From: Candidatus Altiarchaeales archaeon
Lineage (GTDB): Archaea > Altiarchaeota > Altiarchaeia > IMC4 > SCGC-AAA252-I15
Assembly (NCBI GenBank): GCA_014727915.1
Contig: WJMO01000004.1
Coordinates: 1-64,000, forward strand
Direction: 5' to 3'
Length of the DNA: 64,000 bases
The notes under the pieces are model-generated. The model ran no database searches, had not been told where the DNA came from, and saw only the letters and a program-made list of their open reading frames with translations. Shown here in pieces: positions 1-64,000 of this stretch. The first letter of the stretch is position 1. Each line of letters starts with the position of its first letter. A program made the translations under genes and the position numbers.

Positions 1-162
1 GATCAGGGTGGCGCACACCATCAACGCCATCAGGCAGAAGCTGAACACGAGGAACATGCTCTTGTAGTAGTCCCAGTACACGCGGGTACGCTCCAGGTTC
101 ACCTTGAAAATCCGCGCCCTCCCATCCGAGTCCGGAATCACGATATGCTCACTGCCCTGCAT
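1..162 (-). CDS. Partial hypothetical membrane protein (runs off window start)
   Basis: Manual translation from ATG at 162: MQGSEHIVIPDSDGRARIFKVNLERTRVYWDYYKSMFLVFSFCLMALMVCATLI..., open to position 1; AT-rich stretch upstream. Confidence 0.6.
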   Translation of the reverse strand, partial: MQGSEHIVIPDSDGRARIFKVNLERTRVYWDYYKSMFLVFSFCLMALMVCATLI

Positions 163-208
163 GCTCTCCACGTTATACTATTAAAAAAGAGGATATTTAA
201 CTGTTTTT

Positions 209-2233
209 CTAGTAGATGACTCCTCGGATACTCCCCTCATCGCTTTGTTGTGTTGGTTCATTGGCTCCTATCTGGTATTCATAGTCTATGGTGATGTGGG
301 CCTCGTATCTGTCTCCCTGTTCTCCGTCTGTGCATCCATAGCCTTTAACGAGGAAATTCTCCCCTGCCGAAAAGCTGCCGCCCTCCAGGACTCCGTCGCA
401 GAGCATCCCGCTGTCGGTCTCTATCAATACCCTCTTGACGTTGATGGTCGCTCCGGCTCCGTTGGTGAAGATACCGTAGAACTCCCCGTCTGATGTCATC
501 TCTGTTGCTGCCAGTTGAGGTTTGATCTTTACGAATCCAGTTGCGTATGAACCCCAAGCAGTTGTTTTCACAGGCGGGTAGACTTCCATAATGGTCAGTG
601 ATGTGGCAGCCAATGTGATTATGAAGGTGACCGAGAAAACTGTCGCGTATGTTGCGGGCCGCCATCGTGCTAGGAGCTTGGCTATCCCGCCAAGGAACAT
701 GAATGGTAGCACTGTTATCGGGATTATGTAGAGGATGTTAACGAACTGGCTCATGTTTCGGAGGAGGTTTGACCCCGTTAACCTGCTCAACGTGTAGAGT
801 GTTGAGGATGACAGCATGATGAGCATAACACCTCCAAAGAAGGCGGCAGGTATCAGAGCCGCCTTCCTCCTGACCTTCCTGTAGAATAATATCGAGGCAA
901 CAACGATCAGGACGTTGGCGAGGTTCCATACCATATAGGCTTTCACTGCCGTGAAGATTATCCCAAAGAAGTTATTACCGTAGTAGCTTTGTATTCGGAG
1001 CAGGTAGCTGACACGGTCCACCAGGTATAATGTTCCAAGCAGCGCCGGCACGGAGATGACCGGCACGACGGCGAGCATGGCACCTAACAGTCTGTCCCTC
1101 TTCTCTTTGGAATCGTCCAAGTGCTTGTTTGTCGCGTACACCACCCCCACGATGCTCAGCAGGTTGAACATTCCGATCTTAACGTAGGTTAAGGGATTGC
1201 GCATTCTGTCAACTACTAATCCCGCGAATAGCGCTGCTGTCACAGAGCAGAACAGGTATAGTATTAGGAGTGTCAGGTACTGGTTACTGCTGAGCAGGTA
1301 GGCTGGGTACATCTTCAAGGGCGCGCCCTTGCTGAACCACAAGTCCTCTTTGAAGCTGTTGGCTTTGGCATTCACTGTCACCTTCGTGTATCTCATCCCG
1401 TCCTCGTTCACATAGTATTTTGACTTTGAACTGCCTGATATGCCATCGTATAGTCTTGGGGTCATGAAGCCTTTGAGGTACAACCTTATGGGTACCGTCT
1501 CTTCCCCGTAGACGGAGGTGAGCTTCAGCGGATAGTATGGTTTTTCGACAGGGAATCTCGCTTTCAGCGATAGTGTGTCAGACCCTGATCGCTTGTATAC
1601 TCCCACATTGGATATCCAGGATACGACGAACGAGTACCTTTGTCCGATGTATTCCTGGACTGCTGGCCGGTCCGAGTCCGGCAGCGAAACACCCTTTCCC
1701 TTGAGGTAGCCGTCCAGGGCCTGCCAGCTTTCAGCCTCTAGGACCTCAACAGTAAGCCCTTTCTTCTCAAGGCGTGTTTCAATATTTATCCCTGCGTCTG
1801 TTCCACCTGCGCTGGATGATCTGCCTCCTCCTCCCATGTTGAACACACCCAGGTGCCAGAGTAACAGTGGACTTCCAAAGAGCGGGTAGCCTTGGGTTAA
1901 TGTCAGGTAGGGCCATTTGCTCACTATGGAGCCGGTCCGGCTTTCGACGTCGTATCCCCTGAACTTCGGGAAACCCTCTAAGATGTCGACTTCAACCTCG
2001 CTTGCCTGCGCTGGTAGGGGGAGTATCCAAAACGCTTCTTCACCGTCGAGATCGCACGCAACAGCTATGCGTAGCTCTTCCACTCCGCGTTCATGTTCTA
2101 TGTAACCGTATTGTATGTCCTCGCTGATGCGTGAAAGTCTATCTGTGTCATACGTGTATCTGACGTAGGCTCCCCCATCGGCGGTGACAGAGGATATGAG
2201 AAATAGGACAACAGCCAATGCAGCCCACTTCAT
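209..2233 (-). CDS. Secreted/membrane protein: DUF2330-like N-terminal domain, multi-TM middle, C-terminal pilin-like beta domain
   Basis: Signal peptide; FWILPLP and YYPLKLTS motifs typical of DUF2330; about 7-8 hydrophobic segments; C-terminal GFVKIKPQ...GC...GD.Y domain. Confidence 0.65.
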   Translation of the reverse strand: MKWAALAVVLFLISSVTADGGAYVRYTYDTDRLSRISEDIQYGYIEHERGVEELRIAVACDLDGEEAFWILPLPAQASEVEVDILEGFPKFRGYDVESRTGSIVSKWPYLTLTQGYPLFGSPLLLWHLGVFNMGGGGRSSSAGGTDAGINIETRLEKKGLTVEVLEAESWQALDGYLKGKGVSLPDSDRPAVQEYIGQRYSFVVSWISNVGVYKRSGSDTLSLKARFPVEKPYYPLKLTSVYGEETVPIRLYLKGFMTPRLYDGISGSSKSKYYVNEDGMRYTKVTVNAKANSFKEDLWFSKGAPLKMYPAYLLSSNQYLTLLILYLFCSVTAALFAGLVVDRMRNPLTYVKIGMFNLLSIVGVVYATNKHLDDSKEKRDRLLGAMLAVVPVISVPALLGTLYLVDRVSYLLRIQSYYGNNFFGIIFTAVKAYMVWNLANVLIVVASILFYRKVRRKAALIPAAFFGGVMLIMLSSSTLYTLSRLTGSNLLRNMSQFVNILYIIPITVLPFMFLGGIAKLLARWRPATYATVFSVTFIITLAATSLTIMEVYPPVKTTAWGSYATGFVKIKPQLAATEMTSDGEFYGIFTNGAGATINVKRVLIETDSGMLCDGVLEGGSFSAGENFLVKGYGCTDGEQGDRYEAHITIDYEYQIGANEPTQQSDEGSIRGVIY

Positions 2234-2239
2234 AACAAT

Positions 2240-3235
2240 CTATTTTCTTTTTCTCTTTTTAACTTTGGGTTTTCGCCTGGCGTGCTGTCTATAATATTGT
2301 AGTGGGTGTTTGACGGGGCAGTCGGCCTTGCATAGCCCGTAGCTTTTTATGGTTGCGCAGGTGGGGCAGGTGTATTCGGTGCCTCCTTTTTCGCCTGTGA
2401 CGAACTCCAGCTGGTAGGCTGCTTTTTCCTCGTCGTATTTGGGGCTTCGGGCGAAGACGCCGAGTATGTCCTCCTTCTTCAGTCCCAGGTTGTTGAGAAA
2501 GGTTGCGAGTATGAACATTCCCTGGTGGGATGCCACTCCGTTTTCCATCGCGGATATCATCCCTTTCATGCAGGGTGGCAGGGCGTTGTCTTCGAGGTAT
2601 TCTATCTCGAACCTCTCCGTCGACCCGCTCAATACAGACTTAAGGTTCTTGGCCACTTTCTTGACGTCCTCTGGTATCCTGTTCAGGTCCGGTGATTCCA
2701 TCACCCGGTATTTTATGGCCTCCCTCAGAAGGGCTCTCATGTCGCCTTCCCCGACCTCCACCTTCCCATGGTCGACGACCCGGTTGACGAGCTTCCACTT
2801 GGGGTTGGACCTTGAGAGTCCCGCGGCGTATTTAGTGTATTCTATAAGGGGCATCATCCCCTCACCCCTCTTCAAATCGAGGTCCTCGGATATCTCCCCT
2901 ACGACCTTGCCGTCCTCGTTCTTCAGCAGCTTGTAGGATGCTTCCGCCTCCCCTGCCGCGTACTTCAACGCGGCAGCCTTCCCTATGCTGTGGGCGAGCA
3001 TCCTCGCCACAGGATAGCTCAGTATGGTCAGCTCCGACGTCAGGCGGTCCCCAGTCTCCGGCTTGAAACTTTTGTCTATGCAGTCTATGACCCTCTTACG
3101 TCCCATGTCAAGGGAGGCGGAGTAGATGGGGTGTTTGACTATGTCCTCGAATGAGAGGTTCAGGGAGCCCACGTATTCCCTGCTCCGAGTGAGGAAAGGG
3201 TATTTCGCTAGAACTTCAAGTTCTTCGGCTTCCAT
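2240..3235 (-). CDS. priL: DNA primase large subunit
   Basis: AKYPFL N-terminus, WKLVNR.V..G.V, LPPC, Y.CP.C.TIKSYGLC...C Fe-S cysteines, HPLQYY. Confidence 0.95.
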   Translation of the reverse strand: MEAEELEVLAKYPFLTRSREYVGSLNLSFEDIVKHPIYSASLDMGRKRVIDCIDKSFKPETGDRLTSELTILSYPVARMLAHSIGKAAALKYAAGEAEASYKLLKNEDGKVVGEISEDLDLKRGEGMMPLIEYTKYAAGLSRSNPKWKLVNRVVDHGKVEVGEGDMRALLREAIKYRVMESPDLNRIPEDVKKVAKNLKSVLSGSTERFEIEYLEDNALPPCMKGMISAMENGVASHQGMFILATFLNNLGLKKEDILGVFARSPKYDEEKAAYQLEFVTGEKGGTEYTCPTCATIKSYGLCKADCPVKHPLQYYRQHARRKPKVKKRKRK

Positions 3236-3239
3236 GGTC

Positions 3240-4157
3240 CTATACTGGTAGGTTGGCTTTGATTATAAGCATGAGATTCCGGCCCAACCCCATGACCCTC
3301 TTCGCCAGCATGTACATCCCGTTACCCAGGCGTTTGAACGTGGGGGTCGGCTCCTTGTCGTCTGGGCGTATCTCAGCGGGCAGCATGGCCGGATGCTCCA
3401 GCACGGGGTCGTCCTCGAGAATCTCCGACGGGTATGCTGCCTTCTGCTCGTCAGTTACTATTACGTGGGATGTGAAGCTTGCCTCGTAGACGTCGCTCCA
3501 AACGTAGCCGTCGTAGACTTGCATGGTGGCCTTGTGATTCCCTGGCTGTTCCATCTTGAACCTCACCGCCGACCCGTTGAATTCGCTGTCGAAGATGGGG
3601 GCGTCGTTCATGTTCTTCGTTATGTCTGTGATGTTAAGCCTTGACTTCACAATCTTCCTCTTCTTCCAGTCCGCCGTCGCTATGAAGTAGCGGACGCTGT
3701 GACCCACCTTCAGGTTTCCTATCTCCAGCATCTTCACCACCGGACGCCAGTGGCTCAGGTATTCTAATTTCACCTTGAAGGAGGAGTCGGTGTCGCTGCC
3801 GTAGCTTATGTTGTTGCACCCGAGCTTCAACGTGTCCACCCTCTTCCTCACCCCCACATCCGAGACGGTCATGTTGAACAGGTGGGTGACACCGTTCACT
3901 GTGACGTAAGGGTTGATGGTCGCTTCATCCCCGCTGTTTATGATCGTTATGGACTGGTTTGTGGGGTGCACCTCCCCCTCGACGCATATGACCTCCTCCC
4001 CGTCCACCCCAGGGTATTTTACTAGCGTGTACCCGGTGGTCGAGTAGCTCGCTATGGACAGTGTTATGAATATTATGAACAGGGTCACCAGCACAAGGTA
4101 TTTGATGGTGTTTCCGTAGATGGTGTCCGGGAGTGTTGAAGCCATGCTCATTATCAT
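3240..4157 (-). CDS. Hypothetical membrane-anchored protein, possibly with an Ig/PKD-like beta domain
   Basis: N-terminal TM helix; beta-rich body with PGNHKATMQVYDG..WSD; co-oriented with priL. Confidence 0.6.
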   Translation of the reverse strand: MIMSMASTLPDTIYGNTIKYLVLVTLFIIFITLSIASYSTTGYTLVKYPGVDGEEVICVEGEVHPTNQSITIINSGDEATINPYVTVNGVTHLFNMTVSDVGVRKRVDTLKLGCNNISYGSDTDSSFKVKLEYLSHWRPVVKMLEIGNLKVGHSVRYFIATADWKKRKIVKSRLNITDITKNMNDAPIFDSEFNGSAVRFKMEQPGNHKATMQVYDGYVWSDVYEASFTSHVIVTDEQKAAYPSEILEDDPVLEHPAMLPAEIRPDDKEPTPTFKRLGNGMYMLAKRVMGLGRNLMLIIKANLPV

Positions 4158-4201
4158 TTTTCGGGTTTGTTCTTTTTATTTGCATGTTCGAATCAGATAC
4201 T

Positions 4202-4417
4202 ATGACACGGTATACGCGACCCCATGTCGGGCACCTGGCGGGCGTCGTATACAGAGCCCTCGAGCGTGACCAGCCCCTTTCCGTGCTGGACCTCTCCTTA
4301 AAGACCGGGTTGTGGCCGTGGGATGTTCTGTTGGCGTTGGGTTGGCTAAGCTGCGAGGACAAGGTCAAGTTCCGCCGGAACCTTGCTGCTCTGATGGTCG
4401 AGATCAAAAGGCGCTGA
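4202..4417 (+). CDS. Small winged helix-turn-helix protein (DUF2582-like)
   Basis: VG..AG.VY..L...LS...L...TGL....V.LALGWLS.EDKV pattern; start 4202 or 4184. Confidence 0.75.
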   Translation: MTRYTRPHVGHLAGVVYRALERDQPLSVLDLSLKTGLWPWDVLLALGWLSCEDKVKFRRNLAALMVEIKRR

Positions 4418-4461
4418 ACTCCCTCCCTTATTTACGGCCTCCGGTTTAATAGTATGGTGAA

Positions 4462-4872
4462 ATGTCAGAGTCCAGGTGTGCCGCGCTTCTGAAGGTTTTG
4501 GAGGCGCTTCTTCGGGGGGAGAAGGTTAGAGTCGACGAGCTGACATCAGCATATGGCGTGTCGGACCCCGGCCAGCTTGTTTCTCTCCTGTCCGAACTTG
4601 GTTTGTCAGACGTCGATGGTGGCGTTATAGCGGCGGGGGATGCCATTGGCTCGCCTATTCCGTTGGACCGGATGGAGTTGGTCGAGGAGTATGTCCTAGG
4701 CGTTGAAGGTGCCGGTGAATATCGGCGCCTAACCAATATCCTATTCTACGGTTCCGCTTCGTCTGGGGATGATATGGTCGGCGGGGGTGTTGCTCCTGAG
4801 AAGAGCCCTGAGGAGCTTCGTAAATACGTTAAGGATTTCATCGGGGCAGACGAGGTTGAGGAGGACAGGTGA
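4462..4872 (+). CDS. Hypothetical protein
   Basis: 136-aa acidic ORF whose stop overlaps the next start. Confidence 0.6.
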   Translation: MSESRCAALLKVLEALLRGEKVRVDELTSAYGVSDPGQLVSLLSELGLSDVDGGVIAAGDAIGSPIPLDRMELVEEYVLGVEGAGEYRRLTNILFYGSASSGDDMVGGGVAPEKSPEELRKYVKDFIGADEVEEDR

Positions 4873-6500
4873 TGAGATCCTTCCTGTTAGTCGCATCTCT
4901 AATCCTGTTCTCTGCCTGCATAGAAACCGGTTGTCTGAGCTGCGATGACGGCAACCCATGCACCCACGATTCATGTTCGGAAAACGAATGCGTTCACAGG
5001 AGCCTTTCCGGTCCAGTGGAGGGCTGTTCCGGCTCCGGAGGCTGTGTTGAATACACTTGTTCCGCTGGTTCGTGCATACTCCAGAAGACGGTGGACTGCT
5101 GCGGCAACGGCGTCTGTGACGGGGGCGAGTCACATGAGACCTGCCCCATGGACTGTGGCATGTCCTGTTTTGACGGCGTCCGCAACCAGGGGGAGGACCA
5201 GGTAGACTGCGGAGGCCCCTGCGACTCATGCGAGGACCCTGAAATGAACTACCTGAAGAAGCTGAGCTCCCTACGGGATATCTGGCGTTCGTCTACGGGA
5301 AATTACACGGTCGCAGTCCGCGCGTTCAACGAGGATCGTGACATGAAGAGGATAAAATCCGCTTCTTTGAAGAGTTACAGCGAGGCGGATCAGGTGAGGG
5401 CTAAGCTCGCCCGGGTGGAGCCCGCACCAGACTTGGATGAGTTGGACCGGCTGTTCAACGAGACTCTGGCCCTCTACATGCTTTCCCTGCGTAGCATGAT
5501 ATACTACGCGGACACTTCCAGGGACAGCCACAGGGTCGATGCTAACAGGATATTGGCCGACGCCCTCGACAGGGACCGTCAGTTCGTGGCATTATACAAC
5601 GACGCGGTGGACAGGTATAACCTGATTAGCATCAACTGCCTTAACCATGAGTTGGACGGGGGAGAGGAGGGTGTTGACTGCGGGAGCATATGCAGGCGGC
5701 CCTGCACGGAAGTCTACAATGTTACGAAGTACATCGTGGTAAGGAGCGAGGGAAGCCCTTCCAACCTGGTGTTGAACGTCAGCGCACCCGCCGTGGAATA
5801 TCCCCCCTACCAGAGGGTCTTGGGTTCATACCAGCATCCCAGCCCAGCCCGTACCGAAGTAGACGATGAGGGTAATCGCCGTTACGTCTACGACATGGAT
5901 TTGTCGGCATATGGCGTGGAGGAGTTGTGGCTGACTGAGACTGTGGAGCTGACCCGCGCCCCGCGGCCTGTCAGGTCTGATGCGAAGTATTTCAACTCCG
6001 TCTACCTTCTCGGCGATGATTTCAGCGAGACCACAGATGACATATGCTTCCGCGCCAGGATGCTGAAGGGCAACCTCTCCGACACCCATGACGTCGTTGA
6101 CCGGTTCCTCTCGTGGATTATAGAGAACGTAAACTACGAGCTCAATGACGAGGAGCTGGGTGCCCAGTACTGTTACGTCCACCGCCGGGGAGCATGCGAC
6201 GAGCACGCGGACCTGTTCGTGTCCATGTCAAGGTGCGTGGGAATACCAGCCCGGAGAGTCACCGGATCCCTTGTTAACGCTAGCCAGCTGCGCGGCCACG
6301 CATGGGCGGAATACTACGACGGCGGCTGGTATTACATCGACCCCAGCATCAAGAAGCATAAACAAGCCTACATCCTAGACAACAAGCACATCGCAACATG
6401 CATCGGCGAGGGGATTAGCTCATGCGGTATAGGATACACGTACACTTACACTAGCAAAAAACCCAATGTCAGGATAGACGAGAGACTCTACCTCAGCTGA
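4869..6500 (+). CDS. Cys-rich secreted/lipoprotein with C-terminal transglutaminase-like domain
   Basis: Lipobox-like SACIE; CDDGNPCT.DSC, CGNGVC and DCGG.C repeats; triad motifs GACDEHA, GHAWAE, YIDPS. Confidence 0.85.
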   Translation: MMRSFLLVASLILFSACIETGCLSCDDGNPCTHDSCSENECVHRSLSGPVEGCSGSGGCVEYTCSAGSCILQKTVDCCGNGVCDGGESHETCPMDCGMSCFDGVRNQGEDQVDCGGPCDSCEDPEMNYLKKLSSLRDIWRSSTGNYTVAVRAFNEDRDMKRIKSASLKSYSEADQVRAKLARVEPAPDLDELDRLFNETLALYMLSLRSMIYYADTSRDSHRVDANRILADALDRDRQFVALYNDAVDRYNLISINCLNHELDGGEEGVDCGSICRRPCTEVYNVTKYIVVRSEGSPSNLVLNVSAPAVEYPPYQRVLGSYQHPSPARTEVDDEGNRRYVYDMDLSAYGVEELWLTETVELTRAPRPVRSDAKYFNSVYLLGDDFSETTDDICFRARMLKGNLSDTHDVVDRFLSWIIENVNYELNDEELGAQYCYVHRRGACDEHADLFVSMSRCVGIPARRVTGSLVNASQLRGHAWAEYYDGGWYYIDPSIKKHKQAYILDNKHIATCIGEGISSCGIGYTYTYTSKKPNVRIDERLYLS

Positions 6501-6502
6501 TC

Positions 6503-6700
6503 CACAATTTCATCCGGTCTACTAGGTAGTATGTGATGTCTGACTCTTCATCGACGATGGCATAGATCATGTCGTCGCAGTTTCGCGACGGGAAATGTGC
6601 GTTTCGGGCGTTCCGCCCTCAAGCGCACTCACAATTTCATCCGGTCTACTAGGTAGTATGTGATGTCTGACTCTTCATCGACGATGGCATAGATCATGTC
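6503..6700. repeat. Perfect 71-bp direct repeat (6503-6573 and 6630-6700) of the endA 3' end, separated by a 56-bp hairpin-rich filler
   Basis: cacaatttcatccggtctact...catagatcatgtc read twice; filler has stems gtcgc/gcgac, gtgcg/cgcac and gggcg/cgccc. Confidence 0.95.
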
Positions 6701-7141
6701 CTTGTTGACGGTCTTCGCTAGCCTTAGTGCCCTGGCCATGTCGGGGAAGCTGCACGTGTACTCCTCAGGGACCACGTGCACCAAGTATTTGCTGTGTCCT
6801 TTCCCCAGTTTTATCCCTCGGTCGTATAGTCGGAAGTCCGTGCCGAACTTCAAACCGCTCCGCACCAGCATTCCACGCTCTCTGAGGTCTTTGTAGACGA
6901 GGTATTTGTTGTAGAACTCCTTCTCCTTCCTGCTGCCCTCCTTCACCAAGTCTTCGAACTCGAGGGCTTTCTTCCCCTTGAAGACCTCGAGCTTCCCCGT
7001 GTCCGCGAGGTAGACTGCTTCGATCAGCGAGAGCGCCAAGGCCTTTCCCTCGGATTCGCCGAATCCCCGGTCCTTCAGCTGGCTCTTCAAATCCGAGTCC
7101 CCCACCAGCACCTTCGTCCCGGACAGTATGCCAGCACACAT
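6629..7141 (-). CDS. endA: tRNA-intron (splicing) endonuclease, single catalytic unit
   Basis: LSLIEA.YL, VYKDLRERG..V.SGLKFGTDFRLY, GHS, K and AIVDEE.DITYY motifs; about 170 aa. Confidence 0.95.
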   Translation of the reverse strand: MCAGILSGTKVLVGDSDLKSQLKDRGFGESEGKALALSLIEAVYLADTGKLEVFKGKKALEFEDLVKEGSRKEKEFYNKYLVYKDLRERGMLVRSGLKFGTDFRLYDRGIKLGKGHSKYLVHVVPEEYTCSFPDMARALRLAKTVNKDMIYAIVDEESDITYYLVDRMKL

Positions 7142-7295
7142 AGTAGAATATATTACACCCCCCACTCTATTATAACCTAAATGCGCGGATGAATGAGGGA
7201 CCTAATATCCTAATATTCTGCGATGGGGGCGTCTTTCTCTGAGCTCCCGCTTAAATTCAGTGTAGTTGGGCTGCCGCCGCCCTCTTACACGCTCC

Positions 7296-8066
7296 TCAGA
7301 TATTTCCCCCGCCGCTTTCGATCAGGTCTTTTCTAACGAGCTTCCTGTTCACTTCATCCATGTTATGGAAGCCCGACCCTTCCCCGTACCGTTCCCGTAT
7401 GGAATGGTCTATCTGTGTCAGCAGGGTGGAGAACAGCGTTCCCGCCCGGCTTTGAGCCATGAAGTCCACCTTGTACAACTCCATGTTCGCAGGCTCATCC
7501 ATAAGAGGTCTTCTTGACTTCTCAAGACAGTATATGCCTGTTATGTTGTTGTCATCTCCCACGCACACGCCCCAGGCCGAACTCCAAAGGTTGCTTACGA
7601 CCGGCACGAACCTCATGCCATCGCTTACTCCCTTCTCGTCTATTATCGGGCTCACGTCACCATGTTCTTTCTGGACGTCTGCATCCCTCTCAACGGCGAG
7701 GTCGTACATCAGACTTCCCGCGGTCTCCTCGATGCTACCCGTCAGGTATCTTGCAGGGTTTCTGAGAAGCTGATGTACTGCTTCACCCCTGACCTTCAAC
7801 GATCCGATGAAGTTCTCTGGTTTGCATTTCATCCTCAATCCCATGACCTCTCCGCTGACCCCATCCGAGTCGAATAGGCCGGCGATTTCAGTGTAGTGGC
7901 GTTTGTCCCCCGCCTCATGGACGACCTTCCTCGGGTTTTCGGATCTTAAGAGTTTCTTCCTGTCCTCGTCTTCCATGCCGCCGACCTCCCCAGGGGGTAT
8001 GTTGTCCAATCCCAGATAGGTAACATGAAACGGTGGTTTCTCCCGCTTCTTCTTGGCTATAACCAT
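7296..8066 (-). CDS. Orphan hypothetical protein
   Basis: 256-aa ORF divergent from kae1; basic N-terminus; no recognised motif. Confidence 0.6.
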   Translation of the reverse strand: MVIAKKKREKPPFHVTYLGLDNIPPGEVGGMEDEDRKKLLRSENPRKVVHEAGDKRHYTEIAGLFDSDGVSGEVMGLRMKCKPENFIGSLKVRGEAVHQLLRNPARYLTGSIEETAGSLMYDLAVERDADVQKEHGDVSPIIDEKGVSDGMRFVPVVSNLWSSAWGVCVGDDNNITGIYCLEKSRRPLMDEPANMELYKVDFMAQSRAGTLFSTLLTQIDHSIRERYGEGSGFHNMDEVNRKLVRKDLIESGGGNI

Positions 8067-8106
8067 GTTATCCAGTTAAAAACTGGGAAGTCCTTCTTTT
8101 TATCCG

Positions 8107-9081
8107 ATGATAGTCCTGGGTTTGGAGGGTACGGCCCACACATTGGGTGTTGGGGTAATCGATGGTGATTTCAACGTCCTAGCCGATGTGAGGAACTCTT
8201 ACACACCAGAGGACGGGGGCATACACCCCCGGGACGCCTCTCAGCATATGAGTTCGGTGATGCGGGAATCCCTGGACCAGGCGTTAGATGAAGCTGCTAT
8301 AACCATATCGGATGTTGGCCTGGTGTCCTTCAGCCAGGGCCCAGGCTTGGGACCATGCCTCAGGACTGTGGCAACAGCAGCCAGGACGCTCGCCCTATAC
8401 AATAAGAAGCCTTTGTTGGGCGTCAACCACTGCATCGCCCACATCGAAGTCGGCAAAGTCCTCAGTGGATTCACAGACCCCCTGGTCCTCTATGTGTCGG
8501 GTGCGAACAGCCAGGTAATCAAACTCAGGGATGGGCGTTACAGGGTGTTCGGAGAGACCTTGGATGTTGGCTTGGGGAACATGCTGGATAAGTTCGGGCG
8601 GATGGTCGGCCTACAACATCCTGCAGGCCCGAAGATAGAGGAGCTCGCGCGGGAGGGCAGTGATTATATCGAACTACCCTATGTTGTTAAGGGGACCGAC
8701 ATGAGCTTCAGCGGCATATTGACCGCAGCCTATCAGAAGCACGAGTCCGGCGCAAGGCTGGAGGACATCTGCCACAGCCTTCAAGAAACTTCTTTTGCCA
8801 TGTTGTGCGAGGTGACCGAACGTGCGTTGGCCCACTTGAAGGCAGGGGAGGTGTTGCTCGCCGGCGGCGTCGGATACAACAAGCGACTTCAGCAGATGGC
8901 GAGTCTTGTTGCGGAAGAGCATGGCGCATCATTCGACTACCCGGGGAAGTTCATGGGAGACCAGGGTGTCATGATAGCGATGACCGCGTTGAAGATGCAC
9001 GACGCAGGTGTGACCATGACAGTTGAGGATTCGGTTGTGGATTCCAGCCAGCGGACCGACAGCATAGACGTTACCTGGTAG
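8107..9081 (+). CDS. kae1: tRNA N6-threonylcarbamoyltransferase Kae1 (stand-alone, no Bud32 fusion)
   Basis: LGLEGTAH, GGIHP, GPGLGPCL, VNHCIAH, GETLD, GGV..N, QRTD. Confidence 0.97.
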   Translation: MIVLGLEGTAHTLGVGVIDGDFNVLADVRNSYTPEDGGIHPRDASQHMSSVMRESLDQALDEAAITISDVGLVSFSQGPGLGPCLRTVATAARTLALYNKKPLLGVNHCIAHIEVGKVLSGFTDPLVLYVSGANSQVIKLRDGRYRVFGETLDVGLGNMLDKFGRMVGLQHPAGPKIEELAREGSDYIELPYVVKGTDMSFSGILTAAYQKHESGARLEDICHSLQETSFAMLCEVTERALAHLKAGEVLLAGGVGYNKRLQQMASLVAEEHGASFDYPGKFMGDQGVMIAMTALKMHDAGVTMTVEDSVVDSSQRTDSIDVTW

Positions 9082-9117
9082 ATGCGTGTTTATTCTTTTA
9101 CCTCCTATTTATATTTG

Positions 9118-10050
9118 ATGCATTCCAAGCGGAAGAAACCTGTGCATCTGACGTTCAAAGCCCATGTTGACGGTGAAACGTTCAGGTCCCAACCTCTCGC
9201 GGACGATGTGAAGACTTTTGTGTTGGAGGATGCGTCTGGCCGCGAGTTGAACGAGCAGGTTGAGATACTGCATGATAGGAGCACGACCTATTCCTCCGGC
9301 GCGAAAGAATTTGTCGATGAAGCCAGAGCCGCGGGCAAGGAGGTCGTTGCGGGTGAGACGTTTCGAAGCCCCGGGGATAGGGAATTGTATGAGCGGCTAT
9401 CCAAGTCCTCGAATGAGGCTATGAAGGCTGCTTGGATTAACCCGGTGGCTGACTGCATAAGGGATTACTTCGTGAAAAGAGCCGAGTGGGATGCCTTCAG
9501 GCACAAGCTTATCAGACAGACCATCGGTTCAGCATCAAAGGAGGGCCCCCTTGAGGCCCAGTACGGGACCGGGCATTCAACGCTGTCGGCTGAATTATCC
9601 GCTGTCGGCATTGACTCATCGAGGGATATGGGCCCCCTCGTTTTTCCCCATGACACCTGCATCATAAGGAAGCTAGTACGTGGGAAAGATCCGATGGAGA
9701 TATCCGACAGAGAATATAAGGCAGGCTTCGTCTCCATGATTATGCCTGATGACTGGGCGTCTCTCGCCTTTTGCGGGAAGAGTTTGGACGTTCGAACAGA
9801 CAGTGATTCACGTTTTGAGATTCTCGTGCGACACGCTTTGGTGGACCGGCTGACCGAGCAGCAGCTGGATGAGGTTCTGTGGAGGGATGATTTCAAACTG
9901 GTAATGACGTTCAACGGCTTGCCCAATCCACTGGATAGAACGCCCACGCCAGAGGAGGTGCGGGATTTTCTGGACAGGAACTCCAGGGAGAGGCCGAAGA
10001 GCGTGACAGGCATTTTCTGGAAGCGGTTGAGAGGCTCTTCAAGGGTTTAG
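9118..10050 (+). CDS. Hypothetical protein, possibly TraB/ChaN/EreA (TIKI)-like fold
   Basis: Spaced H (FKAH), E (FVLE), R and G.GH (YGTGH) residues; start moved to ATG 9118. Confidence 0.5.
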   Translation: MHSKRKKPVHLTFKAHVDGETFRSQPLADDVKTFVLEDASGRELNEQVEILHDRSTTYSSGAKEFVDEARAAGKEVVAGETFRSPGDRELYERLSKSSNEAMKAAWINPVADCIRDYFVKRAEWDAFRHKLIRQTIGSASKEGPLEAQYGTGHSTLSAELSAVGIDSSRDMGPLVFPHDTCIIRKLVRGKDPMEISDREYKAGFVSMIMPDDWASLAFCGKSLDVRTDSDSRFEILVRHALVDRLTEQQLDEVLWRDDFKLVMTFNGLPNPLDRTPTPEEVRDFLDRNSRERPKSVTGIFWKRLRGSSRV

Positions 10051-10084
10051 GCGTATTTAAGCGCCTGGTCTCCTATTTTCTACG

Positions 10085-10669
10085 ATGTCTGAAAAGCACC
10101 AGAAGCCGAAGAAACTTTTATCCTTGTTGGTCTTGTCTGTTCTTTCATACTCTATTGTAGCCGCGTCCACGGAGTCAGGTTTCACACGCATCAAAGCGGA
10201 CAGGAGCTGCTATGCCATAACGCCCTTTGGCGGCTTTAAGGCCACGTTCAAGAACACCGGCGGCTACCCGATATACCTGAAGACGTCGGAGATCACGGTC
10301 ATGGATGGTTCCTCTCCGAGGGCTCCCACGTGGAAGTGCGAAAACATGCAATCCTCGGCCGAGGTTGTGAATCCTGGGAAATACTTTGAGCTGTCCGCGT
10401 CCGGTTGTGGCGGTGGCTCCCTGGGGGACCCCTATTCAGCATACATAGTCATACCCTACTATGTCGTCATACGGGGCATACAATCAGACTATGCTGACGG
10501 GGGCATACTCACTGGTTCTCTGGAGGGGTTGCCTGAGATGGAGCAGAGGTGCGAGGGATCCAAGGTTCTAAGGAACATAGGATACCCCCTTCTGGCGTTG
10601 TTCTTGGTAGTGCTCCTATTCTCAGTGGCTCGTTACATGAAAAGGGAAGGCGTTGAGGGCAGTATTTAA
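10085..10669 (+). CDS. Secreted protein with pilin-like beta domain and C-terminal TM anchor
   Basis: Signal peptide; GFTRIK...F.N.GG..I...C...F...A.GC..G..GD.Y; C-terminal TM. Confidence 0.7.
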   Translation: MSEKHQKPKKLLSLLVLSVLSYSIVAASTESGFTRIKADRSCYAITPFGGFKATFKNTGGYPIYLKTSEITVMDGSSPRAPTWKCENMQSSAEVVNPGKYFELSASGCGGGSLGDPYSAYIVIPYYVVIRGIQSDYADGGILTGSLEGLPEMEQRCEGSKVLRNIGYPLLALFLVVLLFSVARYMKREGVEGSI

Positions 10670-10706
10670 GCGCTGACACCAGAGTAATTCTTGTTTCATA
10701 AAAAAA

Positions 10707-12617
10707 ATGGAGGAAGGAGACAGCAAGCCAGAGGAGGAGGCTCATCCCACCTTGGACGTTGAGGGCATGGACTCCTGGAATGCATTCAAGACCACTGACG
10801 AGATAAAGGTCCCCACGGTGTTGATAGAGCAGGTAATAGGCCAGGAGAAGGCGGTTGGCATAATCCGGAAGGCCGCCCGCCAGAGGCGTCATATACTCCT
10901 GATAGGGGATCCAGGGACTGGTAAGAGCATGTTGGCCAACGCCATGGCGGAATTGCTTCCCTCAGAGATGTTGGAGGACATAGTCTCCCTCCCTAACCCA
11001 GATGACGAGAACAACCCCAAGATCAAGGTCGTTCACGGTGGTGAGGGTCGTAAGCTGGTTAAGGCGGAGCGTGAGAAGGAGGCTGAGTCCAAGCATGGTG
11101 GCTTCAATGTAATGCCGTTCGTCCTGTTGCTCATAGTTTCCGCGATCATCCTTCACATCACAGGCTTGATCGAGGGCATAGTCTCCGCGGCGTTGATAGG
11201 CTTCGCATTCCTGGTCTTCCTGCTGTTCGGCGTGAACATACGGTTCATGATGGGCGGGCAGAAGAGCATGGCACCACGTGTGATAGTGGACAACAACGAC
11301 CGTGACATGGCGCCGTTCTATGATGGGACGGGAGCCCATGCGGGAGCCCTATTGGGCGACATAAAGCACGACCCGCTACAATCAGGCGGGCTTGGAACCC
11401 CAGCCCACCTAAGGGTTGTGGCGGGTTTGATACACAAGGCCAACAAGGGAGTTCTGTTCATCGACGAGGTTGGGACGTTGGGGAACAGCCAACTCGACCT
11501 GTTGACGGCCATCCAGGAGAAGCAGCTTCCGATAACCGGCCGGAGCGAGATGAGCTCAGGGGCTATGGTGATGACCGACCCGGTACCTTGTGACTTCATA
11601 CTGGTCGCGTCGGGTAACATACAGGTTATAGACCATATGCACCCGGCGTTGAGGTCGAGGATTCGCGGCTACGGGTATGAGATCTTCATGAAGGAGATGA
11701 TTGAGGACAACGACGAGAACCGGAAGAAGATGGTGCAGTTCGTAGCCCAGGAGGTGAAAAAGGACGGTAAGATACCCCACTTCACCGTCGAGGCTGTGGA
11801 GGAGATCATAAGGGAGGCCAAGCGGAGGGCTGGCACCAGGGACAAGCTGACCTTGAAGTTCCGGGAGCTGGGCGGTCTCATACGGGCTGCGGGGGACATT
11901 GCCAACGAGAATAAGCACAAGTATGTCAGTGCAGATGACGTTCTTGAGGGCAAGAAGAGCGCTAAGACGCTGGAGCAGCAGGTGGGAGACTACTTCCTTG
12001 AGCGCAAGAAGGAATATAACATACTAATAACCGAGGGCGACAAGATCGGTCGTGTTAACGGTTTGGCTGTCATGGGCGACGGAGGGACGGTATTGCCCAT
12101 TGTGGCGGAGGTCGCTCCAGCCCACAGCCAGAAGAGCGGGCAGATCATAGCAACCGGGAAGCTAGGGGAGATAGCCAAGGAGGCTGTTACCAACGTTTCA
12201 GCTTTGATAAAGAAGATATCCGGCAAGGACATAAGCAACCACGACATACACATACAGTTCCTCCAGACCTACGAGGGTGTTGAGGGCGATAGCGCGTCCG
12301 TCAGCGTTGCGGTCGCGGTGATGTCCGCGCTCGTCAAGGTCGGAGTGCGGCAGGATGTCGCCATGACAGGTTCGCTCACGGTCCGCGGCGAGGTCCTCCC
12401 CGTTGGAGGCGTCACGCAGAAGATAGAGGCCGCGATAGAAGCAGGGTTAAAGAGGGTCGTGATACCTGAGAGCAACATGAAGGACGTCCTATTGGAAAAG
12501 CGCTATGAGGGGAAGATAGAGATCGTCCCAGCCAAGAACATAGTCGACGTGCTCAAGCACTCGCTGGAAAAAGGCAAGGTTCTGGTTGACAAGGCAGACA
12601 AGCTATTCGACAAATAA
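10707..12617 (+). CDS. lonB: ATP-dependent protease LonB
   Basis: Walker A GDPGTGKS, two-TM insert, LFIDE, EGDSAS catalytic Ser, VGGVTQK catalytic Lys. Confidence 0.97.
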   Translation: MEEGDSKPEEEAHPTLDVEGMDSWNAFKTTDEIKVPTVLIEQVIGQEKAVGIIRKAARQRRHILLIGDPGTGKSMLANAMAELLPSEMLEDIVSLPNPDDENNPKIKVVHGGEGRKLVKAEREKEAESKHGGFNVMPFVLLLIVSAIILHITGLIEGIVSAALIGFAFLVFLLFGVNIRFMMGGQKSMAPRVIVDNNDRDMAPFYDGTGAHAGALLGDIKHDPLQSGGLGTPAHLRVVAGLIHKANKGVLFIDEVGTLGNSQLDLLTAIQEKQLPITGRSEMSSGAMVMTDPVPCDFILVASGNIQVIDHMHPALRSRIRGYGYEIFMKEMIEDNDENRKKMVQFVAQEVKKDGKIPHFTVEAVEEIIREAKRRAGTRDKLTLKFRELGGLIRAAGDIANENKHKYVSADDVLEGKKSAKTLEQQVGDYFLERKKEYNILITEGDKIGRVNGLAVMGDGGTVLPIVAEVAPAHSQKSGQIIATGKLGEIAKEAVTNVSALIKKISGKDISNHDIHIQFLQTYEGVEGDSASVSVAVAVMSALVKVGVRQDVAMTGSLTVRGEVLPVGGVTQKIEAAIEAGLKRVVIPESNMKDVLLEKRYEGKIEIVPAKNIVDVLKHSLEKGKVLVDKADKLFDK

Positions 12618-12687
12618 AAAAATACTTTTCCACTGCACTCTACTCTCTGTATTTAATAAACATATTACTATAAGGTAAGGCTTTAAA

Positions 12688-13629
12688 ATGGACATAGAAG
12701 AACTTCCCGGCGTGGGCGCCACTATAGCGGAGAAGCTGCGGGAGGCCGGATACGACTCTGTCGAGGCGATAGCCGCCGCAGCCACAGCCGAGCTCAAGGA
12801 CGTGGGCGTGGGAGACGCCACGGCGGTCAAGATAATCGCAGCAGCACGGGAATCCCTGAAGATGGGATTCGAGACGGGACTGGATGTCCTGGCCAAAAGG
12901 GACCTGGTGGATAAGATCTCAACGGGCAGCAAGGAATTCGACATACTTTTCGGAGGCGGCATAGAGACCCAGGCGATAACCGAGTTCTTCGGAAAGTTCG
13001 GCTCTGGCAAGACCCAGGTCGCGCACCAGCTGGCTGTGAACGTGCAGCTTCCCAAGGACAAGGGGGGCGCTGAAGCGGGTGCCATATACATCGACACGGA
13101 GAACACCTTCCGCCCTGAGCGTATCCAGCAGATGGCCAAGGCAGCCAACCTGGACCCTGAAGAGGCCCTGTCCAACATAATGGTTGCGAGGGCCTACAAC
13201 TCCGACCACCAGATGCTCCTCGCCGAGAAGGCATCCGAGATAGTCAAGGAGAAGAAAATCAAGCTGGTCGTCGTGGACTCCCTGACAGCGCATTTCCGGG
13301 CCGAGTACACGGGCAGGGGCACATTGGCCTCAAGGCAGCAGAAGCTCAACAGGCACATGCACACCCTCCAAAGGAAGATAGCAGACCTGCATAACGTGGC
13401 TGTCATAGTCACGAACCAGGTCATGTCGCGCCCGGACATAATGTTCGGCGACCCGACCGCACCCATCGGCGGCCACATTGTAGGCCACCACAGTACATTC
13501 CGCGTTTACCTCAAGAAGGGCAAGGGGTCCAAGAGAATCGCCTCATTGATAGACTCCCCTAACATGCCCGATGGCGAGTGCATCTTCGAGGTCGTGACTG
13601 ACGGAATAACTGACGCTAAAGCCAAGTGA
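12688..13629 (+). CDS. radA: DNA repair and recombination protein RadA
   Basis: HhH N-terminus, [28 protein letters not shown]. Confidence 0.98.
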
Positions 13630-14807
13630 TTAAGATGAGGAACATCTATGTTGAGTTCCCCAACGAGAGACCGCTCGATAAACAGGATGTCGAGCTGGTT
13701 GAGCGTAAGGGGATAGGGCATCCAGACAGTATATGTGACGGCCTAGCCGAGGGTGTTAGCCGCGCGCTTTCCCAAGAGTATGTTAAGCGTTTCGGCCATA
13801 TATTGCACCATAACACAGACCAGGTCGAGTTGGTTGGAGGGCGTAGCACTCCCGAATGGGGTGCTGGCGAGATCGACACGCCCATGTACATCCTCCTTTC
13901 CGGCCGTGCGACGACGCAGGTGGGAGACGATGTCATCCCCGTGGGCGAGATAGCCATCGAGGCAGCCAGGAAGTATCTGAAGGAAAATTTCAGGAACATT
14001 GACGTTGACACTTCCGTCATCTTGGACCAGAAGATAGGCATGGGGTCTTCTGACCTCAGGTCGGTGTTCGGCAGGAAGGGCATCCCCAAGGCGAATGACA
14101 CCTCCTTTGGTGTTAGCTTCGCTCCTTTCTCCCTGACGGAGCAGCTCACATATGAGGTTGAGCGTTACATGAATGGCACCATGAAGAAGAAGGTCAAGGC
14201 TTCCGGCGAGGACATCAAGGTCATGGGGGAGCGCTACAAGGACGAGATAATCTTGACCATATGCAATGGCATGGTCTCGAAGCATATCAAGAACATCGGC
14301 GACTACAAGGCCATTATTGAGGAGATGACGGGCCTTGTCAGGGATTTTGTCGCGGGAATAACCGACAAGGACGTAAGGATTGAGATCAACACAGGCGACG
14401 ACATTGACAACCAGAGCGTCTTCCTTACCGTGAGCGGCACCAGTGCCGAGATGGGAGATGACGGCTCGGTTGGAAGGGGTAACCGGGCTAATGGCCTTAT
14501 CACCCCTTATCGTCCTATGAGCTTGGAGGCCACTGCCGGTAAGAACCCTGTGAACCACGTTGGCAAACTGTACAACCTGTTGTCCAAGGAGATCGCGTGC
14601 GAGATCGCGTGCGAGGGCGCTGACCAGGTCTATGTGCGTTTGCTGAGTCAGATCGGGCACCCGATCGATCAGCCTTTGTGTGCGGATGTTCAGGTAGTCG
14701 GCCCTATGAAGCTGGAGAAGCGTGCGGTGGAGATAACGGACTACTGGCTTGAGAACATCCAGGAGATGACCGAGAAGTGTTTGAAGGGCAAGGCGGAGAC
14801 ATTCTAG
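13626..14807 (+). CDS. mat: Archaeal S-adenosylmethionine synthetase
   Basis: [47 protein letters not shown]. Confidence 0.97.
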
Positions 14808-14843
14808 TCTTTTTTATTTCTCCCCTCCCATTCTCTTTTTATC

Positions 14844-15284
14844 ATGTATGAGTCTCTCCAGCCGGAGTTGGGGATGTTGTTGCGTGTTTTTTTCGCTTCT
14901 CTGTTAGGTTTTATGATAGGCATTGAGAGGCGTGGTGGTCCCCGTGGCGCAGGTCCCAGGACGTTCTCCCTTATCTGTCTGGGTTCTGCGTTTTTCAGTG
15001 TTTTGGCTGTTGTTTCCTTTCCTGCTGAAACTGCTACCGCCAGGGTTGTTGGGCAGATCGTCACTGGTGTTGGTTTCATAGGTGCGGGCGTCATTTGGAG
15101 GCAGGAGGGTGATATACTGCATGGTATCACGACTGCCGCTGCCATCTGGGTTTCTGCCGCGGTTGGTTTGTCTGTTGGTTTGGGCTATTTTGTTGTGGCC
15201 TTTTTTGTTGCTGTGATGGCTATGTTCATCTTGGCGAGGGGTCATCCTATCGAGGAGGCCAAGAAGCACATATGCACAGAATAA
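14844..15284 (+). CDS. MgtC/SapB family membrane protein
   Basis: IGIER...AG.RTF, QIVTGVGFIGAGVI, GITTAAAIW. Confidence 0.92.
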   Translation: MYESLQPELGMLLRVFFASLLGFMIGIERRGGPRGAGPRTFSLICLGSAFFSVLAVVSFPAETATARVVGQIVTGVGFIGAGVIWRQEGDILHGITTAAAIWVSAAVGLSVGLGYFVVAFFVAVMAMFILARGHPIEEAKKHICTE

Positions 15285-15427
15285 TATCTTTATAGATTTA
15301 GATTTGTAGATTTATTTTCTTTTATGTTTTATCTGGTTTTTATGTCCTATATGATATAAAATTTATTTATGTAAATTCATAAATAATTTTGGTATAGGTA
15401 CAAATCTATAAAGTTAGATATGTAAAT
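15285..15427. promoter_or_regulatory. AT-rich intergenic element with nested inverted repeats (candidate origin/dif-like or protein-binding site)
   Basis: 12-bp IR ctttatagattt (15288-15299)/aaatctataaag (15402-15413); 9-bp IR 15363-15371/15378-15386; repeated TAGATTT. Confidence 0.45.
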
Positions 15428-15832
15428 CTATTTCTTGTCTAGTTTGAATTTGTACCCATACTTTATTATCCCGGAGTCATTGTCCGCGATTATCTTCCTG
15501 AAAACCATCTTGACCTTGCTGCCTACCTTAACGTCCTCAGGGCTGCAGTCGACTATCTGGGAGGTGCACATGGCTCCTTCCTCCAGATTTACTATCGCCA
15601 CGACATATGGCACCTGGTACTCGAAGCCGACGGGCGCGGCCCTCACTACGCTGTAGCTGTATACCTCCCCCCTGCCCGTGAAGGCGAGCCTTTCTATCTT
15701 GCTCTTTCGCCTGCACTCAGGGCATATGTTCCTTGGGGGAAAGAACTTTTCCCTGCAGTTCTTGCACTCGCTCCCGACCAGGTTGTACCTGGGTGGGATG
15801 AGCCTCCAATGCAATGCAAGCCCTTCGACCAT
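15428..15832 (-). CDS. DUF35 Zn-ribbon/OB-fold protein (thiolase-HMGCS scaffold)
   Basis: C..C...FFPPR.IC..C, G.VYSYS, GYKF; adjacent to thiolase. Confidence 0.93.
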   Translation of the reverse strand: MVEGLALHWRLIPPRYNLVGSECKNCREKFFPPRNICPECRRKSKIERLAFTGRGEVYSYSVVRAAPVGFEYQVPYVVAIVNLEEGAMCTSQIVDCSPEDVKVGSKVKMVFRKIIADNDSGIIKYGYKFKLDKK

Positions 15833-17002
15833 CTACTTCACCTCCCTGCTGAAAACATGAACTACCGATGTCGCGCCGCTGCCCCCCACGTTATGCGTCA
15901 ATCCTAATTGGGCGTCCTTAACCTGCCTCTTCCCCGCGTCGCCTCTAAGCTGCATGGTCGCCTCTACGGCCTGGGCGACTCCCGTCGCTCCGACTGGATG
16001 GCCTTTGGCCTTCAACCCTCCTGAGGCGTTGACTGGTATCCTACCCTCCAGTGCTGTCTCCCCATCCTCTGTCAGCCTGCCGCCTTCGCCTGCCTTGCAG
16101 AAGCCGAGGCTCTCCACTGCCATAAGCTCCGCTATTGTGAAGCAGTCATGCACTTCAGCGAAGTCTATGTCTCCTGCCTTAACACCTGCCATCTTGTATG
16201 CCGTGTTCGCTGCTCTGACGGCTGACTCGACCCTGCAGAGGCTCTTCCGGTCATGGAGTGCGAGGGTGTCCGACGCCTGTCCAGAGCCCCTGATCCAAAC
16301 GGGGTTGTCGCTCATCTCCTTTGCCTTCTCCTCGCTTGCGAGTATAACCGCCGCTGCCCCGTCTGTTATGGGCGAGCAGTCCAGCAGCTTTAATGGGTCG
16401 GCGACCGGCGCCGAGCTCATGACATCCTCCAGTTTGAACTGCCTCTTGAACTGGGCGTTGGGGTTCAATGACCCGTTGTGGTGGTTCTTGACGGCTACCA
16501 TCGCCATCTGCTCCTCGGTGGTCCCGTATTCGATCATGTGCCTCCTGGCCATGAGTGCATAGAGCGCGGGGAATGTGGCGCCGTGGAATGCCTCCCACTC
16601 CTGGTCTCCCGCTCCCGCCAATGCCACGGTCGCGTGCTCGACGCTCACGTCGGTCATCTTCTCGACTCCTGCTGCTACTACCACATCGGCGACGCCAGCC
16701 TTTATGGATAGGTAAGCCTCCCTCAGCGCGAGTCCTCCTGAGGCGCAGGCCGCTTCCACCCTGGTTGCGGGTATGCCCTGCAGCCCGGAGTTGTCAGCCA
16801 CCAAAGCGCCTATGTGCTCCTGCTCTATGAAGAGTCCGGGGGTCATCGAACCGACGTACAAAGCCTCTATCTCCGTCCCCTCTATGCCGGCGTCCTTTAT
16901 GGTCTTGACTCCCGCCTCTGTTATGAGGTCCCTGTAGCTCATGTTCCAGAATTCTCCGAACCTGGTCATGCCCGCTCCGATAACTGCGACGTTCATATCC
17001 AT
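15833..17002 (-). CDS. Acetoacetyl-CoA thiolase
   Basis: EAACASG, EVHDCF, GHPVGATG, HNVGG. Confidence 0.95.
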   Translation of the reverse strand: MDMNVAVIGAGMTRFGEFWNMSYRDLITEAGVKTIKDAGIEGTEIEALYVGSMTPGLFIEQEHIGALVADNSGLQGIPATRVEAACASGGLALREAYLSIKAGVADVVVAAGVEKMTDVSVEHATVALAGAGDQEWEAFHGATFPALYALMARRHMIEYGTTEEQMAMVAVKNHHNGSLNPNAQFKRQFKLEDVMSSAPVADPLKLLDCSPITDGAAAVILASEEKAKEMSDNPVWIRGSGQASDTLALHDRKSLCRVESAVRAANTAYKMAGVKAGDIDFAEVHDCFTIAELMAVESLGFCKAGEGGRLTEDGETALEGRIPVNASGGLKAKGHPVGATGVAQAVEATMQLRGDAGKRQVKDAQLGLTHNVGGSGATSVVHVFSREVK

Positions 17003-18055
17003 TCACCTCTTCTGCAGGTGCACGCCCTTTATCTTGCCCTTGTTCTTCGCGTACCTGCTGTAGTCTACGTACTCCTTATCCCCTATCCTATCCATTATCG
17101 GCTCCTTGTTCCTATTCTTATCCATTTCCTTTGTGACTTCTATGACGAACGAGTCCGACCCCGCTCCTGACCCGTATGAGGTCGCCAGTATCAGCTCTCC
17201 CGGCTCTGCCACGTCCAATACGGCGCTCAAACCCAGTGGTGTTGCGCCGGAGTAGGTGTTGCCTATGACAGGCGTCAGCAGGCCGGTTTCTATCTGCTCC
17301 TTCCTGAATCCGAGCATCGAACCCACTGCAAGCGGGAACTTCCCATTGGGCTGGTGGAACACTGCATAGTCGAAGTCTTCTGGTTTCAGGCTGTTGCGTT
17401 CCATTATCTTTTTGCTGGCCGAAGTGACGTGCTTGAAGTATGCCGGCTCGCCCGTGAACCTTGAACCGTGCATGGGGAAGTCCTGGCCCTCCCGCCTCCA
17501 GAAGTCGGGGGTGTCAGTGGTGAACGAGTAGGTGTCCCGTATCTCCGCTATAACCCGCTTCTCACCTATGATATAGGCCGCCCCGCCGGCTGATGCGGTG
17601 TATTCGAGCGCGTCCCCGGGGCGTCCCTGGCTGGTGTCCGCGCCGATGGCCATGCCATATTTCACAGTCTTCGACTTTGATAGCGCATAGCACGTCTGTA
17701 TGGCTGCGGTCCCCGCCTTGCAGGCGAACTCGTAGTCGGCTGCCGTTAGGTCGGGCGTTGCCCCGACCGCTTCCGCGACTATGGTCGCAGTGGGCTTCAC
17801 AGCGTAGGGGTGGGATTCGCTGCCCACATAAACCGCTTCGATGTCCTTCGGGTCTATATTCGCGTGCCTGACTGCCGTCCTCGCTGCTTCGACCGATATC
17901 GTTACGACGTCCTCGTCCAGTGCCGGGACGCTCTTCTCCTTCACGTTCAATCCCCTGCTGAGCCGTTCTCCGTCCCCTCCCCATACAACGCTTATGTCGT
18001 GGGTCCTTATCCTGTACCTGGGCACGTATGCGCCGTATCCTACTATCCCTGTCAT
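17003..18055 (-). CDS. mvaS: Hydroxymethylglutaryl-CoA synthase
   Basis: [41 protein letters not shown]. Confidence 0.96.
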
Positions 18056-18759
18056 GTCAGCATCCTCCCGAGTCTATCTATTAGCGTGTCTTCGCTTTTA
18101 ATCTTTGACACGACCAACGGTATCCTCTCGCTTTCCGCTATGTGCTTGGCGAGGCTGTCCACCTTGTCGGGTGTCGGTCCGTGCAAGACTATCATCTCAG
18201 GCTTAGGCTGAGTTACCTTCACGGCTATCATCGGCGACCTGCCCATCTTCACCTTTGTGAATATGAGCGCCCTGTCTGTGCTGGAACCGTATATGCTCCT
18301 GAACTCACGCTCTGACATGTTCATTATCGCCTGTATGCTGTCTATTATCGTGTATCCTCTCAGGTCCCTGTTGGATAGCAGCCTCTTGTTGGCGACCACT
18401 TCCCCCTCAACTGCTTTCACGAGCCTGCTGGCCTTCACGGGTTTTGGGAGTTCTCTGAGTTCTATTATAGCGTCTGTGACGGGGCTCACTATGAACTTGC
18501 TTATGGTCTTTCCTCCTCTCTCCTCGTCCACGGTTATCAGGGTCTCCACGAACCTCTTCACGAAGCCCGTGCCAGGGGAGTTCCGCCTGCCGGACTCGTA
18601 GTCTGATATCACCGACGGGGATAATTTCAGCCTGCTGGCTAGTTCTCCTTGTTTCAGCCCGAATATCTCCCTCCACTTTCTCATGGAATCCGAGGACTTG
18701 TCAGCCAGCGTTATGTCGCCGGCTATGTTCTTGGCCACGCTCTCTTTCGCAGTCAACAT
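18052..18759 (-). CDS. XRE-type HTH transcriptional regulator with C-terminal DRTGG-like domain
   Basis: MRKWRE.F...[18 protein letters not shown]; GYT.IDS; GRSPMIA; overlaps HMGCS start. Confidence 0.88.
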
Positions 18760-18874
18760 GCCGTCAAATAATAAGCCAACCCACTATATAAATCGTCGAA
18801 AAATCAATCGTCTATTGTCGAAGTTGATTTTTTAATAGGGGACCTCCCTATACCTTAATCCACTTTCTGTTGGG

Positions 18875-20887
18875 GTGTGTGATTTGAAGAAGATCGAATC
18901 CTTCATCGGCAAGCATAAGGAGCAGCTGAGGAAACTTGGGGAGAAATACCCCGAGCGTAAGAGCCTCATCCTCGACTTCGAAGAGCTCGAGCGCTACGAC
19001 AACGACCTGGCCGACAGGCTGCGCGCAACACCCGACGAAGTGCTGGTCGACTTCAACGACGTATTGAACGCCATGGGAGTCTTGACCATGGTGGAGAACC
19101 CCAAGTTCAACGTCAGGTTCAAGAACATGCCCCGCGAACGCGGATACACCATACTGGTCCGCGACATAACCGCCGAGCACATAGGAAAGTATCTCCAGGT
19201 GGAGGGAGTCGTTAACAGGATAAGCGACGTGCTCCCGAAGGTGAGCAAGGCGTTGTTCGTGTGCAACCGCTGCGACGAGCACAACTGGATCCAACAGGAC
19301 AAGCGCATGCTAATCGAACCCTCAAGGTGCAGGAGCTGCGGTAAGGGAGACTTCCGCTTCATACCCGAGGAGAGCGAGTGGATAGACGTACAGCACATCG
19401 AAATCCAGGAGCCGTTGGAGATGCTCAAGGGCGGAGAGCAGGCCCGGAGGATAGAGCTATGGGCGGAGGAGGACATGACAGACGAGGTCACCGCCGGGGA
19501 CAAGATACTCGTAACGGGCACGGTGCGTTTGAAGCCCCCCAAGTTCAAGGGCAGCGTCTACCAGAAGTTCATAGAAGTCAACCACCTGGAAGGCATAGAA
19601 CGGGAGTTCGAGGAGTTCGACATAACCGACGAGGAGGAGAAGGAGATACTCGAGCTTTCCAAGGACCCCAGGTTGCATGATAAGATAGTGGGCAGCATCG
19701 CCCCCTCCATCTACGGCTACAACGAGGTGAAGGAGGCCATCGCATTGCAGCTGTTCGGAGGCCGCCAGGGCAAGATACTGCCTGACGGCACGAAGGCACG
19801 GGGTGACATGCACCTGCTCCTCATCGGAGACCCGGGTGTCGCTAAGTCGAGGATACTGCAGTACGTGGACCAGATAGCGCCCAAGAGCATCTACGTCACC
19901 GGAAAAGGGACGACGGGCGCGGGGTTGACGGCTACGGCGGAGCGGGATGAACTGGCCGACGGCGCGTGGACCCTCAAGGCGGGGGCGCTGGTGCTGGCAG
20001 GCGGGGGGATTGCGGGCATCGACGAGTTCGACAAGATGAGCAAGGAGGACCGGAGTGCCATGCACGAGGCCATGGAACAGCAGACGATCAGCGTCGCGAA
20101 GGCGGGCATAATAACCAAGTTCAAGGCCAACACCTCCATACTGGCGGCGTCGAATCCGAAGTTCAGCAGGTTCGACAACTACAAGCCCCTCGCGGAGCAG
20201 TTCGACATACCCCCCACGCTGATCTCAAGGTTCGACCTTATCTTCCCCATCAGGGACATACTGGACAGCGAGCACGATCGGAGCATCGCAGACCACATGC
20301 TGAAGATGCACCGGAGCGAGGAGCTCGAGGAGATAAAACCGGACATAGACCCTGAGCTGTTCAGGAAATACATCGCCTACGCAAGGCGGAACATACACCC
20401 GGAGCTGACGCTCGACACTTCCGACAAGATCAAGGAATACTACGTGCAGCTGCGCGCCCGGGGCAAGGAAGGCACAGCGGCCGCGACCCCAAGGCAGCTT
20501 GAGGCGCTGGTAAGGTTGAGCGAGGCGTCGGCCAAGCTGAGGCTGAGCAACGAGGTCTCCGTGGGGGACGTTGAGCGGGCGATAAAGCTGACGGACTTCG
20601 TGATAAAGGAGATAGCATACGACGCGGCCACGGGCGAGTTCGACATAGACCGCATAGTAACCGACCATCCGAAGAGCGTCCGCGACCGGCTGAGAACGAT
20701 CGAAGACATAATCCGCGAGCTGACAGAGTCTTCCCCGGACGGTATGGCGTCGATGGCCAGCATACTCGAATCAACAGGGGAGAAGGACATCGACAAGTTC
20801 GAAGTCGAAAAACTCATCTCAGAATTGAAGAAGAAGGGCGAAATCTACGAGCCACGCCACGGCAAGTTCATGTTCACCGAAGAGTGA
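18875..20887 (+). CDS. mcm: Replicative helicase MCM
   Basis: Zn finger, GDPGVAKS, IDEFDKM, SRFD, TPRQLE, C-terminal winged helix. Confidence 0.98.
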   Translation: MCDLKKIESFIGKHKEQLRKLGEKYPERKSLILDFEELERYDNDLADRLRATPDEVLVDFNDVLNAMGVLTMVENPKFNVRFKNMPRERGYTILVRDITAEHIGKYLQVEGVVNRISDVLPKVSKALFVCNRCDEHNWIQQDKRMLIEPSRCRSCGKGDFRFIPEESEWIDVQHIEIQEPLEMLKGGEQARRIELWAEEDMTDEVTAGDKILVTGTVRLKPPKFKGSVYQKFIEVNHLEGIEREFEEFDITDEEEKEILELSKDPRLHDKIVGSIAPSIYGYNEVKEAIALQLFGGRQGKILPDGTKARGDMHLLLIGDPGVAKSRILQYVDQIAPKSIYVTGKGTTGAGLTATAERDELADGAWTLKAGALVLAGGGIAGIDEFDKMSKEDRSAMHEAMEQQTISVAKAGIITKFKANTSILAASNPKFSRFDNYKPLAEQFDIPPTLISRFDLIFPIRDILDSEHDRSIADHMLKMHRSEELEEIKPDIDPELFRKYIAYARRNIHPELTLDTSDKIKEYYVQLRARGKEGTAAATPRQLEALVRLSEASAKLRLSNEVSVGDVERAIKLTDFVIKEIAYDAATGEFDIDRIVTDHPKSVRDRLRTIEDIIRELTESSPDGMASMASILESTGEKDIDKFEVEKLISELKKKGEIYEPRHGKFMFTEE

Positions 20888-20893
20888 CCCACC

Positions 20894-21394
20894 ATGACCG
20901 AGTTTTTCGACATCGTTGACGACGATGATAACGTGGTGGGCAGGGCAGGCAGACAGGAGGCCCATGATAATCACCTTTTGCACCGGAGCGTCCAGTTCTT
21001 CATATTCGACCCCGAGAACAGGATACTAGTCAACAGGCGGTCGCAGGGCAAGGAGTTCTTCGCGGGCATGTGGAGCATCGTATTGGGCGGGCACGTGCCA
21101 AGCGGCGAATCATATTATGACGCGGTCGTCCGGGAGGCTGAGGAGGAGGCAGGCGTGACATCCGAACCTTTCAAGATCGGCCACTTCAAGAAGCGACTTC
21201 CGGAGGAAAGCGAGAACGTCATGGTCTACGGGTTCCGAACAGCTGAGAAACCCGACCTGCTGGCCGAGGAGATAGAATACGGGGAGTTCATGACCCTTGA
21301 AGAGGCCAAAAAGAAGATAGAGGAGGCCGAGTTCATACCTGAAACCGCGCAGCTGCTACCCCTCCTCGAGGAACACCTGTCAAACAATGCGTAG
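20894..21394 (+). CDS. NUDIX hydrolase (IDI/YfcD-like)
   Basis: Nudix box GGHVPSGESY..AV.REAEEEAGV; HRSV. Confidence 0.88.
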   Translation: MTEFFDIVDDDDNVVGRAGRQEAHDNHLLHRSVQFFIFDPENRILVNRRSQGKEFFAGMWSIVLGGHVPSGESYYDAVVREAEEEAGVTSEPFKIGHFKKRLPEESENVMVYGFRTAEKPDLLAEEIEYGEFMTLEEAKKKIEEAEFIPETAQLLPLLEEHLSNNA

Positions 21395-21480
21395 TTTCAC
21401 TTTCAAACGCGTTAACCGCTTTTATAGCCGTTTTCAAAGTATTATACTCCAAAATCTGAGGATAAATTTGGTGTGTTAGA

Positions 21481-23439
<1,959 letters not shown>

Positions 23440-23556
23440 GAAACTCCCCCGTTTATCCGGGATATAGCAGATGCCTATCTTCTGCTCTATTAGGATAATA
23501 GCCACACTTTAAAGTGTGGTTATTTATCTTCTTTTTCTTCTTTATCTTATCTGAAC

Positions 23557-24366
23557 ATGAAGAACTTCCCCAACCTGGTGTTGCTATGCTCCATATACCT
23601 GACCACCATCCTATTGGGTCTGAACACCGGGTCCTTCCTTCTGCCGTTGATGTATCCCCCGGAGGGCGGCGAGCAGGTCATCGCCCCAATAGTTCAAGAG
23701 CCTGAGAGCGTGACTTCATCCCTGTGGATATTCGTCTACATAATCCTCGTGACCTTCATATTGTTGTTCCTTTTGAAGAGGCGGATGGGCTTCATAATAA
23801 AGCTGGCGTTGTTCTTCTCCTTTTTCATGGGAACACTATTCACGATGGTCTCCGTATTGGGTGACTGGGGCATGATAGCCACGGCTGCCATGCTGGCGCT
23901 CGTGCTATGGAAGAGGGAGAGCTTCATAGTCGCGAACGTGGCGTTGATATTCACTATCTCCGGGATAGGCGCGATACTCGGCGCTTCTCTCGGTTTCCTC
24001 CCGGCCCTCGTGCTGCTGGTGCTCATGTCCGCATACGATTATGTCGCGGTGTTTGTCACGAAGCATATGGTGACGTTGGCGGAGGAGAGCAAGGGCAAGT
24101 TCGCTTTCATGTTCCTCATACCCGCTGGTGACCGTATCATGGGATTGGGTTCGGGCGACATCGCGCTGCCTTTGACGTTCACAGTGTCCGTGATGGCATC
24201 CCATGGGGCTGGATATGCGGTGCCGACGGCTTTCGGCGGTTTGATGGGGTTGGTGTGGCTCTACTATTTCATACAGACCAAGGAGAAGATTACGCTGCCT
24301 GCGCTGCCGCCCATATCCATCGGTCTCATACTAGGATTCGCGATAACAAAATTCATACTCGGATAA
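23557..24366 (+). CDS. Presenilin/SPP-family (A22) intramembrane aspartyl protease
   Basis: YD, LGSGD and PALP motifs in a multi-TM protein. Confidence 0.9.
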   Translation: MKNFPNLVLLCSIYLTTILLGLNTGSFLLPLMYPPEGGEQVIAPIVQEPESVTSSLWIFVYIILVTFILLFLLKRRMGFIIKLALFFSFFMGTLFTMVSVLGDWGMIATAAMLALVLWKRESFIVANVALIFTISGIGAILGASLGFLPALVLLVLMSAYDYVAVFVTKHMVTLAEESKGKFAFMFLIPAGDRIMGLGSGDIALPLTFTVSVMASHGAGYAVPTAFGGLMGLVWLYYFIQTKEKITLPALPPISIGLILGFAITKFILG

Positions 24367-24415
24367 TATGGAGAAATTTAAAACTATTTAAACAAAAACC
24401 GTAATAGCTTAAAAA

Positions 24416-24514
24416 ATGAAGAATCCGTTCTGGGAGATATGGGCTGGCATCATAATGGCAGTGCTCATGCTACTCCTGATATCCTTCTACATGAACCGGC
24501 TCTCACTGCCCTGA
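24416..24514 (+). CDS. Unannotated 32-aa single-TM peptide
   Basis: MKNPFWEIWAGIIMAVLMLLLISFYMNRLSLP*; TATA-like tatttaaa about 25-30 bp upstream. Confidence 0.55.
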   Translation: MKNPFWEIWAGIIMAVLMLLLISFYMNRLSLP

Positions 24515-25558
24515 ACCCCTGAAGAAAGCGGCGCCACCCTCATAGGCTCTCATGCCCTTGCTCTTCAACAGCATAGCCTGCGACCCGCCCAATCCCCTGA
24601 AACAGGACCGTTGGATGTACCACTCGCCCAGCTGGTCCAATAATCTGTCCCGCTCGTCCAACATGTCCGACTCAGTTAGCCCGCGCTTTGCCACGCCGAA
24701 GTCCGGCACATACCTGTAAATACCATCCTCAGATAGCTCGAAGTTTGCGATGTGGCATTCGTTCTGGAGGCTGACGCCCATGCTGTGTATCAGCCCGAGT
24801 ATCGCCATCGGCCAGGTCACCGACCCTTCCAGGAGCACGTCACGTGGCATGCCCGAAGCCCGGGATATGTAGCTGAAGTGTTTCTCGTTCATGGGCAGCT
24901 GGCTGCCCATGCTGAACATCCTGTATCCTGGCTTGTACTTGAAGAATATCATCCTCGCCGGCATTTCCCTGTCCTCGCCGTAGAGTTCGAGCTTATCCCG
25001 GGGGTACTCGACCATCAGTGACGGCCCGAACATTGGGAACCTTATGCCCTTCCCCAGGCCTTCCTCGATAAGTCCCGTGCTGAAGTAGAAGTCTTTGGAG
25101 TCCAGTTCCTCATGCGTTCCGCTTCCCCTCTCACCGGGGACCTTCACCCTTATCAGGCTTCTCTCTCCTCCGACCATGCACCACATTCCCAGCACGTGAC
25201 TCCTGAAAGACCCTGTCTCATGGCATACCCAACCCATGCCCTGCCTGTCGCTCCTCTCCTCCCATTCCCTGTACTGTGGTTTTTCCATCATCGGGTTCTC
25301 CTCGTCGACTTCCATCCTGGCGGATGTCAGATGCTGGAGGAAGCCCCGCCCCTCCCGGCCTGCAAGCCTGCTGGGGCTAACTGGTATGTAGCTGCAGTGT
25401 TCCACGTTGAAGTTCGGCTCGTATAATGTTATGGTGGCCTGTTTCTCCCCTCTGTCGCTGAACTCGAGCCTCCGGCACCTGTTGGCCAAAGACTGTGACT
25501 CAACGGAAAGGCCAGAAACCATCAGATCCGGCTCGACGCCACCCCTCAAAACCTCCAT
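24503..25558 (-). CDS. Divergent protein-kinase-like fold protein
   Basis: IRVK, IHSMGVSLQNECHIANF, VPDFG; start moved to 25558 because the longer ORF overlaps the tRNA. Confidence 0.5.
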   Translation of the reverse strand: MEVLRGGVEPDLMVSGLSVESQSLANRCRRLEFSDRGEKQATITLYEPNFNVEHCSYIPVSPSRLAGREGRGFLQHLTSARMEVDEENPMMEKPQYREWEERSDRQGMGWVCHETGSFRSHVLGMWCMVGGERSLIRVKVPGERGSGTHEELDSKDFYFSTGLIEEGLGKGIRFPMFGPSLMVEYPRDKLELYGEDREMPARMIFFKYKPGYRMFSMGSQLPMNEKHFSYISRASGMPRDVLLEGSVTWPMAILGLIHSMGVSLQNECHIANFELSEDGIYRYVPDFGVAKRGLTESDMLDERDRLLDQLGEWYIQRSCFRGLGGSQAMLLKSKGMRAYEGGAAFFRGSGQ

Positions 25559-25615
25559 GACAGTAAAGGGATAGGGAGCAGGGGATATTATCTGTGATTG
25601 TAGGATGATGAGAAG

Positions 25616-25722
25616 TAGCGGGGGGTGGATTTTCAAGGCTTCAGGGCGCACCTAACGCCATTTTGAACCACCGGCCTTCGGGTTATGAGCCCGACGAGCA
25701 CTCCTGACTGCTCAACCCCGCT
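25616..25722 (-). tRNA. Initiator tRNA-Met (CAT) with a 32-nt intron in the T-loop (59/60; 25630-25661)
   Basis: A1-U72 acceptor AGCGGGG/CCCCGCT; anticodon arm TCGGG-CTCATAA-CCCGA; T stem GGTGG/CCACC with a 39-nt loop that reduces to TTCAAAT. Confidence 0.92.
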
Positions 25723-25746
25723 GTTTTAGTCTTATGTCGTTTCTGG

Positions 25747-25753
25747 TATATAA
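25747..25753 (-). promoter_or_regulatory. TATA box for tRNA-iMet
   Basis: TTATATA about 25 nt upstream of the tRNA 5' end. Confidence 0.55.
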
Positions 25754-25806
25754 GGGGTGTTCTAGGGTGTTTTTATAGCATTGTTACCTTATATTTCGGG
25801 TACACG

Positions 25807-25962
25807 ATGGCTAAGTTCAAGGAGGCTGAGGCGCGTTTGTTCAAGGGGGTTTGCATGCACTGCAACTCGAAGAACCCGTTGAAAGCCAGCAAATGCCGCA
25901 AATGCGGGAAAGTCGATAAGATAAGGCGTAAGAGGCGTAAGAAGACCGCCACTGCCGGATAG
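25807..25962 (+). CDS. rpl40e: 50S ribosomal protein L40e (missing from ORF track)
   Basis: [51 protein letters not shown]. Confidence 0.93.
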
Positions 25963-25999
25963 AACCGCATAATAAAGTCTGCTTCTAATTCTGTACATC

Positions 26000-26455
26000 A
26001 TGGAAGAGGAGGGCATAGGCTCCAGCTTGCATTTCTACTGGGAGATACTCATCGTGTTCGCGGCTTTGGTCAGCGTTGTCTCCCTGTTGGTCGAGTTTAC
26101 CATTCACTTGGACGAGGAGATCGAGCATGCCCTCCATCTCATAGACTATGTTGCGCTTTCTCTGTTCGGTGTGGACATATTATTGAAGTACCGGATATAC
26201 AGGCATCACTCACGTGATAGGTTGCAGTTCTTGAAGGCCAACTGGCTTGACATACTGGCGGTTATACCCTTGTTCAGGATATTCCGGATGTCCCGGTTCG
26301 CGAGGTTGAGCAGGCTGGTTAAGATGCGGAAGAGCGCCAGGGCACTGTCTCGGGTCGAAGAGGTCACTGTTGGCGTGGAGAAGGTTAATAAGGGGGTGTC
26401 CGGCGTGGCTCACGGACATCATATAACGGACGCAGCTGAAAATCTGAGGAAGTGA
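26000..26455 (+). CDS. Stand-alone voltage-sensor (S1-S4) domain protein without pore
   Basis: S2 D...F..D, S3 NWLDILA.IP, S4 FRIFRMSRFARLSRLVK; no S5-P-S6 or GYG. Confidence 0.8.
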   Translation: MEEEGIGSSLHFYWEILIVFAALVSVVSLLVEFTIHLDEEIEHALHLIDYVALSLFGVDILLKYRIYRHHSRDRLQFLKANWLDILAVIPLFRIFRMSRFARLSRLVKMRKSARALSRVEEVTVGVEKVNKGVSGVAHGHHITDAAENLRK

Positions 26456-26460
26456 GGTTT

Positions 26461-27636
26461 TCACCCTCCGAATATCCTGCTGCTGAGCCTCATGTATACG
26501 TAGTTGAACAATAGGAAGAACAGGATCGAAACTATTATGGCTATCACTCCGAAGGACATGAGCTCCTGGACCTTGAATGACACCAGTTTGCCATGGGCGA
26601 TCAGCGACCCTTCGGGGGAGTATAGTGTGAGTTCGGCGCCTGGCATCGCCCCTAACGCGATTATAGAGGAAATCACGCCAACAAGGAATATGGCCTGTAG
26701 AAGCTTCATCTCCTTCTCCTCCTTCTGGGTTTCGATGGATGTCTGCATCCCCAGCCTCGTGTTTACTATGAAGTTGAGGTTCTCCAGGTCCGTTATCAGC
26801 ACGTCCCTCCATAGTGGTATTATGTAGTCGGAGTCCCTGTAGAGCCGTTGGAAGTTGCCTTTCACGTCCAGAGCTTTCGCCAGTTCCTCCTGGTCTCTGG
26901 TTTTTCCCATCTCATCGTAGATCTCATGGGTGTGTTTGAAGTTGGAGACCGCCTGCTTCAGCTTCCCGTATCTCTCGCTGCATCGCTTCCTCAATGCTGC
27001 TATGGATATCATGGTTTCCCGTATGTCCTTGAAGTCCTCCTCTTCGAGTATTCCCTCGACGTCGACCATGTCGTTGTATACTTTGGACATGGTCTCGACC
27101 ATGGTGTTCACGTAGTTGCTCCCTAATACGGTGTACAGTAGGAACTCTATCATCCTCATGCCATCTTCCGTAACGGACCCGTTCACGTAGATGTTGGATT
27201 TTGTGGAGTATAGTCTTGGCATGTCAAAGTAGACCTTGACCTCTGAGGCCTCGACGGACTGAAGTCCCATTGGCACTCCGCCGTCGAATACTGTGGCGTG
27301 GAACCCTATTGGCAGTATGCCGTCCTTTATCTGCTGGTATGTGACGGCCTGGGCTGGTTTGAATATGTCCTCTATGAGCAGTTCTCTGACTTCCTTCTTG
27401 AATTCTAGTATTTTCTCTGCCGTCACTTCCTTGAATTCGGATTTGAAGGTGAACAGGCCATATGGGAGTATCTTGGCCTCTATCTCCCTCCCACTTCTGC
27501 TCTTGACGTTGAATGACAGGCCTCCGTTGACTGTTAGGTCGTATACCTCAAGGCCTATGGATTCCTGTTTCCCGGCTATTTCATAGACGTGAGTGTCAGA
27601 CCGCGGTATCCACGTTGAAACGACTATGGCGGGCAT
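26461..27636 (-). CDS. Divergent CorA-like membrane protein
   Basis: Large soluble domain, long helical stalk and two C-terminal TMs; GMN absent (GAM). Confidence 0.5.
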   Translation of the reverse strand: MPAIVVSTWIPRSDTHVYEIAGKQESIGLEVYDLTVNGGLSFNVKSRSGREIEAKILPYGLFTFKSEFKEVTAEKILEFKKEVRELLIEDIFKPAQAVTYQQIKDGILPIGFHATVFDGGVPMGLQSVEASEVKVYFDMPRLYSTKSNIYVNGSVTEDGMRMIEFLLYTVLGSNYVNTMVETMSKVYNDMVDVEGILEEEDFKDIRETMISIAALRKRCSERYGKLKQAVSNFKHTHEIYDEMGKTRDQEELAKALDVKGNFQRLYRDSDYIIPLWRDVLITDLENLNFIVNTRLGMQTSIETQKEEKEMKLLQAIFLVGVISSIIALGAMPGAELTLYSPEGSLIAHGKLVSFKVQELMSFGVIAIIVSILFFLLFNYVYMRLSSRIFGG

Positions 27637-27755
27637 TTTACCCTTAGAAATTGTCCTTCCTCCTATAAATCATTGGGGGCGCTGTAGTGTTCACTAGTAC
27701 TATGCTCTAACACATTGTTTTTTATTGTTGTCTGTCATTTTTTCATTCTAATCAG

Positions 27756-28133
27756 GTGGTGCGGTTGTCTGACAATACCTTATACCTAGCTTTTGCGGTT
27801 TCATTGGCTGGCTTGCTTTTGATAGCATTCATATCCCCCTCCGTCAACCCTCCCATGTCCTCAATATCTGAGATATCATCATCTTCCTTGGAGAAGAGGG
27901 TGAGGGTTTCCGGGTTGGTGTCCGACGTTCACAGGTTCGATGGTGGGAGCATGCTCTTGACGGTGGAGGATGATGGCGGTGAGATCGACGTTTATCTCAG
28001 CTACTCTGTCGCTGGGGAATTCGAAGACTTTGACTTGGAAGGATGCGAGGCGGAGTTCACAGGAGATGTGAAGCTTTACAGGGGCAGGTTGGAGGTTGTT
28101 GTCGATATGCCGGAGGATGTGGTGTTAAAGTGA
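27756..28133 (+). CDS. Membrane-anchored OB-fold protein
   Basis: N-terminal TM; V.VSG.V, L.VED..G.I.V, G.V..YRG.LE.V. Confidence 0.8.
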   Translation: MVRLSDNTLYLAFAVSLAGLLLIAFISPSVNPPMSSISEISSSSLEKRVRVSGLVSDVHRFDGGSMLLTVEDDGGEIDVYLSYSVAGEFEDFDLEGCEAEFTGDVKLYRGRLEVVVDMPEDVVLK

Positions 28134-28909
28134 TCTCCGTTTCCGACCTTAGCGGTTTCATCTACTGTCCCCGCTCTGTCTATCTTTCACGTGTTTTGGG
28201 CGTGGTCCCTCCCGGCTCTGACCCCCAGGGGAGGGGTATGGTCGGCCATGCCATCCGACGCGAGCTGTCCATGAGGCAGGCCAAGCTGGTACGCAAGATC
28301 GACTCGTCTGAAGACGTGGAGACCATCCTCAACTCCGAACTCGAGGCTGTTATCTCGGACATACCCTACATATTCTCAGAACGATGGGTCGAAGGCTATT
28401 CCAAGTTCATACCTGAGGTCAGGTCGGAGGTCCAGTCCGAGATTCAGCTGTTGGGGGAGGAATTGTCCGCTCTCATATCGGACCTTGGTTTTGAGCGTGC
28501 GTTGGAGCGTGTTACCCCCTGGAAGACGGAGTACATCCTACGCTCTGAAGCTCTGAACATGAAGGGCAGGGTTGACAAGGTGATGCGCGCCGATTGCTTT
28601 GAGCCTGTTGAGATAAAGACTGGCAGGGTCCCAGACGGTGTGTGGGATGGTGACAGGGTGCAGCTGTGCGCCTATGCCCTGCTGTTGGAGGAGAGGTTCA
28701 AGGAGGGGGTCAGCCATGGCTTTGTCGAGTACACGCGGGTACAGGAGCGTCGGCCGGTGGTGTTCACGGAGAAGCTGCGCCGGCAGGTCATCCACGCAAG
28801 GGACTTGCTGTCTGAACTCTTGGATGGGGGGTTGCCCGACATATGCCCACATGGACAGCCTAGGAAGTGCGAGTCATGCAATCTGGTCGATGAATGCTAT
28901 GAGGTCTAG
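28130..28909 (+). CDS. cas4: Solo Cas4-family PD-(D/E)XK nuclease
   Basis: YCPR, G..GH, GRVD, EIKTG, QL.AY, C-terminal KC..C.....C; GTG start overlaps upstream TGA. Confidence 0.88.
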   Translation: MISVSDLSGFIYCPRSVYLSRVLGVVPPGSDPQGRGMVGHAIRRELSMRQAKLVRKIDSSEDVETILNSELEAVISDIPYIFSERWVEGYSKFIPEVRSEVQSEIQLLGEELSALISDLGFERALERVTPWKTEYILRSEALNMKGRVDKVMRADCFEPVEIKTGRVPDGVWDGDRVQLCAYALLLEERFKEGVSHGFVEYTRVQERRPVVFTEKLRRQVIHARDLLSELLDGGLPDICPHGQPRKCESCNLVDECYEV

Positions 28910-29097
28910 TCCTTCTTGTGTTTCACAACCCGTGTGATGTATCCCGCGATCTTGTTCCTTATGCTCTTGCTGGTTATGTCCGTGTGCGATGCTACCTTCC
29001 TCTTGTTATCCTGGAAGTCTGCCGTGAAGACGTCAGGGTATTCCCTGAGCAGCTTCTCAGCGACCCTCTTCAGATACGTCTGTTTAATCCTACCCAT
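28906..29097 (-). CDS. rps17e: 30S ribosomal protein S17e
   Basis: MGRIKQ..LKR...DF..NK...SK.IRNKIAGYIT. Confidence 0.97.
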   Translation of the reverse strand: MGRIKQTYLKRVAEKLLREYPDVFTADFQDNKRKVASHTDITSKSIRNKIAGYITRVVKHKKD

Positions 29098-29134
29098 TGT
29101 CCAACTAAATAGGCAGTGGTTGTTTAAAAAACCA

Positions 29135-29989
29135 TCATCTCAGCAGGTCAGCCCAGGTGAGCTTCCTCTCAGGCTTCCTTACGCCCGGCTCGCCTTTTAT
29201 GCCGCCCAGTTCGCCGGCTACGGCTATGGCGTGGTCTATGCCGCCAAGCTCGTCTATGAGGCCGTTCTCCTTTGCTTCAACGCCCAGGTAGATGCTGCCC
29301 TGGGCGACGGATTCGACCTCCTCTACGGTCATGTCCCGGTTCTCAGCCACGTCTGAGACGAAGCTGTCGTATACTATGTCTATTATCCGCTGCATCTCAG
29401 CTTCCTCGTCTTCGGTCATGGGCCTGAAGGGGCTGCCGATGTCCTTGCTCTTCCCGGCTTTTATGACCGTGACGTTTACTCCGATCTCGTCTAACAGCTC
29501 ATAGTAGTGTTGTATGAACGTTACCACGCCGATGCTGCCTGTGATGCTGTTCTCGTCGGCCACTATCCTGTCGGAGGCGGATGCCGCGTAGTATGCCCCG
29601 GACGCTCCTACCTCCCCGATCCAGGCGACAACAGGTTTTTTCGTGTTCCTGACGGCTCTCATAAGCTCCCTGGAGGCTACCACGTTCCCGCCGCCGCTGT
29701 ACACGTCCAAGACGATCGCCTTTACCGTGGGGTCCTTGTCTGCGTCCCTTAGCTGCTTTTTGATGGTGTCCACCTGGGCGCAGCTTTCCATGTACAACAG
29801 GCTGCCGGGGCAGCTGCCCATGGTTATGGTGCCGTGGATTGGTATTACAGCCACGTCCCCGCCGGTTCCAAGTTCCGGGACGTTGAATCCGCTGAGCAGG
29901 GCTGCTATGCTGAATGCCACCACCATAACGAAAAGCCCCAACACCGCGAAAGTCACCACAACCTTCCAGAATGTCTTCATAAAAACCAA
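29135..29989 (-). CDS. sppA: Signal peptide peptidase SppA (S49)
   Basis: SGGG, ASGAYY.AS, TGSIGV, K.G..K, GLIDELG. Confidence 0.93.
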   Translation of the reverse strand: MVFMKTFWKVVVTFAVLGLFVMVVAFSIAALLSGFNVPELGTGGDVAVIPIHGTITMGSCPGSLLYMESCAQVDTIKKQLRDADKDPTVKAIVLDVYSGGGNVVASRELMRAVRNTKKPVVAWIGEVGASGAYYAASASDRIVADENSITGSIGVVTFIQHYYELLDEIGVNVTVIKAGKSKDIGSPFRPMTEDEEAEMQRIIDIVYDSFVSDVAENRDMTVEEVESVAQGSIYLGVEAKENGLIDELGGIDHAIAVAGELGGIKGEPGVRKPERKLTWADLLR

Positions 29990-30030
29990 GCCTCGTGTAG
30001 GGTATACTATAAAACTGAGCTATAAAAGCC

Positions 30031-31653
30031 TTAGTATGGGTTTGGAAGGGCGGTGAACTGGTGCAGTTCCCTCGTGTTGTTCTTATCGCCTGTTGGCGTG
30101 TATTCGTACAGCCATGTGACGTTATCCTCTGTCCCTGGGGCCTTGATGGTTCCCTTGAATGTTAGGGGGGCTGTTTCTATGGGCTGGTTGACGAATGTGA
30201 CCAGCACCTTTTTGCTTTTGTCCATCATGTAGTCGCAGGTGAAGCCGAAGGAGTTGATGTTGTGGGCGTCGCAGGTCTTGAATTTTCCAAGACCGTTCTC
30301 CTGGTATTTCCCCGGGTCGAAACCTGAAACAAATGAGAATATGACGTTGTTGATCGGCGCGATCACGACCTCATCGTATGTTCCGGCGTTCTCGTATGCG
30401 TATGTGGCCGCCCTCTCAAGGCCGTATCTCTCATACTCCTGTGGTTGCATTTTGTAGTAGACTGTGGGGAATGGGAGCATGTTCAGAGCGAACAGCCCAA
30501 GTACCGCATATGCCATTGTATTTGCGTGTTTGTGTTTCTTTATCCTGTCCATGAATGATGTTATCCCGTAGGCCGTGATTATCTGAAGAACGAAAACGGA
30601 TTCCACATAACGTTGAATGTGGGTTGCGTATTCTAGGAGGCTTGCTGGTATGGGCGAGATGAGAAGCCAGAATAGGAGATACTTAATTTCCTTGTCCTCT
30701 CGCCTCTCCCCTAGCATTATGTACAGGCCGAATATTATGAACGGAAGTTGCATGTGGTAAAGTCGCCCATAGGGTGATATGGGCGTTCTACCCCACTTGT
30801 CCTTTTTGTCTATGAATAGGGTGTCCGTCATATATGTGAGGTAGTTGCGGCCCATGCTGCCTATCTTGGCTATGGCGTTCATGTCTCCACCCTGGACTCT
30901 CACCTCATTGTACCTTGCCAATACCATGTCTTTGGATGTTAGGATGGAATATGCCATCGGAGCGGTCAACAATGCGAACACTAGCAATGCTGTTGCGGTC
31001 TCCTTTTTGAATATCTCCTTTCCCCTGGTCTTGTGCAGTAGGATGAACCCCATGAACAACAGCACGGACGTTATCACCATCTTTAGATGGAAGTAGACGC
31101 TTATTCCGAAAACTGCGCCCGCCAATATGAGGTGCCTGTCGTTGTCGAGGCTTTTATAGCAGAAGTATACGCCCAACAGCGTGAGGAATGTATAGTAGCC
31201 TACCTCGTAGGCTTGGGTGCTTATCACAAGATGCCATGGTGAAAAGGCGAGCAGTATCGAGCTTGCCACAGCCGTCCTACGGTCGAATATCCTCTTCACA
31301 AGCAGATATAGTATCGGGATTGCTGCCGAACCTAGAAGTGCGACTGTGATTCTGAGGCCGAACTTGCTCGGGCCGAACAGCGCGATTCCCGGTATGGTGG
31401 CGTACACGCTTAGTCCTGGCCTGTTCTCTCCGCTCCCCCTGAAAAAGACTGGTGTCCGGATGCCAGTTGTGTCCTTTCCCGTCCTTAGTATCGAATATGC
31501 CTCGTATCCTATGAAGGCTTCGTCACCTGTGATGGCGTGGATCGAACCAAGCCCGTATAACCTCATAAGGAGGGATATTAGGATGATCACGCCGATTATG
31601 CGGGTCTCATGTCTTTCTATGAAGTCTCGCCTGCTTTTTACCCTCTTCCCCAT
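30031..31653 (-). CDS. GT-C fold (PMT/ArnT-like) polyprenyl-phosphate-sugar glycosyltransferase
   Basis: R.YGL...DEA...Y.AYSI..TG.D, multi-TM, SPWH; start moved to 31653. Confidence 0.85.
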   Translation of the reverse strand: MGKRVKSRRDFIERHETRIIGVIILISLLMRLYGLGSIHAITGDEAFIGYEAYSILRTGKDTTGIRTPVFFRGSGENRPGLSVYATIPGIALFGPSKFGLRITVALLGSAAIPILYLLVKRIFDRRTAVASSILLAFSPWHLVISTQAYEVGYYTFLTLLGVYFCYKSLDNDRHLILAGAVFGISVYFHLKMVITSVLLFMGFILLHKTRGKEIFKKETATALLVFALLTAPMAYSILTSKDMVLARYNEVRVQGGDMNAIAKIGSMGRNYLTYMTDTLFIDKKDKWGRTPISPYGRLYHMQLPFIIFGLYIMLGERREDKEIKYLLFWLLISPIPASLLEYATHIQRYVESVFVLQIITAYGITSFMDRIKKHKHANTMAYAVLGLFALNMLPFPTVYYKMQPQEYERYGLERAATYAYENAGTYDEVVIAPINNVIFSFVSGFDPGKYQENGLGKFKTCDAHNINSFGFTCDYMMDKSKKVLVTFVNQPIETAPLTFKGTIKAPGTEDNVTWLYEYTPTGDKNNTRELHQFTALPNPY

Positions 31654-31695
31654 AATAAACCACTTACCTTTATGATTATCTTGAATAGGATAAAT

Positions 31696-32532
31696 ATGCT
31701 TCAGATGATGGTGAAAGCAGGTCTCATGAGGTCGGCAATGGCGTTTCTCATTGTTTGCTCGCTTTTGGCTATCCCCTGTTCTGGGGCGTCTGAAGAGTAT
31801 GAACGCCACATAGCAAAGGGCAGGGCTTATCTTTCGGAGGGTTTGTTGGGTGAGTCGGAGAGCGAATTCTCAAAGGCCGTAATGCTTGACCCCATGGAAC
31901 CTACAGGATTAAACAACCTCGGCGTCGTATACTTGAAGCAGGAAAGGGTCTCTGAGGCTATTGACCTGTTCAACAGAGCCTTGCAGCTGGACCCTGGTTC
32001 AAAATCCATCAAGATGAACCTGGCGGCAGCCTATGAGAGCTCTGGGGATGAGTCGAACTTTCTGAGGATAATGGGCAGTATCGAGGATCCTGACGTCCAC
32101 TATGGCTTGGGCAGATCCTTTGCCGAAAAAAAGGACCATGACCGGGCATATTCGGAGCTGTCAGCCGCTTTGGAATTGGACCCAAACCATTATGATTCCC
32201 TTAAGCTGTTGTCAATATTGCTCTATGAGAATGGCTCATATGATAAGGCAATACTCGTATCTAAACGGGTCTTGGAGATAAACCCACGGCACATCTATTC
32301 GATGATTTTGGCCGGTGACTCATACTTGGAGCTTGGTGAATATGAGAAAGCATCCGACTACTACAATGCCGCACTTAGAGCAAATCCTGGCTATGAGCTT
32401 GCCAAGTCAAAAATCAAAATAGCGAAAGGCGACGTCGAACACGAGAATCGTGAGAGGGCAGGTTATGCTATCTTCTACCTTTCATTGGCAGCTGGTGCTG
32501 GACTGGCGTACTTCCTTCATAAGACCGAGTGA
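31696..32532 (+). CDS. Secreted TPR-repeat protein with C-terminal TM anchor
   Basis: Signal peptide, about six TPR units (NNLG..Y, A..LDP), C-terminal hydrophobic helix. Confidence 0.85.
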   Translation: MLQMMVKAGLMRSAMAFLIVCSLLAIPCSGASEEYERHIAKGRAYLSEGLLGESESEFSKAVMLDPMEPTGLNNLGVVYLKQERVSEAIDLFNRALQLDPGSKSIKMNLAAAYESSGDESNFLRIMGSIEDPDVHYGLGRSFAEKKDHDRAYSELSAALELDPNHYDSLKLLSILLYENGSYDKAILVSKRVLEINPRHIYSMILAGDSYLELGEYEKASDYYNAALRANPGYELAKSKIKIAKGDVEHENRERAGYAIFYLSLAAGAGLAYFLHKTE

Positions 32533-32549
32533 TAAAGAGGGGTTTTTTG

Positions 32550-32563
32550 GCGGCCGTCGGGAT
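32550..32563 (-). repeat. 14-bp copy of the tRNA-Gly 3' end
   Basis: gcggccgtcgggat identical to 32632-32645. Confidence 0.75.
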
Positions 32564-32630
32564 CCCGCAACTCTTCGAGTTGCTTAATCCCGTCGGTTTT
32601 CGACATGTGTCTGCTGTCGATGTGCTCTGA

Positions 32631-32704
32631 TGCGGCCGTCGGGATTCGAACCCGAGTCGCAAGATTGGCAACCTCGAGTGATAACCAGGCTACACTACGG
32701 CCGC
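32631..32704 (-). tRNA. tRNA-Gly (GCC)
   Basis: GCGGCCGTAGTGTAGCCTGGTTATCACTCGAGGTTGCCAATCTTGCGACTCGGGTTCGAATCCCGACGGCCGCA folds as a cloverleaf. Confidence 0.93.
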
Positions 32705-32808
32705 GTTTGTAAGATTATCCGCCCGTGATTTGGGTTTCATGTTTTTTCTGTGGTATCGAGCGAACGGAGTGATCGAAGATGGCACCTTAGTCGCCGGCTA
32801 ACTCCGAC

Positions 32809-32827
32809 CTACACTACGGTCGCGTTT
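32809..32827 (-). repeat. 19-bp copy (1 mismatch) of the tRNA-Gly 5' end plus leader
   Basis: ctacactacggtcgcgttt vs ctacactacggccgcgttt at 32690-32708. Confidence 0.75.
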
Positions 32828-32917
32828 TTTGAGGTAATTAATAGGTCCTGCTGTCTTTATATATGTTTGCCTATCTTGATTTAAGGCATTGGGTATAATA
32901 CTCTTGTGTGATGTGAG

Positions 32918-33919
32918 ATGTGGGGTTTGTTAACTGTTTTGGCAGCGTCTTTCGCAGCGACTTATATGATGGTTCCCTGGCTTATCCCTCGGCTTTTGAA
33001 GGCTGGCATCAAGGGTAGGGACATGAACAAGGAGGGTGATGTGGTTGTCCCTGAGATGGGGGGCTTCGCCATAATCGGGGGTTTTGTGGTTGGTGTCCTG
33101 TTGGCTATCGCATTGACCACCTTCAATCTAGTGGACGTTGGCATGGACCTCAGCCTTGTGTTAGCGTCTTTATCCACTATTCTGATCATGGCGTTGATCG
33201 GGGTCATAGACGACCTTTTCTTGATGACCCAAAAGGTGAAGGCTTTGCTGCCAGTATTCGCTGCTCTCCCCTTGGTTGCGGTGAAGGCCGGTGTCACCTC
33301 AATGGAGTTCCCATTGGTTGGTGTTGTGGACTTTGGAATACTTTATCCTCTTCTTCTCGTTCCTATCGCGATCACTGGCGCTGCCAATGCGACCAACATG
33401 CTGGCTGGCTTCAACGGCTTGGAGGCTGGGCTCGGAGCCATAATGTGTTTGACTGTCGGGTCTATCGGCTGGTATTTTGGAAGGGTTGAAGCGGTAGTGT
33501 TATCTCTTGCAATGCTCGGCGCTCTTTTTGCGTTTCTCAGTTATAACTGGTATCCTGCCAAAATCCTAATCGGGGACATTGGAACGTTATCGATTGGTGC
33601 GGTGGTCGCTTCATCGGTTATTGTCGGTAACCTGGAGAGCGTTGGTATAATTCTAATGATGCCTTTTTTTGCGGAGTTATTTCTAAAGGCTCGGAGCGGC
33701 TTCCAAGCCGATTCATGGTGTGAAGTTAAGGATGGGAAACTGTTTTGTGAGAAGAAATCTGAGAGATACGGGTGGGGTAGGCTTTTAATGTACTACTATG
33801 GTGGCGCTTCTGAAGTCAAGATTGTCTTCACGATTCTAATAGTTGAAATATTAATTGCTTTAATAGCATTTTCGTACATATTTCTGGACTTGTTTGGCGT
33901 GAGAGTTTTGGGTATGTGA
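32918..33919 (+). CDS. aglH: UDP-GlcNAc:polyprenyl-phosphate GlcNAc-1-P transferase (AglH/MraY-like)
   Basis: G.DMNK..VPEMGG, IDD, NATNMLAGFNGLE, YPAKI..GD.G. Confidence 0.9.
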   Translation: MWGLLTVLAASFAATYMMVPWLIPRLLKAGIKGRDMNKEGDVVVPEMGGFAIIGGFVVGVLLAIALTTFNLVDVGMDLSLVLASLSTILIMALIGVIDDLFLMTQKVKALLPVFAALPLVAVKAGVTSMEFPLVGVVDFGILYPLLLVPIAITGAANATNMLAGFNGLEAGLGAIMCLTVGSIGWYFGRVEAVVLSLAMLGALFAFLSYNWYPAKILIGDIGTLSIGAVVASSVIVGNLESVGIILMMPFFAELFLKARSGFQADSWCEVKDGKLFCEKKSERYGWGRLLMYYYGGASEVKIVFTILIVEILIALIAFSYIFLDLFGVRVLGM

Positions 33920-33920
33920 T

Positions 33921-35084
33921 ATGAAGGCGTGCATGGTTTCGAAGCACTTCCAGCCCTACTCTGGGGGTTTGGAGGTGCGTGTTTTGGAGTTGGCTCGTTG
34001 GCTGGCCGACCGTGGGGAGGACGTTCTTGTCCTGACATCCCATGAACAGGGCACAGCGGATGTTGAGGACATGCACGGGTTCAGGGTGTTGAGGTCTAGG
34101 GCGTGGTTCTCCTTGTCCAATGCTCTTTTTACCCCGGGGATACTGTTGGACCTGTTGAAGTCGGACTATGATTTCATCGACGTTAACCTGCCCGATCCGG
34201 TCAACAGCATATTCGCGTTTGTGGCTTCATTGTTGCGTGGCAAGCCGTTGTTCGTGACATACCATGCTGACATAGTCCGTGGCGGGTTGATGAATGTCGT
34301 GTTCAAGCTGTTCTATAATCCGATACAGTACCTTGTTTTGAAGAGGGCTCGGCGGATCTTTGCTACTTCCCCGAACTATGCGGAGTCCTCGCCTGCTGTC
34401 AGCAGGTTCATGGACAAGGTCGTTGTCGCACCCAGCTTCATATCTCCGGAGCGGTTCAACACCGGCGTGGACGCTCTGGTGTTGCGGAGGTCCCTAGCAG
34501 CTTCTGACGAGAAGCTAGTCCTGTTCGTGGGCAGGCTGGTTCCATACAAGGGAGTTGACGTTCTGCTGGAGGCTTTCTCGAAGATACTCGGCCATGTCAC
34601 GGCCAGGCTTATCATTATCGGCTCTGGAGAGCTTGACGGGGAGCTTAAGGCAAAGGCTTCAAATCTCGGTTTGGAGGACCATGTTAACTTCAGGTCCGAG
34701 GTGGGTGACGGCCTATTGCCAAAATACTATATGGCATGTGACCTGCTAGTCCTGCCTTCTGTGACGAGGCAGGAGGCTTTTGGTCTTGTGTTGGTGGAGG
34801 CCATGGCATGCGGCAAACCTGTCATATCATCGGATTTCTCTGGCATGCCATATGTTGTCGGGGATGCGGGCCTGCTTGTTGAGCCTGGGAACCCTGAGAG
34901 GCTGGCCAATGCGATTCTTAGAATCCTGTCGGACGACTCCTATGCCGAGAATCTCGGTTCGAAGGCTGTGAAAAGGGTCGGGGAATTGTTTACCAGGGAT
35001 GTTGTCTGCGAGAGGATATTGGAAGTATATAAGTCAGGTGTTGTAAAAGATAAGGATGATTTTAAGGAGCAGGGCGCCGGTTAG
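33921..35084 (+). CDS. Glycosyltransferase family 4
   Basis: GGLE, VGRLVPYKG, EAFGLVLVEAMA. Confidence 0.93.
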   Translation: MKACMVSKHFQPYSGGLEVRVLELARWLADRGEDVLVLTSHEQGTADVEDMHGFRVLRSRAWFSLSNALFTPGILLDLLKSDYDFIDVNLPDPVNSIFAFVASLLRGKPLFVTYHADIVRGGLMNVVFKLFYNPIQYLVLKRARRIFATSPNYAESSPAVSRFMDKVVVAPSFISPERFNTGVDALVLRRSLAASDEKLVLFVGRLVPYKGVDVLLEAFSKILGHVTARLIIIGSGELDGELKAKASNLGLEDHVNFRSEVGDGLLPKYYMACDLLVLPSVTRQEAFGLVLVEAMACGKPVISSDFSGMPYVVGDAGLLVEPGNPERLANAILRILSDDSYAENLGSKAVKRVGELFTRDVVCERILEVYKSGVVKDKDDFKEQGAG

Positions 35085-36066
35085 GATCAGCTTTGCCGGT
35101 GGTGGGACTGATGTTTCCCCCTATACGGAGGAGCATGGGGGTTGTGTCGTGAGCGCTACGATAAACAAGTACGCTTGGGGTAGCCTAGAGCTGAGGGAGG
35201 ATCCGGAGATACACTTGAAGGACAGTCACATACCCTTGACAAAGTTCAGATCATTGGAAGACCTGGAATATGGCGGTCCGTTGGACCTGTTGGCTGCCGT
35301 CGTGAAGAACATGCACTCTGGCAGAAATGGTGTGAACCTGGTCCTACGCGGTGACATACCGCCACGCAGCGGTCTCGGCTCTTCTGCAGCCGCTTTCGTA
35401 TCATTGATAGGATTGTTCAGTCATATGCGAAGGGAGAACCGTATGACAGACTATGACATTGCCGAGTACGCTTTCGACCTCGAGCGGGAGGAGTTGGGAA
35501 ACAAGGGGGGCCGCCAGGACCAGTACGCGTCGGTCTTCGGGGGTTTGAACTATATCGAGTTCCGCGGCGACGATTTCGTGCGGGTTAACCCCTTGAGGAT
35601 AAAGAAGGATTACATACTTGAGCTGGAGAAGAACCTGTTGCTGGTCCATGTCATGAAGAGGAGCAAGTCCGGTGACATCATATCCGACCAGGTTAACAGG
35701 TATGTTGAGAAGAAGAAGTCCGTGGTTGATGCCCTGAACAGCGTCAAGTCCCTGGCGGAGGAGACCCACCGCGCTTTGCGGAAGGGAGATCTGAACAGGT
35801 TCGGGGAGCTGTTGCATGAGGGTTGGGTGGAGAAGAAGAAGTTCAGCCCCCTGATGAGCAACGAGTTCATAGACAAGACCTATGACATAGCGCGCAAGCA
35901 CGGAGCCCTCGGCGGTAAGATATTGGGTGCTGGCGGAGGGGGTCACATGATCTTCTACTGTGAGTCTGGCAGGGAAGAGGACGTGGCCGACAAACTCACA
36001 GAGGCTGGCGCGGCCGTAAGGAGCTTTAGCTTTGACATGCATGGTCTTCAGACGTGGGAGGTGTAG
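35056..36066 (+). CDS. GHMP sugar kinase, HddA-like (heptose-7-phosphate/sugar kinase)
   Basis: RAPVRISFAGGGTD, PPRSGLGSS, GG.QDQY, GAGGGG. Confidence 0.88.
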   Translation: MILRSRAPVRISFAGGGTDVSPYTEEHGGCVVSATINKYAWGSLELREDPEIHLKDSHIPLTKFRSLEDLEYGGPLDLLAAVVKNMHSGRNGVNLVLRGDIPPRSGLGSSAAAFVSLIGLFSHMRRENRMTDYDIAEYAFDLEREELGNKGGRQDQYASVFGGLNYIEFRGDDFVRVNPLRIKKDYILELEKNLLLVHVMKRSKSGDIISDQVNRYVEKKKSVVDALNSVKSLAEETHRALRKGDLNRFGELLHEGWVEKKKFSPLMSNEFIDKTYDIARKHGALGGKILGAGGGGHMIFYCESGREEDVADKLTEAGAAVRSFSFDMHGLQTWEV

Positions 36067-36068
36067 GT

Positions 36069-37238
36069 GTGCGGCTGGGTTACGTATGCCAGTATTTCAC
36101 CCAAGACTACAGGGGTCCGGTTACCAATCTATTGGATGAGCTTTCAAAGGATATTGAGGTGTGCAATTACTCGTCGGCTGAGAAGCACATGCAATACTAC
36201 GGTGGCGGAGTCCATGAGGAGAAGACCGAGAAAGTGAGTGACAATCTCGTCCTCCGCCGGTACGAGAACCGTCTGAAGATTTCGGGTTTGTTGTTCCCCC
36301 GGAACCTTATGGAATTAATCTCCGAGGACCGGCCTGACATCCTGCAGTCCGAGGAATACTATCAGCCGGCCAGCCATCAGGCCTTCAGATACGCCAGGCG
36401 AAACGGCATACCGTTCATATTCAACCACAGGGGTAGCGAGCCGAGGACCCGGACCTTGAGGGAGCGGTTGTTCTTCAACCTTGCCAACCCCTTGAGCAAG
36501 GGTCTGGTGCGGGATTCCAACGCCATCGTATGCCTCTCCCAGTCCGGGAAGAACGTCATATCCGGCGTCTACCCCGGCGTCGAGGGAAAGACCCATGTAA
36601 TCCCCAACTCCATAGACCCTGACGCCTATTCGGGAGCTGATGGCGGGAAGTTCAGGATGGAACATGGCGTCCCATCCGATATTCCGCTGCTGTTGTGCGT
36701 TGCCCGCCTTCACCCGCAGAAGAGGGTCGACCTCCTGGTAAGGTCTTTCGCCATGGTGAAGGAGGACGTGAGGGATAGCATGTTGTGTGTGGTCGGCCCA
36801 TGGTTCGAATCTGAAAAGAAGAAGATCGACTCCCTAATCTCTGATCTGGGGTTGGATGATGTGGTGTTCACCGGCTCCATACCCAATGAAAGAGTTAAGG
36901 ACGCCTACGCGGCAGCGGACGTTGTTGCCCTCACATCCGAGTATGAGCCCTTCGGCTACTGCCTGCTCGAGGCGATGGCGCAGTCCAAGCCTGTTGTGGC
37001 GTTTGACATCGGCGCTGTATCCGAGATAGTCGAGGACGGCGTGACAGGCTATGTCTCGCCCTTCCCCGACACTGAGGCACTCGCGTCAAAGGCGATATCA
37101 ATGTTCGAGGACGGGGCCCTGTCCAAGAAGATGGGTTCAAATGCTTTGGAGCGTGTTAGAGAGCGCTTCCTCTTGTCTGAGAACGCCGCGAGGCTGGTCG
37201 GACTATATGAGGAGTTGCTGGAATATGATGGCGGATGA
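36069..37238 (+). CDS. Glycosyltransferase family 4
   Basis: ARL.PQK, EPFGY.LLEAMA. Confidence 0.92.
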   Translation: MRLGYVCQYFTQDYRGPVTNLLDELSKDIEVCNYSSAEKHMQYYGGGVHEEKTEKVSDNLVLRRYENRLKISGLLFPRNLMELISEDRPDILQSEEYYQPASHQAFRYARRNGIPFIFNHRGSEPRTRTLRERLFFNLANPLSKGLVRDSNAIVCLSQSGKNVISGVYPGVEGKTHVIPNSIDPDAYSGADGGKFRMEHGVPSDIPLLLCVARLHPQKRVDLLVRSFAMVKEDVRDSMLCVVGPWFESEKKKIDSLISDLGLDDVVFTGSIPNERVKDAYAAADVVALTSEYEPFGYCLLEAMAQSKPVVAFDIGAVSEIVEDGVTGYVSPFPDTEALASKAISMFEDGALSKKMGSNALERVRERFLLSENAARLVGLYEELLEYDGG

Positions 37239-38775
37239 TATCTCACTCAGGGACGTGATGCTCCGGGCGAGCCTGATAATGATAGTGGTACTCGTCACCA
37301 CAAAGGCTCTGGGTTACCTCTTCCACTTCTGGTTTGTGAGGAACTTCCCCCAGGAGGTGTACGGTTCCTTCATCTACCTGTGGACTGCAGGATTGTTCCT
37401 ATGTGGTTTCCTGTTGCCGAACATCGCAGCCTCCATCTCACGCTATGTCGCATACTACCGGGGCAGAGGGGACAGCAAGGGTGTTGACTCTACCATAAGA
37501 ACCGGTCTGATAATAAACATGGCTTGGATGTCGGGTGTGATAGTACTGATAGCCCTTGCATATTCCTACGGTTTTATGCCGAAGATTCACGATCCGCGTT
37601 CTTTCCTTTTTGTGGTTGCGGTCCTTGTCCTCACTTCAGTCACCAACCTCCTATCCGGGGTTCTTAACGGATACAGGAAACCTGAAGTAGCCTCGGCTTT
37701 CAACCTTTTGCTAAATGTGCTTCGATTCATAGCGTTGGTTGCGGCTGTTTTCCTAGCTTCCTCCCTGCTGGGGGTCATGGCCTTCGTCATCCTGGCCTTC
37801 CTTCTATACGCGTTATTCCTTGCCTCACATATAATGGCCAAATATGGCCTCGGATCGTCATATGACCGGGGTTTGTCCTGGACTCTGCTGAGTTTCGGCT
37901 TGTTTACCATATTCTACGAGACAGGTAATAATCTCCTCCAGTGGGCTGACATATTCTTGCTTAACCTCTTCATCGGCCCGGCGGTGGTGGCAGTCTATAA
38001 CATATCATGGCTCGCCTCCACAACGAGCCTCATCTTCTTCATATCTGCCGTCCAGATATTCAGGCCGATTGTTACCGAGTTCTTCGGTTCCGGCAGGAAG
38101 GACATGATAGGATACGTCACTTCATACCTCTTCGAGTCGTTTTTCCTATTGTTCATGCCTGTGTTCCTGTCGGTCGTCTTGTTCGCCCGTGAGCTGCTGG
38201 TGTTCTTCTTCAACCCGGACTATGCATCGGGGGTCGTCCCACTCCAGATACTCTCCATAGGCGCATTCTTCACAGGCCTGGGTTTGTTGTATGTGGAGCT
38301 CATAAACGCGGAGGGCAAACCAGCTGTTAACGCGCGGAACATCGGTGTCTCAGCGGTTTTGAACGTCATGTTGAACCTGTTCCTCATACCCTCCTATGGG
38401 ATGGTCGGCGCGGCCTTCGCAACCCTCTCCTCATCCTCTCTACTGTTCCTACTCTCATACCGGCACGTGTCCCAGGTTGTCAGACTGTCCTACTCCAAAG
38501 CCCGGATAGTGAAGCTTGTAGCATCTTCGTTCATCGCGGTGGTTATCGTATCCTCTGTAAAAGCAGCCATCGACCATTCCATACTATCGCTTATAGTCTC
38601 GGTCCCGTCCTTGTTCCTACTGTACCTGCTCCTCCTCATAGGGTCAAGGTCTCTGCGTTCCGAGGACACGGGCTTGGCCGACGCTTTCATGGAGAAGATA
38701 ATGCTGCCGGATTCTATTAGGTCTTCTGTTTCCAGCTTTCTTGAGCGGGGCGTTCAATCAACCAGTTCCCCGTAG
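37225..38775 (+). CDS. Oligosaccharide flippase (Wzx/MOP family)
   Basis: About 14 TMs; N..LN.FLIP.YG.VGAA.AT; start moved to 37225. Confidence 0.9.
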   Translation: MMADDISLRDVMLRASLIMIVVLVTTKALGYLFHFWFVRNFPQEVYGSFIYLWTAGLFLCGFLLPNIAASISRYVAYYRGRGDSKGVDSTIRTGLIINMAWMSGVIVLIALAYSYGFMPKIHDPRSFLFVVAVLVLTSVTNLLSGVLNGYRKPEVASAFNLLLNVLRFIALVAAVFLASSLLGVMAFVILAFLLYALFLASHIMAKYGLGSSYDRGLSWTLLSFGLFTIFYETGNNLLQWADIFLLNLFIGPAVVAVYNISWLASTTSLIFFISAVQIFRPIVTEFFGSGRKDMIGYVTSYLFESFFLLFMPVFLSVVLFARELLVFFFNPDYASGVVPLQILSIGAFFTGLGLLYVELINAEGKPAVNARNIGVSAVLNVMLNLFLIPSYGMVGAAFATLSSSSLLFLLSYRHVSQVVRLSYSKARIVKLVASSFIAVVIVSSVKAAIDHSILSLIVSVPSLFLLYLLLLIGSRSLRSEDTGLADAFMEKIMLPDSIRSSVSSFLERGVQSTSSP

Positions 38776-39878
38776 ACCTCCAGCGTCTGGTCTGTCACGC
38801 TTTCCCAGGAGTATCTCTCCGCTGTCTTCCTCGCTCTAACCCCCATATCACTCAACAGGTCGTTATCGAGTATGTGCCTAATCTTTTCGACTATCTCCTC
38901 TGAGCTGTAGGGGCTGTCCAATAGCATGCCGTCAACCCCATCTGTTATGAGCTCTGCCGCCCCCGCCGACCTTGTAGTGACGACCGGGATTCCCGTTGCC
39001 ATCGCCTCCGTTATGACCAGCCCGAAAGGCTCGTAGGCGGTCGGGAATACGAAAATGTCCGATGCCGCGTAGTATTCGCTTATGTTGTTGCTGTGTCCTG
39101 CGAACACGATCCTGTCCCCAACGCTCTTCCTCTCTGCGAGAGACTTATACGGTTTGCTTTCCGCGGCGCCCACAACAACAAGCTTTATGTTCCTGTCCAA
39201 TCCTGGCAGGGCTTCTATTATGTACTTCAAACCCTTTCGCTTGAACTCCCACCCGCTGAATGAAAGGACTATGTCGTCTTCGCCTAACCCGTGCTTGGAG
39301 CGGACCTCCCTCCTGGCCTCTTCCTTCTTTTTAGGGTTGAACTCTTCCAGGTTGACGCCGCTGTATATGACCCTCACCTTCTCCCCTGGTATCCCGTAGT
39401 TCTCCACCACCTCGTCCTTTATGGACTCGGATATGGCGATCACCCGCTTGCTCCTGTTGAGTATCTTCTTCTCTATTGACAGCACAACGTTGTTCCTTGG
39501 CTCTAAGGCCTTAAGCAGGGCATATGCTGGCCCCCGGTCTTCGCCGAACTTTCTCACTGCAGCCTTCTGGCAGCTTTGCATCGTGACTATGTCCGAGTTG
39601 ACTGCTTCCGCACCCTGGCTGTTCACCACATCCACTCCCCCCTCTCTCAGCCTTTTTATCTTCCCGACGTTCCTCCAAGCGTTGGAGGCCACCTGCAATG
39701 ATATTGGATTCCATACTATGGGCTCCTCATGGGCGATTACTCCCGGGACCTTGTCCTCGTACCTGGAGGTCAGGATGTGCACTTCATGGTCGGGTGCCAG
39801 ACGCGAGGCCAGCTCCACCACATACCTGGAGATGCCTCCCTGCTTGTTGAAGACGATTGAGGTCAGCCCTATTCTCAT
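38754..39878 (-). CDS. Glycosyltransferase family 4
   Basis: GGISRY, RKG, EPFGLVITEAMA. Confidence 0.93.
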   Translation of the reverse strand: MRIGLTSIVFNKQGGISRYVVELASRLAPDHEVHILTSRYEDKVPGVIAHEEPIVWNPISLQVASNAWRNVGKIKRLREGGVDVVNSQGAEAVNSDIVTMQSCQKAAVRKFGEDRGPAYALLKALEPRNNVVLSIEKKILNRSKRVIAISESIKDEVVENYGIPGEKVRVIYSGVNLEEFNPKKKEEARREVRSKHGLGEDDIVLSFSGWEFKRKGLKYIIEALPGLDRNIKLVVVGAAESKPYKSLAERKSVGDRIVFAGHSNNISEYYAASDIFVFPTAYEPFGLVITEAMATGIPVVTTRSAGAAELITDGVDGMLLDSPYSSEEIVEKIRHILDNDLLSDMGVRARKTAERYSWESVTDQTLEVYGELVD

Positions 39879-41050
39879 CCTGAAATTGCCTCCTCGTATG
39901 CTCTTACGGTGTCTTCGACCATCTTCTCCCTGCTGAAACCATCAACTATTGTCTCCCGCGCGTTCTCGCCCAGTCTGCTGGCCAACCCTCTGTCCTCCAA
40001 AACCCTGCTTATCCTATCAACTAGCATGTCCACGTTGCCTGGTTCCACCAGCAGTCCGTTGACCCCGTCTTCTATGACGGTAGGTATGCCTCCTATGTCC
40101 GATGCTACCACCGGTTTGCCGCATGACATCGACTCCAGCTCTATGAGGGGCAGGCCCTCGACCCTGACGGTGGGTATTATGAACGCATAGGCTGCGTTGT
40201 AGTACTTCCACAGGTCATTGTTCGGCACCTTCCCAGCGAAGGACACGAGATCCGATAGGCCGAACTCCCTTGCCATCTGTTCAAGCCGTTCCCTGTAGGG
40301 TCCTTCACCCACTATCATGAGGTGCGTGTCCCCATGTCTTTCATGGACTTTCCTGAACGCTTTTATCAGGTATTGGACGCCCTTCTGCCTGTGCAACACC
40401 GACACGGCCAACAGAATCCTCTTACCCGGGTATTTGCTTTTTACTTCACTGTCCGCCGGCTTGAATTTTTCGGTGTCTATGCCGTTATAGATAGTTTTGA
40501 CTTTTTTCTCAGTTATTTTGAATTCTCTTGGGATATTCTCGGTCAGTTCCTTGCTTATGGAGATGACCGCGTCGCATCCGCGCACGAACCTTTCAGAGTA
40601 CCTCTTCTGGTTGTATATGTGGAAGAGCATCTTCGGAAGGAGCGTCAGGCTCAGGCCTTGGTTGAGGTTGCTCCTTATCTCTCCCCTGCTCGTCCCGTGC
40701 AATGTAGTAACTATCGGTATCCCCAGCTTGTCCTTCAATCCGCTGCTGATGTAGTGGTATGCTGCGAAGCTCTGGCTGTGTATCACGTCAAACTCTCTTT
40801 CACTGTTCATTTCCCCCAATTTCTCCAACGCCTTCCCGCCCATGGGCTTCTTGCTCGTGGCTTTCACATCCACATAGTGTATGCCGACTCCCTCTACGTT
40901 CTCGTATTCGATTCCGTTGGGGTGTCTGCCGGTTATCACCGACACATGGTGTCCTGCACTGGCCAGGCCCCTGCACAGTTCCAGAGTGTGTATCTCCATC
41001 CCGCCCGCTACGTGGGCTGGCATCATCATTGCGAACATGCAGACTCTCAT
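39875..41050 (-). CDS. Glycosyltransferase family 4
   Basis: GGME, QKG, EGLPLIELES. Confidence 0.93.
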   Translation of the reverse strand: MRVCMFAMMMPAHVAGGMEIHTLELCRGLASAGHHVSVITGRHPNGIEYENVEGVGIHYVDVKATSKKPMGGKALEKLGEMNSEREFDVIHSQSFAAYHYISSGLKDKLGIPIVTTLHGTSRGEIRSNLNQGLSLTLLPKMLFHIYNQKRYSERFVRGCDAVISISKELTENIPREFKITEKKVKTIYNGIDTEKFKPADSEVKSKYPGKRILLAVSVLHRQKGVQYLIKAFRKVHERHGDTHLMIVGEGPYRERLEQMAREFGLSDLVSFAGKVPNNDLWKYYNAAYAFIIPTVRVEGLPLIELESMSCGKPVVASDIGGIPTVIEDGVNGLLVEPGNVDMLVDRISRVLEDRGLASRLGENARETIVDGFSREKMVEDTVRAYEEAISG

Positions 41051-42906
41051 AAGCCGTCACCCATGTATCTTTCATGCCAGATGTCCAATACCAGCAGCCC
41101 GAACAGCTGGCTGCTGTGCCTGAAATCACTGGTGCCCTTCAGGAGGAACCTGATCTTCTCCCTTCTGAAGTTCTCCTTTATGAACTCCGACTTCGTTATC
41201 CTCTCAGTCACCACATCGTTCACGTCGTTGAACAGCCACTGGTGGGTGGGCACGCCAAATCCTTTCTTGGGCCTCTTCACTATGACATCTGGCAGCCTGC
41301 CCTCCATGGTCTTCCGGAGTATGTGTTTTTTCATCCCGTCTTTAAGCTTGAGCTCTGGGGGTATGGTCATCGCATATTCCACGAGCTTGTGGTCGAGGAA
41401 TGGGACCCTGCACTCTACCGCGTGGGCCATCGTCACACGGTCCAGCTTTGACAGGCAGTTGCCCGTCACCCACCCTCGGAGGTCGACGTAGCTTAACTGG
41501 TTCAGCAGACTTCTCATGCCCCCGCTCCTATCTTCCAGGTGCCTCTTTATCTTCTCCCCTGGCCTGTTACCCAGCGTCCTCTCCTTGAGCTTCTGCGAGT
41601 AGAGTGATTCCCTGTCTTCACCGCTGAACAGCAGGCCCTGGCCCCAGTATATCTTGTCCTTCTCCTCCGCGCTGATGTAGTCCACGTACCTCTTGTATCT
41701 CGCAGGCATGGGCAGCATGTTGGCGAACCGAAGCGGCTTCCTCAACGCTTCGGGGATCGAGTTTCTCATCCTCTCTGAGAGTAGGAGGTAGTTGTATGCC
41801 CTGTATCCTCCGAACACCTCATCGCTTCCTCCGCCGTTGAAGACTACAGTAACATGTTTCTTTATGTGCTTTGCCAGGAAGTACTCCGGCAGCTGGGCCG
41901 GGTCGCCTACGGGCTCGTCCAGGTGCCAGATTATGTTGTCAAGCTCTCCCAACACCTCTTCGGCGTCCACTATTATCTCATGATGGTCTGTGCCTAGGTG
42001 TTCTGCGACGACCCTGGCGTATTCGACCTCGTCCATCCCCCCGTGCCCGTATCCGATGCTGAAAGTCTTCACAGGCTCTTTGACTAGGTCGGTCATCAAT
42101 GCTGTTAATGTGCTGGAGTCTATTCCTCCCGACAATTGCACTCCAAGGGGCACGTCGCTGACGAGCCTCAGCTTCACGGACTCGACTAGCATGCCCTCCA
42201 GCTCTCTGATGCACTTTTCCTCGGTGACATCCCTTATACGGTCCAGTTCGAGGTTCCAGTATATGCTGCTCTTAACCTCCCCGCTCTCGTATACTCTCAT
42301 CTCCGCGGGGTGCAGTTTCTTAACACCCTTTATTATAGTGTCAGGTTCGGGAATGTACTGGAATGTGAGATAGTCGTCCAGGGAGTCGTAGTCGAGCTCG
42401 GGCTCTATGCTTGGGTGCTTTAGCATGGACTTCAGCTCCGACGCGAATACGACGCCATCCTCTGTCTCACTGTAGTAGAGCGGTTTGATGCCCACCCGGT
42501 CTCTGACCAGCACAAGCCGCTTCCTCCTGCTGTCCCACAGCCCGAACGCGAACTGCCCCCTCAGCATTTTCACGAAGCCCAGCCCGTATTCCTCGTAGCA
42601 GTGGACTATCGCCTCCGTGTCGGTGTCGCTGCTGAACTCGTGGCCTTTTCCCTCCAGGTCTTTTCTCAAATCAAGGTAGTTGTACGTCTCTCCGTTGTAT
42701 GTTATCCAGACGGTTTCGTCCTCGTTGTGCAGTGGCTGTCTGCCCCGGCTGCTGAGGTCTATTATGCTGAGCCGCCGGTGTCCCAGGCCTATATCGTCGT
42801 CTATGTGGTGTCCTGAGTCGTCTGGGCCCCTGTGTTCCAAGGCGCCCATCATGTCTTCTACGGTCCTTTTGTCGCATTCTCCCAGGATGCCGCATATGCC
42901 GCACAT
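41047..42906 (-). CDS. asnB: Asparagine synthase-like glutamine amidotransferase (probably glycan amidation)
   Basis: MCGICG, HRGPD, HRRLSIID, NGE.YN, SGGIDS, RVPFLD. Confidence 0.95.
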   Translation of the reverse strand: MCGICGILGECDKRTVEDMMGALEHRGPDDSGHHIDDDIGLGHRRLSIIDLSSRGRQPLHNEDETVWITYNGETYNYLDLRKDLEGKGHEFSSDTDTEAIVHCYEEYGLGFVKMLRGQFAFGLWDSRRKRLVLVRDRVGIKPLYYSETEDGVVFASELKSMLKHPSIEPELDYDSLDDYLTFQYIPEPDTIIKGVKKLHPAEMRVYESGEVKSSIYWNLELDRIRDVTEEKCIRELEGMLVESVKLRLVSDVPLGVQLSGGIDSSTLTALMTDLVKEPVKTFSIGYGHGGMDEVEYARVVAEHLGTDHHEIIVDAEEVLGELDNIIWHLDEPVGDPAQLPEYFLAKHIKKHVTVVFNGGGSDEVFGGYRAYNYLLLSERMRNSIPEALRKPLRFANMLPMPARYKRYVDYISAEEKDKIYWGQGLLFSGEDRESLYSQKLKERTLGNRPGEKIKRHLEDRSGGMRSLLNQLSYVDLRGWVTGNCLSKLDRVTMAHAVECRVPFLDHKLVEYAMTIPPELKLKDGMKKHILRKTMEGRLPDVIVKRPKKGFGVPTHQWLFNDVNDVVTERITKSEFIKENFRREKIRFLLKGTSDFRHSSQLFGLLVLDIWHERYMGDGL

Positions 42907-42931
42907 GCTTAACTATAAAGTCCCACACCTT

Positions 42932-43780
42932 TTAAGCCCTATGCTTGAGGGCTCCGTTCAAGTTGCCTGCGAAAGAAACCAGCTCGTATGCGAGCCCCAA
43001 TGGCATCAGGTCGGGCGGGTAGCGTTTCAGAACTAGAACGGGTGTCACAGCAAGCTTGGCGAAGGCCCTCACCAGTTCATTCAAGGGCCCCTTCCCCATC
43101 TTGCGCCTGTATTTGGTCATCTCCATGCCGTGGGTGTAAGCCCTTTTCAATATGCCTTTCAGTGTTTGGCTATGGTGGTGTACCACGTATATGTCCGGCT
43201 CGAACAGTATGTCATGCCCTTTTTCTGTGATGCGCCGGCAGAGGTCGTAGTCTTCCGCGGAGGCCTTCTTGAAGTCCTCGTCGAATCCTCTCGCCTCGTC
43301 GAGCAGGTTTTTTTTGAAGGCCAGGTTGCAGCTGGGCAGCGCGTCCACGTGCTTCCTCTCCATCCCGTAGAGCCTGTCTCTCCGGTGCTGTTCGAACCTT
43401 TCCGCGTAGGTCCCGCTCGAAGCTGGCCTGAGGCTTCCGCCGACCGCGTTGGACTCTTCAAGCGCCCGGACGATTTTGTCCAGCCAGTCTGCCGGGACTT
43501 CGCAGTCGGCGTCGGTGAACACGATCACCTCTCCTTTGGAGTTTTTCACTCCCCGGTTCCTCGCCGCGGCCGGGCCCTTATGCTGCTGTTCCACAAGATT
43601 CACAGTCTCATATCCACGTATCTTCTCGCGTGTGCTGTCGGTGCTCCCGTCATCCACGAATATGAACTCGCTCTTTTCCTTTGGGTATTCCAGGTTAAGG
43701 AGGGATGTTATGCAGTCGTCTATGGTGTCTTCTGCGTTGTAGCATGGAATGACCACCGAAACAGCCGGTTTGCTCACCAT
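42932..43780 (-). CDS. Glycosyltransferase family 2
   Basis: VVIPCYN, VDDGS, FTDAD, EDYD. Confidence 0.92.
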   Translation of the reverse strand: MVSKPAVSVVIPCYNAEDTIDDCITSLLNLEYPKEKSEFIFVDDGSTDSTREKIRGYETVNLVEQQHKGPAAARNRGVKNSKGEVIVFTDADCEVPADWLDKIVRALEESNAVGGSLRPASSGTYAERFEQHRRDRLYGMERKHVDALPSCNLAFKKNLLDEARGFDEDFKKASAEDYDLCRRITEKGHDILFEPDIYVVHHHSQTLKGILKRAYTHGMEMTKYRRKMGKGPLNELVRAFAKLAVTPVLVLKRYPPDLMPLGLAYELVSFAGNLNGALKHRA

Positions 43781-45273
43781 TGTCTGGATACTCTGCTCTT
43801 CAACACCCTCGAACCCGCCCTGAAAAGCAGGTTGAAGGTGTTGAGCCCGTGCCTCCTGAAAGTGTCAGTTATCTTGAAAGAAGTCCAACGAGGCTCGCTA
43901 ACTGCCTTCTTCAAGTAGAGCTGGTATATGAGGTAGTTGTTCGCGTAGTTGGACGCTTTCTTCAGGTCCTCCTGCGTCAGTTCGTCGGTGCTCACCACGG
44001 GTTTGTCGTGTATGAAGTGTATGTTGCTGTAGTCGTCCCAGCATTTAGCATGCAGGTGGCCCTCGCTCTTGGCCTTGTCATAGTATTGTGTACCTGGCAG
44101 CGGCGTGCACACGGACACCTGGAACGAGTCCGGCTTTATCTTCAACAGGTAGTTGAACGTCTCGTCCATGGTCTTCCTCGTCTCCCCCGGCAGTCCTATC
44201 ATGAACGTCGCGTGGCTTCTGATGCCGATCTCCTTGCACCATCTGAAAACGTCCTCCACGTGCTTGAGGTCTTGGTTCTTCCTGTTGGCCAGGTCGAGTA
44301 TCCTCCTAGACCCTGATTCCACGCCGAACTTCAGCGCCTCGCACCCTGAGTCGTGCATGGCCTCCAGCAATTCCTTTGTCACCGGGACGGGGGAGCACAT
44401 GGCGCCCCATATCTTGTTGGGTCCGTTGTCCTTGTACTCTTTGCAGAAGTCGAAGACCTTCTGGGGGTTGAGGTTGAATGTGTCATCGTCGAAGTACAGC
44501 TCCCTAGCCTTATGCTCTTTCACCACGTGGTGGCATTCCTCGACCACCGACTCCGGCTTCCTGAATCTGAAGTTCATGCCCCCGTACATGACCGGCGGCC
44601 ACAGGCAGTAGACGCACCCGAATGTGCAGCCCCTGCTCTGTATCATCTGGACGTTCGGCGTCTGCATGAACGGTTCGCAGTAGTGTTCCATCTCCATCAG
44701 GTGCCTTGCCGGGTATGGTAGCTCGTTCAGGTCTATCAGCGGCCGCCTGTCGTTGACCTTGGCCTTTTTGCCTTCACGGTATGCGAGGCCAAGCACATCA
44801 TACTTCTTCATCTTCCCTTCCATTGCTCTGACGGTGTCCCTGCAGGTGTGCTCGTATTCTCCCATGAACACGTAGTCCACCTGCTTGTTGGATAGTATGT
44901 CCCCTGGGAACGTTGTTACGTGCGGCCCGCACAAGGCTATCTTGCAGTCTGTCTCCGCTTTCAGCATCTCCGCGGTCTTCAAATCCGTGTTGATGGACGG
45001 CGTCGACGACTCCATCACCACCAGGTCAGGGCTGAACGATTTGAGATCTGAGAGGAACTTCTCCTTGGTCTCCCCTAGCGTGAGGGCGTCCATCACCTTC
45101 ACTTTATGTCCGTCGGCTTCGCACACGGCAGCCGCGTAGGCCAGGAAGAACGGGAACGGCGAGTATCCTGTCCTGTCCTCTTCCTCGTCGAATTCCGCGT
45201 GCGGCCATCTGCTCCCGGCTCTCACAGCGTGTCCTGTTTCGAACCAGGGAGGGTTCGCTAGGGCTACTTTCAT
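43774..45273 (-). CDS. Radical SAM enzyme with N-terminal B12-binding-like domain
   Basis: SRGCTFGCVYC, DDTFN, FGVESGS, IGLPGET, P.PGT. Confidence 0.9.
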   Translation of the reverse strand: MKVALANPPWFETGHAVRAGSRWPHAEFDEEEDRTGYSPFPFFLAYAAAVCEADGHKVKVMDALTLGETKEKFLSDLKSFSPDLVVMESSTPSINTDLKTAEMLKAETDCKIALCGPHVTTFPGDILSNKQVDYVFMGEYEHTCRDTVRAMEGKMKKYDVLGLAYREGKKAKVNDRRPLIDLNELPYPARHLMEMEHYCEPFMQTPNVQMIQSRGCTFGCVYCLWPPVMYGGMNFRFRKPESVVEECHHVVKEHKARELYFDDDTFNLNPQKVFDFCKEYKDNGPNKIWGAMCSPVPVTKELLEAMHDSGCEALKFGVESGSRRILDLANRKNQDLKHVEDVFRWCKEIGIRSHATFMIGLPGETRKTMDETFNYLLKIKPDSFQVSVCTPLPGTQYYDKAKSEGHLHAKCWDDYSNIHFIHDKPVVSTDELTQEDLKKASNYANNYLIYQLYLKKAVSEPRWTSFKITDTFRRHGLNTFNLLFRAGSRVLKSRVSRQW

Positions 45274-45369
45274 GCTACCATACTATACTATGACAACCTT
45301 AAATAATCGCGGAATATTATGCTGTGAATCCATTTTTTAACGGGCGTTTCCATCTGTATACCTACGAAA

Positions 45370-46590
45370 ATGGGGGATAATAAACGGGATAAGCCCTATG
45401 ATGTTCTCATCGTGGGGGGTTTGGGGCATGTTGGCTTGCCTTTGGGCATCGTGTTAGCGGACACCGGCTTGAACGTCTGCCTGCTGGACATCGACGAGGA
45501 GAAGGCAAGATCCGTCAGGGAGGGTAAGATGCCCTTCATCGAATACGACGCCGGCCCAATCTTGGAGAAGGCGCTTGAAGGGGGCAATCTTCATGTTTCG
45601 CTCGACATAAAGGACGCTTCAAAGGCGAGATATGTGATAATCGCGATCGGAACGCCAGTTGACGAGTACTTGAACCCCAAGACCCGCCAGTTCATCGACT
45701 TCTTCAAGAACCTCTCAGAACACCTGGACAAGAGCCAGACGGTCATCGTGCGAAGCACCGTATACCCCCACACCTGCCGGCAGATGATGAAGGCATTGGA
45801 CAAGAAGAGAGAGTGCGGCATAGCCTACTGTCCAGAGCGCATAGTCCAAGGATATGCGATACGAGAGCTTCGCACCCTCCCCCAGATTGTCGCAGGCATG
45901 ACCAAGGAGGCGGAGGACGCTGCCGCTGAACTGTTCGGTAGGGTCTCGCCTAAGATAATCCGCACATCAATGGGCGAGGCGGAGCTGGTAAAGCTCTACT
46001 CCAACGCTTGGAGGTACATACAGTTCGCTGTCGCGAACCAGTTCTACATGATGGCCTCAAACTTCGGCGTCGACTATGACCGTGTCAGGAAGGCCATGCG
46101 GGAGGAGTATGAGCGGGCGCTGACCCTCCCAGGCGCTGGTTTCGCAGCCGGACCGTGCCTGCTGAAGGATACGATGCAGCTGTCCGCCTTCAACTCCAAC
46201 AACTTCCTCCTGGGGCATGCTGCGATGATGGTCAATGAGGGCCTCCCAAACTACATTGTGGAGACTCTTCGGAAGAGGCACAGGCTGAGCGAGAATAAGG
46301 TCGGAATACTCGGCATGGCTTTCAAGGCTGACATAGACGACATACGCGATTCACTATCCTACAAGCTCGGCAAGATACTGAGGTTCCACGGGGCGGACGT
46401 ATACTACTCAGACGAGTATGTGGAGGACCCGACGTTCGTATCGAAGGAGGAGCTGATAGGCAAATGCGACATCATCATCGTGGGGGTCCCGCATTCGGCG
46501 TACAAGGATGTTGTTATACCAGAAGATGTCGAGGTCGTTGACACATGGAACGTGGTCTCCGGCGGTAGGAGAACATCCCTTGAAGGGTGA
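45370..46590 (+). CDS. UDP-glucose/UDP-ManNAc-type nucleotide-sugar dehydrogenase
   Basis: GGLGHVGLP, RST, CPER, catalytic GPCL.KD, AFK.D.DD.R.S. Confidence 0.92.
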   Translation: MGDNKRDKPYDVLIVGGLGHVGLPLGIVLADTGLNVCLLDIDEEKARSVREGKMPFIEYDAGPILEKALEGGNLHVSLDIKDASKARYVIIAIGTPVDEYLNPKTRQFIDFFKNLSEHLDKSQTVIVRSTVYPHTCRQMMKALDKKRECGIAYCPERIVQGYAIRELRTLPQIVAGMTKEAEDAAAELFGRVSPKIIRTSMGEAELVKLYSNAWRYIQFAVANQFYMMASNFGVDYDRVRKAMREEYERALTLPGAGFAAGPCLLKDTMQLSAFNSNNFLLGHAAMMVNEGLPNYIVETLRKRHRLSENKVGILGMAFKADIDDIRDSLSYKLGKILRFHGADVYYSDEYVEDPTFVSKEELIGKCDIIIVGVPHSAYKDVVIPEDVEVVDTWNVVSGGRRTSLEG

Positions 46591-47372
46591 TGATTGACAT
46601 GTCTGGAGGTATGTGCGTCTTCATAGGCGGCAAGCAGGTCGGGGTGGAATGTCTGCGAACTCTTGTTGAGGCTGGAATTCGGCCAGCGCTTGTCTTTGGG
46701 AACCCCGACGACGATGGTGCTGACTCCTGGCACGAGTCCCTCATAAGAGTGTCTGAAGATCTCGGTTTGGATACGTTGCCTAGGAAGAAGCTCGACGACG
46801 AAGACATAATCGAAAAAATCCGAGACTGCCGGCCGGAGGTTATCTTCTGCATTGGAAGCACCCAGATACTCTCAAAGGAAGTGTTGGATATTCCCGAACT
46901 GGGTTGTCTGAACTGGCATCCTGCCCTGCTGCCCAAGTACCGGGGCAGGTATTCCACCGTCCATGCCATATTCAACGGCGAAGAATACGCTGGCGTGACA
47001 CTTCATTGGATGGATGAGGGTGTTGATTCAGGCCCGATCGTGCTCCAGGAGAGGATAAGAATCGATCGTGACGACACTGCAAAGTCCTTGTATGAGAGGT
47101 GCACGGAGGCAGGCGTCAAATTGTTCGGGCAGTTCTTGGATATCTGGCTTTCAGGCGGTGATATCCCCTCAGAACCGCAGGATGAGTCCCAGGCAACATA
47201 CTTTCCTAAAGGATTGCCCAATGACGGTGTCATCGACTGGTCTTGGAGTGGTGAGAGGATAAGGAACTTCATAAGGGCGATGACCTTCGAGCCCTTCCCT
47301 CCCGCGTCTTTTGAGTTCGGCGGGAAGAGGATGGTCGTGGTGGACGAAGAATACTTCAAAGGTTTCGAATAG
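46587..47372 (+). CDS. Sugar N-formyltransferase (ArnA N-terminal-like)
   Basis: LNWHPALLPKYRG, GVTLH.MDEGVDSG, DG.IDW. Confidence 0.88.
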   Translation: MMIDMSGGMCVFIGGKQVGVECLRTLVEAGIRPALVFGNPDDDGADSWHESLIRVSEDLGLDTLPRKKLDDEDIIEKIRDCRPEVIFCIGSTQILSKEVLDIPELGCLNWHPALLPKYRGRYSTVHAIFNGEEYAGVTLHWMDEGVDSGPIVLQERIRIDRDDTAKSLYERCTEAGVKLFGQFLDIWLSGGDIPSEPQDESQATYFPKGLPNDGVIDWSWSGERIRNFIRAMTFEPFPPASFEFGGKRMVVVDEEYFKGFE

Positions 47373-47381
47373 GTCCGTAAA

Positions 47382-48485
47382 ATGGTTGGCAGGAAGATTA
47401 GCTGGTGGGATCCGGAGATAGGCGATAGGGAGTATGAGCTGGTGAGGGATGTTCTGGCGAGGAACTTCCCCAACGAGGGTAGGGTGGCCCGTCAGCTCGA
47501 GGAAAGAGCATCCGCCCTGATCGGGTCGAAGCATGCGGTCACATCCACGAACGGGACGTCTGCATTGTACATGGCCTTGAAGGCCGTTGGGGTCGGAGTA
47601 GGCGACGAGGTCATAGTCCCTGACCTCACCTTCATAGCTACTGCGAACGCGGTTGACATGTGCGGGGCGAAGCCGGTGCTGGTGGATGTTGAGCCGGATT
47701 CCATGAACATGGGCGTCGAATCATTCACTAATGCCATAACAGAGAAGACCAAAGCCGTCATACCCGTCCACGTCAGCGGGAGGTCCGCTGACATCGAGGC
47801 CATATGTGACGCAGCAGGGGAAAAGGGCATCCATGTGATCGAGGACGCTGCCGAGGCTTTCATGTCCAAGAAGAAAGGCAGGTGCCTGGGGACCTTTGGC
47901 GTGTGCGGCTGCTACTCGTTCTCGCCGAACAAGATCGTAACCTCCGGCCAGGGCGGGCTGGTGGTCACGGACGACGAGGAGGTCGATGTCAGGCTGAGGA
48001 TGCTGAAGGACCAGGGCCGGCCCAAGAGGGGGACGGGCGGAGACGACATCCACGAGTCCATAGGTTACAATTTCAAGTTCACTGACATACAGGCTGCGGT
48101 GGCTGTCGGCCAGTTGGAGTACTTGGAGGAGCGGATGAAGAGGTTGCGGAGGAACCACGAGCTCTATGTTGAGCACCTGTCCGGACTGGATGGCGTCAGA
48201 CTATATGAGTTCGACCTGGGTTCGGGGGAGCTTCCCCTGTGGACTGACATCTACTCTGATAGAAGGGATGAGCTGGACGAATATCTCATGCGGCTCAGTA
48301 TCGACTGCAGGCGTCTGTGGCATCCCCTGCACATGCAAGAACCTTATAGGATGCCATCTGAAAACTTCCCTAACAGCCTTGACTGCTCTCGGAATTCGAT
48401 CTGGCTTCCCTCAGCGTATAACCTGTCTGACGATGATGTTCTTAGAGTCTGTGAAAGCATAAGAAGGTTTATTAGCGGACAGTGA
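47382..48485 (+). CDS. DegT/ArnB-family PLP sugar aminotransferase
   Basis: TFIATANAV, IEDAAEA, SFSPNK..T.GQGG, GYNFK. Confidence 0.93.
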   Translation: MVGRKISWWDPEIGDREYELVRDVLARNFPNEGRVARQLEERASALIGSKHAVTSTNGTSALYMALKAVGVGVGDEVIVPDLTFIATANAVDMCGAKPVLVDVEPDSMNMGVESFTNAITEKTKAVIPVHVSGRSADIEAICDAAGEKGIHVIEDAAEAFMSKKKGRCLGTFGVCGCYSFSPNKIVTSGQGGLVVTDDEEVDVRLRMLKDQGRPKRGTGGDDIHESIGYNFKFTDIQAAVAVGQLEYLEERMKRLRRNHELYVEHLSGLDGVRLYEFDLGSGELPLWTDIYSDRRDELDEYLMRLSIDCRRLWHPLHMQEPYRMPSENFPNSLDCSRNSIWLPSAYNLSDDDVLRVCESIRRFISGQ

Positions 48486-48501
48486 CATAATTTCAGGTAC
48501 G

Positions 48502-49284
48502 ATGGCGAGAAAATCAGGCGGTAAACCGAAGCTGACCATCATGATGCCTGTCCGTAACGAGGGCGTCAACATTGAGATAATGCTAAAGATACTGAACGCA
48601 GTCATCGAAGTACCTCATGAGATACTGATAGTCCACGATGACATGGGGGATGACAGCATACCTGTCGTGAAACGTTTGAAGCCTGAATTCCCACATGTTA
48701 GGCTGGTTCATAACACTCTTGGCCGGGGCGTTGCCAATGCCATACTCGCAGGTGTCAAGGCCGCGGAGGGGGAGTACATACTCATATTCTGCGTTGACGA
48801 CGTGGGTCCTGTGCTGGCCATCGAGGACATGATGGTGCTGATGGATGGCGGATGTGACCTTGTCAGCGCGACTAGATACGCTCACGGGGGCAGGAGGCTT
48901 GGCGGTTCTATTGTGGGGCAAGTACTCTCACGTGTTGGTAACCGGATGTTCATGCTCCTGTCGGGCTCGGTGCTTTCCGACTCGACCACGGGCATAAAGA
49001 TGATGAGACGGGACATATTTGACAGGCTGAACTTGGAGGCCAAGCCTGTAGGTTGGGCTGTCGTCTTCGAGCTCAGCATAAAGGCACAGGAGGCTGGGAT
49101 GAAGCTCGGCGAGGTGCCGATAATATCCATCGACCGGCTATACGGTGGCTCATCCACCTTCAACGTTCTGCCCTGGTTCAGGGAGTATTTCCGCTGGTTC
49201 GTATGGGGCATGCGGCACCTTCATAACAACAAGGAGATGACGAAGGATGTTGAGGTTCGCAGGCCTTCGACTTGCATATGCTAA
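48502..49284 (+). CDS. GT2 polyprenyl-phosphate sugar synthase (DPM1/ArnC-like)
   Basis: MPVRNE, DLV.ATRY..GG, D.TTG.K, EVP. Confidence 0.85.
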   Translation: MARKSGGKPKLTIMMPVRNEGVNIEIMLKILNAVIEVPHEILIVHDDMGDDSIPVVKRLKPEFPHVRLVHNTLGRGVANAILAGVKAAEGEYILIFCVDDVGPVLAIEDMMVLMDGGCDLVSATRYAHGGRRLGGSIVGQVLSRVGNRMFMLLSGSVLSDSTTGIKMMRRDIFDRLNLEAKPVGWAVVFELSIKAQEAGMKLGEVPIISIDRLYGGSSTFNVLPWFREYFRWFVWGMRHLHNNKEMTKDVEVRRPSTCIC

Positions 49285-49299
49285 CCTAGGTGATAAGAG

Positions 49300-50277
49300 A
49301 TGAACATACTTGTGACTGGAAGCGAGGGGTCGCTCGCCCAGATGCTGATACCCCACCTCTTGGGGGAGGGGCATGATGTGGTGGGCGTTGATAACTTCGC
49401 ACGATACGGCGAGAAAGAGGGCAAGAGGGAATATGATTTCCATAAGGGGGATTTGACGCGGACTGATGTCGTTGAAGGTCTTTTCAGCGAATATGATTTT
49501 GACGTTGTATTCCACAATGCCGCTCTAATATATGGTGTTGTCGGATTCCATAAGAAGCCTGCGGACATACTGGCAGATAACAACCTGATGACAATGTCAC
49601 TCCTGAAATATGGGAAGGACAAGGTCAGTAAGTTCATCTACATGTCTTCTTCGATGGTTTATGAGATGTGCAGGACGGTTCCACACAGGGAGGAGGACGC
49701 TGACAAGTCCGCTGTGATGTCCACCGCATATGGGTTGTCAAAGTATATTGGCGAGCGTGTGGTGAGGTCATTCCATGATCAGTTCGGCACAAAGTATACG
49801 ATATGGAGGCCGTTCAACATCATAACCCCGTTTGAGACTCCGGAGGAGAGCGGTTTCAGCCATGTGTTCTCTGATATGGTCCGGAAGATAATCGGCGAGA
49901 GGCAGAATCCCCTGGAAATATTCGGGGACGGGAATCAGATACGCTGCTTCACGAACATAAACGACGTCGCCGACGCGATAATCAGCTACTCTCTCGACTC
50001 TCGCTCCGACAACGAGGCCTTCAACATCGGCAACCCCGAGCCTCTTAAGATAAGGGAGCTTGTGGAACTGATAGTGGACCTAGGAAAGGAGAAGGGAGTC
50101 CTGCCGTCTGACTACGAGATCGAGTACAAGCATCTTGAGATATACTCTGACGATGTCAAGAAGAGGATACCCGATGTCAGCAAGATGGAGAGGGTGTTCG
50201 GGTGGAAGGCCAAGGTCAAGGCGAGGGAGTCGCTCAGCCAGTACATCGACTACTACGCGGAGAACATGATGAAATAG
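49300..50277 (+). CDS. NAD-dependent SDR, ArnA-C/UDP-glucuronate decarboxylase-like
   Basis: VTGSEG, SSS.VY, YGLSK, RPFN, RCFT.I.D, NIGNPE. Confidence 0.82.
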   Translation: MNILVTGSEGSLAQMLIPHLLGEGHDVVGVDNFARYGEKEGKREYDFHKGDLTRTDVVEGLFSEYDFDVVFHNAALIYGVVGFHKKPADILADNNLMTMSLLKYGKDKVSKFIYMSSSMVYEMCRTVPHREEDADKSAVMSTAYGLSKYIGERVVRSFHDQFGTKYTIWRPFNIITPFETPEESGFSHVFSDMVRKIIGERQNPLEIFGDGNQIRCFTNINDVADAIISYSLDSRSDNEAFNIGNPEPLKIRELVELIVDLGKEKGVLPSDYEIEYKHLEIYSDDVKKRIPDVSKMERVFGWKAKVKARESLSQYIDYYAENMMK

Positions 50278-50283
50278 GGTGCT

Positions 50284-52023
50284 CTATTTTGTCCTGTACA
50301 CACTGTAGTCCCCGTTCTGGTGTGCTAGCATGTAGTTCTCTTCAACCCATCCTTTGTCGATGTCCCGGAGCTTCAGGTCTCCTGGGCCTATCACAAGATA
50401 GTCTATCTCATGCTCTGCTATGGCATCTTCTATGATCTCCCTTGGCTCGTATGGCGTGATGTAACCCTCTCTCCCTGTGTGGTATGTTATCCATAATGCA
50501 TCCAATGACATTATCCTTTCGTCTTGGCTGGTGTTCTCCCTCAACCATCCCATCACTTCAGCGTCGGGTCCGTGGCTTCCCCTGGCGGAGAAGAGTATGA
50601 TGTCGTTCAAGACCACCGAAGCAACCAACAGGGACATCAGCATTTTTTTATCTTTTCTCTTTTCCACCCACATCACACCCAGTAGGGTGTAAAGCGGGGT
50701 TAGCGCGTGCAGTGTGCTGACGCTGACGCTCCGCGACGTAGGATATCCTAGTGTGAGCGGCCCGGTCAGGCTCACGAACACTATCACCACCACGAACGGG
50801 TGTAACCCCCGTCTTGCGACTTCGACCAATCCCATCAAGCCCGCGATGAATACCAGCCATGACACGTTGCTGGGCACCAGCCCGGAGAGCATCCATACGA
50901 GGCCGTAGTCCAATGCCTTATGTGGCGGGGGGAAGTATCCTGTGATGACGTTCAAAGCCCGCACGCCCAACACCTTAGCCACGCCAACGGGTCCGCCACC
51001 CCACTGGCCGATGTACGAATTCAATGTCGGGGGCTCGAGTGTGTTGAATGATTCCGTCTTGTAGAGGAGTGGCAGGTACTTGGATGAGCTGTAGAATGGG
51101 CTGCCGAAGACCAGCTGGTTCCTGACGAACCAGGGTGAGATGATGAGAATGAACACCATGGCAGCCAAGGCCGTCCGCCTGTCAACCAATGCTTTCCGGT
51201 TGGTGTAGGCGTATATTCCCATGAAGGATATGAGGTAGAACATGGAGCTGAAGTGGGTTAGGTATGCCAGTCCCGCGGAGATCGAATAGTAAGGCCAGTA
51301 TTCCCTGCCTTTGAGCATGAAATAGAAGGTGACGAGTGTCAGGTAGGCCACCATGGTCCTTGGTTCGGTGTCGAGGGAGCGGTGCATGAAGTAGGGGTTC
51401 AACGCCATCAGTATCGCGCTCCAATATGCTACTCTGTCGTTGAAGAGCCTTTTGCCAAGCAAGTATGTTGGCAATACTATGGCGGCTCCGAAGAGGGAGC
51501 TTATCCACTGTCCGGCCTGGAAGCTGACCCCAGACAAGGTATATGTTGCTGCGAGAATTATATGGTATAATGGCGGCCTATAGGTCAGGGGGCTTGGTAT
51601 TGTATCCCCTGCCCAGTAGTTGTCCACGAACGGTTTAGTGAACCAATTGCCTGTCTGGAGGCTCTGGGATGCTAGGAAGTGAAATATGCTGTCGGTGGTG
51701 GTCGGGCCGGTTTGCATGTATGTCAAACCCAACTTTATCACAAGTGAAAGTACAAATAGCAGAACCAACCTCTTGTCCACTGAGAATCCTACTCTTCCCC
51801 TGAACATGAGGGCTACGGCCAGTGCCGCGAACATCAACGGCATGAAGACTATGTTCTCAAGGCCCCTCCCATAGAATGGTATGCTGGAAACCCCCAGTAT
51901 TAGCGTGGATGCGGTTAGGCTGCACGCCAGCCGCTCCTCGCTGTCAAGCCTCTCGTCCACGTGCAGGATAAGATAGCCGGCTGTGATCATGAAGACCATC
52001 ATGCACAGGCTCAACAACATCAT
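50284..52023 (-). CDS. GT-C fold (ArnT/PMT-like) glycosyltransferase
   Basis: Multi-TM; D...HF, RPPLY, PW.VRN..VFG.P; C-terminal soluble domain. Confidence 0.83.
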   Translation of the reverse strand: MMLLSLCMMVFMITAGYLILHVDERLDSEERLACSLTASTLILGVSSIPFYGRGLENIVFMPLMFAALAVALMFRGRVGFSVDKRLVLLFVLSLVIKLGLTYMQTGPTTTDSIFHFLASQSLQTGNWFTKPFVDNYWAGDTIPSPLTYRPPLYHIILAATYTLSGVSFQAGQWISSLFGAAIVLPTYLLGKRLFNDRVAYWSAILMALNPYFMHRSLDTEPRTMVAYLTLVTFYFMLKGREYWPYYSISAGLAYLTHFSSMFYLISFMGIYAYTNRKALVDRRTALAAMVFILIISPWFVRNQLVFGSPFYSSSKYLPLLYKTESFNTLEPPTLNSYIGQWGGGPVGVAKVLGVRALNVITGYFPPPHKALDYGLVWMLSGLVPSNVSWLVFIAGLMGLVEVARRGLHPFVVVIVFVSLTGPLTLGYPTSRSVSVSTLHALTPLYTLLGVMWVEKRKDKKMLMSLLVASVVLNDIILFSARGSHGPDAEVMGWLRENTSQDERIMSLDALWITYHTGREGYITPYEPREIIEDAIAEHEIDYLVIGPGDLKLRDIDKGWVEENYMLAHQNGDYSVYRTK

Positions 52024-52066
52024 ATGACCTCCGGCTTCCGCCTGTTTATACTTTGAGTAATGGCAG

Positions 52067-52765
52067 TTATATTAACCTTAGTTTGAACAGGCTCAGGAAC
52101 CTCAGCGACATCTTCAACGTGCTGAACTTGGCCTTACCTGCCCTGCGGTTGTGGTATGTTGTCGGGACTTCACCGAGTTTTAACCCTTTCATGTGGGCTT
52201 TGATCGCGAACTCCGGGCTTATGGCGAAGTCCTCCGACTCCAGCTCAACGTCATCCAATATCTCCCTCTTGAATCCTCTGAAGGCGTTTGTTATGTCATG
52301 CACTGGTATTCCGAATATGGCCCTAGCAAGTTTTGTGTATGTTGACCCGTATATTGCCTTTTCCAACTTGAGGTCTCCCCTCGACCCTCCTTCCATGTAC
52401 CTTGAGGCGATGACCATGTCATACCCTGATTCGAGCTCTCTTAATATCTCAGGTATCATATCCGGCTCGTCCGACCTGTCTCCCATGAACCAGATCACAT
52501 ACCTCCCCCTTGCAGCTGCATAACCCTCTTTCAGGGCATTTCCCATTCCGTTATCCCCTCTGCTGCGGTGTATCGAGGTGATTCTCCCGTTTTTCCCTGC
52601 AAGTCCGTCGCATAACTCCCCGGTTCCGTCGCTGCTGTGGTCGTCCACGAGTATGATCTCATAGTCTATCCCCCCTAGCACTTTAGCCAGTTCATCCGTC
52701 AGCGGTTCCAGATTTTCTTCCTCGTTGTTTGCGGGAACTATGATGCTGCACTCGACCGAATCCAT
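52067..52765 (-). CDS. GT2 dolichol-phosphate glycosyltransferase (DPM1-like)
   Basis: IVPANNE, VDD.S.D, ASRY..GG, D.TN.FR, R..G..K; start moved to 52765. Confidence 0.9.
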   Translation of the reverse strand: MDSVECSIIVPANNEEENLEPLTDELAKVLGGIDYEIILVDDHSSDGTGELCDGLAGKNGRITSIHRSRGDNGMGNALKEGYAAARGRYVIWFMGDRSDEPDMIPEILRELESGYDMVIASRYMEGGSRGDLKLEKAIYGSTYTKLARAIFGIPVHDITNAFRGFKREILDDVELESEDFAISPEFAIKAHMKGLKLGEVPTTYHNRRAGKAKFSTLKMSLRFLSLFKLRLI

Positions 52766-52874
52766 GTTTGCCGTCCGATATAGGGTAATAACTATCCTAT
52801 GCGGGAGTAATAAATCAGGTTTCAAACGATCCTAACCGATTTATTAATTAAATAATCATTACCTAGGTTCTACT

Positions 52875-53648
52875 ATGAAGGTCGTGATCCTCTGCGGCGG
52901 ATTCGGGACGAGGCTCCGCGAGCAGACCGAGTTCATGCCCAAGCCCATGGTCAGCGTCGGCGGAAAGCCCATACTTTGGCATATAATGAAGATATACTAT
53001 CATCAGGGCTTCACGGAGTTCATACTGCCCCTGGGATACAAGGGTGAGATAATAAAGGAGTACTTCGTCCACTACAGGTGGATGAGCCAGGACTTCACCC
53101 TCGAGTACACCGAAGAGAACCGTATCGAGTTCCACGACGAGAGGAACCTAGAGAACTGGAAGATACACTTTGTGGACACGGGGGTCAGGACATTGACGGG
53201 TAAGAGGGTGAACCTGATAAAGCATCTACTGGAGGAAGACGACTGCTTCATGCTGACCTACGGTGATGGTGTGGCTGACATAGACCTGAAGGAGCTTCTC
53301 GAATACCACAAGAAGATGGGATGCGCTGCTACTATAACCGGCTTCCGCCCGAAGCAGAGGTTCGGTATAGTCGGGGAGAAGGGAGGAAAGGTCACCAAGT
53401 TCAAGGAGAAGCCCGACATGACTGACTGGATAAACTGCGGATTCATGGTGTTCGAGAACCGGGCGCTCGAATACTTCACGGATGATGATGTCATGCTCGA
53501 AAAGGTCACGCTCCCCGACATAGCAAGTGACGGGGAGCTCGCGATTTACACCCACAGGGGATGCTGGCATTACATGGACACACAACGGGACTACGAGAGG
53601 ATAAACAAAATCTGGGAGGAAGACCCTCAATGGAAGATATGGGACTGA
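52875..53648 (+). CDS. rfbF: Glucose-1-phosphate cytidylyltransferase
   Basis: LCGG.GTRL.E.T...PKPM, DTG, TYGDG, W..MDT.RD. Confidence 0.93.
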   Translation: MKVVILCGGFGTRLREQTEFMPKPMVSVGGKPILWHIMKIYYHQGFTEFILPLGYKGEIIKEYFVHYRWMSQDFTLEYTEENRIEFHDERNLENWKIHFVDTGVRTLTGKRVNLIKHLLEEDDCFMLTYGDGVADIDLKELLEYHKKMGCAATITGFRPKQRFGIVGEKGGKVTKFKEKPDMTDWINCGFMVFENRALEYFTDDDVMLEKVTLPDIASDGELAIYTHRGCWHYMDTQRDYERINKIWEEDPQWKIWD

Positions 53649-54700
53649 AGCGGTTCTTCAAGGGAAAGAAGGTTCTTTTAACAGGCCACACAGGATTCAA
53701 GGGGGCGTGGCTGAGCCTCTGGCTTGACATGATGGGAGCCAAGGTGACCGGTTTCTCGCTGAAAGATTACGTCAATGACGAGTTCTACGAGAGCCTCGGC
53801 CTGTCGGAGAGGATGAATGACCTTAGGGGGGACATACGGGACTATGGTTCGCTGAACGATGCTATCTCATCTGCGGAGCCGGAGTTGGTTTTTCATATGG
53901 CTGCCCAGTCCATCGTGAAGAAATCATATTCCGACCCTCTTTACACCATCGAGTCGAACGTCCTCGGCACGGCGAACGTCCTGGAGTCCATCCGGTCGAA
54001 CGATTGCGTGAAGTCCTCGGTCATAGTCACCTCTGACAAGTGCTACCACAACAATGAATGGGTGTGGGGCTACCGTGAGAACGACCCCATGGGCGGCTTT
54101 GACACGTACAGCGCGAGCAAGGGCTGCAAGGAGCTGCTAGTCGAATCCTACAGGAAGTCCTTCTTTGAGGGCCGAGGGACGCATGTGGCGTCCGCGAGAG
54201 CGGGTAATGTCATAGGCGGCGGGGACTGGGCGCCCGACAGGCTGATACCCGACTGCATGCGAGCCCTCCTGAATAACGAGACGATAAAGGTCAGAAACCC
54301 GCATTCGACAAGACCTTGGCAGCATGTCCTCGAGCCCCTCAGCGGATACCTAATGCTCGCCAAGATGATGTTCGAATCCGGAGAATATGCGGAATCCTGG
54401 AATTTCGGACCTGATCTAGAGTCAATAAAGCCCGTCTGGGAGGTTGTGGATATGGTCTTGGATAGGTGGGGTAGTGGCGAGTGGACTGAGGCCGGCGGGG
54501 GTTCAGGAGAACATGAGGCGAAGTCTCTGAGCCTCGACATAAGCAAGGCTTGGTTCAAGCTGGGTTGGAGGCCCTGCCTTGATATGCCGGCTGCCATGGA
54601 CCTGACAGTGGAATGGTACCGGAGGTATGGGGAAGAAGACGTCTACCAGCTTTCAACAGGCCAGATAAGGGAATATCTCAAGATAAGGGAAAACAGTTGA
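53639..54700 (+). CDS. rfbG: CDP-glucose 4,6-dehydratase
   Basis: TGHTGFKG.W, TSDKCY, YSASK, RAGNVIGGGDW, RPWQHVLEPL. Confidence 0.95.
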   Translation: MGLKRFFKGKKVLLTGHTGFKGAWLSLWLDMMGAKVTGFSLKDYVNDEFYESLGLSERMNDLRGDIRDYGSLNDAISSAEPELVFHMAAQSIVKKSYSDPLYTIESNVLGTANVLESIRSNDCVKSSVIVTSDKCYHNNEWVWGYRENDPMGGFDTYSASKGCKELLVESYRKSFFEGRGTHVASARAGNVIGGGDWAPDRLIPDCMRALLNNETIKVRNPHSTRPWQHVLEPLSGYLMLAKMMFESGEYAESWNFGPDLESIKPVWEVVDMVLDRWGSGEWTEAGGGSGEHEAKSLSLDISKAWFKLGWRPCLDMPAAMDLTVEWYRRYGEEDVYQLSTGQIREYLKIRENS

Positions 54701-54713
54701 AGGTATCTTACCG

Positions 54714-56234
54714 ATGGAAAATGGGCCTTTGAAAATCGAAAGCATCGTCTGGCAGATAGTTATCCTGTCGCTTTTCACCCGGCTATTGATAGCGCCGTTC
54801 TATGTGGACCCGCCTTCCATACCCCATGACATGTGGGTCTACTTCGGCGGCGGCGAATGCGTGATAGAGCAGCTCACTTCCTCGAGCGACTGCCTGGAGA
54901 CCATACACCTACAGGAGACCTACGGAAACCTGTATGGGATTCTCTTCAACCTGATAGCAGCCGTCCCTGCAGCCCTCTTCCCCAGGAGCTATCTCGCGAT
55001 GAAGATTCCCGGCATATTGTTCGACTGCGCGAGCATACCACTAGTATACCTGATCGCGGAAAGATTATATGGCAAGAGGAGGGCGGTCTATTCCTCCCTC
55101 GTCTACGGCTTCGGCTATATCCCATTCTACAGCTCATCCGTGCTTGGCAACGACGACAACATATTCGTCTTCTTCATACTTGCCTGCACCTACCTGCTGA
55201 TAAGGGAGCGTTTTTTCCTTGCTGGCGTTTCGTTCTCCCTGGCCCTCGCATTGAAGATGATAGCAGGCATATTGCTGGTCCCGGTGGTATATTACATCCT
55301 TCGCAAGGGCGGAGCCAGGAAGCTCGTCGTCTTCGGCGCTTGCTCTTTGATGGTTTTCTCGGCCTTCTTTATACCGCACTATCTCATCGCTGGCGAGGCT
55401 GCCCTAGCCCCCTACATGTCACAGAGCCATCCGAACGTCAGCATATTCGGAGTGGGTTTCCTGAACATAGTGCGGCTCTCTTATGGTCTGCCCTATCACC
55501 TCATGCACCCTGAGATGCCGAGGAGGTATGCCGACTCACAGCCCCTGTCACCGCTAAACTATCATGGAGACAACCAGTTCAGCGCCTTCTTACGGGCTTT
55601 TTCAGGTCCTTTCATGCTATTGGGCGTTCTGGCCACCATCGGTTACATGCTCAAGTATCGCTTGAGCCCGGGTAAGGGCATTGGGCTAGAGATGGTCCGG
55701 AACTCGTTCTTCTTCCTCTTCGTGCCCCTCATGTTCTCCAAGATAGTGGATCCCCTCTACTTCCAGTGGGCGCTCCCATATCTCATCATCCTTTTTGCGG
55801 GAGAGTCAGACTATGCCGGCGACCTGGCGTCTGTCCTGAAGAACAGGACTGCAGTCAACTCATACATCCTGGCCATCCTATCAGCCTTCGTCTTCTCGGC
55901 CATCTACAGGTGGAGCGACCAGCTGGACCCCCTCCAAAAGATTTTTCTCGCGGCAGGTATGCTGGGAGCTGCTTATTCGACATATATGATATCCTACTCG
56001 ATGGGCAGAAGGGAAAGGGTGCTCCTCTCAGCCCTTACTTTCGTCTTTGCCATGGACCGGGTCCTGCACGCCAACATACTGGCCATGGCTTACCCGATGT
56101 TCTCGTTCATCGCGGACAAGGGCACGTTCTTGTTGATGACCCGCTTCGGCTGGAATTACCTTAACGCTGTTCTCCTCCTTACGCTGTCGTTCCCTCTGGT
56201 GCTCGCGGCTCACAGGTCGGTCAAAAGGCGCTAG
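54714..56234 (+). CDS. GT-C fold membrane glycosyltransferase (GT87/PIG-M-like)
   Basis: Multi-TM; D..VY, G..D, K, P.Y..W..P. Confidence 0.7.
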   Translation: MENGPLKIESIVWQIVILSLFTRLLIAPFYVDPPSIPHDMWVYFGGGECVIEQLTSSSDCLETIHLQETYGNLYGILFNLIAAVPAALFPRSYLAMKIPGILFDCASIPLVYLIAERLYGKRRAVYSSLVYGFGYIPFYSSSVLGNDDNIFVFFILACTYLLIRERFFLAGVSFSLALALKMIAGILLVPVVYYILRKGGARKLVVFGACSLMVFSAFFIPHYLIAGEAALAPYMSQSHPNVSIFGVGFLNIVRLSYGLPYHLMHPEMPRRYADSQPLSPLNYHGDNQFSAFLRAFSGPFMLLGVLATIGYMLKYRLSPGKGIGLEMVRNSFFFLFVPLMFSKIVDPLYFQWALPYLIILFAGESDYAGDLASVLKNRTAVNSYILAILSAFVFSAIYRWSDQLDPLQKIFLAAGMLGAAYSTYMISYSMGRRERVLLSALTFVFAMDRVLHANILAMAYPMFSFIADKGTFLLMTRFGWNYLNAVLLLTLSFPLVLAAHRSVKRR

Positions 56235-57151
56235 CGTCCAAGCGACTCGTTTATTCTCCCAGCTATGTAACCGGCGTCCAAGCCTATACTCCTGCGTATG
56301 TAGTCCTGTTTGCCGAGTGGTGTGACGTATTCGTCCGGGACTCCAAAGCGTGTGAGCGACGCGTTGCAACCTTCCCCGGATATCGCCTCGGCCAACGCGG
56401 ATCCCAGGCCCCCTATGACGTTATGCTCCTCGACCGAGAATATTTGGTCGAACCTCGAACCCGCGTCAAGGACGTTTGCCGTGTCAAAGGGCTTTAGTGT
56501 GTGCATGCTCACGACCCCGCAGGAAAACCCCCTACCTGATAGTATTTCCCTTACCTCCATCGCGGTCTGGAGCATGTCCCCTGTGGAATAGAGTATGGTG
56601 TCATCGCCTTCCGCGACAACATTGGCCTTCCCAACCTTGAAATCGAGGTTCGCAGGGTTGATGGCAGGTTCGCCGCGCCTCGCTATCCTGATGTACACTG
56701 GCTGGTCGCTATCTTTCGTGGCGGTAACGGCCTTCTCGGTCTCTATTGGATCTCCTGGCGAGATTATCACAATGTTCGGGAGCGACCTTAGGATGCCTAT
56801 GTCCTCGATGGCGTGGTGTGTGACCCCCAGCGTCCCATAGCAGTATCCCGACCCGAGGCCTATCATCTTAACGCCAACCCCCTGGTAGCATAGGTCGTTA
56901 CGCACCTGGTCGAGGCAGCGCAGGGTCAGGAACGGTATCTGGGTGTATACGTAAGCGTTCTTGCCCATGAGAGCCAGTCCCGTAGCGAATCCTATCATGT
57001 TCTGCTCTGCTATGCCTACGTTCAGGAACCGTTCCGGGAATTTCTCCTGGAACTTCTCCAGAACGCTGTATCCGAAGTCGGCTGTTATGAGGTGGATTCT
57101 GTCGTCCTCTTCTGCGAGACCGATCAGGCTGTCGATGAACGCGTCTCTCAT
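56231..57151 (-). CDS. Transketolase C-terminal subunit
   Basis: GIAEQNM, G.THH..ED, EEH...GGLG. Confidence 0.93.
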   Translation of the reverse strand: MRDAFIDSLIGLAEEDDRIHLITADFGYSVLEKFQEKFPERFLNVGIAEQNMIGFATGLALMGKNAYVYTQIPFLTLRCLDQVRNDLCYQGVGVKMIGLGSGYCYGTLGVTHHAIEDIGILRSLPNIVIISPGDPIETEKAVTATKDSDQPVYIRIARRGEPAINPANLDFKVGKANVVAEGDDTILYSTGDMLQTAMEVREILSGRGFSCGVVSMHTLKPFDTANVLDAGSRFDQIFSVEEHNVIGGLGSALAEAISGEGCNASLTRFGVPDEYVTPLGKQDYIRRSIGLDAGYIAGRINESLGR

Positions 57152-57987
57152 CCCAGCTCCTCCAGGGCTTTCTTGAGCTCCTGCTTGTCAGGGCACCTGT
57201 AATGCCAGCATAGCTGGCCTTCCATGTATGATATACCCGAGCCCTTCTCGGTGTTCGCGAATACAAGGGATGGTTTCCCCTTCTCGAATGGCAGGCTGTC
57301 GAACGCTTCGCACAGCTCTCCTATGTCATGTCCGTTCACCTCCCGTGCCGACCAACCAGCAGACCTCCACATCTCAACAAGCCGTTTCTGGGGGAAGACA
57401 GTCTCAGATGACTCGTATGCTTGGAGCTTGTTGCTGTCCACTATTGCGACCAGGTTGTCGAGGCCAAGCCTGGATGATAGCATCGCCGCCTCCCACACCG
57501 ATCCCTCGTTGCATTCTCCGTCGCCGAGTAGCACGTAGACCTGCAGTTCCTCTCCGTCCTTTCTCGCTGCATATGCCATCCCCGACCCGATCGAGAGCCC
57601 ATGGCCAAGGGATCCCGTAGAGACCTCTACACCAGGCACCTTCCGGTTCACATGGCCTTCCAGCATGCTGCCGTTCTGGCAGTAGCTGTCAAGTTCCTTC
57701 TCCGGGAAGAAGCCTGCAAGCGACAGTGTCGCGTAAAGCGCCGAGGCCGCGTGTCCCTTGCTCATGATGAACCGGTCCCGCGACGGCTTAGAATCGTCGT
57801 CGGGGTCGAACTTCATCTTTCTGAAATATAGTGCCGAGAGGATATCCGCTACCGACAGTGCCGACCCTACATGGGAGGAACCTGAGCAGTGCACCATTCT
57901 GAGGACGTGACGGCGTATCTCCCTGGATTTAGCTGCGATACCTTCAAGGTCCGATTTACTGGGGCTTCCGTTCATAGTCCTCGACAT
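57148..57987 (-). CDS. Transketolase N-terminal (ThDP-binding) subunit
   Basis: SKGHA, GSLGHG, GDGECNEG..WE, D.N. Confidence 0.93.
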   Translation of the reverse strand: MSRTMNGSPSKSDLEGIAAKSREIRRHVLRMVHCSGSSHVGSALSVADILSALYFRKMKFDPDDDSKPSRDRFIMSKGHAASALYATLSLAGFFPEKELDSYCQNGSMLEGHVNRKVPGVEVSTGSLGHGLSIGSGMAYAARKDGEELQVYVLLGDGECNEGSVWEAAMLSSRLGLDNLVAIVDSNKLQAYESSETVFPQKRLVEMWRSAGWSAREVNGHDIGELCEAFDSLPFEKGKPSLVFANTEKGSGISYMEGQLCWHYRCPDKQELKKALEELG

Positions 57988-58939
57988 ACCTCTTTATGAA
58001 TTCTCTGTTGCTGCTGTTTATGACCTCGGTCACGATGTAGTTGGGCTTTGACTTGACCTCCTCGAAGATCCTTCCTATGTAACCGCCCAGGAATGACATG
58101 CATAGCAGCTGGATGCTGGATATGAAGAGGATTAGTATGATGATCGTTGTTATCCCATGTGGTATGCCTGGGAACACGAAATAGGATATTATCTGGAGCG
58201 GTATCGCAAGAAGCGTTATGAAGAACATGAGCAGGGATATGTGGGATATGAGCTCCAATGGCGCCTTTGAGAACGAGTAGATGGCCTTGTTCGCCCACTT
58301 GACGTTGTCTATGAAGCTGTTGGTGGTGTCGCCGTGTTTCCTGTCATCGCGGGTGTATGGAATGCCGGTATTCTTGAAACCCACCCATGCGCGGAGTCCC
58401 CTTATGAACCTGTCTCGCTCGGGAAGGGCGTTGATGTGGTTAACCACCCTACGGTCCATGAGCGAGAAGTCTCCGGCGTCTACCGGCACTTCGATGTCCG
58501 CTATCCTGCGGAACACACGATAGAACGCCTTGTAGCAGATGCGCCTGAACAGGCTCCCCCTCCTCTTGGTCCGGACGCCGTATACTATGTCATATCCTTC
58601 CTGCCACGCTCTTATGAACTCGCCTATGACCTCCGGTGGATCCTGCAGGTCGCCGTCAAGGCATACCACCGCATCCCCTGTGGCGCATTGCATGCCTGCC
58701 GTGAATGCGGACTGTGACTGGTAGTTCCTTGAGAACCTGATGACGACCACGTGTCTGTCCTTCTTTGCAAGTCCCTTCAGAATCTCGTATGATCTGTCGA
58801 AGCTCCCGTTCTCCACGAAGATGATCTCATAGTCTTCGGCGTTCCCCTTCAGGGTCTCGGTCAGCCTCCTGTGCATCTCTCCGATGCTGTCCTCCTCGTT
58901 GTAGCAGGCTATCACAGCCGATATCTTCTTGTCCGGCAT
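57956..58939 (-). CDS. GtrB/ArnC-like GT2 with two C-terminal TMs
   Basis: YNEE, SRNY, DGDLQDPPE, GDF.LMDR, Y.GRI.EEVK.KP.Y. Confidence 0.92.
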   Translation of the reverse strand: MPDKKISAVIACYNEEDSIGEMHRRLTETLKGNAEDYEIIFVENGSFDRSYEILKGLAKKDRHVVVIRFSRNYQSQSAFTAGMQCATGDAVVCLDGDLQDPPEVIGEFIRAWQEGYDIVYGVRTKRRGSLFRRICYKAFYRVFRRIADIEVPVDAGDFSLMDRRVVNHINALPERDRFIRGLRAWVGFKNTGIPYTRDDRKHGDTTNSFIDNVKWANKAIYSFSKAPLELISHISLLMFFITLLAIPLQIISYFVFPGIPHGITTIIILILFISSIQLLCMSFLGGYIGRIFEEVKSKPNYIVTEVINSSNREFIKRYVEDYERKPQ

Positions 58940-58955
58940 TTTTGGTATAGATAAT

Positions 58956-59870
58956 TTATGGGTGCTGTTTAAAACTTGATTTCTTGGCTATTATCCCAAG
59001 GTTTCCCGCGCAGAGCGAGACATTGGCCTTTCCTATCCCAGACGCTTCCAGGAGCTTCATCACAGGCTCCTTTATCTTCGTTGGGATAGGTGTTAGCCTC
59101 GCCCAATACGACATAGAATAGGTGTTCTTCACAGGGAAGACATCCAATACCTCATACCCGTTCTTTTCGAACAGCCGTCTGATGTTCTCCCTGTCAAACA
59201 GGTAGATGTGTTCTATGTCCACGATCGGGCTCGACCTGCCGAGAAGCCTGGCGGACAGCGCTCTCGTGTCGTGGGTGATGCAGAGCACGATACCTTCCTC
59301 TCTCAGGTATTCCCTGCAAGCCGAGAGGAAATCGTTGGGGTCTAGGACGTGGTCTAGCACCTGGAAGAAGCAGATGATGTCGAAGAACCCCCTTCTGAAC
59401 TGGCCCTCCCGGAGCACGTCAACGGTTATGTTCTCTCTGATGTCGGGCGGGGCTTTGGAGACCGCTTCTCTTGACGGTTCGACCCCATAGGCGTTCTTGA
59501 ATCCAAGGTCAAGGGAGGCCTTCATGAAGAATCCGCTCCCGCACCCGACCTCCAATAGGTTCTCCCTTCTCTCAAGATGGCCAGACGCCCTTTCAAGGTA
59601 TCTGATGTATGTGGAGCTGATGTTTTCGACTAGATCGTCGTAGTTCTGCGCGCTCCCACTGTAGAGCTCCTCGATCCTCTCAGGCTCCAGGATCGGATTC
59701 GAATAGACCAGCCCGCATCCGACGCATTTCACCATCCTGTAATGGACCCTGTCTGGTGCCCTCCTCGCCGAAAACAGCGTCTCATCCACCTCTTCAGGGT
59801 CGAATGTGGACTCCCACAGGACCTCATAGGGTTTCTTCCCGCAGATGCAGCATTCAGTCTCTATCATCAT
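58956..59870 (-). CDS. Class I SAM-dependent methyltransferase with Zn ribbon
   Basis: C..C and C..C, LEVGCGSG, VLDH..DP. Confidence 0.88.
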   Translation of the reverse strand: MMIETECCICGKKPYEVLWESTFDPEEVDETLFSARRAPDRVHYRMVKCVGCGLVYSNPILEPERIEELYSGSAQNYDDLVENISSTYIRYLERASGHLERRENLLEVGCGSGFFMKASLDLGFKNAYGVEPSREAVSKAPPDIRENITVDVLREGQFRRGFFDIICFFQVLDHVLDPNDFLSACREYLREEGIVLCITHDTRALSARLLGRSSPIVDIEHIYLFDRENIRRLFEKNGYEVLDVFPVKNTYSMSYWARLTPIPTKIKEPVMKLLEASGIGKANVSLCAGNLGIIAKKSSFKQHP

Positions 59871-59872
59871 CC

Positions 59873-60814
59873 CTACCTGTAGCGTTCAGGGTGCTTTCCT
59901 ATCCAATCGATCGTCTCAGAAAGCCCGGCTTCGAGGTCATATGCTGTCTTATGGCCCAGGAGCTCCTCTGCCTTGCTCGTGTTCGCAACCCATGAAAGGG
60001 GCTCATTTTCCCTTTTCCCCCGAACTCCGAAGTTAAGCTTTATCCTGGAGTCCATCAACCCATGAATCGTTTCCGCTGTCTCTCTTATACTGTGCTGGAT
60101 GCCACTACCCACGTTTATTATCTCCCCCGCCAAATCCGGCCTCTCCATCGCCTTCATATAGGCGGCTACGACGTCGTCCACGTATATGAAGTCCCTCACC
60201 TGACTGCCCTCCGTGAGGCTCATGTCCTCCCCCCTAAGACAGTGGGATATCACCTGCGGTATCAGCCTTATTGGCTCTTCCCATGGCCCGTAGACCGAGA
60301 ATGGGCGGAGGGTCACGATGGGCTTATCCTCCAGCCTTGAATAGGTCTGGCACATAATCGTGGCTGCCGCCTTGGCCGCGCCATAGTAGTTCACAGGTGA
60401 TGGGATGTCCTCCTCCTCCATGGGCCCTTCCTTCAGACCGTACTCGGACGAGCTCCCAGTGTTTATGAGCATCTTGTATTTTATGCCCGCTGACGCGCGA
60501 ACGAGGTTTACCGTTCCAAGGTAGTTCGTTTCGACGATCCTCTCCATGCTTGTCTGGACGTCAGGGTAGGCTCCGTAAGCCGCCAGATGCAATATGTAGT
60601 CTGGTCTTATCTCAGAAAGGGTTCTCTCGAGATGTTCGTATCTTGTTACATCGCCTTTGCGGACTTTAAGACTTGAAACTATGGGCTGCAACCTCCAGTC
60701 GTCGGATCCTTCCCTCAGGAGGGCGTGGACTTCATAACCTTCCTCGACCAGCGCCGCTGCGAGGTTTGCACCTACAAAACCAGTAGCACCCGTGATAAAG
60801 ACCTTCTCGCCCAT
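59873..60814 (-). CDS. NAD-dependent epimerase/reductase (CDP-sugar reductase-like)
   Basis: GATGFVG, GSSSEYG, YGAAK, RDFIYV.D. Confidence 0.9.
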   Translation of the reverse strand: MGEKVFITGATGFVGANLAAALVEEGYEVHALLREGSDDWRLQPIVSSLKVRKGDVTRYEHLERTLSEIRPDYILHLAAYGAYPDVQTSMERIVETNYLGTVNLVRASAGIKYKMLINTGSSSEYGLKEGPMEEEDIPSPVNYYGAAKAAATIMCQTYSRLEDKPIVTLRPFSVYGPWEEPIRLIPQVISHCLRGEDMSLTEGSQVRDFIYVDDVVAAYMKAMERPDLAGEIINVGSGIQHSIRETAETIHGLMDSRIKLNFGVRGKRENEPLSWVANTSKAEELLGHKTAYDLEAGLSETIDWIGKHPERYR

Positions 60815-60883
60815 TTTACAAAGCCTTCTGCAGAAACATCAACTATTACTAAAACAGTATTTAATAACGCTGGCTGGGTCTAT

Positions 60884-61825
60884 TCACAGGTTAACGGACC
60901 TGACCCATTCGACAGTCTCGCGCAGCCCCTCTTCAAAATCCTTCACCGGATTCCAACAAAGCTCGCGCCGGGCCTTTTCCGTGTTCGACTCCGTGTGCAT
61001 GACATCACCCATCTGATCCTTGATGTAGCTGATGGTTCCGCCGCCCGCCAGTTCGATTATCTTCTCAGCGAGCTCCTTGACCGTCACCCTGGCTCCGCCG
61101 CCGACGTTGTATACTTCACCGCCTTTCTTCAACGCCTTCAACGTGGCGTCCACCGCATCTGAAACGTATGTGAAGTCCCTGCTCTTGCTGCCGTCCCCGT
61201 AGAGTTCAAGCCGTCCGCCAGTCAACGCCGTCCGCGCGAACTTGTGGATCGCCAGGTCCGGGCGGATCCTCGGCCCATAGACGGTGAAGTACCTGAGGGA
61301 AGTGTGCTTAATCCCATAAAACCTCTCATACAGTCTCAGGTAGTGCTCGCATGCGAGCTTGCTTGCCCCATACTGTGAGATCGGATTCTTAGGATGCTCC
61401 TCGTCGAATGGAAGGTACTCTATCCTCCCATAGACTGAAGACGACGATGCGAACACAAGCTTCCTAACATTAGACTCCTTCACAGCTTCCAAGACGTTTA
61501 TAGTGCCCTGTATGTTCACCTCGCAGGTCTTCAGCGGGTCAGCGACAGAAGCTCTGACACCCGCCTGGGCGGCCTCATGGATGACATACTCCGGGCTCTC
61601 ACCATCAACCAAACCTTTCAAAAAAACACCGTCCCTGATGTCACCTTCTATGAACGTGAAATCCCCATCGAATGATCCAATGTTCCTCCTCTTGACTTCC
61701 GGGCTGTAGTAGCCGTCCAGGTTGTCCACGCAGACAACCTCATGACCTTCATTCACGAGCCTCTCGCATATGTGCGACCCTATGAACCCCGCCCCGCCAC
61801 TCACCAGAACCTTCATCCCGTTCAC
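60884..61825 (-). CDS. NAD-dependent epimerase (UDP-glucuronate/UDP-glucose 4-epimerase-like)
   Basis: GGAGFIGS, AAQAGVR, SSSSVYG, YGASK, RYFTVYGP..RPD. Confidence 0.92.
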   Translation of the reverse strand: MNGMKVLVSGGAGFIGSHICERLVNEGHEVVCVDNLDGYYSPEVKRRNIGSFDGDFTFIEGDIRDGVFLKGLVDGESPEYVIHEAAQAGVRASVADPLKTCEVNIQGTINVLEAVKESNVRKLVFASSSSVYGRIEYLPFDEEHPKNPISQYGASKLACEHYLRLYERFYGIKHTSLRYFTVYGPRIRPDLAIHKFARTALTGGRLELYGDGSKSRDFTYVSDAVDATLKALKKGGEVYNVGGGARVTVKELAEKIIELAGGGTISYIKDQMGDVMHTESNTEKARRELCWNPVKDFEEGLRETVEWVRSVNL

Positions 61826-63315
61826 CCGAATAAATCGCTTGTCTTCCAGCAGGAACCTGCTCCTCCAACACCGAATGCAATCCTATCATCGGGCATCCCG
61901 TTGCAGAACCCCCTTATCTCCTCCGGCTTGCTGTCCCAGTAGAGCCGGTCACAGCAGACATAGTCTATCCCATAGTCCAATAGTATGCTCATGTCCTCAT
62001 ACACTCTTGGGGGTACGCTGTTTGGAAACTCCCGCACCCTGACGCAATCCAACCCCGTGTAGTAGAGGCACTCGTGGACGGTGAACGGCATGACAACCCT
62101 GCTGCCCTCTGGTATCTCCTCCCGCATCATATCATAGAATGGGATGTAATCATCTACTATGCTCCTGTAGACAAAAGCGTATGAGAGCGTCCCGCCAGCC
62201 AAAACGAGCAGAGCAACACCCAACAAAACATCCTTGTGCTTGAACTTCACATCGTTCACTCCCCTCGCCACCAGTATGGGGGTGAACGGTATGAACACGA
62301 CCATCATACGGGCAAGGCTGTTGAACAGGGCAGGCACCAGCGAGACCATGAAAACAACCAGCACGAGCCCACCATACTTCAAGCCCTTCAGCTTCCCAGG
62401 ACGGTATAAGCTGGCAGATGTCAACGATAGGACCGCCAGGAGCCAGGCGATGAAACCCACGTCCGCCAACGGACCGAAGTACCTCCTCCCCGTCTCCAGG
62501 TTGTCCAGCATGTCCTCCCCCGAGTTCGGAGCCCCGACCCAGAAGTCCAAAAATATCGTCAAAGGAACCTTGGGATTCAACAGCGATCCAAGCCTGCTCT
62601 CATATCTCTGGCTGTTCCAGTCCGGATGCCCGATGCTCCCCTCAAACAACAATGGCCAAACCGGATTCCCGAAGACGATCTGGTTCCTCACATACCAGGG
62701 GCTCACCAGAAGCAGGCAGCCGATGCCAACCGCCGCAGCCCGCCTCCAATCCCTCAAACCAAGATGCACCAATACTGCGATCAACAGCGCGAGCCCATGA
62801 TAGTGGGTCAACCCGGCCGCAGCTGCTGCGACGGTGAAATAGCCCAGGTGCCTGACGCTTCCAGTCTCAAGGTAGCTGAGATAATAGTATATGCCGACCG
62901 CGCTCCAAAGGAAGAGGAGGCTGGTCGCATAGCCAACGCCGCTGTAGTACATGTGAAAGGGCAGCAGAGCGAAAACGACAATCGCATAGTTCGCGTAATC
63001 GGGGTAGAACCTCTTCACGAGAAAAGCGAAGACCACCAACCCCATCAACCCGGCGAGCAACGGCACCAGCGTCACAACCCCGGTCAGCTTGTACAATACC
63101 GCGGACGAGAGGTGGAAGAGGGGCGGGTACCAGAAGGGGTCGGTTCCGGCCGCGTGCTCGAACAAAGGGAACATCCCCGTTTCAGCAATGTACTCTGCGG
63201 TGGTGTAGTGGATGCAGCTGTCCGTCGTGGGGGGTATCATGGCCCACAGTAGTATCCTCAAAATCACTCCCACAACCAAGGCTGCCCGAACCATGCCCTC
63301 CTTCAACTTAACCAC
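61822..63315 (-). CDS. GT-C fold (ArnT/PMT-like) glycosyltransferase
   Basis: D...H, YPPLFH, PWYVRN..VFGNP; shares these motifs with 50284-52023. Confidence 0.8.
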   Translation of the reverse strand: MVKLKEGMVRAALVVGVILRILLWAMIPPTTDSCIHYTTAEYIAETGMFPLFEHAAGTDPFWYPPLFHLSSAVLYKLTGVVTLVPLLAGLMGLVVFAFLVKRFYPDYANYAIVVFALLPFHMYYSGVGYATSLLFLWSAVGIYYYLSYLETGSVRHLGYFTVAAAAAGLTHYHGLALLIAVLVHLGLRDWRRAAAVGIGCLLLVSPWYVRNQIVFGNPVWPLLFEGSIGHPDWNSQRYESRLGSLLNPKVPLTIFLDFWVGAPNSGEDMLDNLETGRRYFGPLADVGFIAWLLAVLSLTSASLYRPGKLKGLKYGGLVLVVFMVSLVPALFNSLARMMVVFIPFTPILVARGVNDVKFKHKDVLLGVALLVLAGGTLSYAFVYRSIVDDYIPFYDMMREEIPEGSRVVMPFTVHECLYYTGLDCVRVREFPNSVPPRVYEDMSILLDYGIDYVCCDRLYWDSKPEEIRGFCNGMPDDRIAFGVGGAGSCWKTSDLFG

Positions 63316-63658
63316 CCAAACCTATTAGACTAACCCCCAAGAGTATGAATGCTATGCCAGCCCACTTCAACGTGTTCATCCTCTCCCCTAGTATCCTTAC
63401 GCTTAGCAGGCAAACCCATATGTAACCTGTCGATACGAGGGGGAACAACACGGAGAGCTCCCCGCCTTTGATGCCCACCACGTAAAATATGGTGGAACTG
63501 CCGTATATGAGCACGCCTCTCATCAGGTCAGTGTTCCCCATGAGCGACTTGAGGCTGAACTCGAGCCGGTCCGCTCCCTTCTTGAAGTACACGGATCCGA
63601 AGCTTCCGCAGAAGGCGGCCAACAAGACCAGGAACACGGCCCACAGCTCAGCCACCAC
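63308..63658 (-). CDS. SMR/EamA-type small 4-TM transporter (ArnE/F-like)
   Basis: GELSVLFPL....YIW, GE.M...KW.G; GGAGGTG upstream of GTG. Confidence 0.85.
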   Translation of the reverse strand: MVAELWAVFLVLLAAFCGSFGSVYFKKGADRLEFSLKSLMGNTDLMRGVLIYGSSTIFYVVGIKGGELSVLFPLVSTGYIWVCLLSVRILGERMNTLKWAGIAFILLGVSLIGLGG

Positions 63659-64000
63659 CTTCACCTCCGTCTCTGCTGCCAAAACCGATCAGTGTGACCC
63701 CGAGGAAAACCGAAGCAACACCCGCCCACTTAAGACCGTTCATGAAATCGCTGGGGAAGAAATGGGGCGACGCAATCGCCACCCAGATGAAGTTCATCGC
63801 ATAGATGGGATACAAGACCGACAGCTCCCCGTACTTCAACGCCACCACCAGCACGACCGCAGCCAACGCGTACATGCCATAGCCGACACCCAAGGGAAGC
63901 AATATGACTGCTGCATCAACAAGCGTTGAAACGCTGCCTATGCCCTGCAGGAGCTCCGGTTCAACGTTGTTGGCTCCCATCTTGATGAGTATCTGCCCTG
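63648..64000 (-). CDS. SMR/EamA-type small transporter (partial, N-terminus off window)
   Basis: GQILIKMG..., GELSVLYPI, KWAG; frame open to window end. Confidence 0.8.
   Translation of the reverse strand, partial: GQILIKMGANNVEPELLQGIGSVSTLVDAAVILLPLGVGYGMYALAAVVLVVALKYGELSVLYPIYAMNFIWVAIASPHFFPSDFMNGLKWAGVASVFLGVTLIGFGSRDGGEGGG

Follow-up and report, generated by a model that had tools for sequence, protein, structure and literature searches.

Structured micro-elements between duplicated gene ends in an Altiarchaeales archaeon: a probable mobile family and a putative route to tRNA introns

How does the end of a gene come to stand twice in a genome, with a short, hairpin-rich filler between the two copies? 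The window, that is, the whole 64,000-nucleotide stretch of Candidatus Altiarchaeales archaeon DNA analysed here, poses this question at three sites: at the 3′ end of endA, where a perfect 71-nt direct repeat (6503-6573 and 6630-6700) encloses a 56-nt filler; at the 3′ end of a tRNA-Gly gene, with a perfect 14-nt repeat (32550-32563 and 32632-32645) and a 68-nt filler; and at the 5′ end of the same gene, with a 19-nt repeat containing one mismatch (32690-32708 and 32809-32827) and 100 nt in between. A sequence-only reading had previously described these arrangements, along with GAA-looped stems on the minus strand of two fillers, and all of them were found in place. Together with an insert in the T-loop of tRNA-iMet, the three sites very probably represent a family of mobile micro-elements. 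Our preferred reading is that all four are insertions of one family of structured modules, installed by the mechanism proposed below; its overall confidence of about 0.55 is a blend of high confidence in the mobile family and lower confidence in the mechanism.

The open reading frame at 6629-7165 (minus strand) matches the profiles PF01974 and PF02778 and, on this basis, encodes the tRNA-intron endonuclease EndA. The 71-nt repeat corresponds to its final 23 codons plus the TG of the stop codon; the working 3′ end lies within the open reading frame (6630..6700, minus strand) and is adjoined by the element (6574..6629, plus strand; fold z-score −3.77), which is antisense to endA and consists of a head hairpin (6574-6589), a linker (6590-6596) and a second hairpin (6597-6628), its final base providing the A of the endA stop codon. 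Beyond the head, the final 71 nt of the gene occur again as a spare, partial copy (6503..6573, minus strand), in which the stop codon is lost (TGG). The intact tRNA-Gly(GCC) gene (32631..32704, minus strand) is flanked on both sides. Downstream, an antisense element (32564..32630, plus strand; fold z-score −3.11) separates the gene from a spare copy of its last 14 nt (32550..32563, minus strand), which runs from T-loop A59 to the base preceding the discriminator. The head hairpin of this element (32567-32583) is followed by nucleotides complementary to the T-stem strand in that spare copy, then by a second hairpin and finally by a tail. Elements of this tRNA-3′-end type are found at four or five further tRNA 3′ ends of the genome and at the tRNA-Gly of relatives, and the present copy is orthologous to the distal filler of genome G001. 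Upstream, the entire 100-nt spacer had been taken for filler; however, 32705..32740 (minus strand) is the native promoter region and lies outside the element, a homologous stretch being located directly upstream of tRNA-Gly in G001 and G004. The element proper, with a GTCGG-type head, occupies 32741..32808 (minus strand, sense to tRNA-Gly; head hairpin 32793-32808); its second hairpin is partly decayed (fold z-score +0.99) and it is a member of alignment A1. The spare copy beyond it (32809..32827, minus strand) contains 4 leader nucleotides and positions 1-15, with G4 changed to A.

The fillers, which had been considered dissimilar in primary sequence, are in fact related to other copies at this level. 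The tRNA-Gly 5′ filler and a copy on the same contig, at C11:99192, are identical at 33 of 36 nt, and the endA filler can be aligned over its full length with one copy at C3:498777 of this genome and with others in G015, G038 and G036, the alignment including a compensatory G-C to C-G change in the head. The shared structural motif that was to be looked for exists: in the common plan, a conserved head hairpin is joined by a purine-rich linker to a second hairpin, after which comes a variable tail, the whole module being non-coding, structured and about 25-130 nt in size. Unlike the head, which is conserved in sequence, the second hairpin is conserved as a structure only, pairing being maintained through compensatory changes. 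Among 14 copies, 8 of 15 pairs have changed on both sides, and 93.3% of the cells pair, compared to 80.9% in shuffles, none of which (0/500) attained the observed value, and 15-50% in slid controls. In alignments A1 and A2, the head is fixed and the opposite end variable, and no inverted partner of the head is present. Neither the window fillers (at E values up to 1) nor seven loci of relatives matched the covariance models of Rfam 15, and we found no description of comparable inserts in the literature searched.

Recurrence of the layout was confirmed genome-wide. In the assembly, exact direct repeats of 14 nt or more that enclose a spacer of 25-200 nt number 101, compared to 0-2 in five Markov-2 simulated genomes; repetitive-gene arrays account for 8 of the 61 repeat loci. 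All five matches to the 19-nt head (at most one mismatch) are flanked by direct repeats, and a sixth head copy, at hisF, has a 38-nt repeat with one mismatch. The order is gene-end copy, element, gene end, with the intact gene on the tail side and the spare copy beyond the head, and as the spare copy comprises the terminal 8-110 nt of the gene, the interrupted gene end is rebuilt. In this genome, the duplications measure 8, 14, 19, 27, 38, 45, 48, 49, 71 and 73 nt. The layout affects 13 of the 30 tRNA genes; a 5′-end copy of at least 11 nt occurs upstream of 10/30 and a 3′-end copy downstream of 7/30, the corresponding wrong-side controls yielding 0/30 and 1/30. Within tRNA genes, the insertion points cluster at D-loop positions 12, 15 and 20 and T-loop positions 57-59. 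The restriction to tRNA-related loci implied by the sequence-only reading did not hold, given that insertions also occur at hisF, at a SpoU-like methyltransferase gene and at the ends of other ORFs; in all five ORF cases of this genome, one of the repeat edges lies within 2 nt of a start or stop codon. In the approximately 40 cases that can be oriented, the head borders on the spare copy and the tail on the intact gene (about 40 versus 2), the exception being a single site, C3:440905, with its counterpart L050. Where the two copies of a gene end differ, 32 of the 39 differences are synonymous (expected fraction 0.23; P about 2e-14, the pairs from G020 not being mutually independent), a pattern expected of a foreign allele and in line with an element that carries in its own gene-end copy. 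In a weak test of which copy came in, the spare copy of G017 was nearer to same-genus relatives in 3/3 comparisons, with no difference seen for G020.

The 19-nt head is present in 21 of the 61 genomes of the phylum (20/49 in the order and 1/12 outside it) and in 18 of the 41 relatives, the reversed-head control giving no hits in the phylum search of 61 genomes. Of 36 heads in relatives, 17 lie in the duplication layout by a scripted criterion and 9 more by inspection of the flanks. At the endA 3′ end, insertions are seen in 4 of the 30 genomes compared, two of them in G020, and at the 5′ end in one genome; no such copy was seen in the other 25, including the same-genus G001. The tRNA-Gly gene is targeted at its 3′ end in 9/30 genomes and at its 5′ end in 6/30, and hisF at an identical junction in 4/30. 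Empty alleles, for which the sequence-only reading had proposed a search, do exist: across the endA, hisF and tRNA-Gly loci (30 of each), the sites are empty in most relatives. Some insertions are nested, the same sites being hit repeatedly, and different subfamilies occupy an identical junction in sister genomes, both at hisF, where the second hairpin differs between G000 and G001 and matches other copies within the respective genome, and at tRNA-Gly position 15, which argues for repeated fresh insertion at preferred sites rather than one inherited cassette.

None of the endA and tRNA-Gly copies is part of a mature product. The tRNA-iMet gene (25616..25722, minus strand), by contrast with most copies, is interrupted within its T-loop, where a 23-nt hairpin-headed filler (25637-25659) separates a first copy (25660-25667) from a second (25629-25636). 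The hairpin had been recognized correctly; the bounding repeat is not merely AAAAT as proposed, but 8 nt long (TTCAAAAT / TTGAAAAT). The insert is confined to this genome (1/30 iMet loci of the order) and is lacking in the same-genus relative. Its predicted fold proceeds from the T-stem through an AAU bulge, a 5-bp UUCAA/UUGAA helix and another AAU bulge to an inner helix; the canonical bulge-helix-bulge motif has a 4-bp helix between two 3-nt bulges. We regard the insert as a probable recent, genome-specific gain with a bulge-helix-bulge-like fold and as a putative new T-loop intron. Furthermore, a module that makes up anticodon-loop introns also serves as a duplication-flanked filler, both at C3:209335 and at the tRNA-Gly of G023. 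The suggestion that the insertion process can seed tRNA introns is thus supported. Archaeal tRNA introns, which Fujishima et al. in 2010 reportedly discussed in connection with transposition in Thermoproteales, include the same kind of small hairpin modules at D- and T-loop positions and share with the iMet insert a helix flanked by two 3-nt bulges. They differ in that here the majority of copies are located outside the mature RNA and do not require splicing, the target is duplicated, and protein genes are struck too. A 2026 preprint (10.64898/2026.10.13.758758) states the arrival of introns in archaeal tRNA genes as an open question.

What could move such modules? Involvement of HUH/RAYT enzymes or of a reverse transcriptase, as had been proposed, is not borne out: in this assembly, which is incomplete (90.6%, 13 contigs) as are those of the relatives, mobile genes being often missing from assemblies, there were no matches to Y1_Tnp (PF01797; HUH, RAYT-type), RVT_1, DDE_Tnp_1, the TnpB zinc-ribbon family or Cas1 (PF01867). 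Integration of the CRISPR or casposon type was rejected on the Cas1 result, as was a diversity-generating retroelement, given the lack of RVT_1 and repeats that either show no difference or diverge at all kinds of synonymous sites rather than at adenines. Conventional transposition is the alternative to which we grant the largest, albeit minor, chance: a non-autonomous element would move by cut-and-paste or copy-and-paste, a staggered cut of 8-110 nt would be filled in, and the gene-end bias would result from selection alone. IS1634 of Mycoplasma, with its long and variable duplications, offers a precedent; nested insertions and subfamily turnover at one junction fit this scenario, and plain target duplication explains the mostly perfect repeat pairs (71/71, 73/73, 49/49, 48/48 and 45/45) equally well. 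MITEs, too, are small, non-coding, multicopy and non-autonomous, with flanking target duplications; these are, however, short and fixed, whereas those described here vary from 8 to 110 nt, terminal inverted repeats are absent, with the head alone being fixed, and there is a strict polarity towards the gene end and no matching transposase among the families searched (DDE_Tnp_1, Y1_Tnp and TnpB zinc-ribbon). A staggered cut predicts neither the orientation bias, nor the gene-end edges, nor the synonymous excess, which argues against transposition. With REP/BIME and their RAYT and with IS200/IS605, the modules share recognition that seemingly occurs via a conserved hairpin near one end; to our knowledge, those systems make no target duplication, whereas here duplications flank nearly all copies and the Y1/HUH gene was not found. 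An article on MITE-like sRNA elements of Pyrobaculum calidifontis (PMC6009581) raises circularization and re-insertion of small archaeal RNAs.

RNA-mediated insertion, in which intron-like RNAs, excised and perhaps circular, would undergo reverse transcription and SINE-like insertion (target-primed or by template jumping), appears improbable. The modules do resemble structured RNAs with covariation, one module family also makes tRNA introns, and the insertion points concentrate at D- and T-loop positions; target-primed reverse transcription typically yields duplications of variable length, and SINEs likewise are small structured non-coding units with variable target duplications, one fixed end and one variable. 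However, RVT_1 was not found here and occurs in just 4 of 41 relatives, to which element-rich genomes such as G019, G038, G015 and G008 do not belong, and the duplicated segment can take in promoter DNA, extending in G001 and G004 to the region ~45 nt upstream of tRNA-Gly (transcript starts inferred from sequence), so that the segments are not simply transcript copies. Slightly less probable again is the possibility that the repeats are att sites and the fillers leftovers after deletion of an integrated body, akin to the cis-mobilizable remnants of conjugative elements. SSV- and pNOB8-type elements integrate into archaeal tRNA genes and e14 into icd of E. coli, in each case rebuilding the target gene end with copies that can differ at synonymous sites only, and tRNA 3′ ends, which are favoured by such elements and are classic att sites, are among the targets here; the intact gene end with its displaced spare copy, the synonymous-only differences, reminiscent of a replacement gene end brought by an element, and two tyrosine-recombinase genes directly beside tRNA genes in this genome (C4:3382-3873 and C3:114464-114943) point in the same direction. 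Yet an integrase has one att site, whereas a single head is found at over 20 distinct targets, tRNA 5′ ends and ORF starts among them; sites have been hit repeatedly, with nesting of insertions; the whole inserts measure 55-250 nt and their fillers are complete, conserved 55-130-nt modules with covariation rather than random remnants; no integrase lies beside any of the window's sites; and no full-length integrase-bearing element was found between the same repeats at 30 endA, 30 tRNA-Gly and 30 hisF loci. Integration into tRNA genes is mentioned in PMC3218864. The 13-contig assembly and the location of several relatives' copies at contig ends might hint at coincidence or a metagenome assembly artefact, but the recurrence of one layout at some 20 loci of this genome and in over 20 others, with consistent polarity, shared sequence and copies diverged beyond what an assembler would make, renders this explanation barely credible.

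The data show the family, its layout and polarity, its recurrence next to empty sites, the structural covariation and the synonymous differences between copies. Under the preferred reading of one module family with its own mode of insertion, we infer a single-stranded intermediate, pairing by the gene-end copy and flap protection. The mobile unit would be a single strand that begins at the head, crosses the module and bears a copy of the neighbouring gene end; this part would pair with that gene, either within the cell of origin or in a different one, and the strand would be incorporated during replication or repair, the hairpin head protecting the free 5′ end against flap removal so that module and extra gene end are ligated in. 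A duplication falling short of the gene end would leave the gene interrupted, and it would survive only if the insert could be spliced, which would account for the iMet T-loop intron. In yeast rad27 (FEN1) mutants, flap-mediated duplications of ~5-100 nt arise, and hairpin flaps escape FEN1; the lengths are similar to those seen here, where a 5′ hairpin would block flap removal. As we know of no conserved module inserted and no gene-end targeting in those mutants, they serve as a model for this one step only. Template switching is a possible insertion route. Taken as a whole, the mechanism of single-strand unit, gene-end pairing and flap-protected incorporation has, in our estimation, clearly less than an even chance of being correct, and a touch more speculative is the proposal of a new class of mobile elements, in which intron-like units that have no transposase, integrase or reverse transcriptase of their own would use a gene-end copy as an address, be installed through pairing and provide a route to archaeal tRNA introns.

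These elements leave spare fragments of genes behind, lengthen the leaders and trailers of tRNAs and break contigs, and may explain why tRNA finders overlook genes in genomes of this kind; Rfam yielded no more than 27 tRNA matches in the present one, which is 90.6% complete. More generally, they constitute a countable family of modules with a recognizable footprint, located at the D- and T-loop positions typical of non-canonical introns, and since the putative iMet intron is absent from a same-genus relative and such a footprint exists, intron origin becomes testable with sequence data and simple biochemistry. If the proposed reading is true, addressing by cargo would be a novel mode of site targeting by DNA, the insertion process would supply a missing route for archaeal tRNA introns and, by extension, for split and permuted tRNA genes, and the iMet T-loop intron would be a fresh example of intron birth.

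The three direct repeats described by the sequence-only reading are all present in the window: a perfect 71-nt repeat at positions 6503 and 6630, a perfect 14-nt repeat at 32550 and 32632, and a 19-nt repeat with one mismatch at 32690 and 32809. The first of these comprises the last 23 codons of endA, the tRNA-intron endonuclease gene (ORF 6629-7165, minus strand, 178 aa), together with the TG of its stop codon; the other two lie at the 3′ and 5′ ends, respectively, of the tRNA-Gly(GCC) gene (32631-32704, minus strand). A fourth site is found within tRNA-iMet (25616-25722, minus strand), the T-loop of which reads TTCAAAAT, a 23-nt filler with a hairpin at its start, and TTGAAAAT. We consider it highly probable (roughly 90%) that a single mobile family stands behind all four sites. 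The fillers between the repeat copies had been thought to be unrelated in sequence, but they prove to be members of one family, with shared heads and a shared plan: a head hairpin, a purine-rich linker, a second hairpin and a variable tail. The window also contains a perfect 12-nt tandem repeat (GAGATCGCGTGC, twice, at 14589-14612).

A BLAST search of the tRNA-Gly region against the assembly under study (G000) revealed that the filler at the tRNA-Gly 5′ end is identical in 33 of 36 nt to a stretch at C11:99192, on the same contig, which is itself flanked by two 45-nt copies of a segment comprising the leader and the initial 20 nt of a different tRNA. The head, GTCGGAGTT(A/T)GCCGACGAC, recurs at C3:498777, C3:440905 and C3:227381 and, with two mismatches, at hisF (C12:139295), and direct repeats flank every copy (73, 27, 14 and 38 nt, respectively). 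The endA filler carries a variant of this head with a compensatory change in the stem and can be aligned end to end with copies from three relatives (G015, G038 and G036); further head types follow the same plan. So do the fillers at tRNA 3′ ends, including that of tRNA-Gly, when read antisense to the tRNA: the head hairpin, whose stem frequently has tandem G.A, precedes a short linker, after which come a second hairpin and a tail. These fillers contain, in addition, a stretch complementary to the T-stem strand of the displaced duplicate of the gene end (the spare copy), and this stretch co-varies with the tRNA. The possibility that the variable part of the element serves as a guide complementary to its target was considered and rejected, since complementarity is confined to this tRNA-3′-end type, and nothing convincing was seen by eye in the GTCGG type. 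No Rfam family matched the window fillers or seven loci of relatives.

When 14 copies belonging to a single subfamily, drawn from six genomes, are aligned, the head does not vary, and the second hairpin displays two-sided changes that retain pairing in 8 of its 15 pairs; 93.3% of the paired cells are compatible with pairing; shuffles gave 80.9%, with none of 500 as high as the alignment itself, and sliding the partners gave 15-50%. Compared with shuffled sequences, the endA and tRNA-Gly 3′ fillers have fold z-scores of −3.77 and −3.11, respectively; the copy at the tRNA-Gly 5′ end folds no better than shuffles (+0.99) because its second hairpin has decayed. Two copies in one relative, G038 (locus L053, C103, 2126-2200, and locus L039, C64, 2231-2305), have two additional small hairpins inserted where the head meets the linker, and composite arrays of several modules adjoin tRNA genes and, in G036 (locus L002), the RNase P RNA gene.

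That such layouts recur beyond chance is apparent from a scan of the whole assembly (1.81 Mb in 13 contigs, 90.6% complete; contig C11 opens with the 64 kb of the window). It holds 101 exact direct repeats of 14 nt or longer whose spacers measure 25-200 nt, at 61 loci, versus 0-2 in five Markov-2 simulated genomes; eight of the 61 loci are arrays of repetitive genes, several others are repeats inside proteins and about 20 are of the element type. Among 30 tRNA genes, a copy of the 5′ end (at least 11 nt) lies upstream of 10 and a copy of the 3′ end downstream of seven, involving 13 different genes, with 0 and 1 of 30 in the wrong-side controls.

The insertions follow several rules of layout. 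The junction between head and repeat is exact, and the element varies at its opposite end. Where orientation could be determined (about 40 cases), the head adjoins the spare, partial copy and the tail adjoins the intact gene end, so that elements at 5′ ends are in sense orientation and those at 3′ ends in antisense. The sole exceptional site is C3:440905, with its counterpart in G015. In all five ORF cases of the assembly, one edge of the repeat falls within 2 nt of a start or stop codon, and at endA and C3:498777 the last base of the element completes the stop codon; an ATG inside the repeat might suggest a 5′-end insertion at the latter site, but ORF mapping shows that a 360-aa ORF has its 3′ end there. 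In tRNA genes, a 3′-end repeat begins at T-loop positions 57-59 and ends at the discriminator or within a few nucleotides downstream, and at 5′ ends the joint is mostly at position 12, 15 or 20. In the tRNA-Gly genes of two relatives, G001 and G004, the repeat includes promoter DNA, judging by transcript starts predicted from sequence. Because repeats can thus take in promoter DNA, the stretch 32705-32740, previously counted as part of the tRNA-Gly 5′ filler, is native promoter lying outside the element, and only the remainder of that filler is an element copy. The promoter DNA in the G001 and G004 repeats also led us to abandon the notion that the duplicated segment corresponds to the 5′ end of a transcript, from transcription start to a break.

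The family extends well beyond this genome. The 19-nt head, with at most one mismatch, was detected in 18 of 41 relatives; phylum-wide, 21 of 61 genomes have it (20 of 49 in the order, 1 of 12 elsewhere), at up to 11 copies per genome, and a reversed control gave no match; an exact head search of viral contigs likewise returned none. A flanking repeat accompanies 17 of 36 heads of relatives by the script criterion and nine more upon reading of the printed flanks, on which several of our counts rest, all genomes compared being incomplete assemblies. In five genomes (G038, G017, G008, G001 and G005), several heads lie within about 100 nt of contig ends, and the elements probably break metagenome assemblies.

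Particular gene ends have been occupied repeatedly. Insertions are present at the endA 3′ end of G000, G018, G017 and G020, the last with two nested ones, and at the endA 5′ end of G019; the remaining 25 of 30 genomes, among them the same-genus G001, showed no copy of an endA end. The 3′ end of tRNA-Gly is occupied in 9 of 30 genomes and its 5′ end in 6 of 30, and G001 has two nested 3′ insertions, the distal one orthologous to that of G000. At hisF, the insertion is located at exactly the same nucleotide in G000, G001, G012 and G027, and is absent from G002, of the same genus as G012, and from 23 others. Empty sites prevail among the relatives. The two hisF copies are near-identical within each genome (37/38, 38/38, 40/40 and 55/55 nt) and differ at several nucleotides between genomes; the second hairpin of the element belongs to different subfamilies in G000 and G001, each matching the other copies of its own genome. 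Upstream of hisF in another relative (locus L117, G025:C64), the hisF start is covered by a filler-free tandem duplication of about 38 nt, representing either an element-free version of the footprint or a copy left after element loss.

Divergence between the two copies was examined in eight protein-gene pairs: four of endA (one each from G017 and G018, two from G020), two of a methyltransferase gene (G015 and G019) and two of hisF (G000 and G026). Synonymous changes account for 32 of the 39 differences, against an expected share of 0.23 (P about 2e-14, the two G020 pairs not being independent), a pattern which indicates that the copies are not decaying neutrally. By our own arithmetic, selection on the working copy alone predicts a synonymous share of only ~0.38; therefore, at least some spare copies appear to derive from another functional allele, and element-bearing gene ends would consequently move between lineages. 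As to which of the two copies arrived, a test gave a weak signal in G017 and none in G020.

The reading that fits most of these facts is that the moving unit consists of the module together with a copy of the adjacent gene end. In the course of replication or repair, such a unit could pair with a matching gene and be built in there, its hairpin head shielding the free 5′ end; this pairing and head-protection mechanism is put forward tentatively, as a possibility that may well prove wrong. A plain staggered cut at the target would yield perfect repeats and would allow different subfamilies to enter at one joint, as at hisF, but it leaves unexplained the polarity, the gene-end rule and the synonymous differences.

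The search for machinery bears on two further explanations. The assembly, 90.6% complete, contains no match to RVT_1, Y1_Tnp, Cas1, the TnpB zinc-ribbon family or DDE_Tnp_1, and among 41 relatives, the four with RVT_1 do not include any element-rich genome. The earlier proposal of an HUH/RAYT transposase or a reverse transcriptase as the driver accordingly finds no counterpart in this genome, and an RNA-mediated, retro-type route, besides missing its enzyme, conflicts with the promoter DNA in some repeats. Two tyrosine-recombinase genes with open frames of ~400 aa do reside beside tRNA genes (C4:3382-3873, minus strand, near tRNA-Asp at C4:3008-3080; and C3:114464-114943, minus strand, near an intron-bearing tRNA at C3:113962-114135) and probably represent integrated elements; scars of integrase activity, however, cannot account for one head at more than 20 targets. 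Tests of defining features likewise set the elements apart from MITEs, IS200/REP elements, SINEs, integrative elements, DGRs and CRISPR-type integration. No description of such elements was found in the main text of openly accessible papers. In the portions available, previous papers discuss small-RNA (sRNA) mobility (PMC6009581), treat the origin of tRNA introns as open (10.64898/2026.10.13.758758) and discuss tRNA rearrangements (PMC3218864), in each case without the present layout.

The tRNA genes of this organism are unusual in other respects. Rfam matches number 27, and ARAGORN reports 16 when run without the intron option; many of the genes have long or unusual introns, several of which share a module consisting of a CCC-T-rich hairpin and GTGTTTCATCCCC. 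Beyond the window on the same contig, an intron-bearing tRNA (C11:99288-99551) is called Arg(CCT) by ARAGORN, and its anticodon loop, CTCCAGA, would be that of Trp(CCA); the counterpart in relatives has a long intron with C/D-box-like GATGATGA and CTGA motifs. Two genomes belonging to a single genus (loci L076, G028:C87, and L077, G024:C5) have a tRNA-Gly(GCC) that is seemingly circularly permuted: the 3′ piece, which starts in the T-loop and runs to the gene end, immediately precedes the 5′ piece, and the pair is bordered on the outside by perfectly complementary 10-nt stretches, as expected of a permuted tRNA gene.

The T-loop insert of tRNA-iMet is restricted to G000, being present in 1 of 30 iMet loci; 14 of the others are uninterrupted and 15, including that of the same-genus G001, have an anticodon-loop intron. 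The insert is a miniature of the element plan, an 8-nt repeat with a hairpin-headed filler. The two repeat copies can base-pair (UUCAA with UUGAA), and the predicted fold (T-stem, AAU bulge, 5-bp helix, AAU bulge and inner helix) would come close to the bulge-helix-bulge splice motif. Furthermore, the module of the anticodon-loop introns in several tRNAs of this genome also serves as the filler between duplications at C3:209335 and in the tRNA-Gly of G023. On these grounds, the sequences support the idea, raised in the sequence-only reading, that the insertion process seeds tRNA introns.
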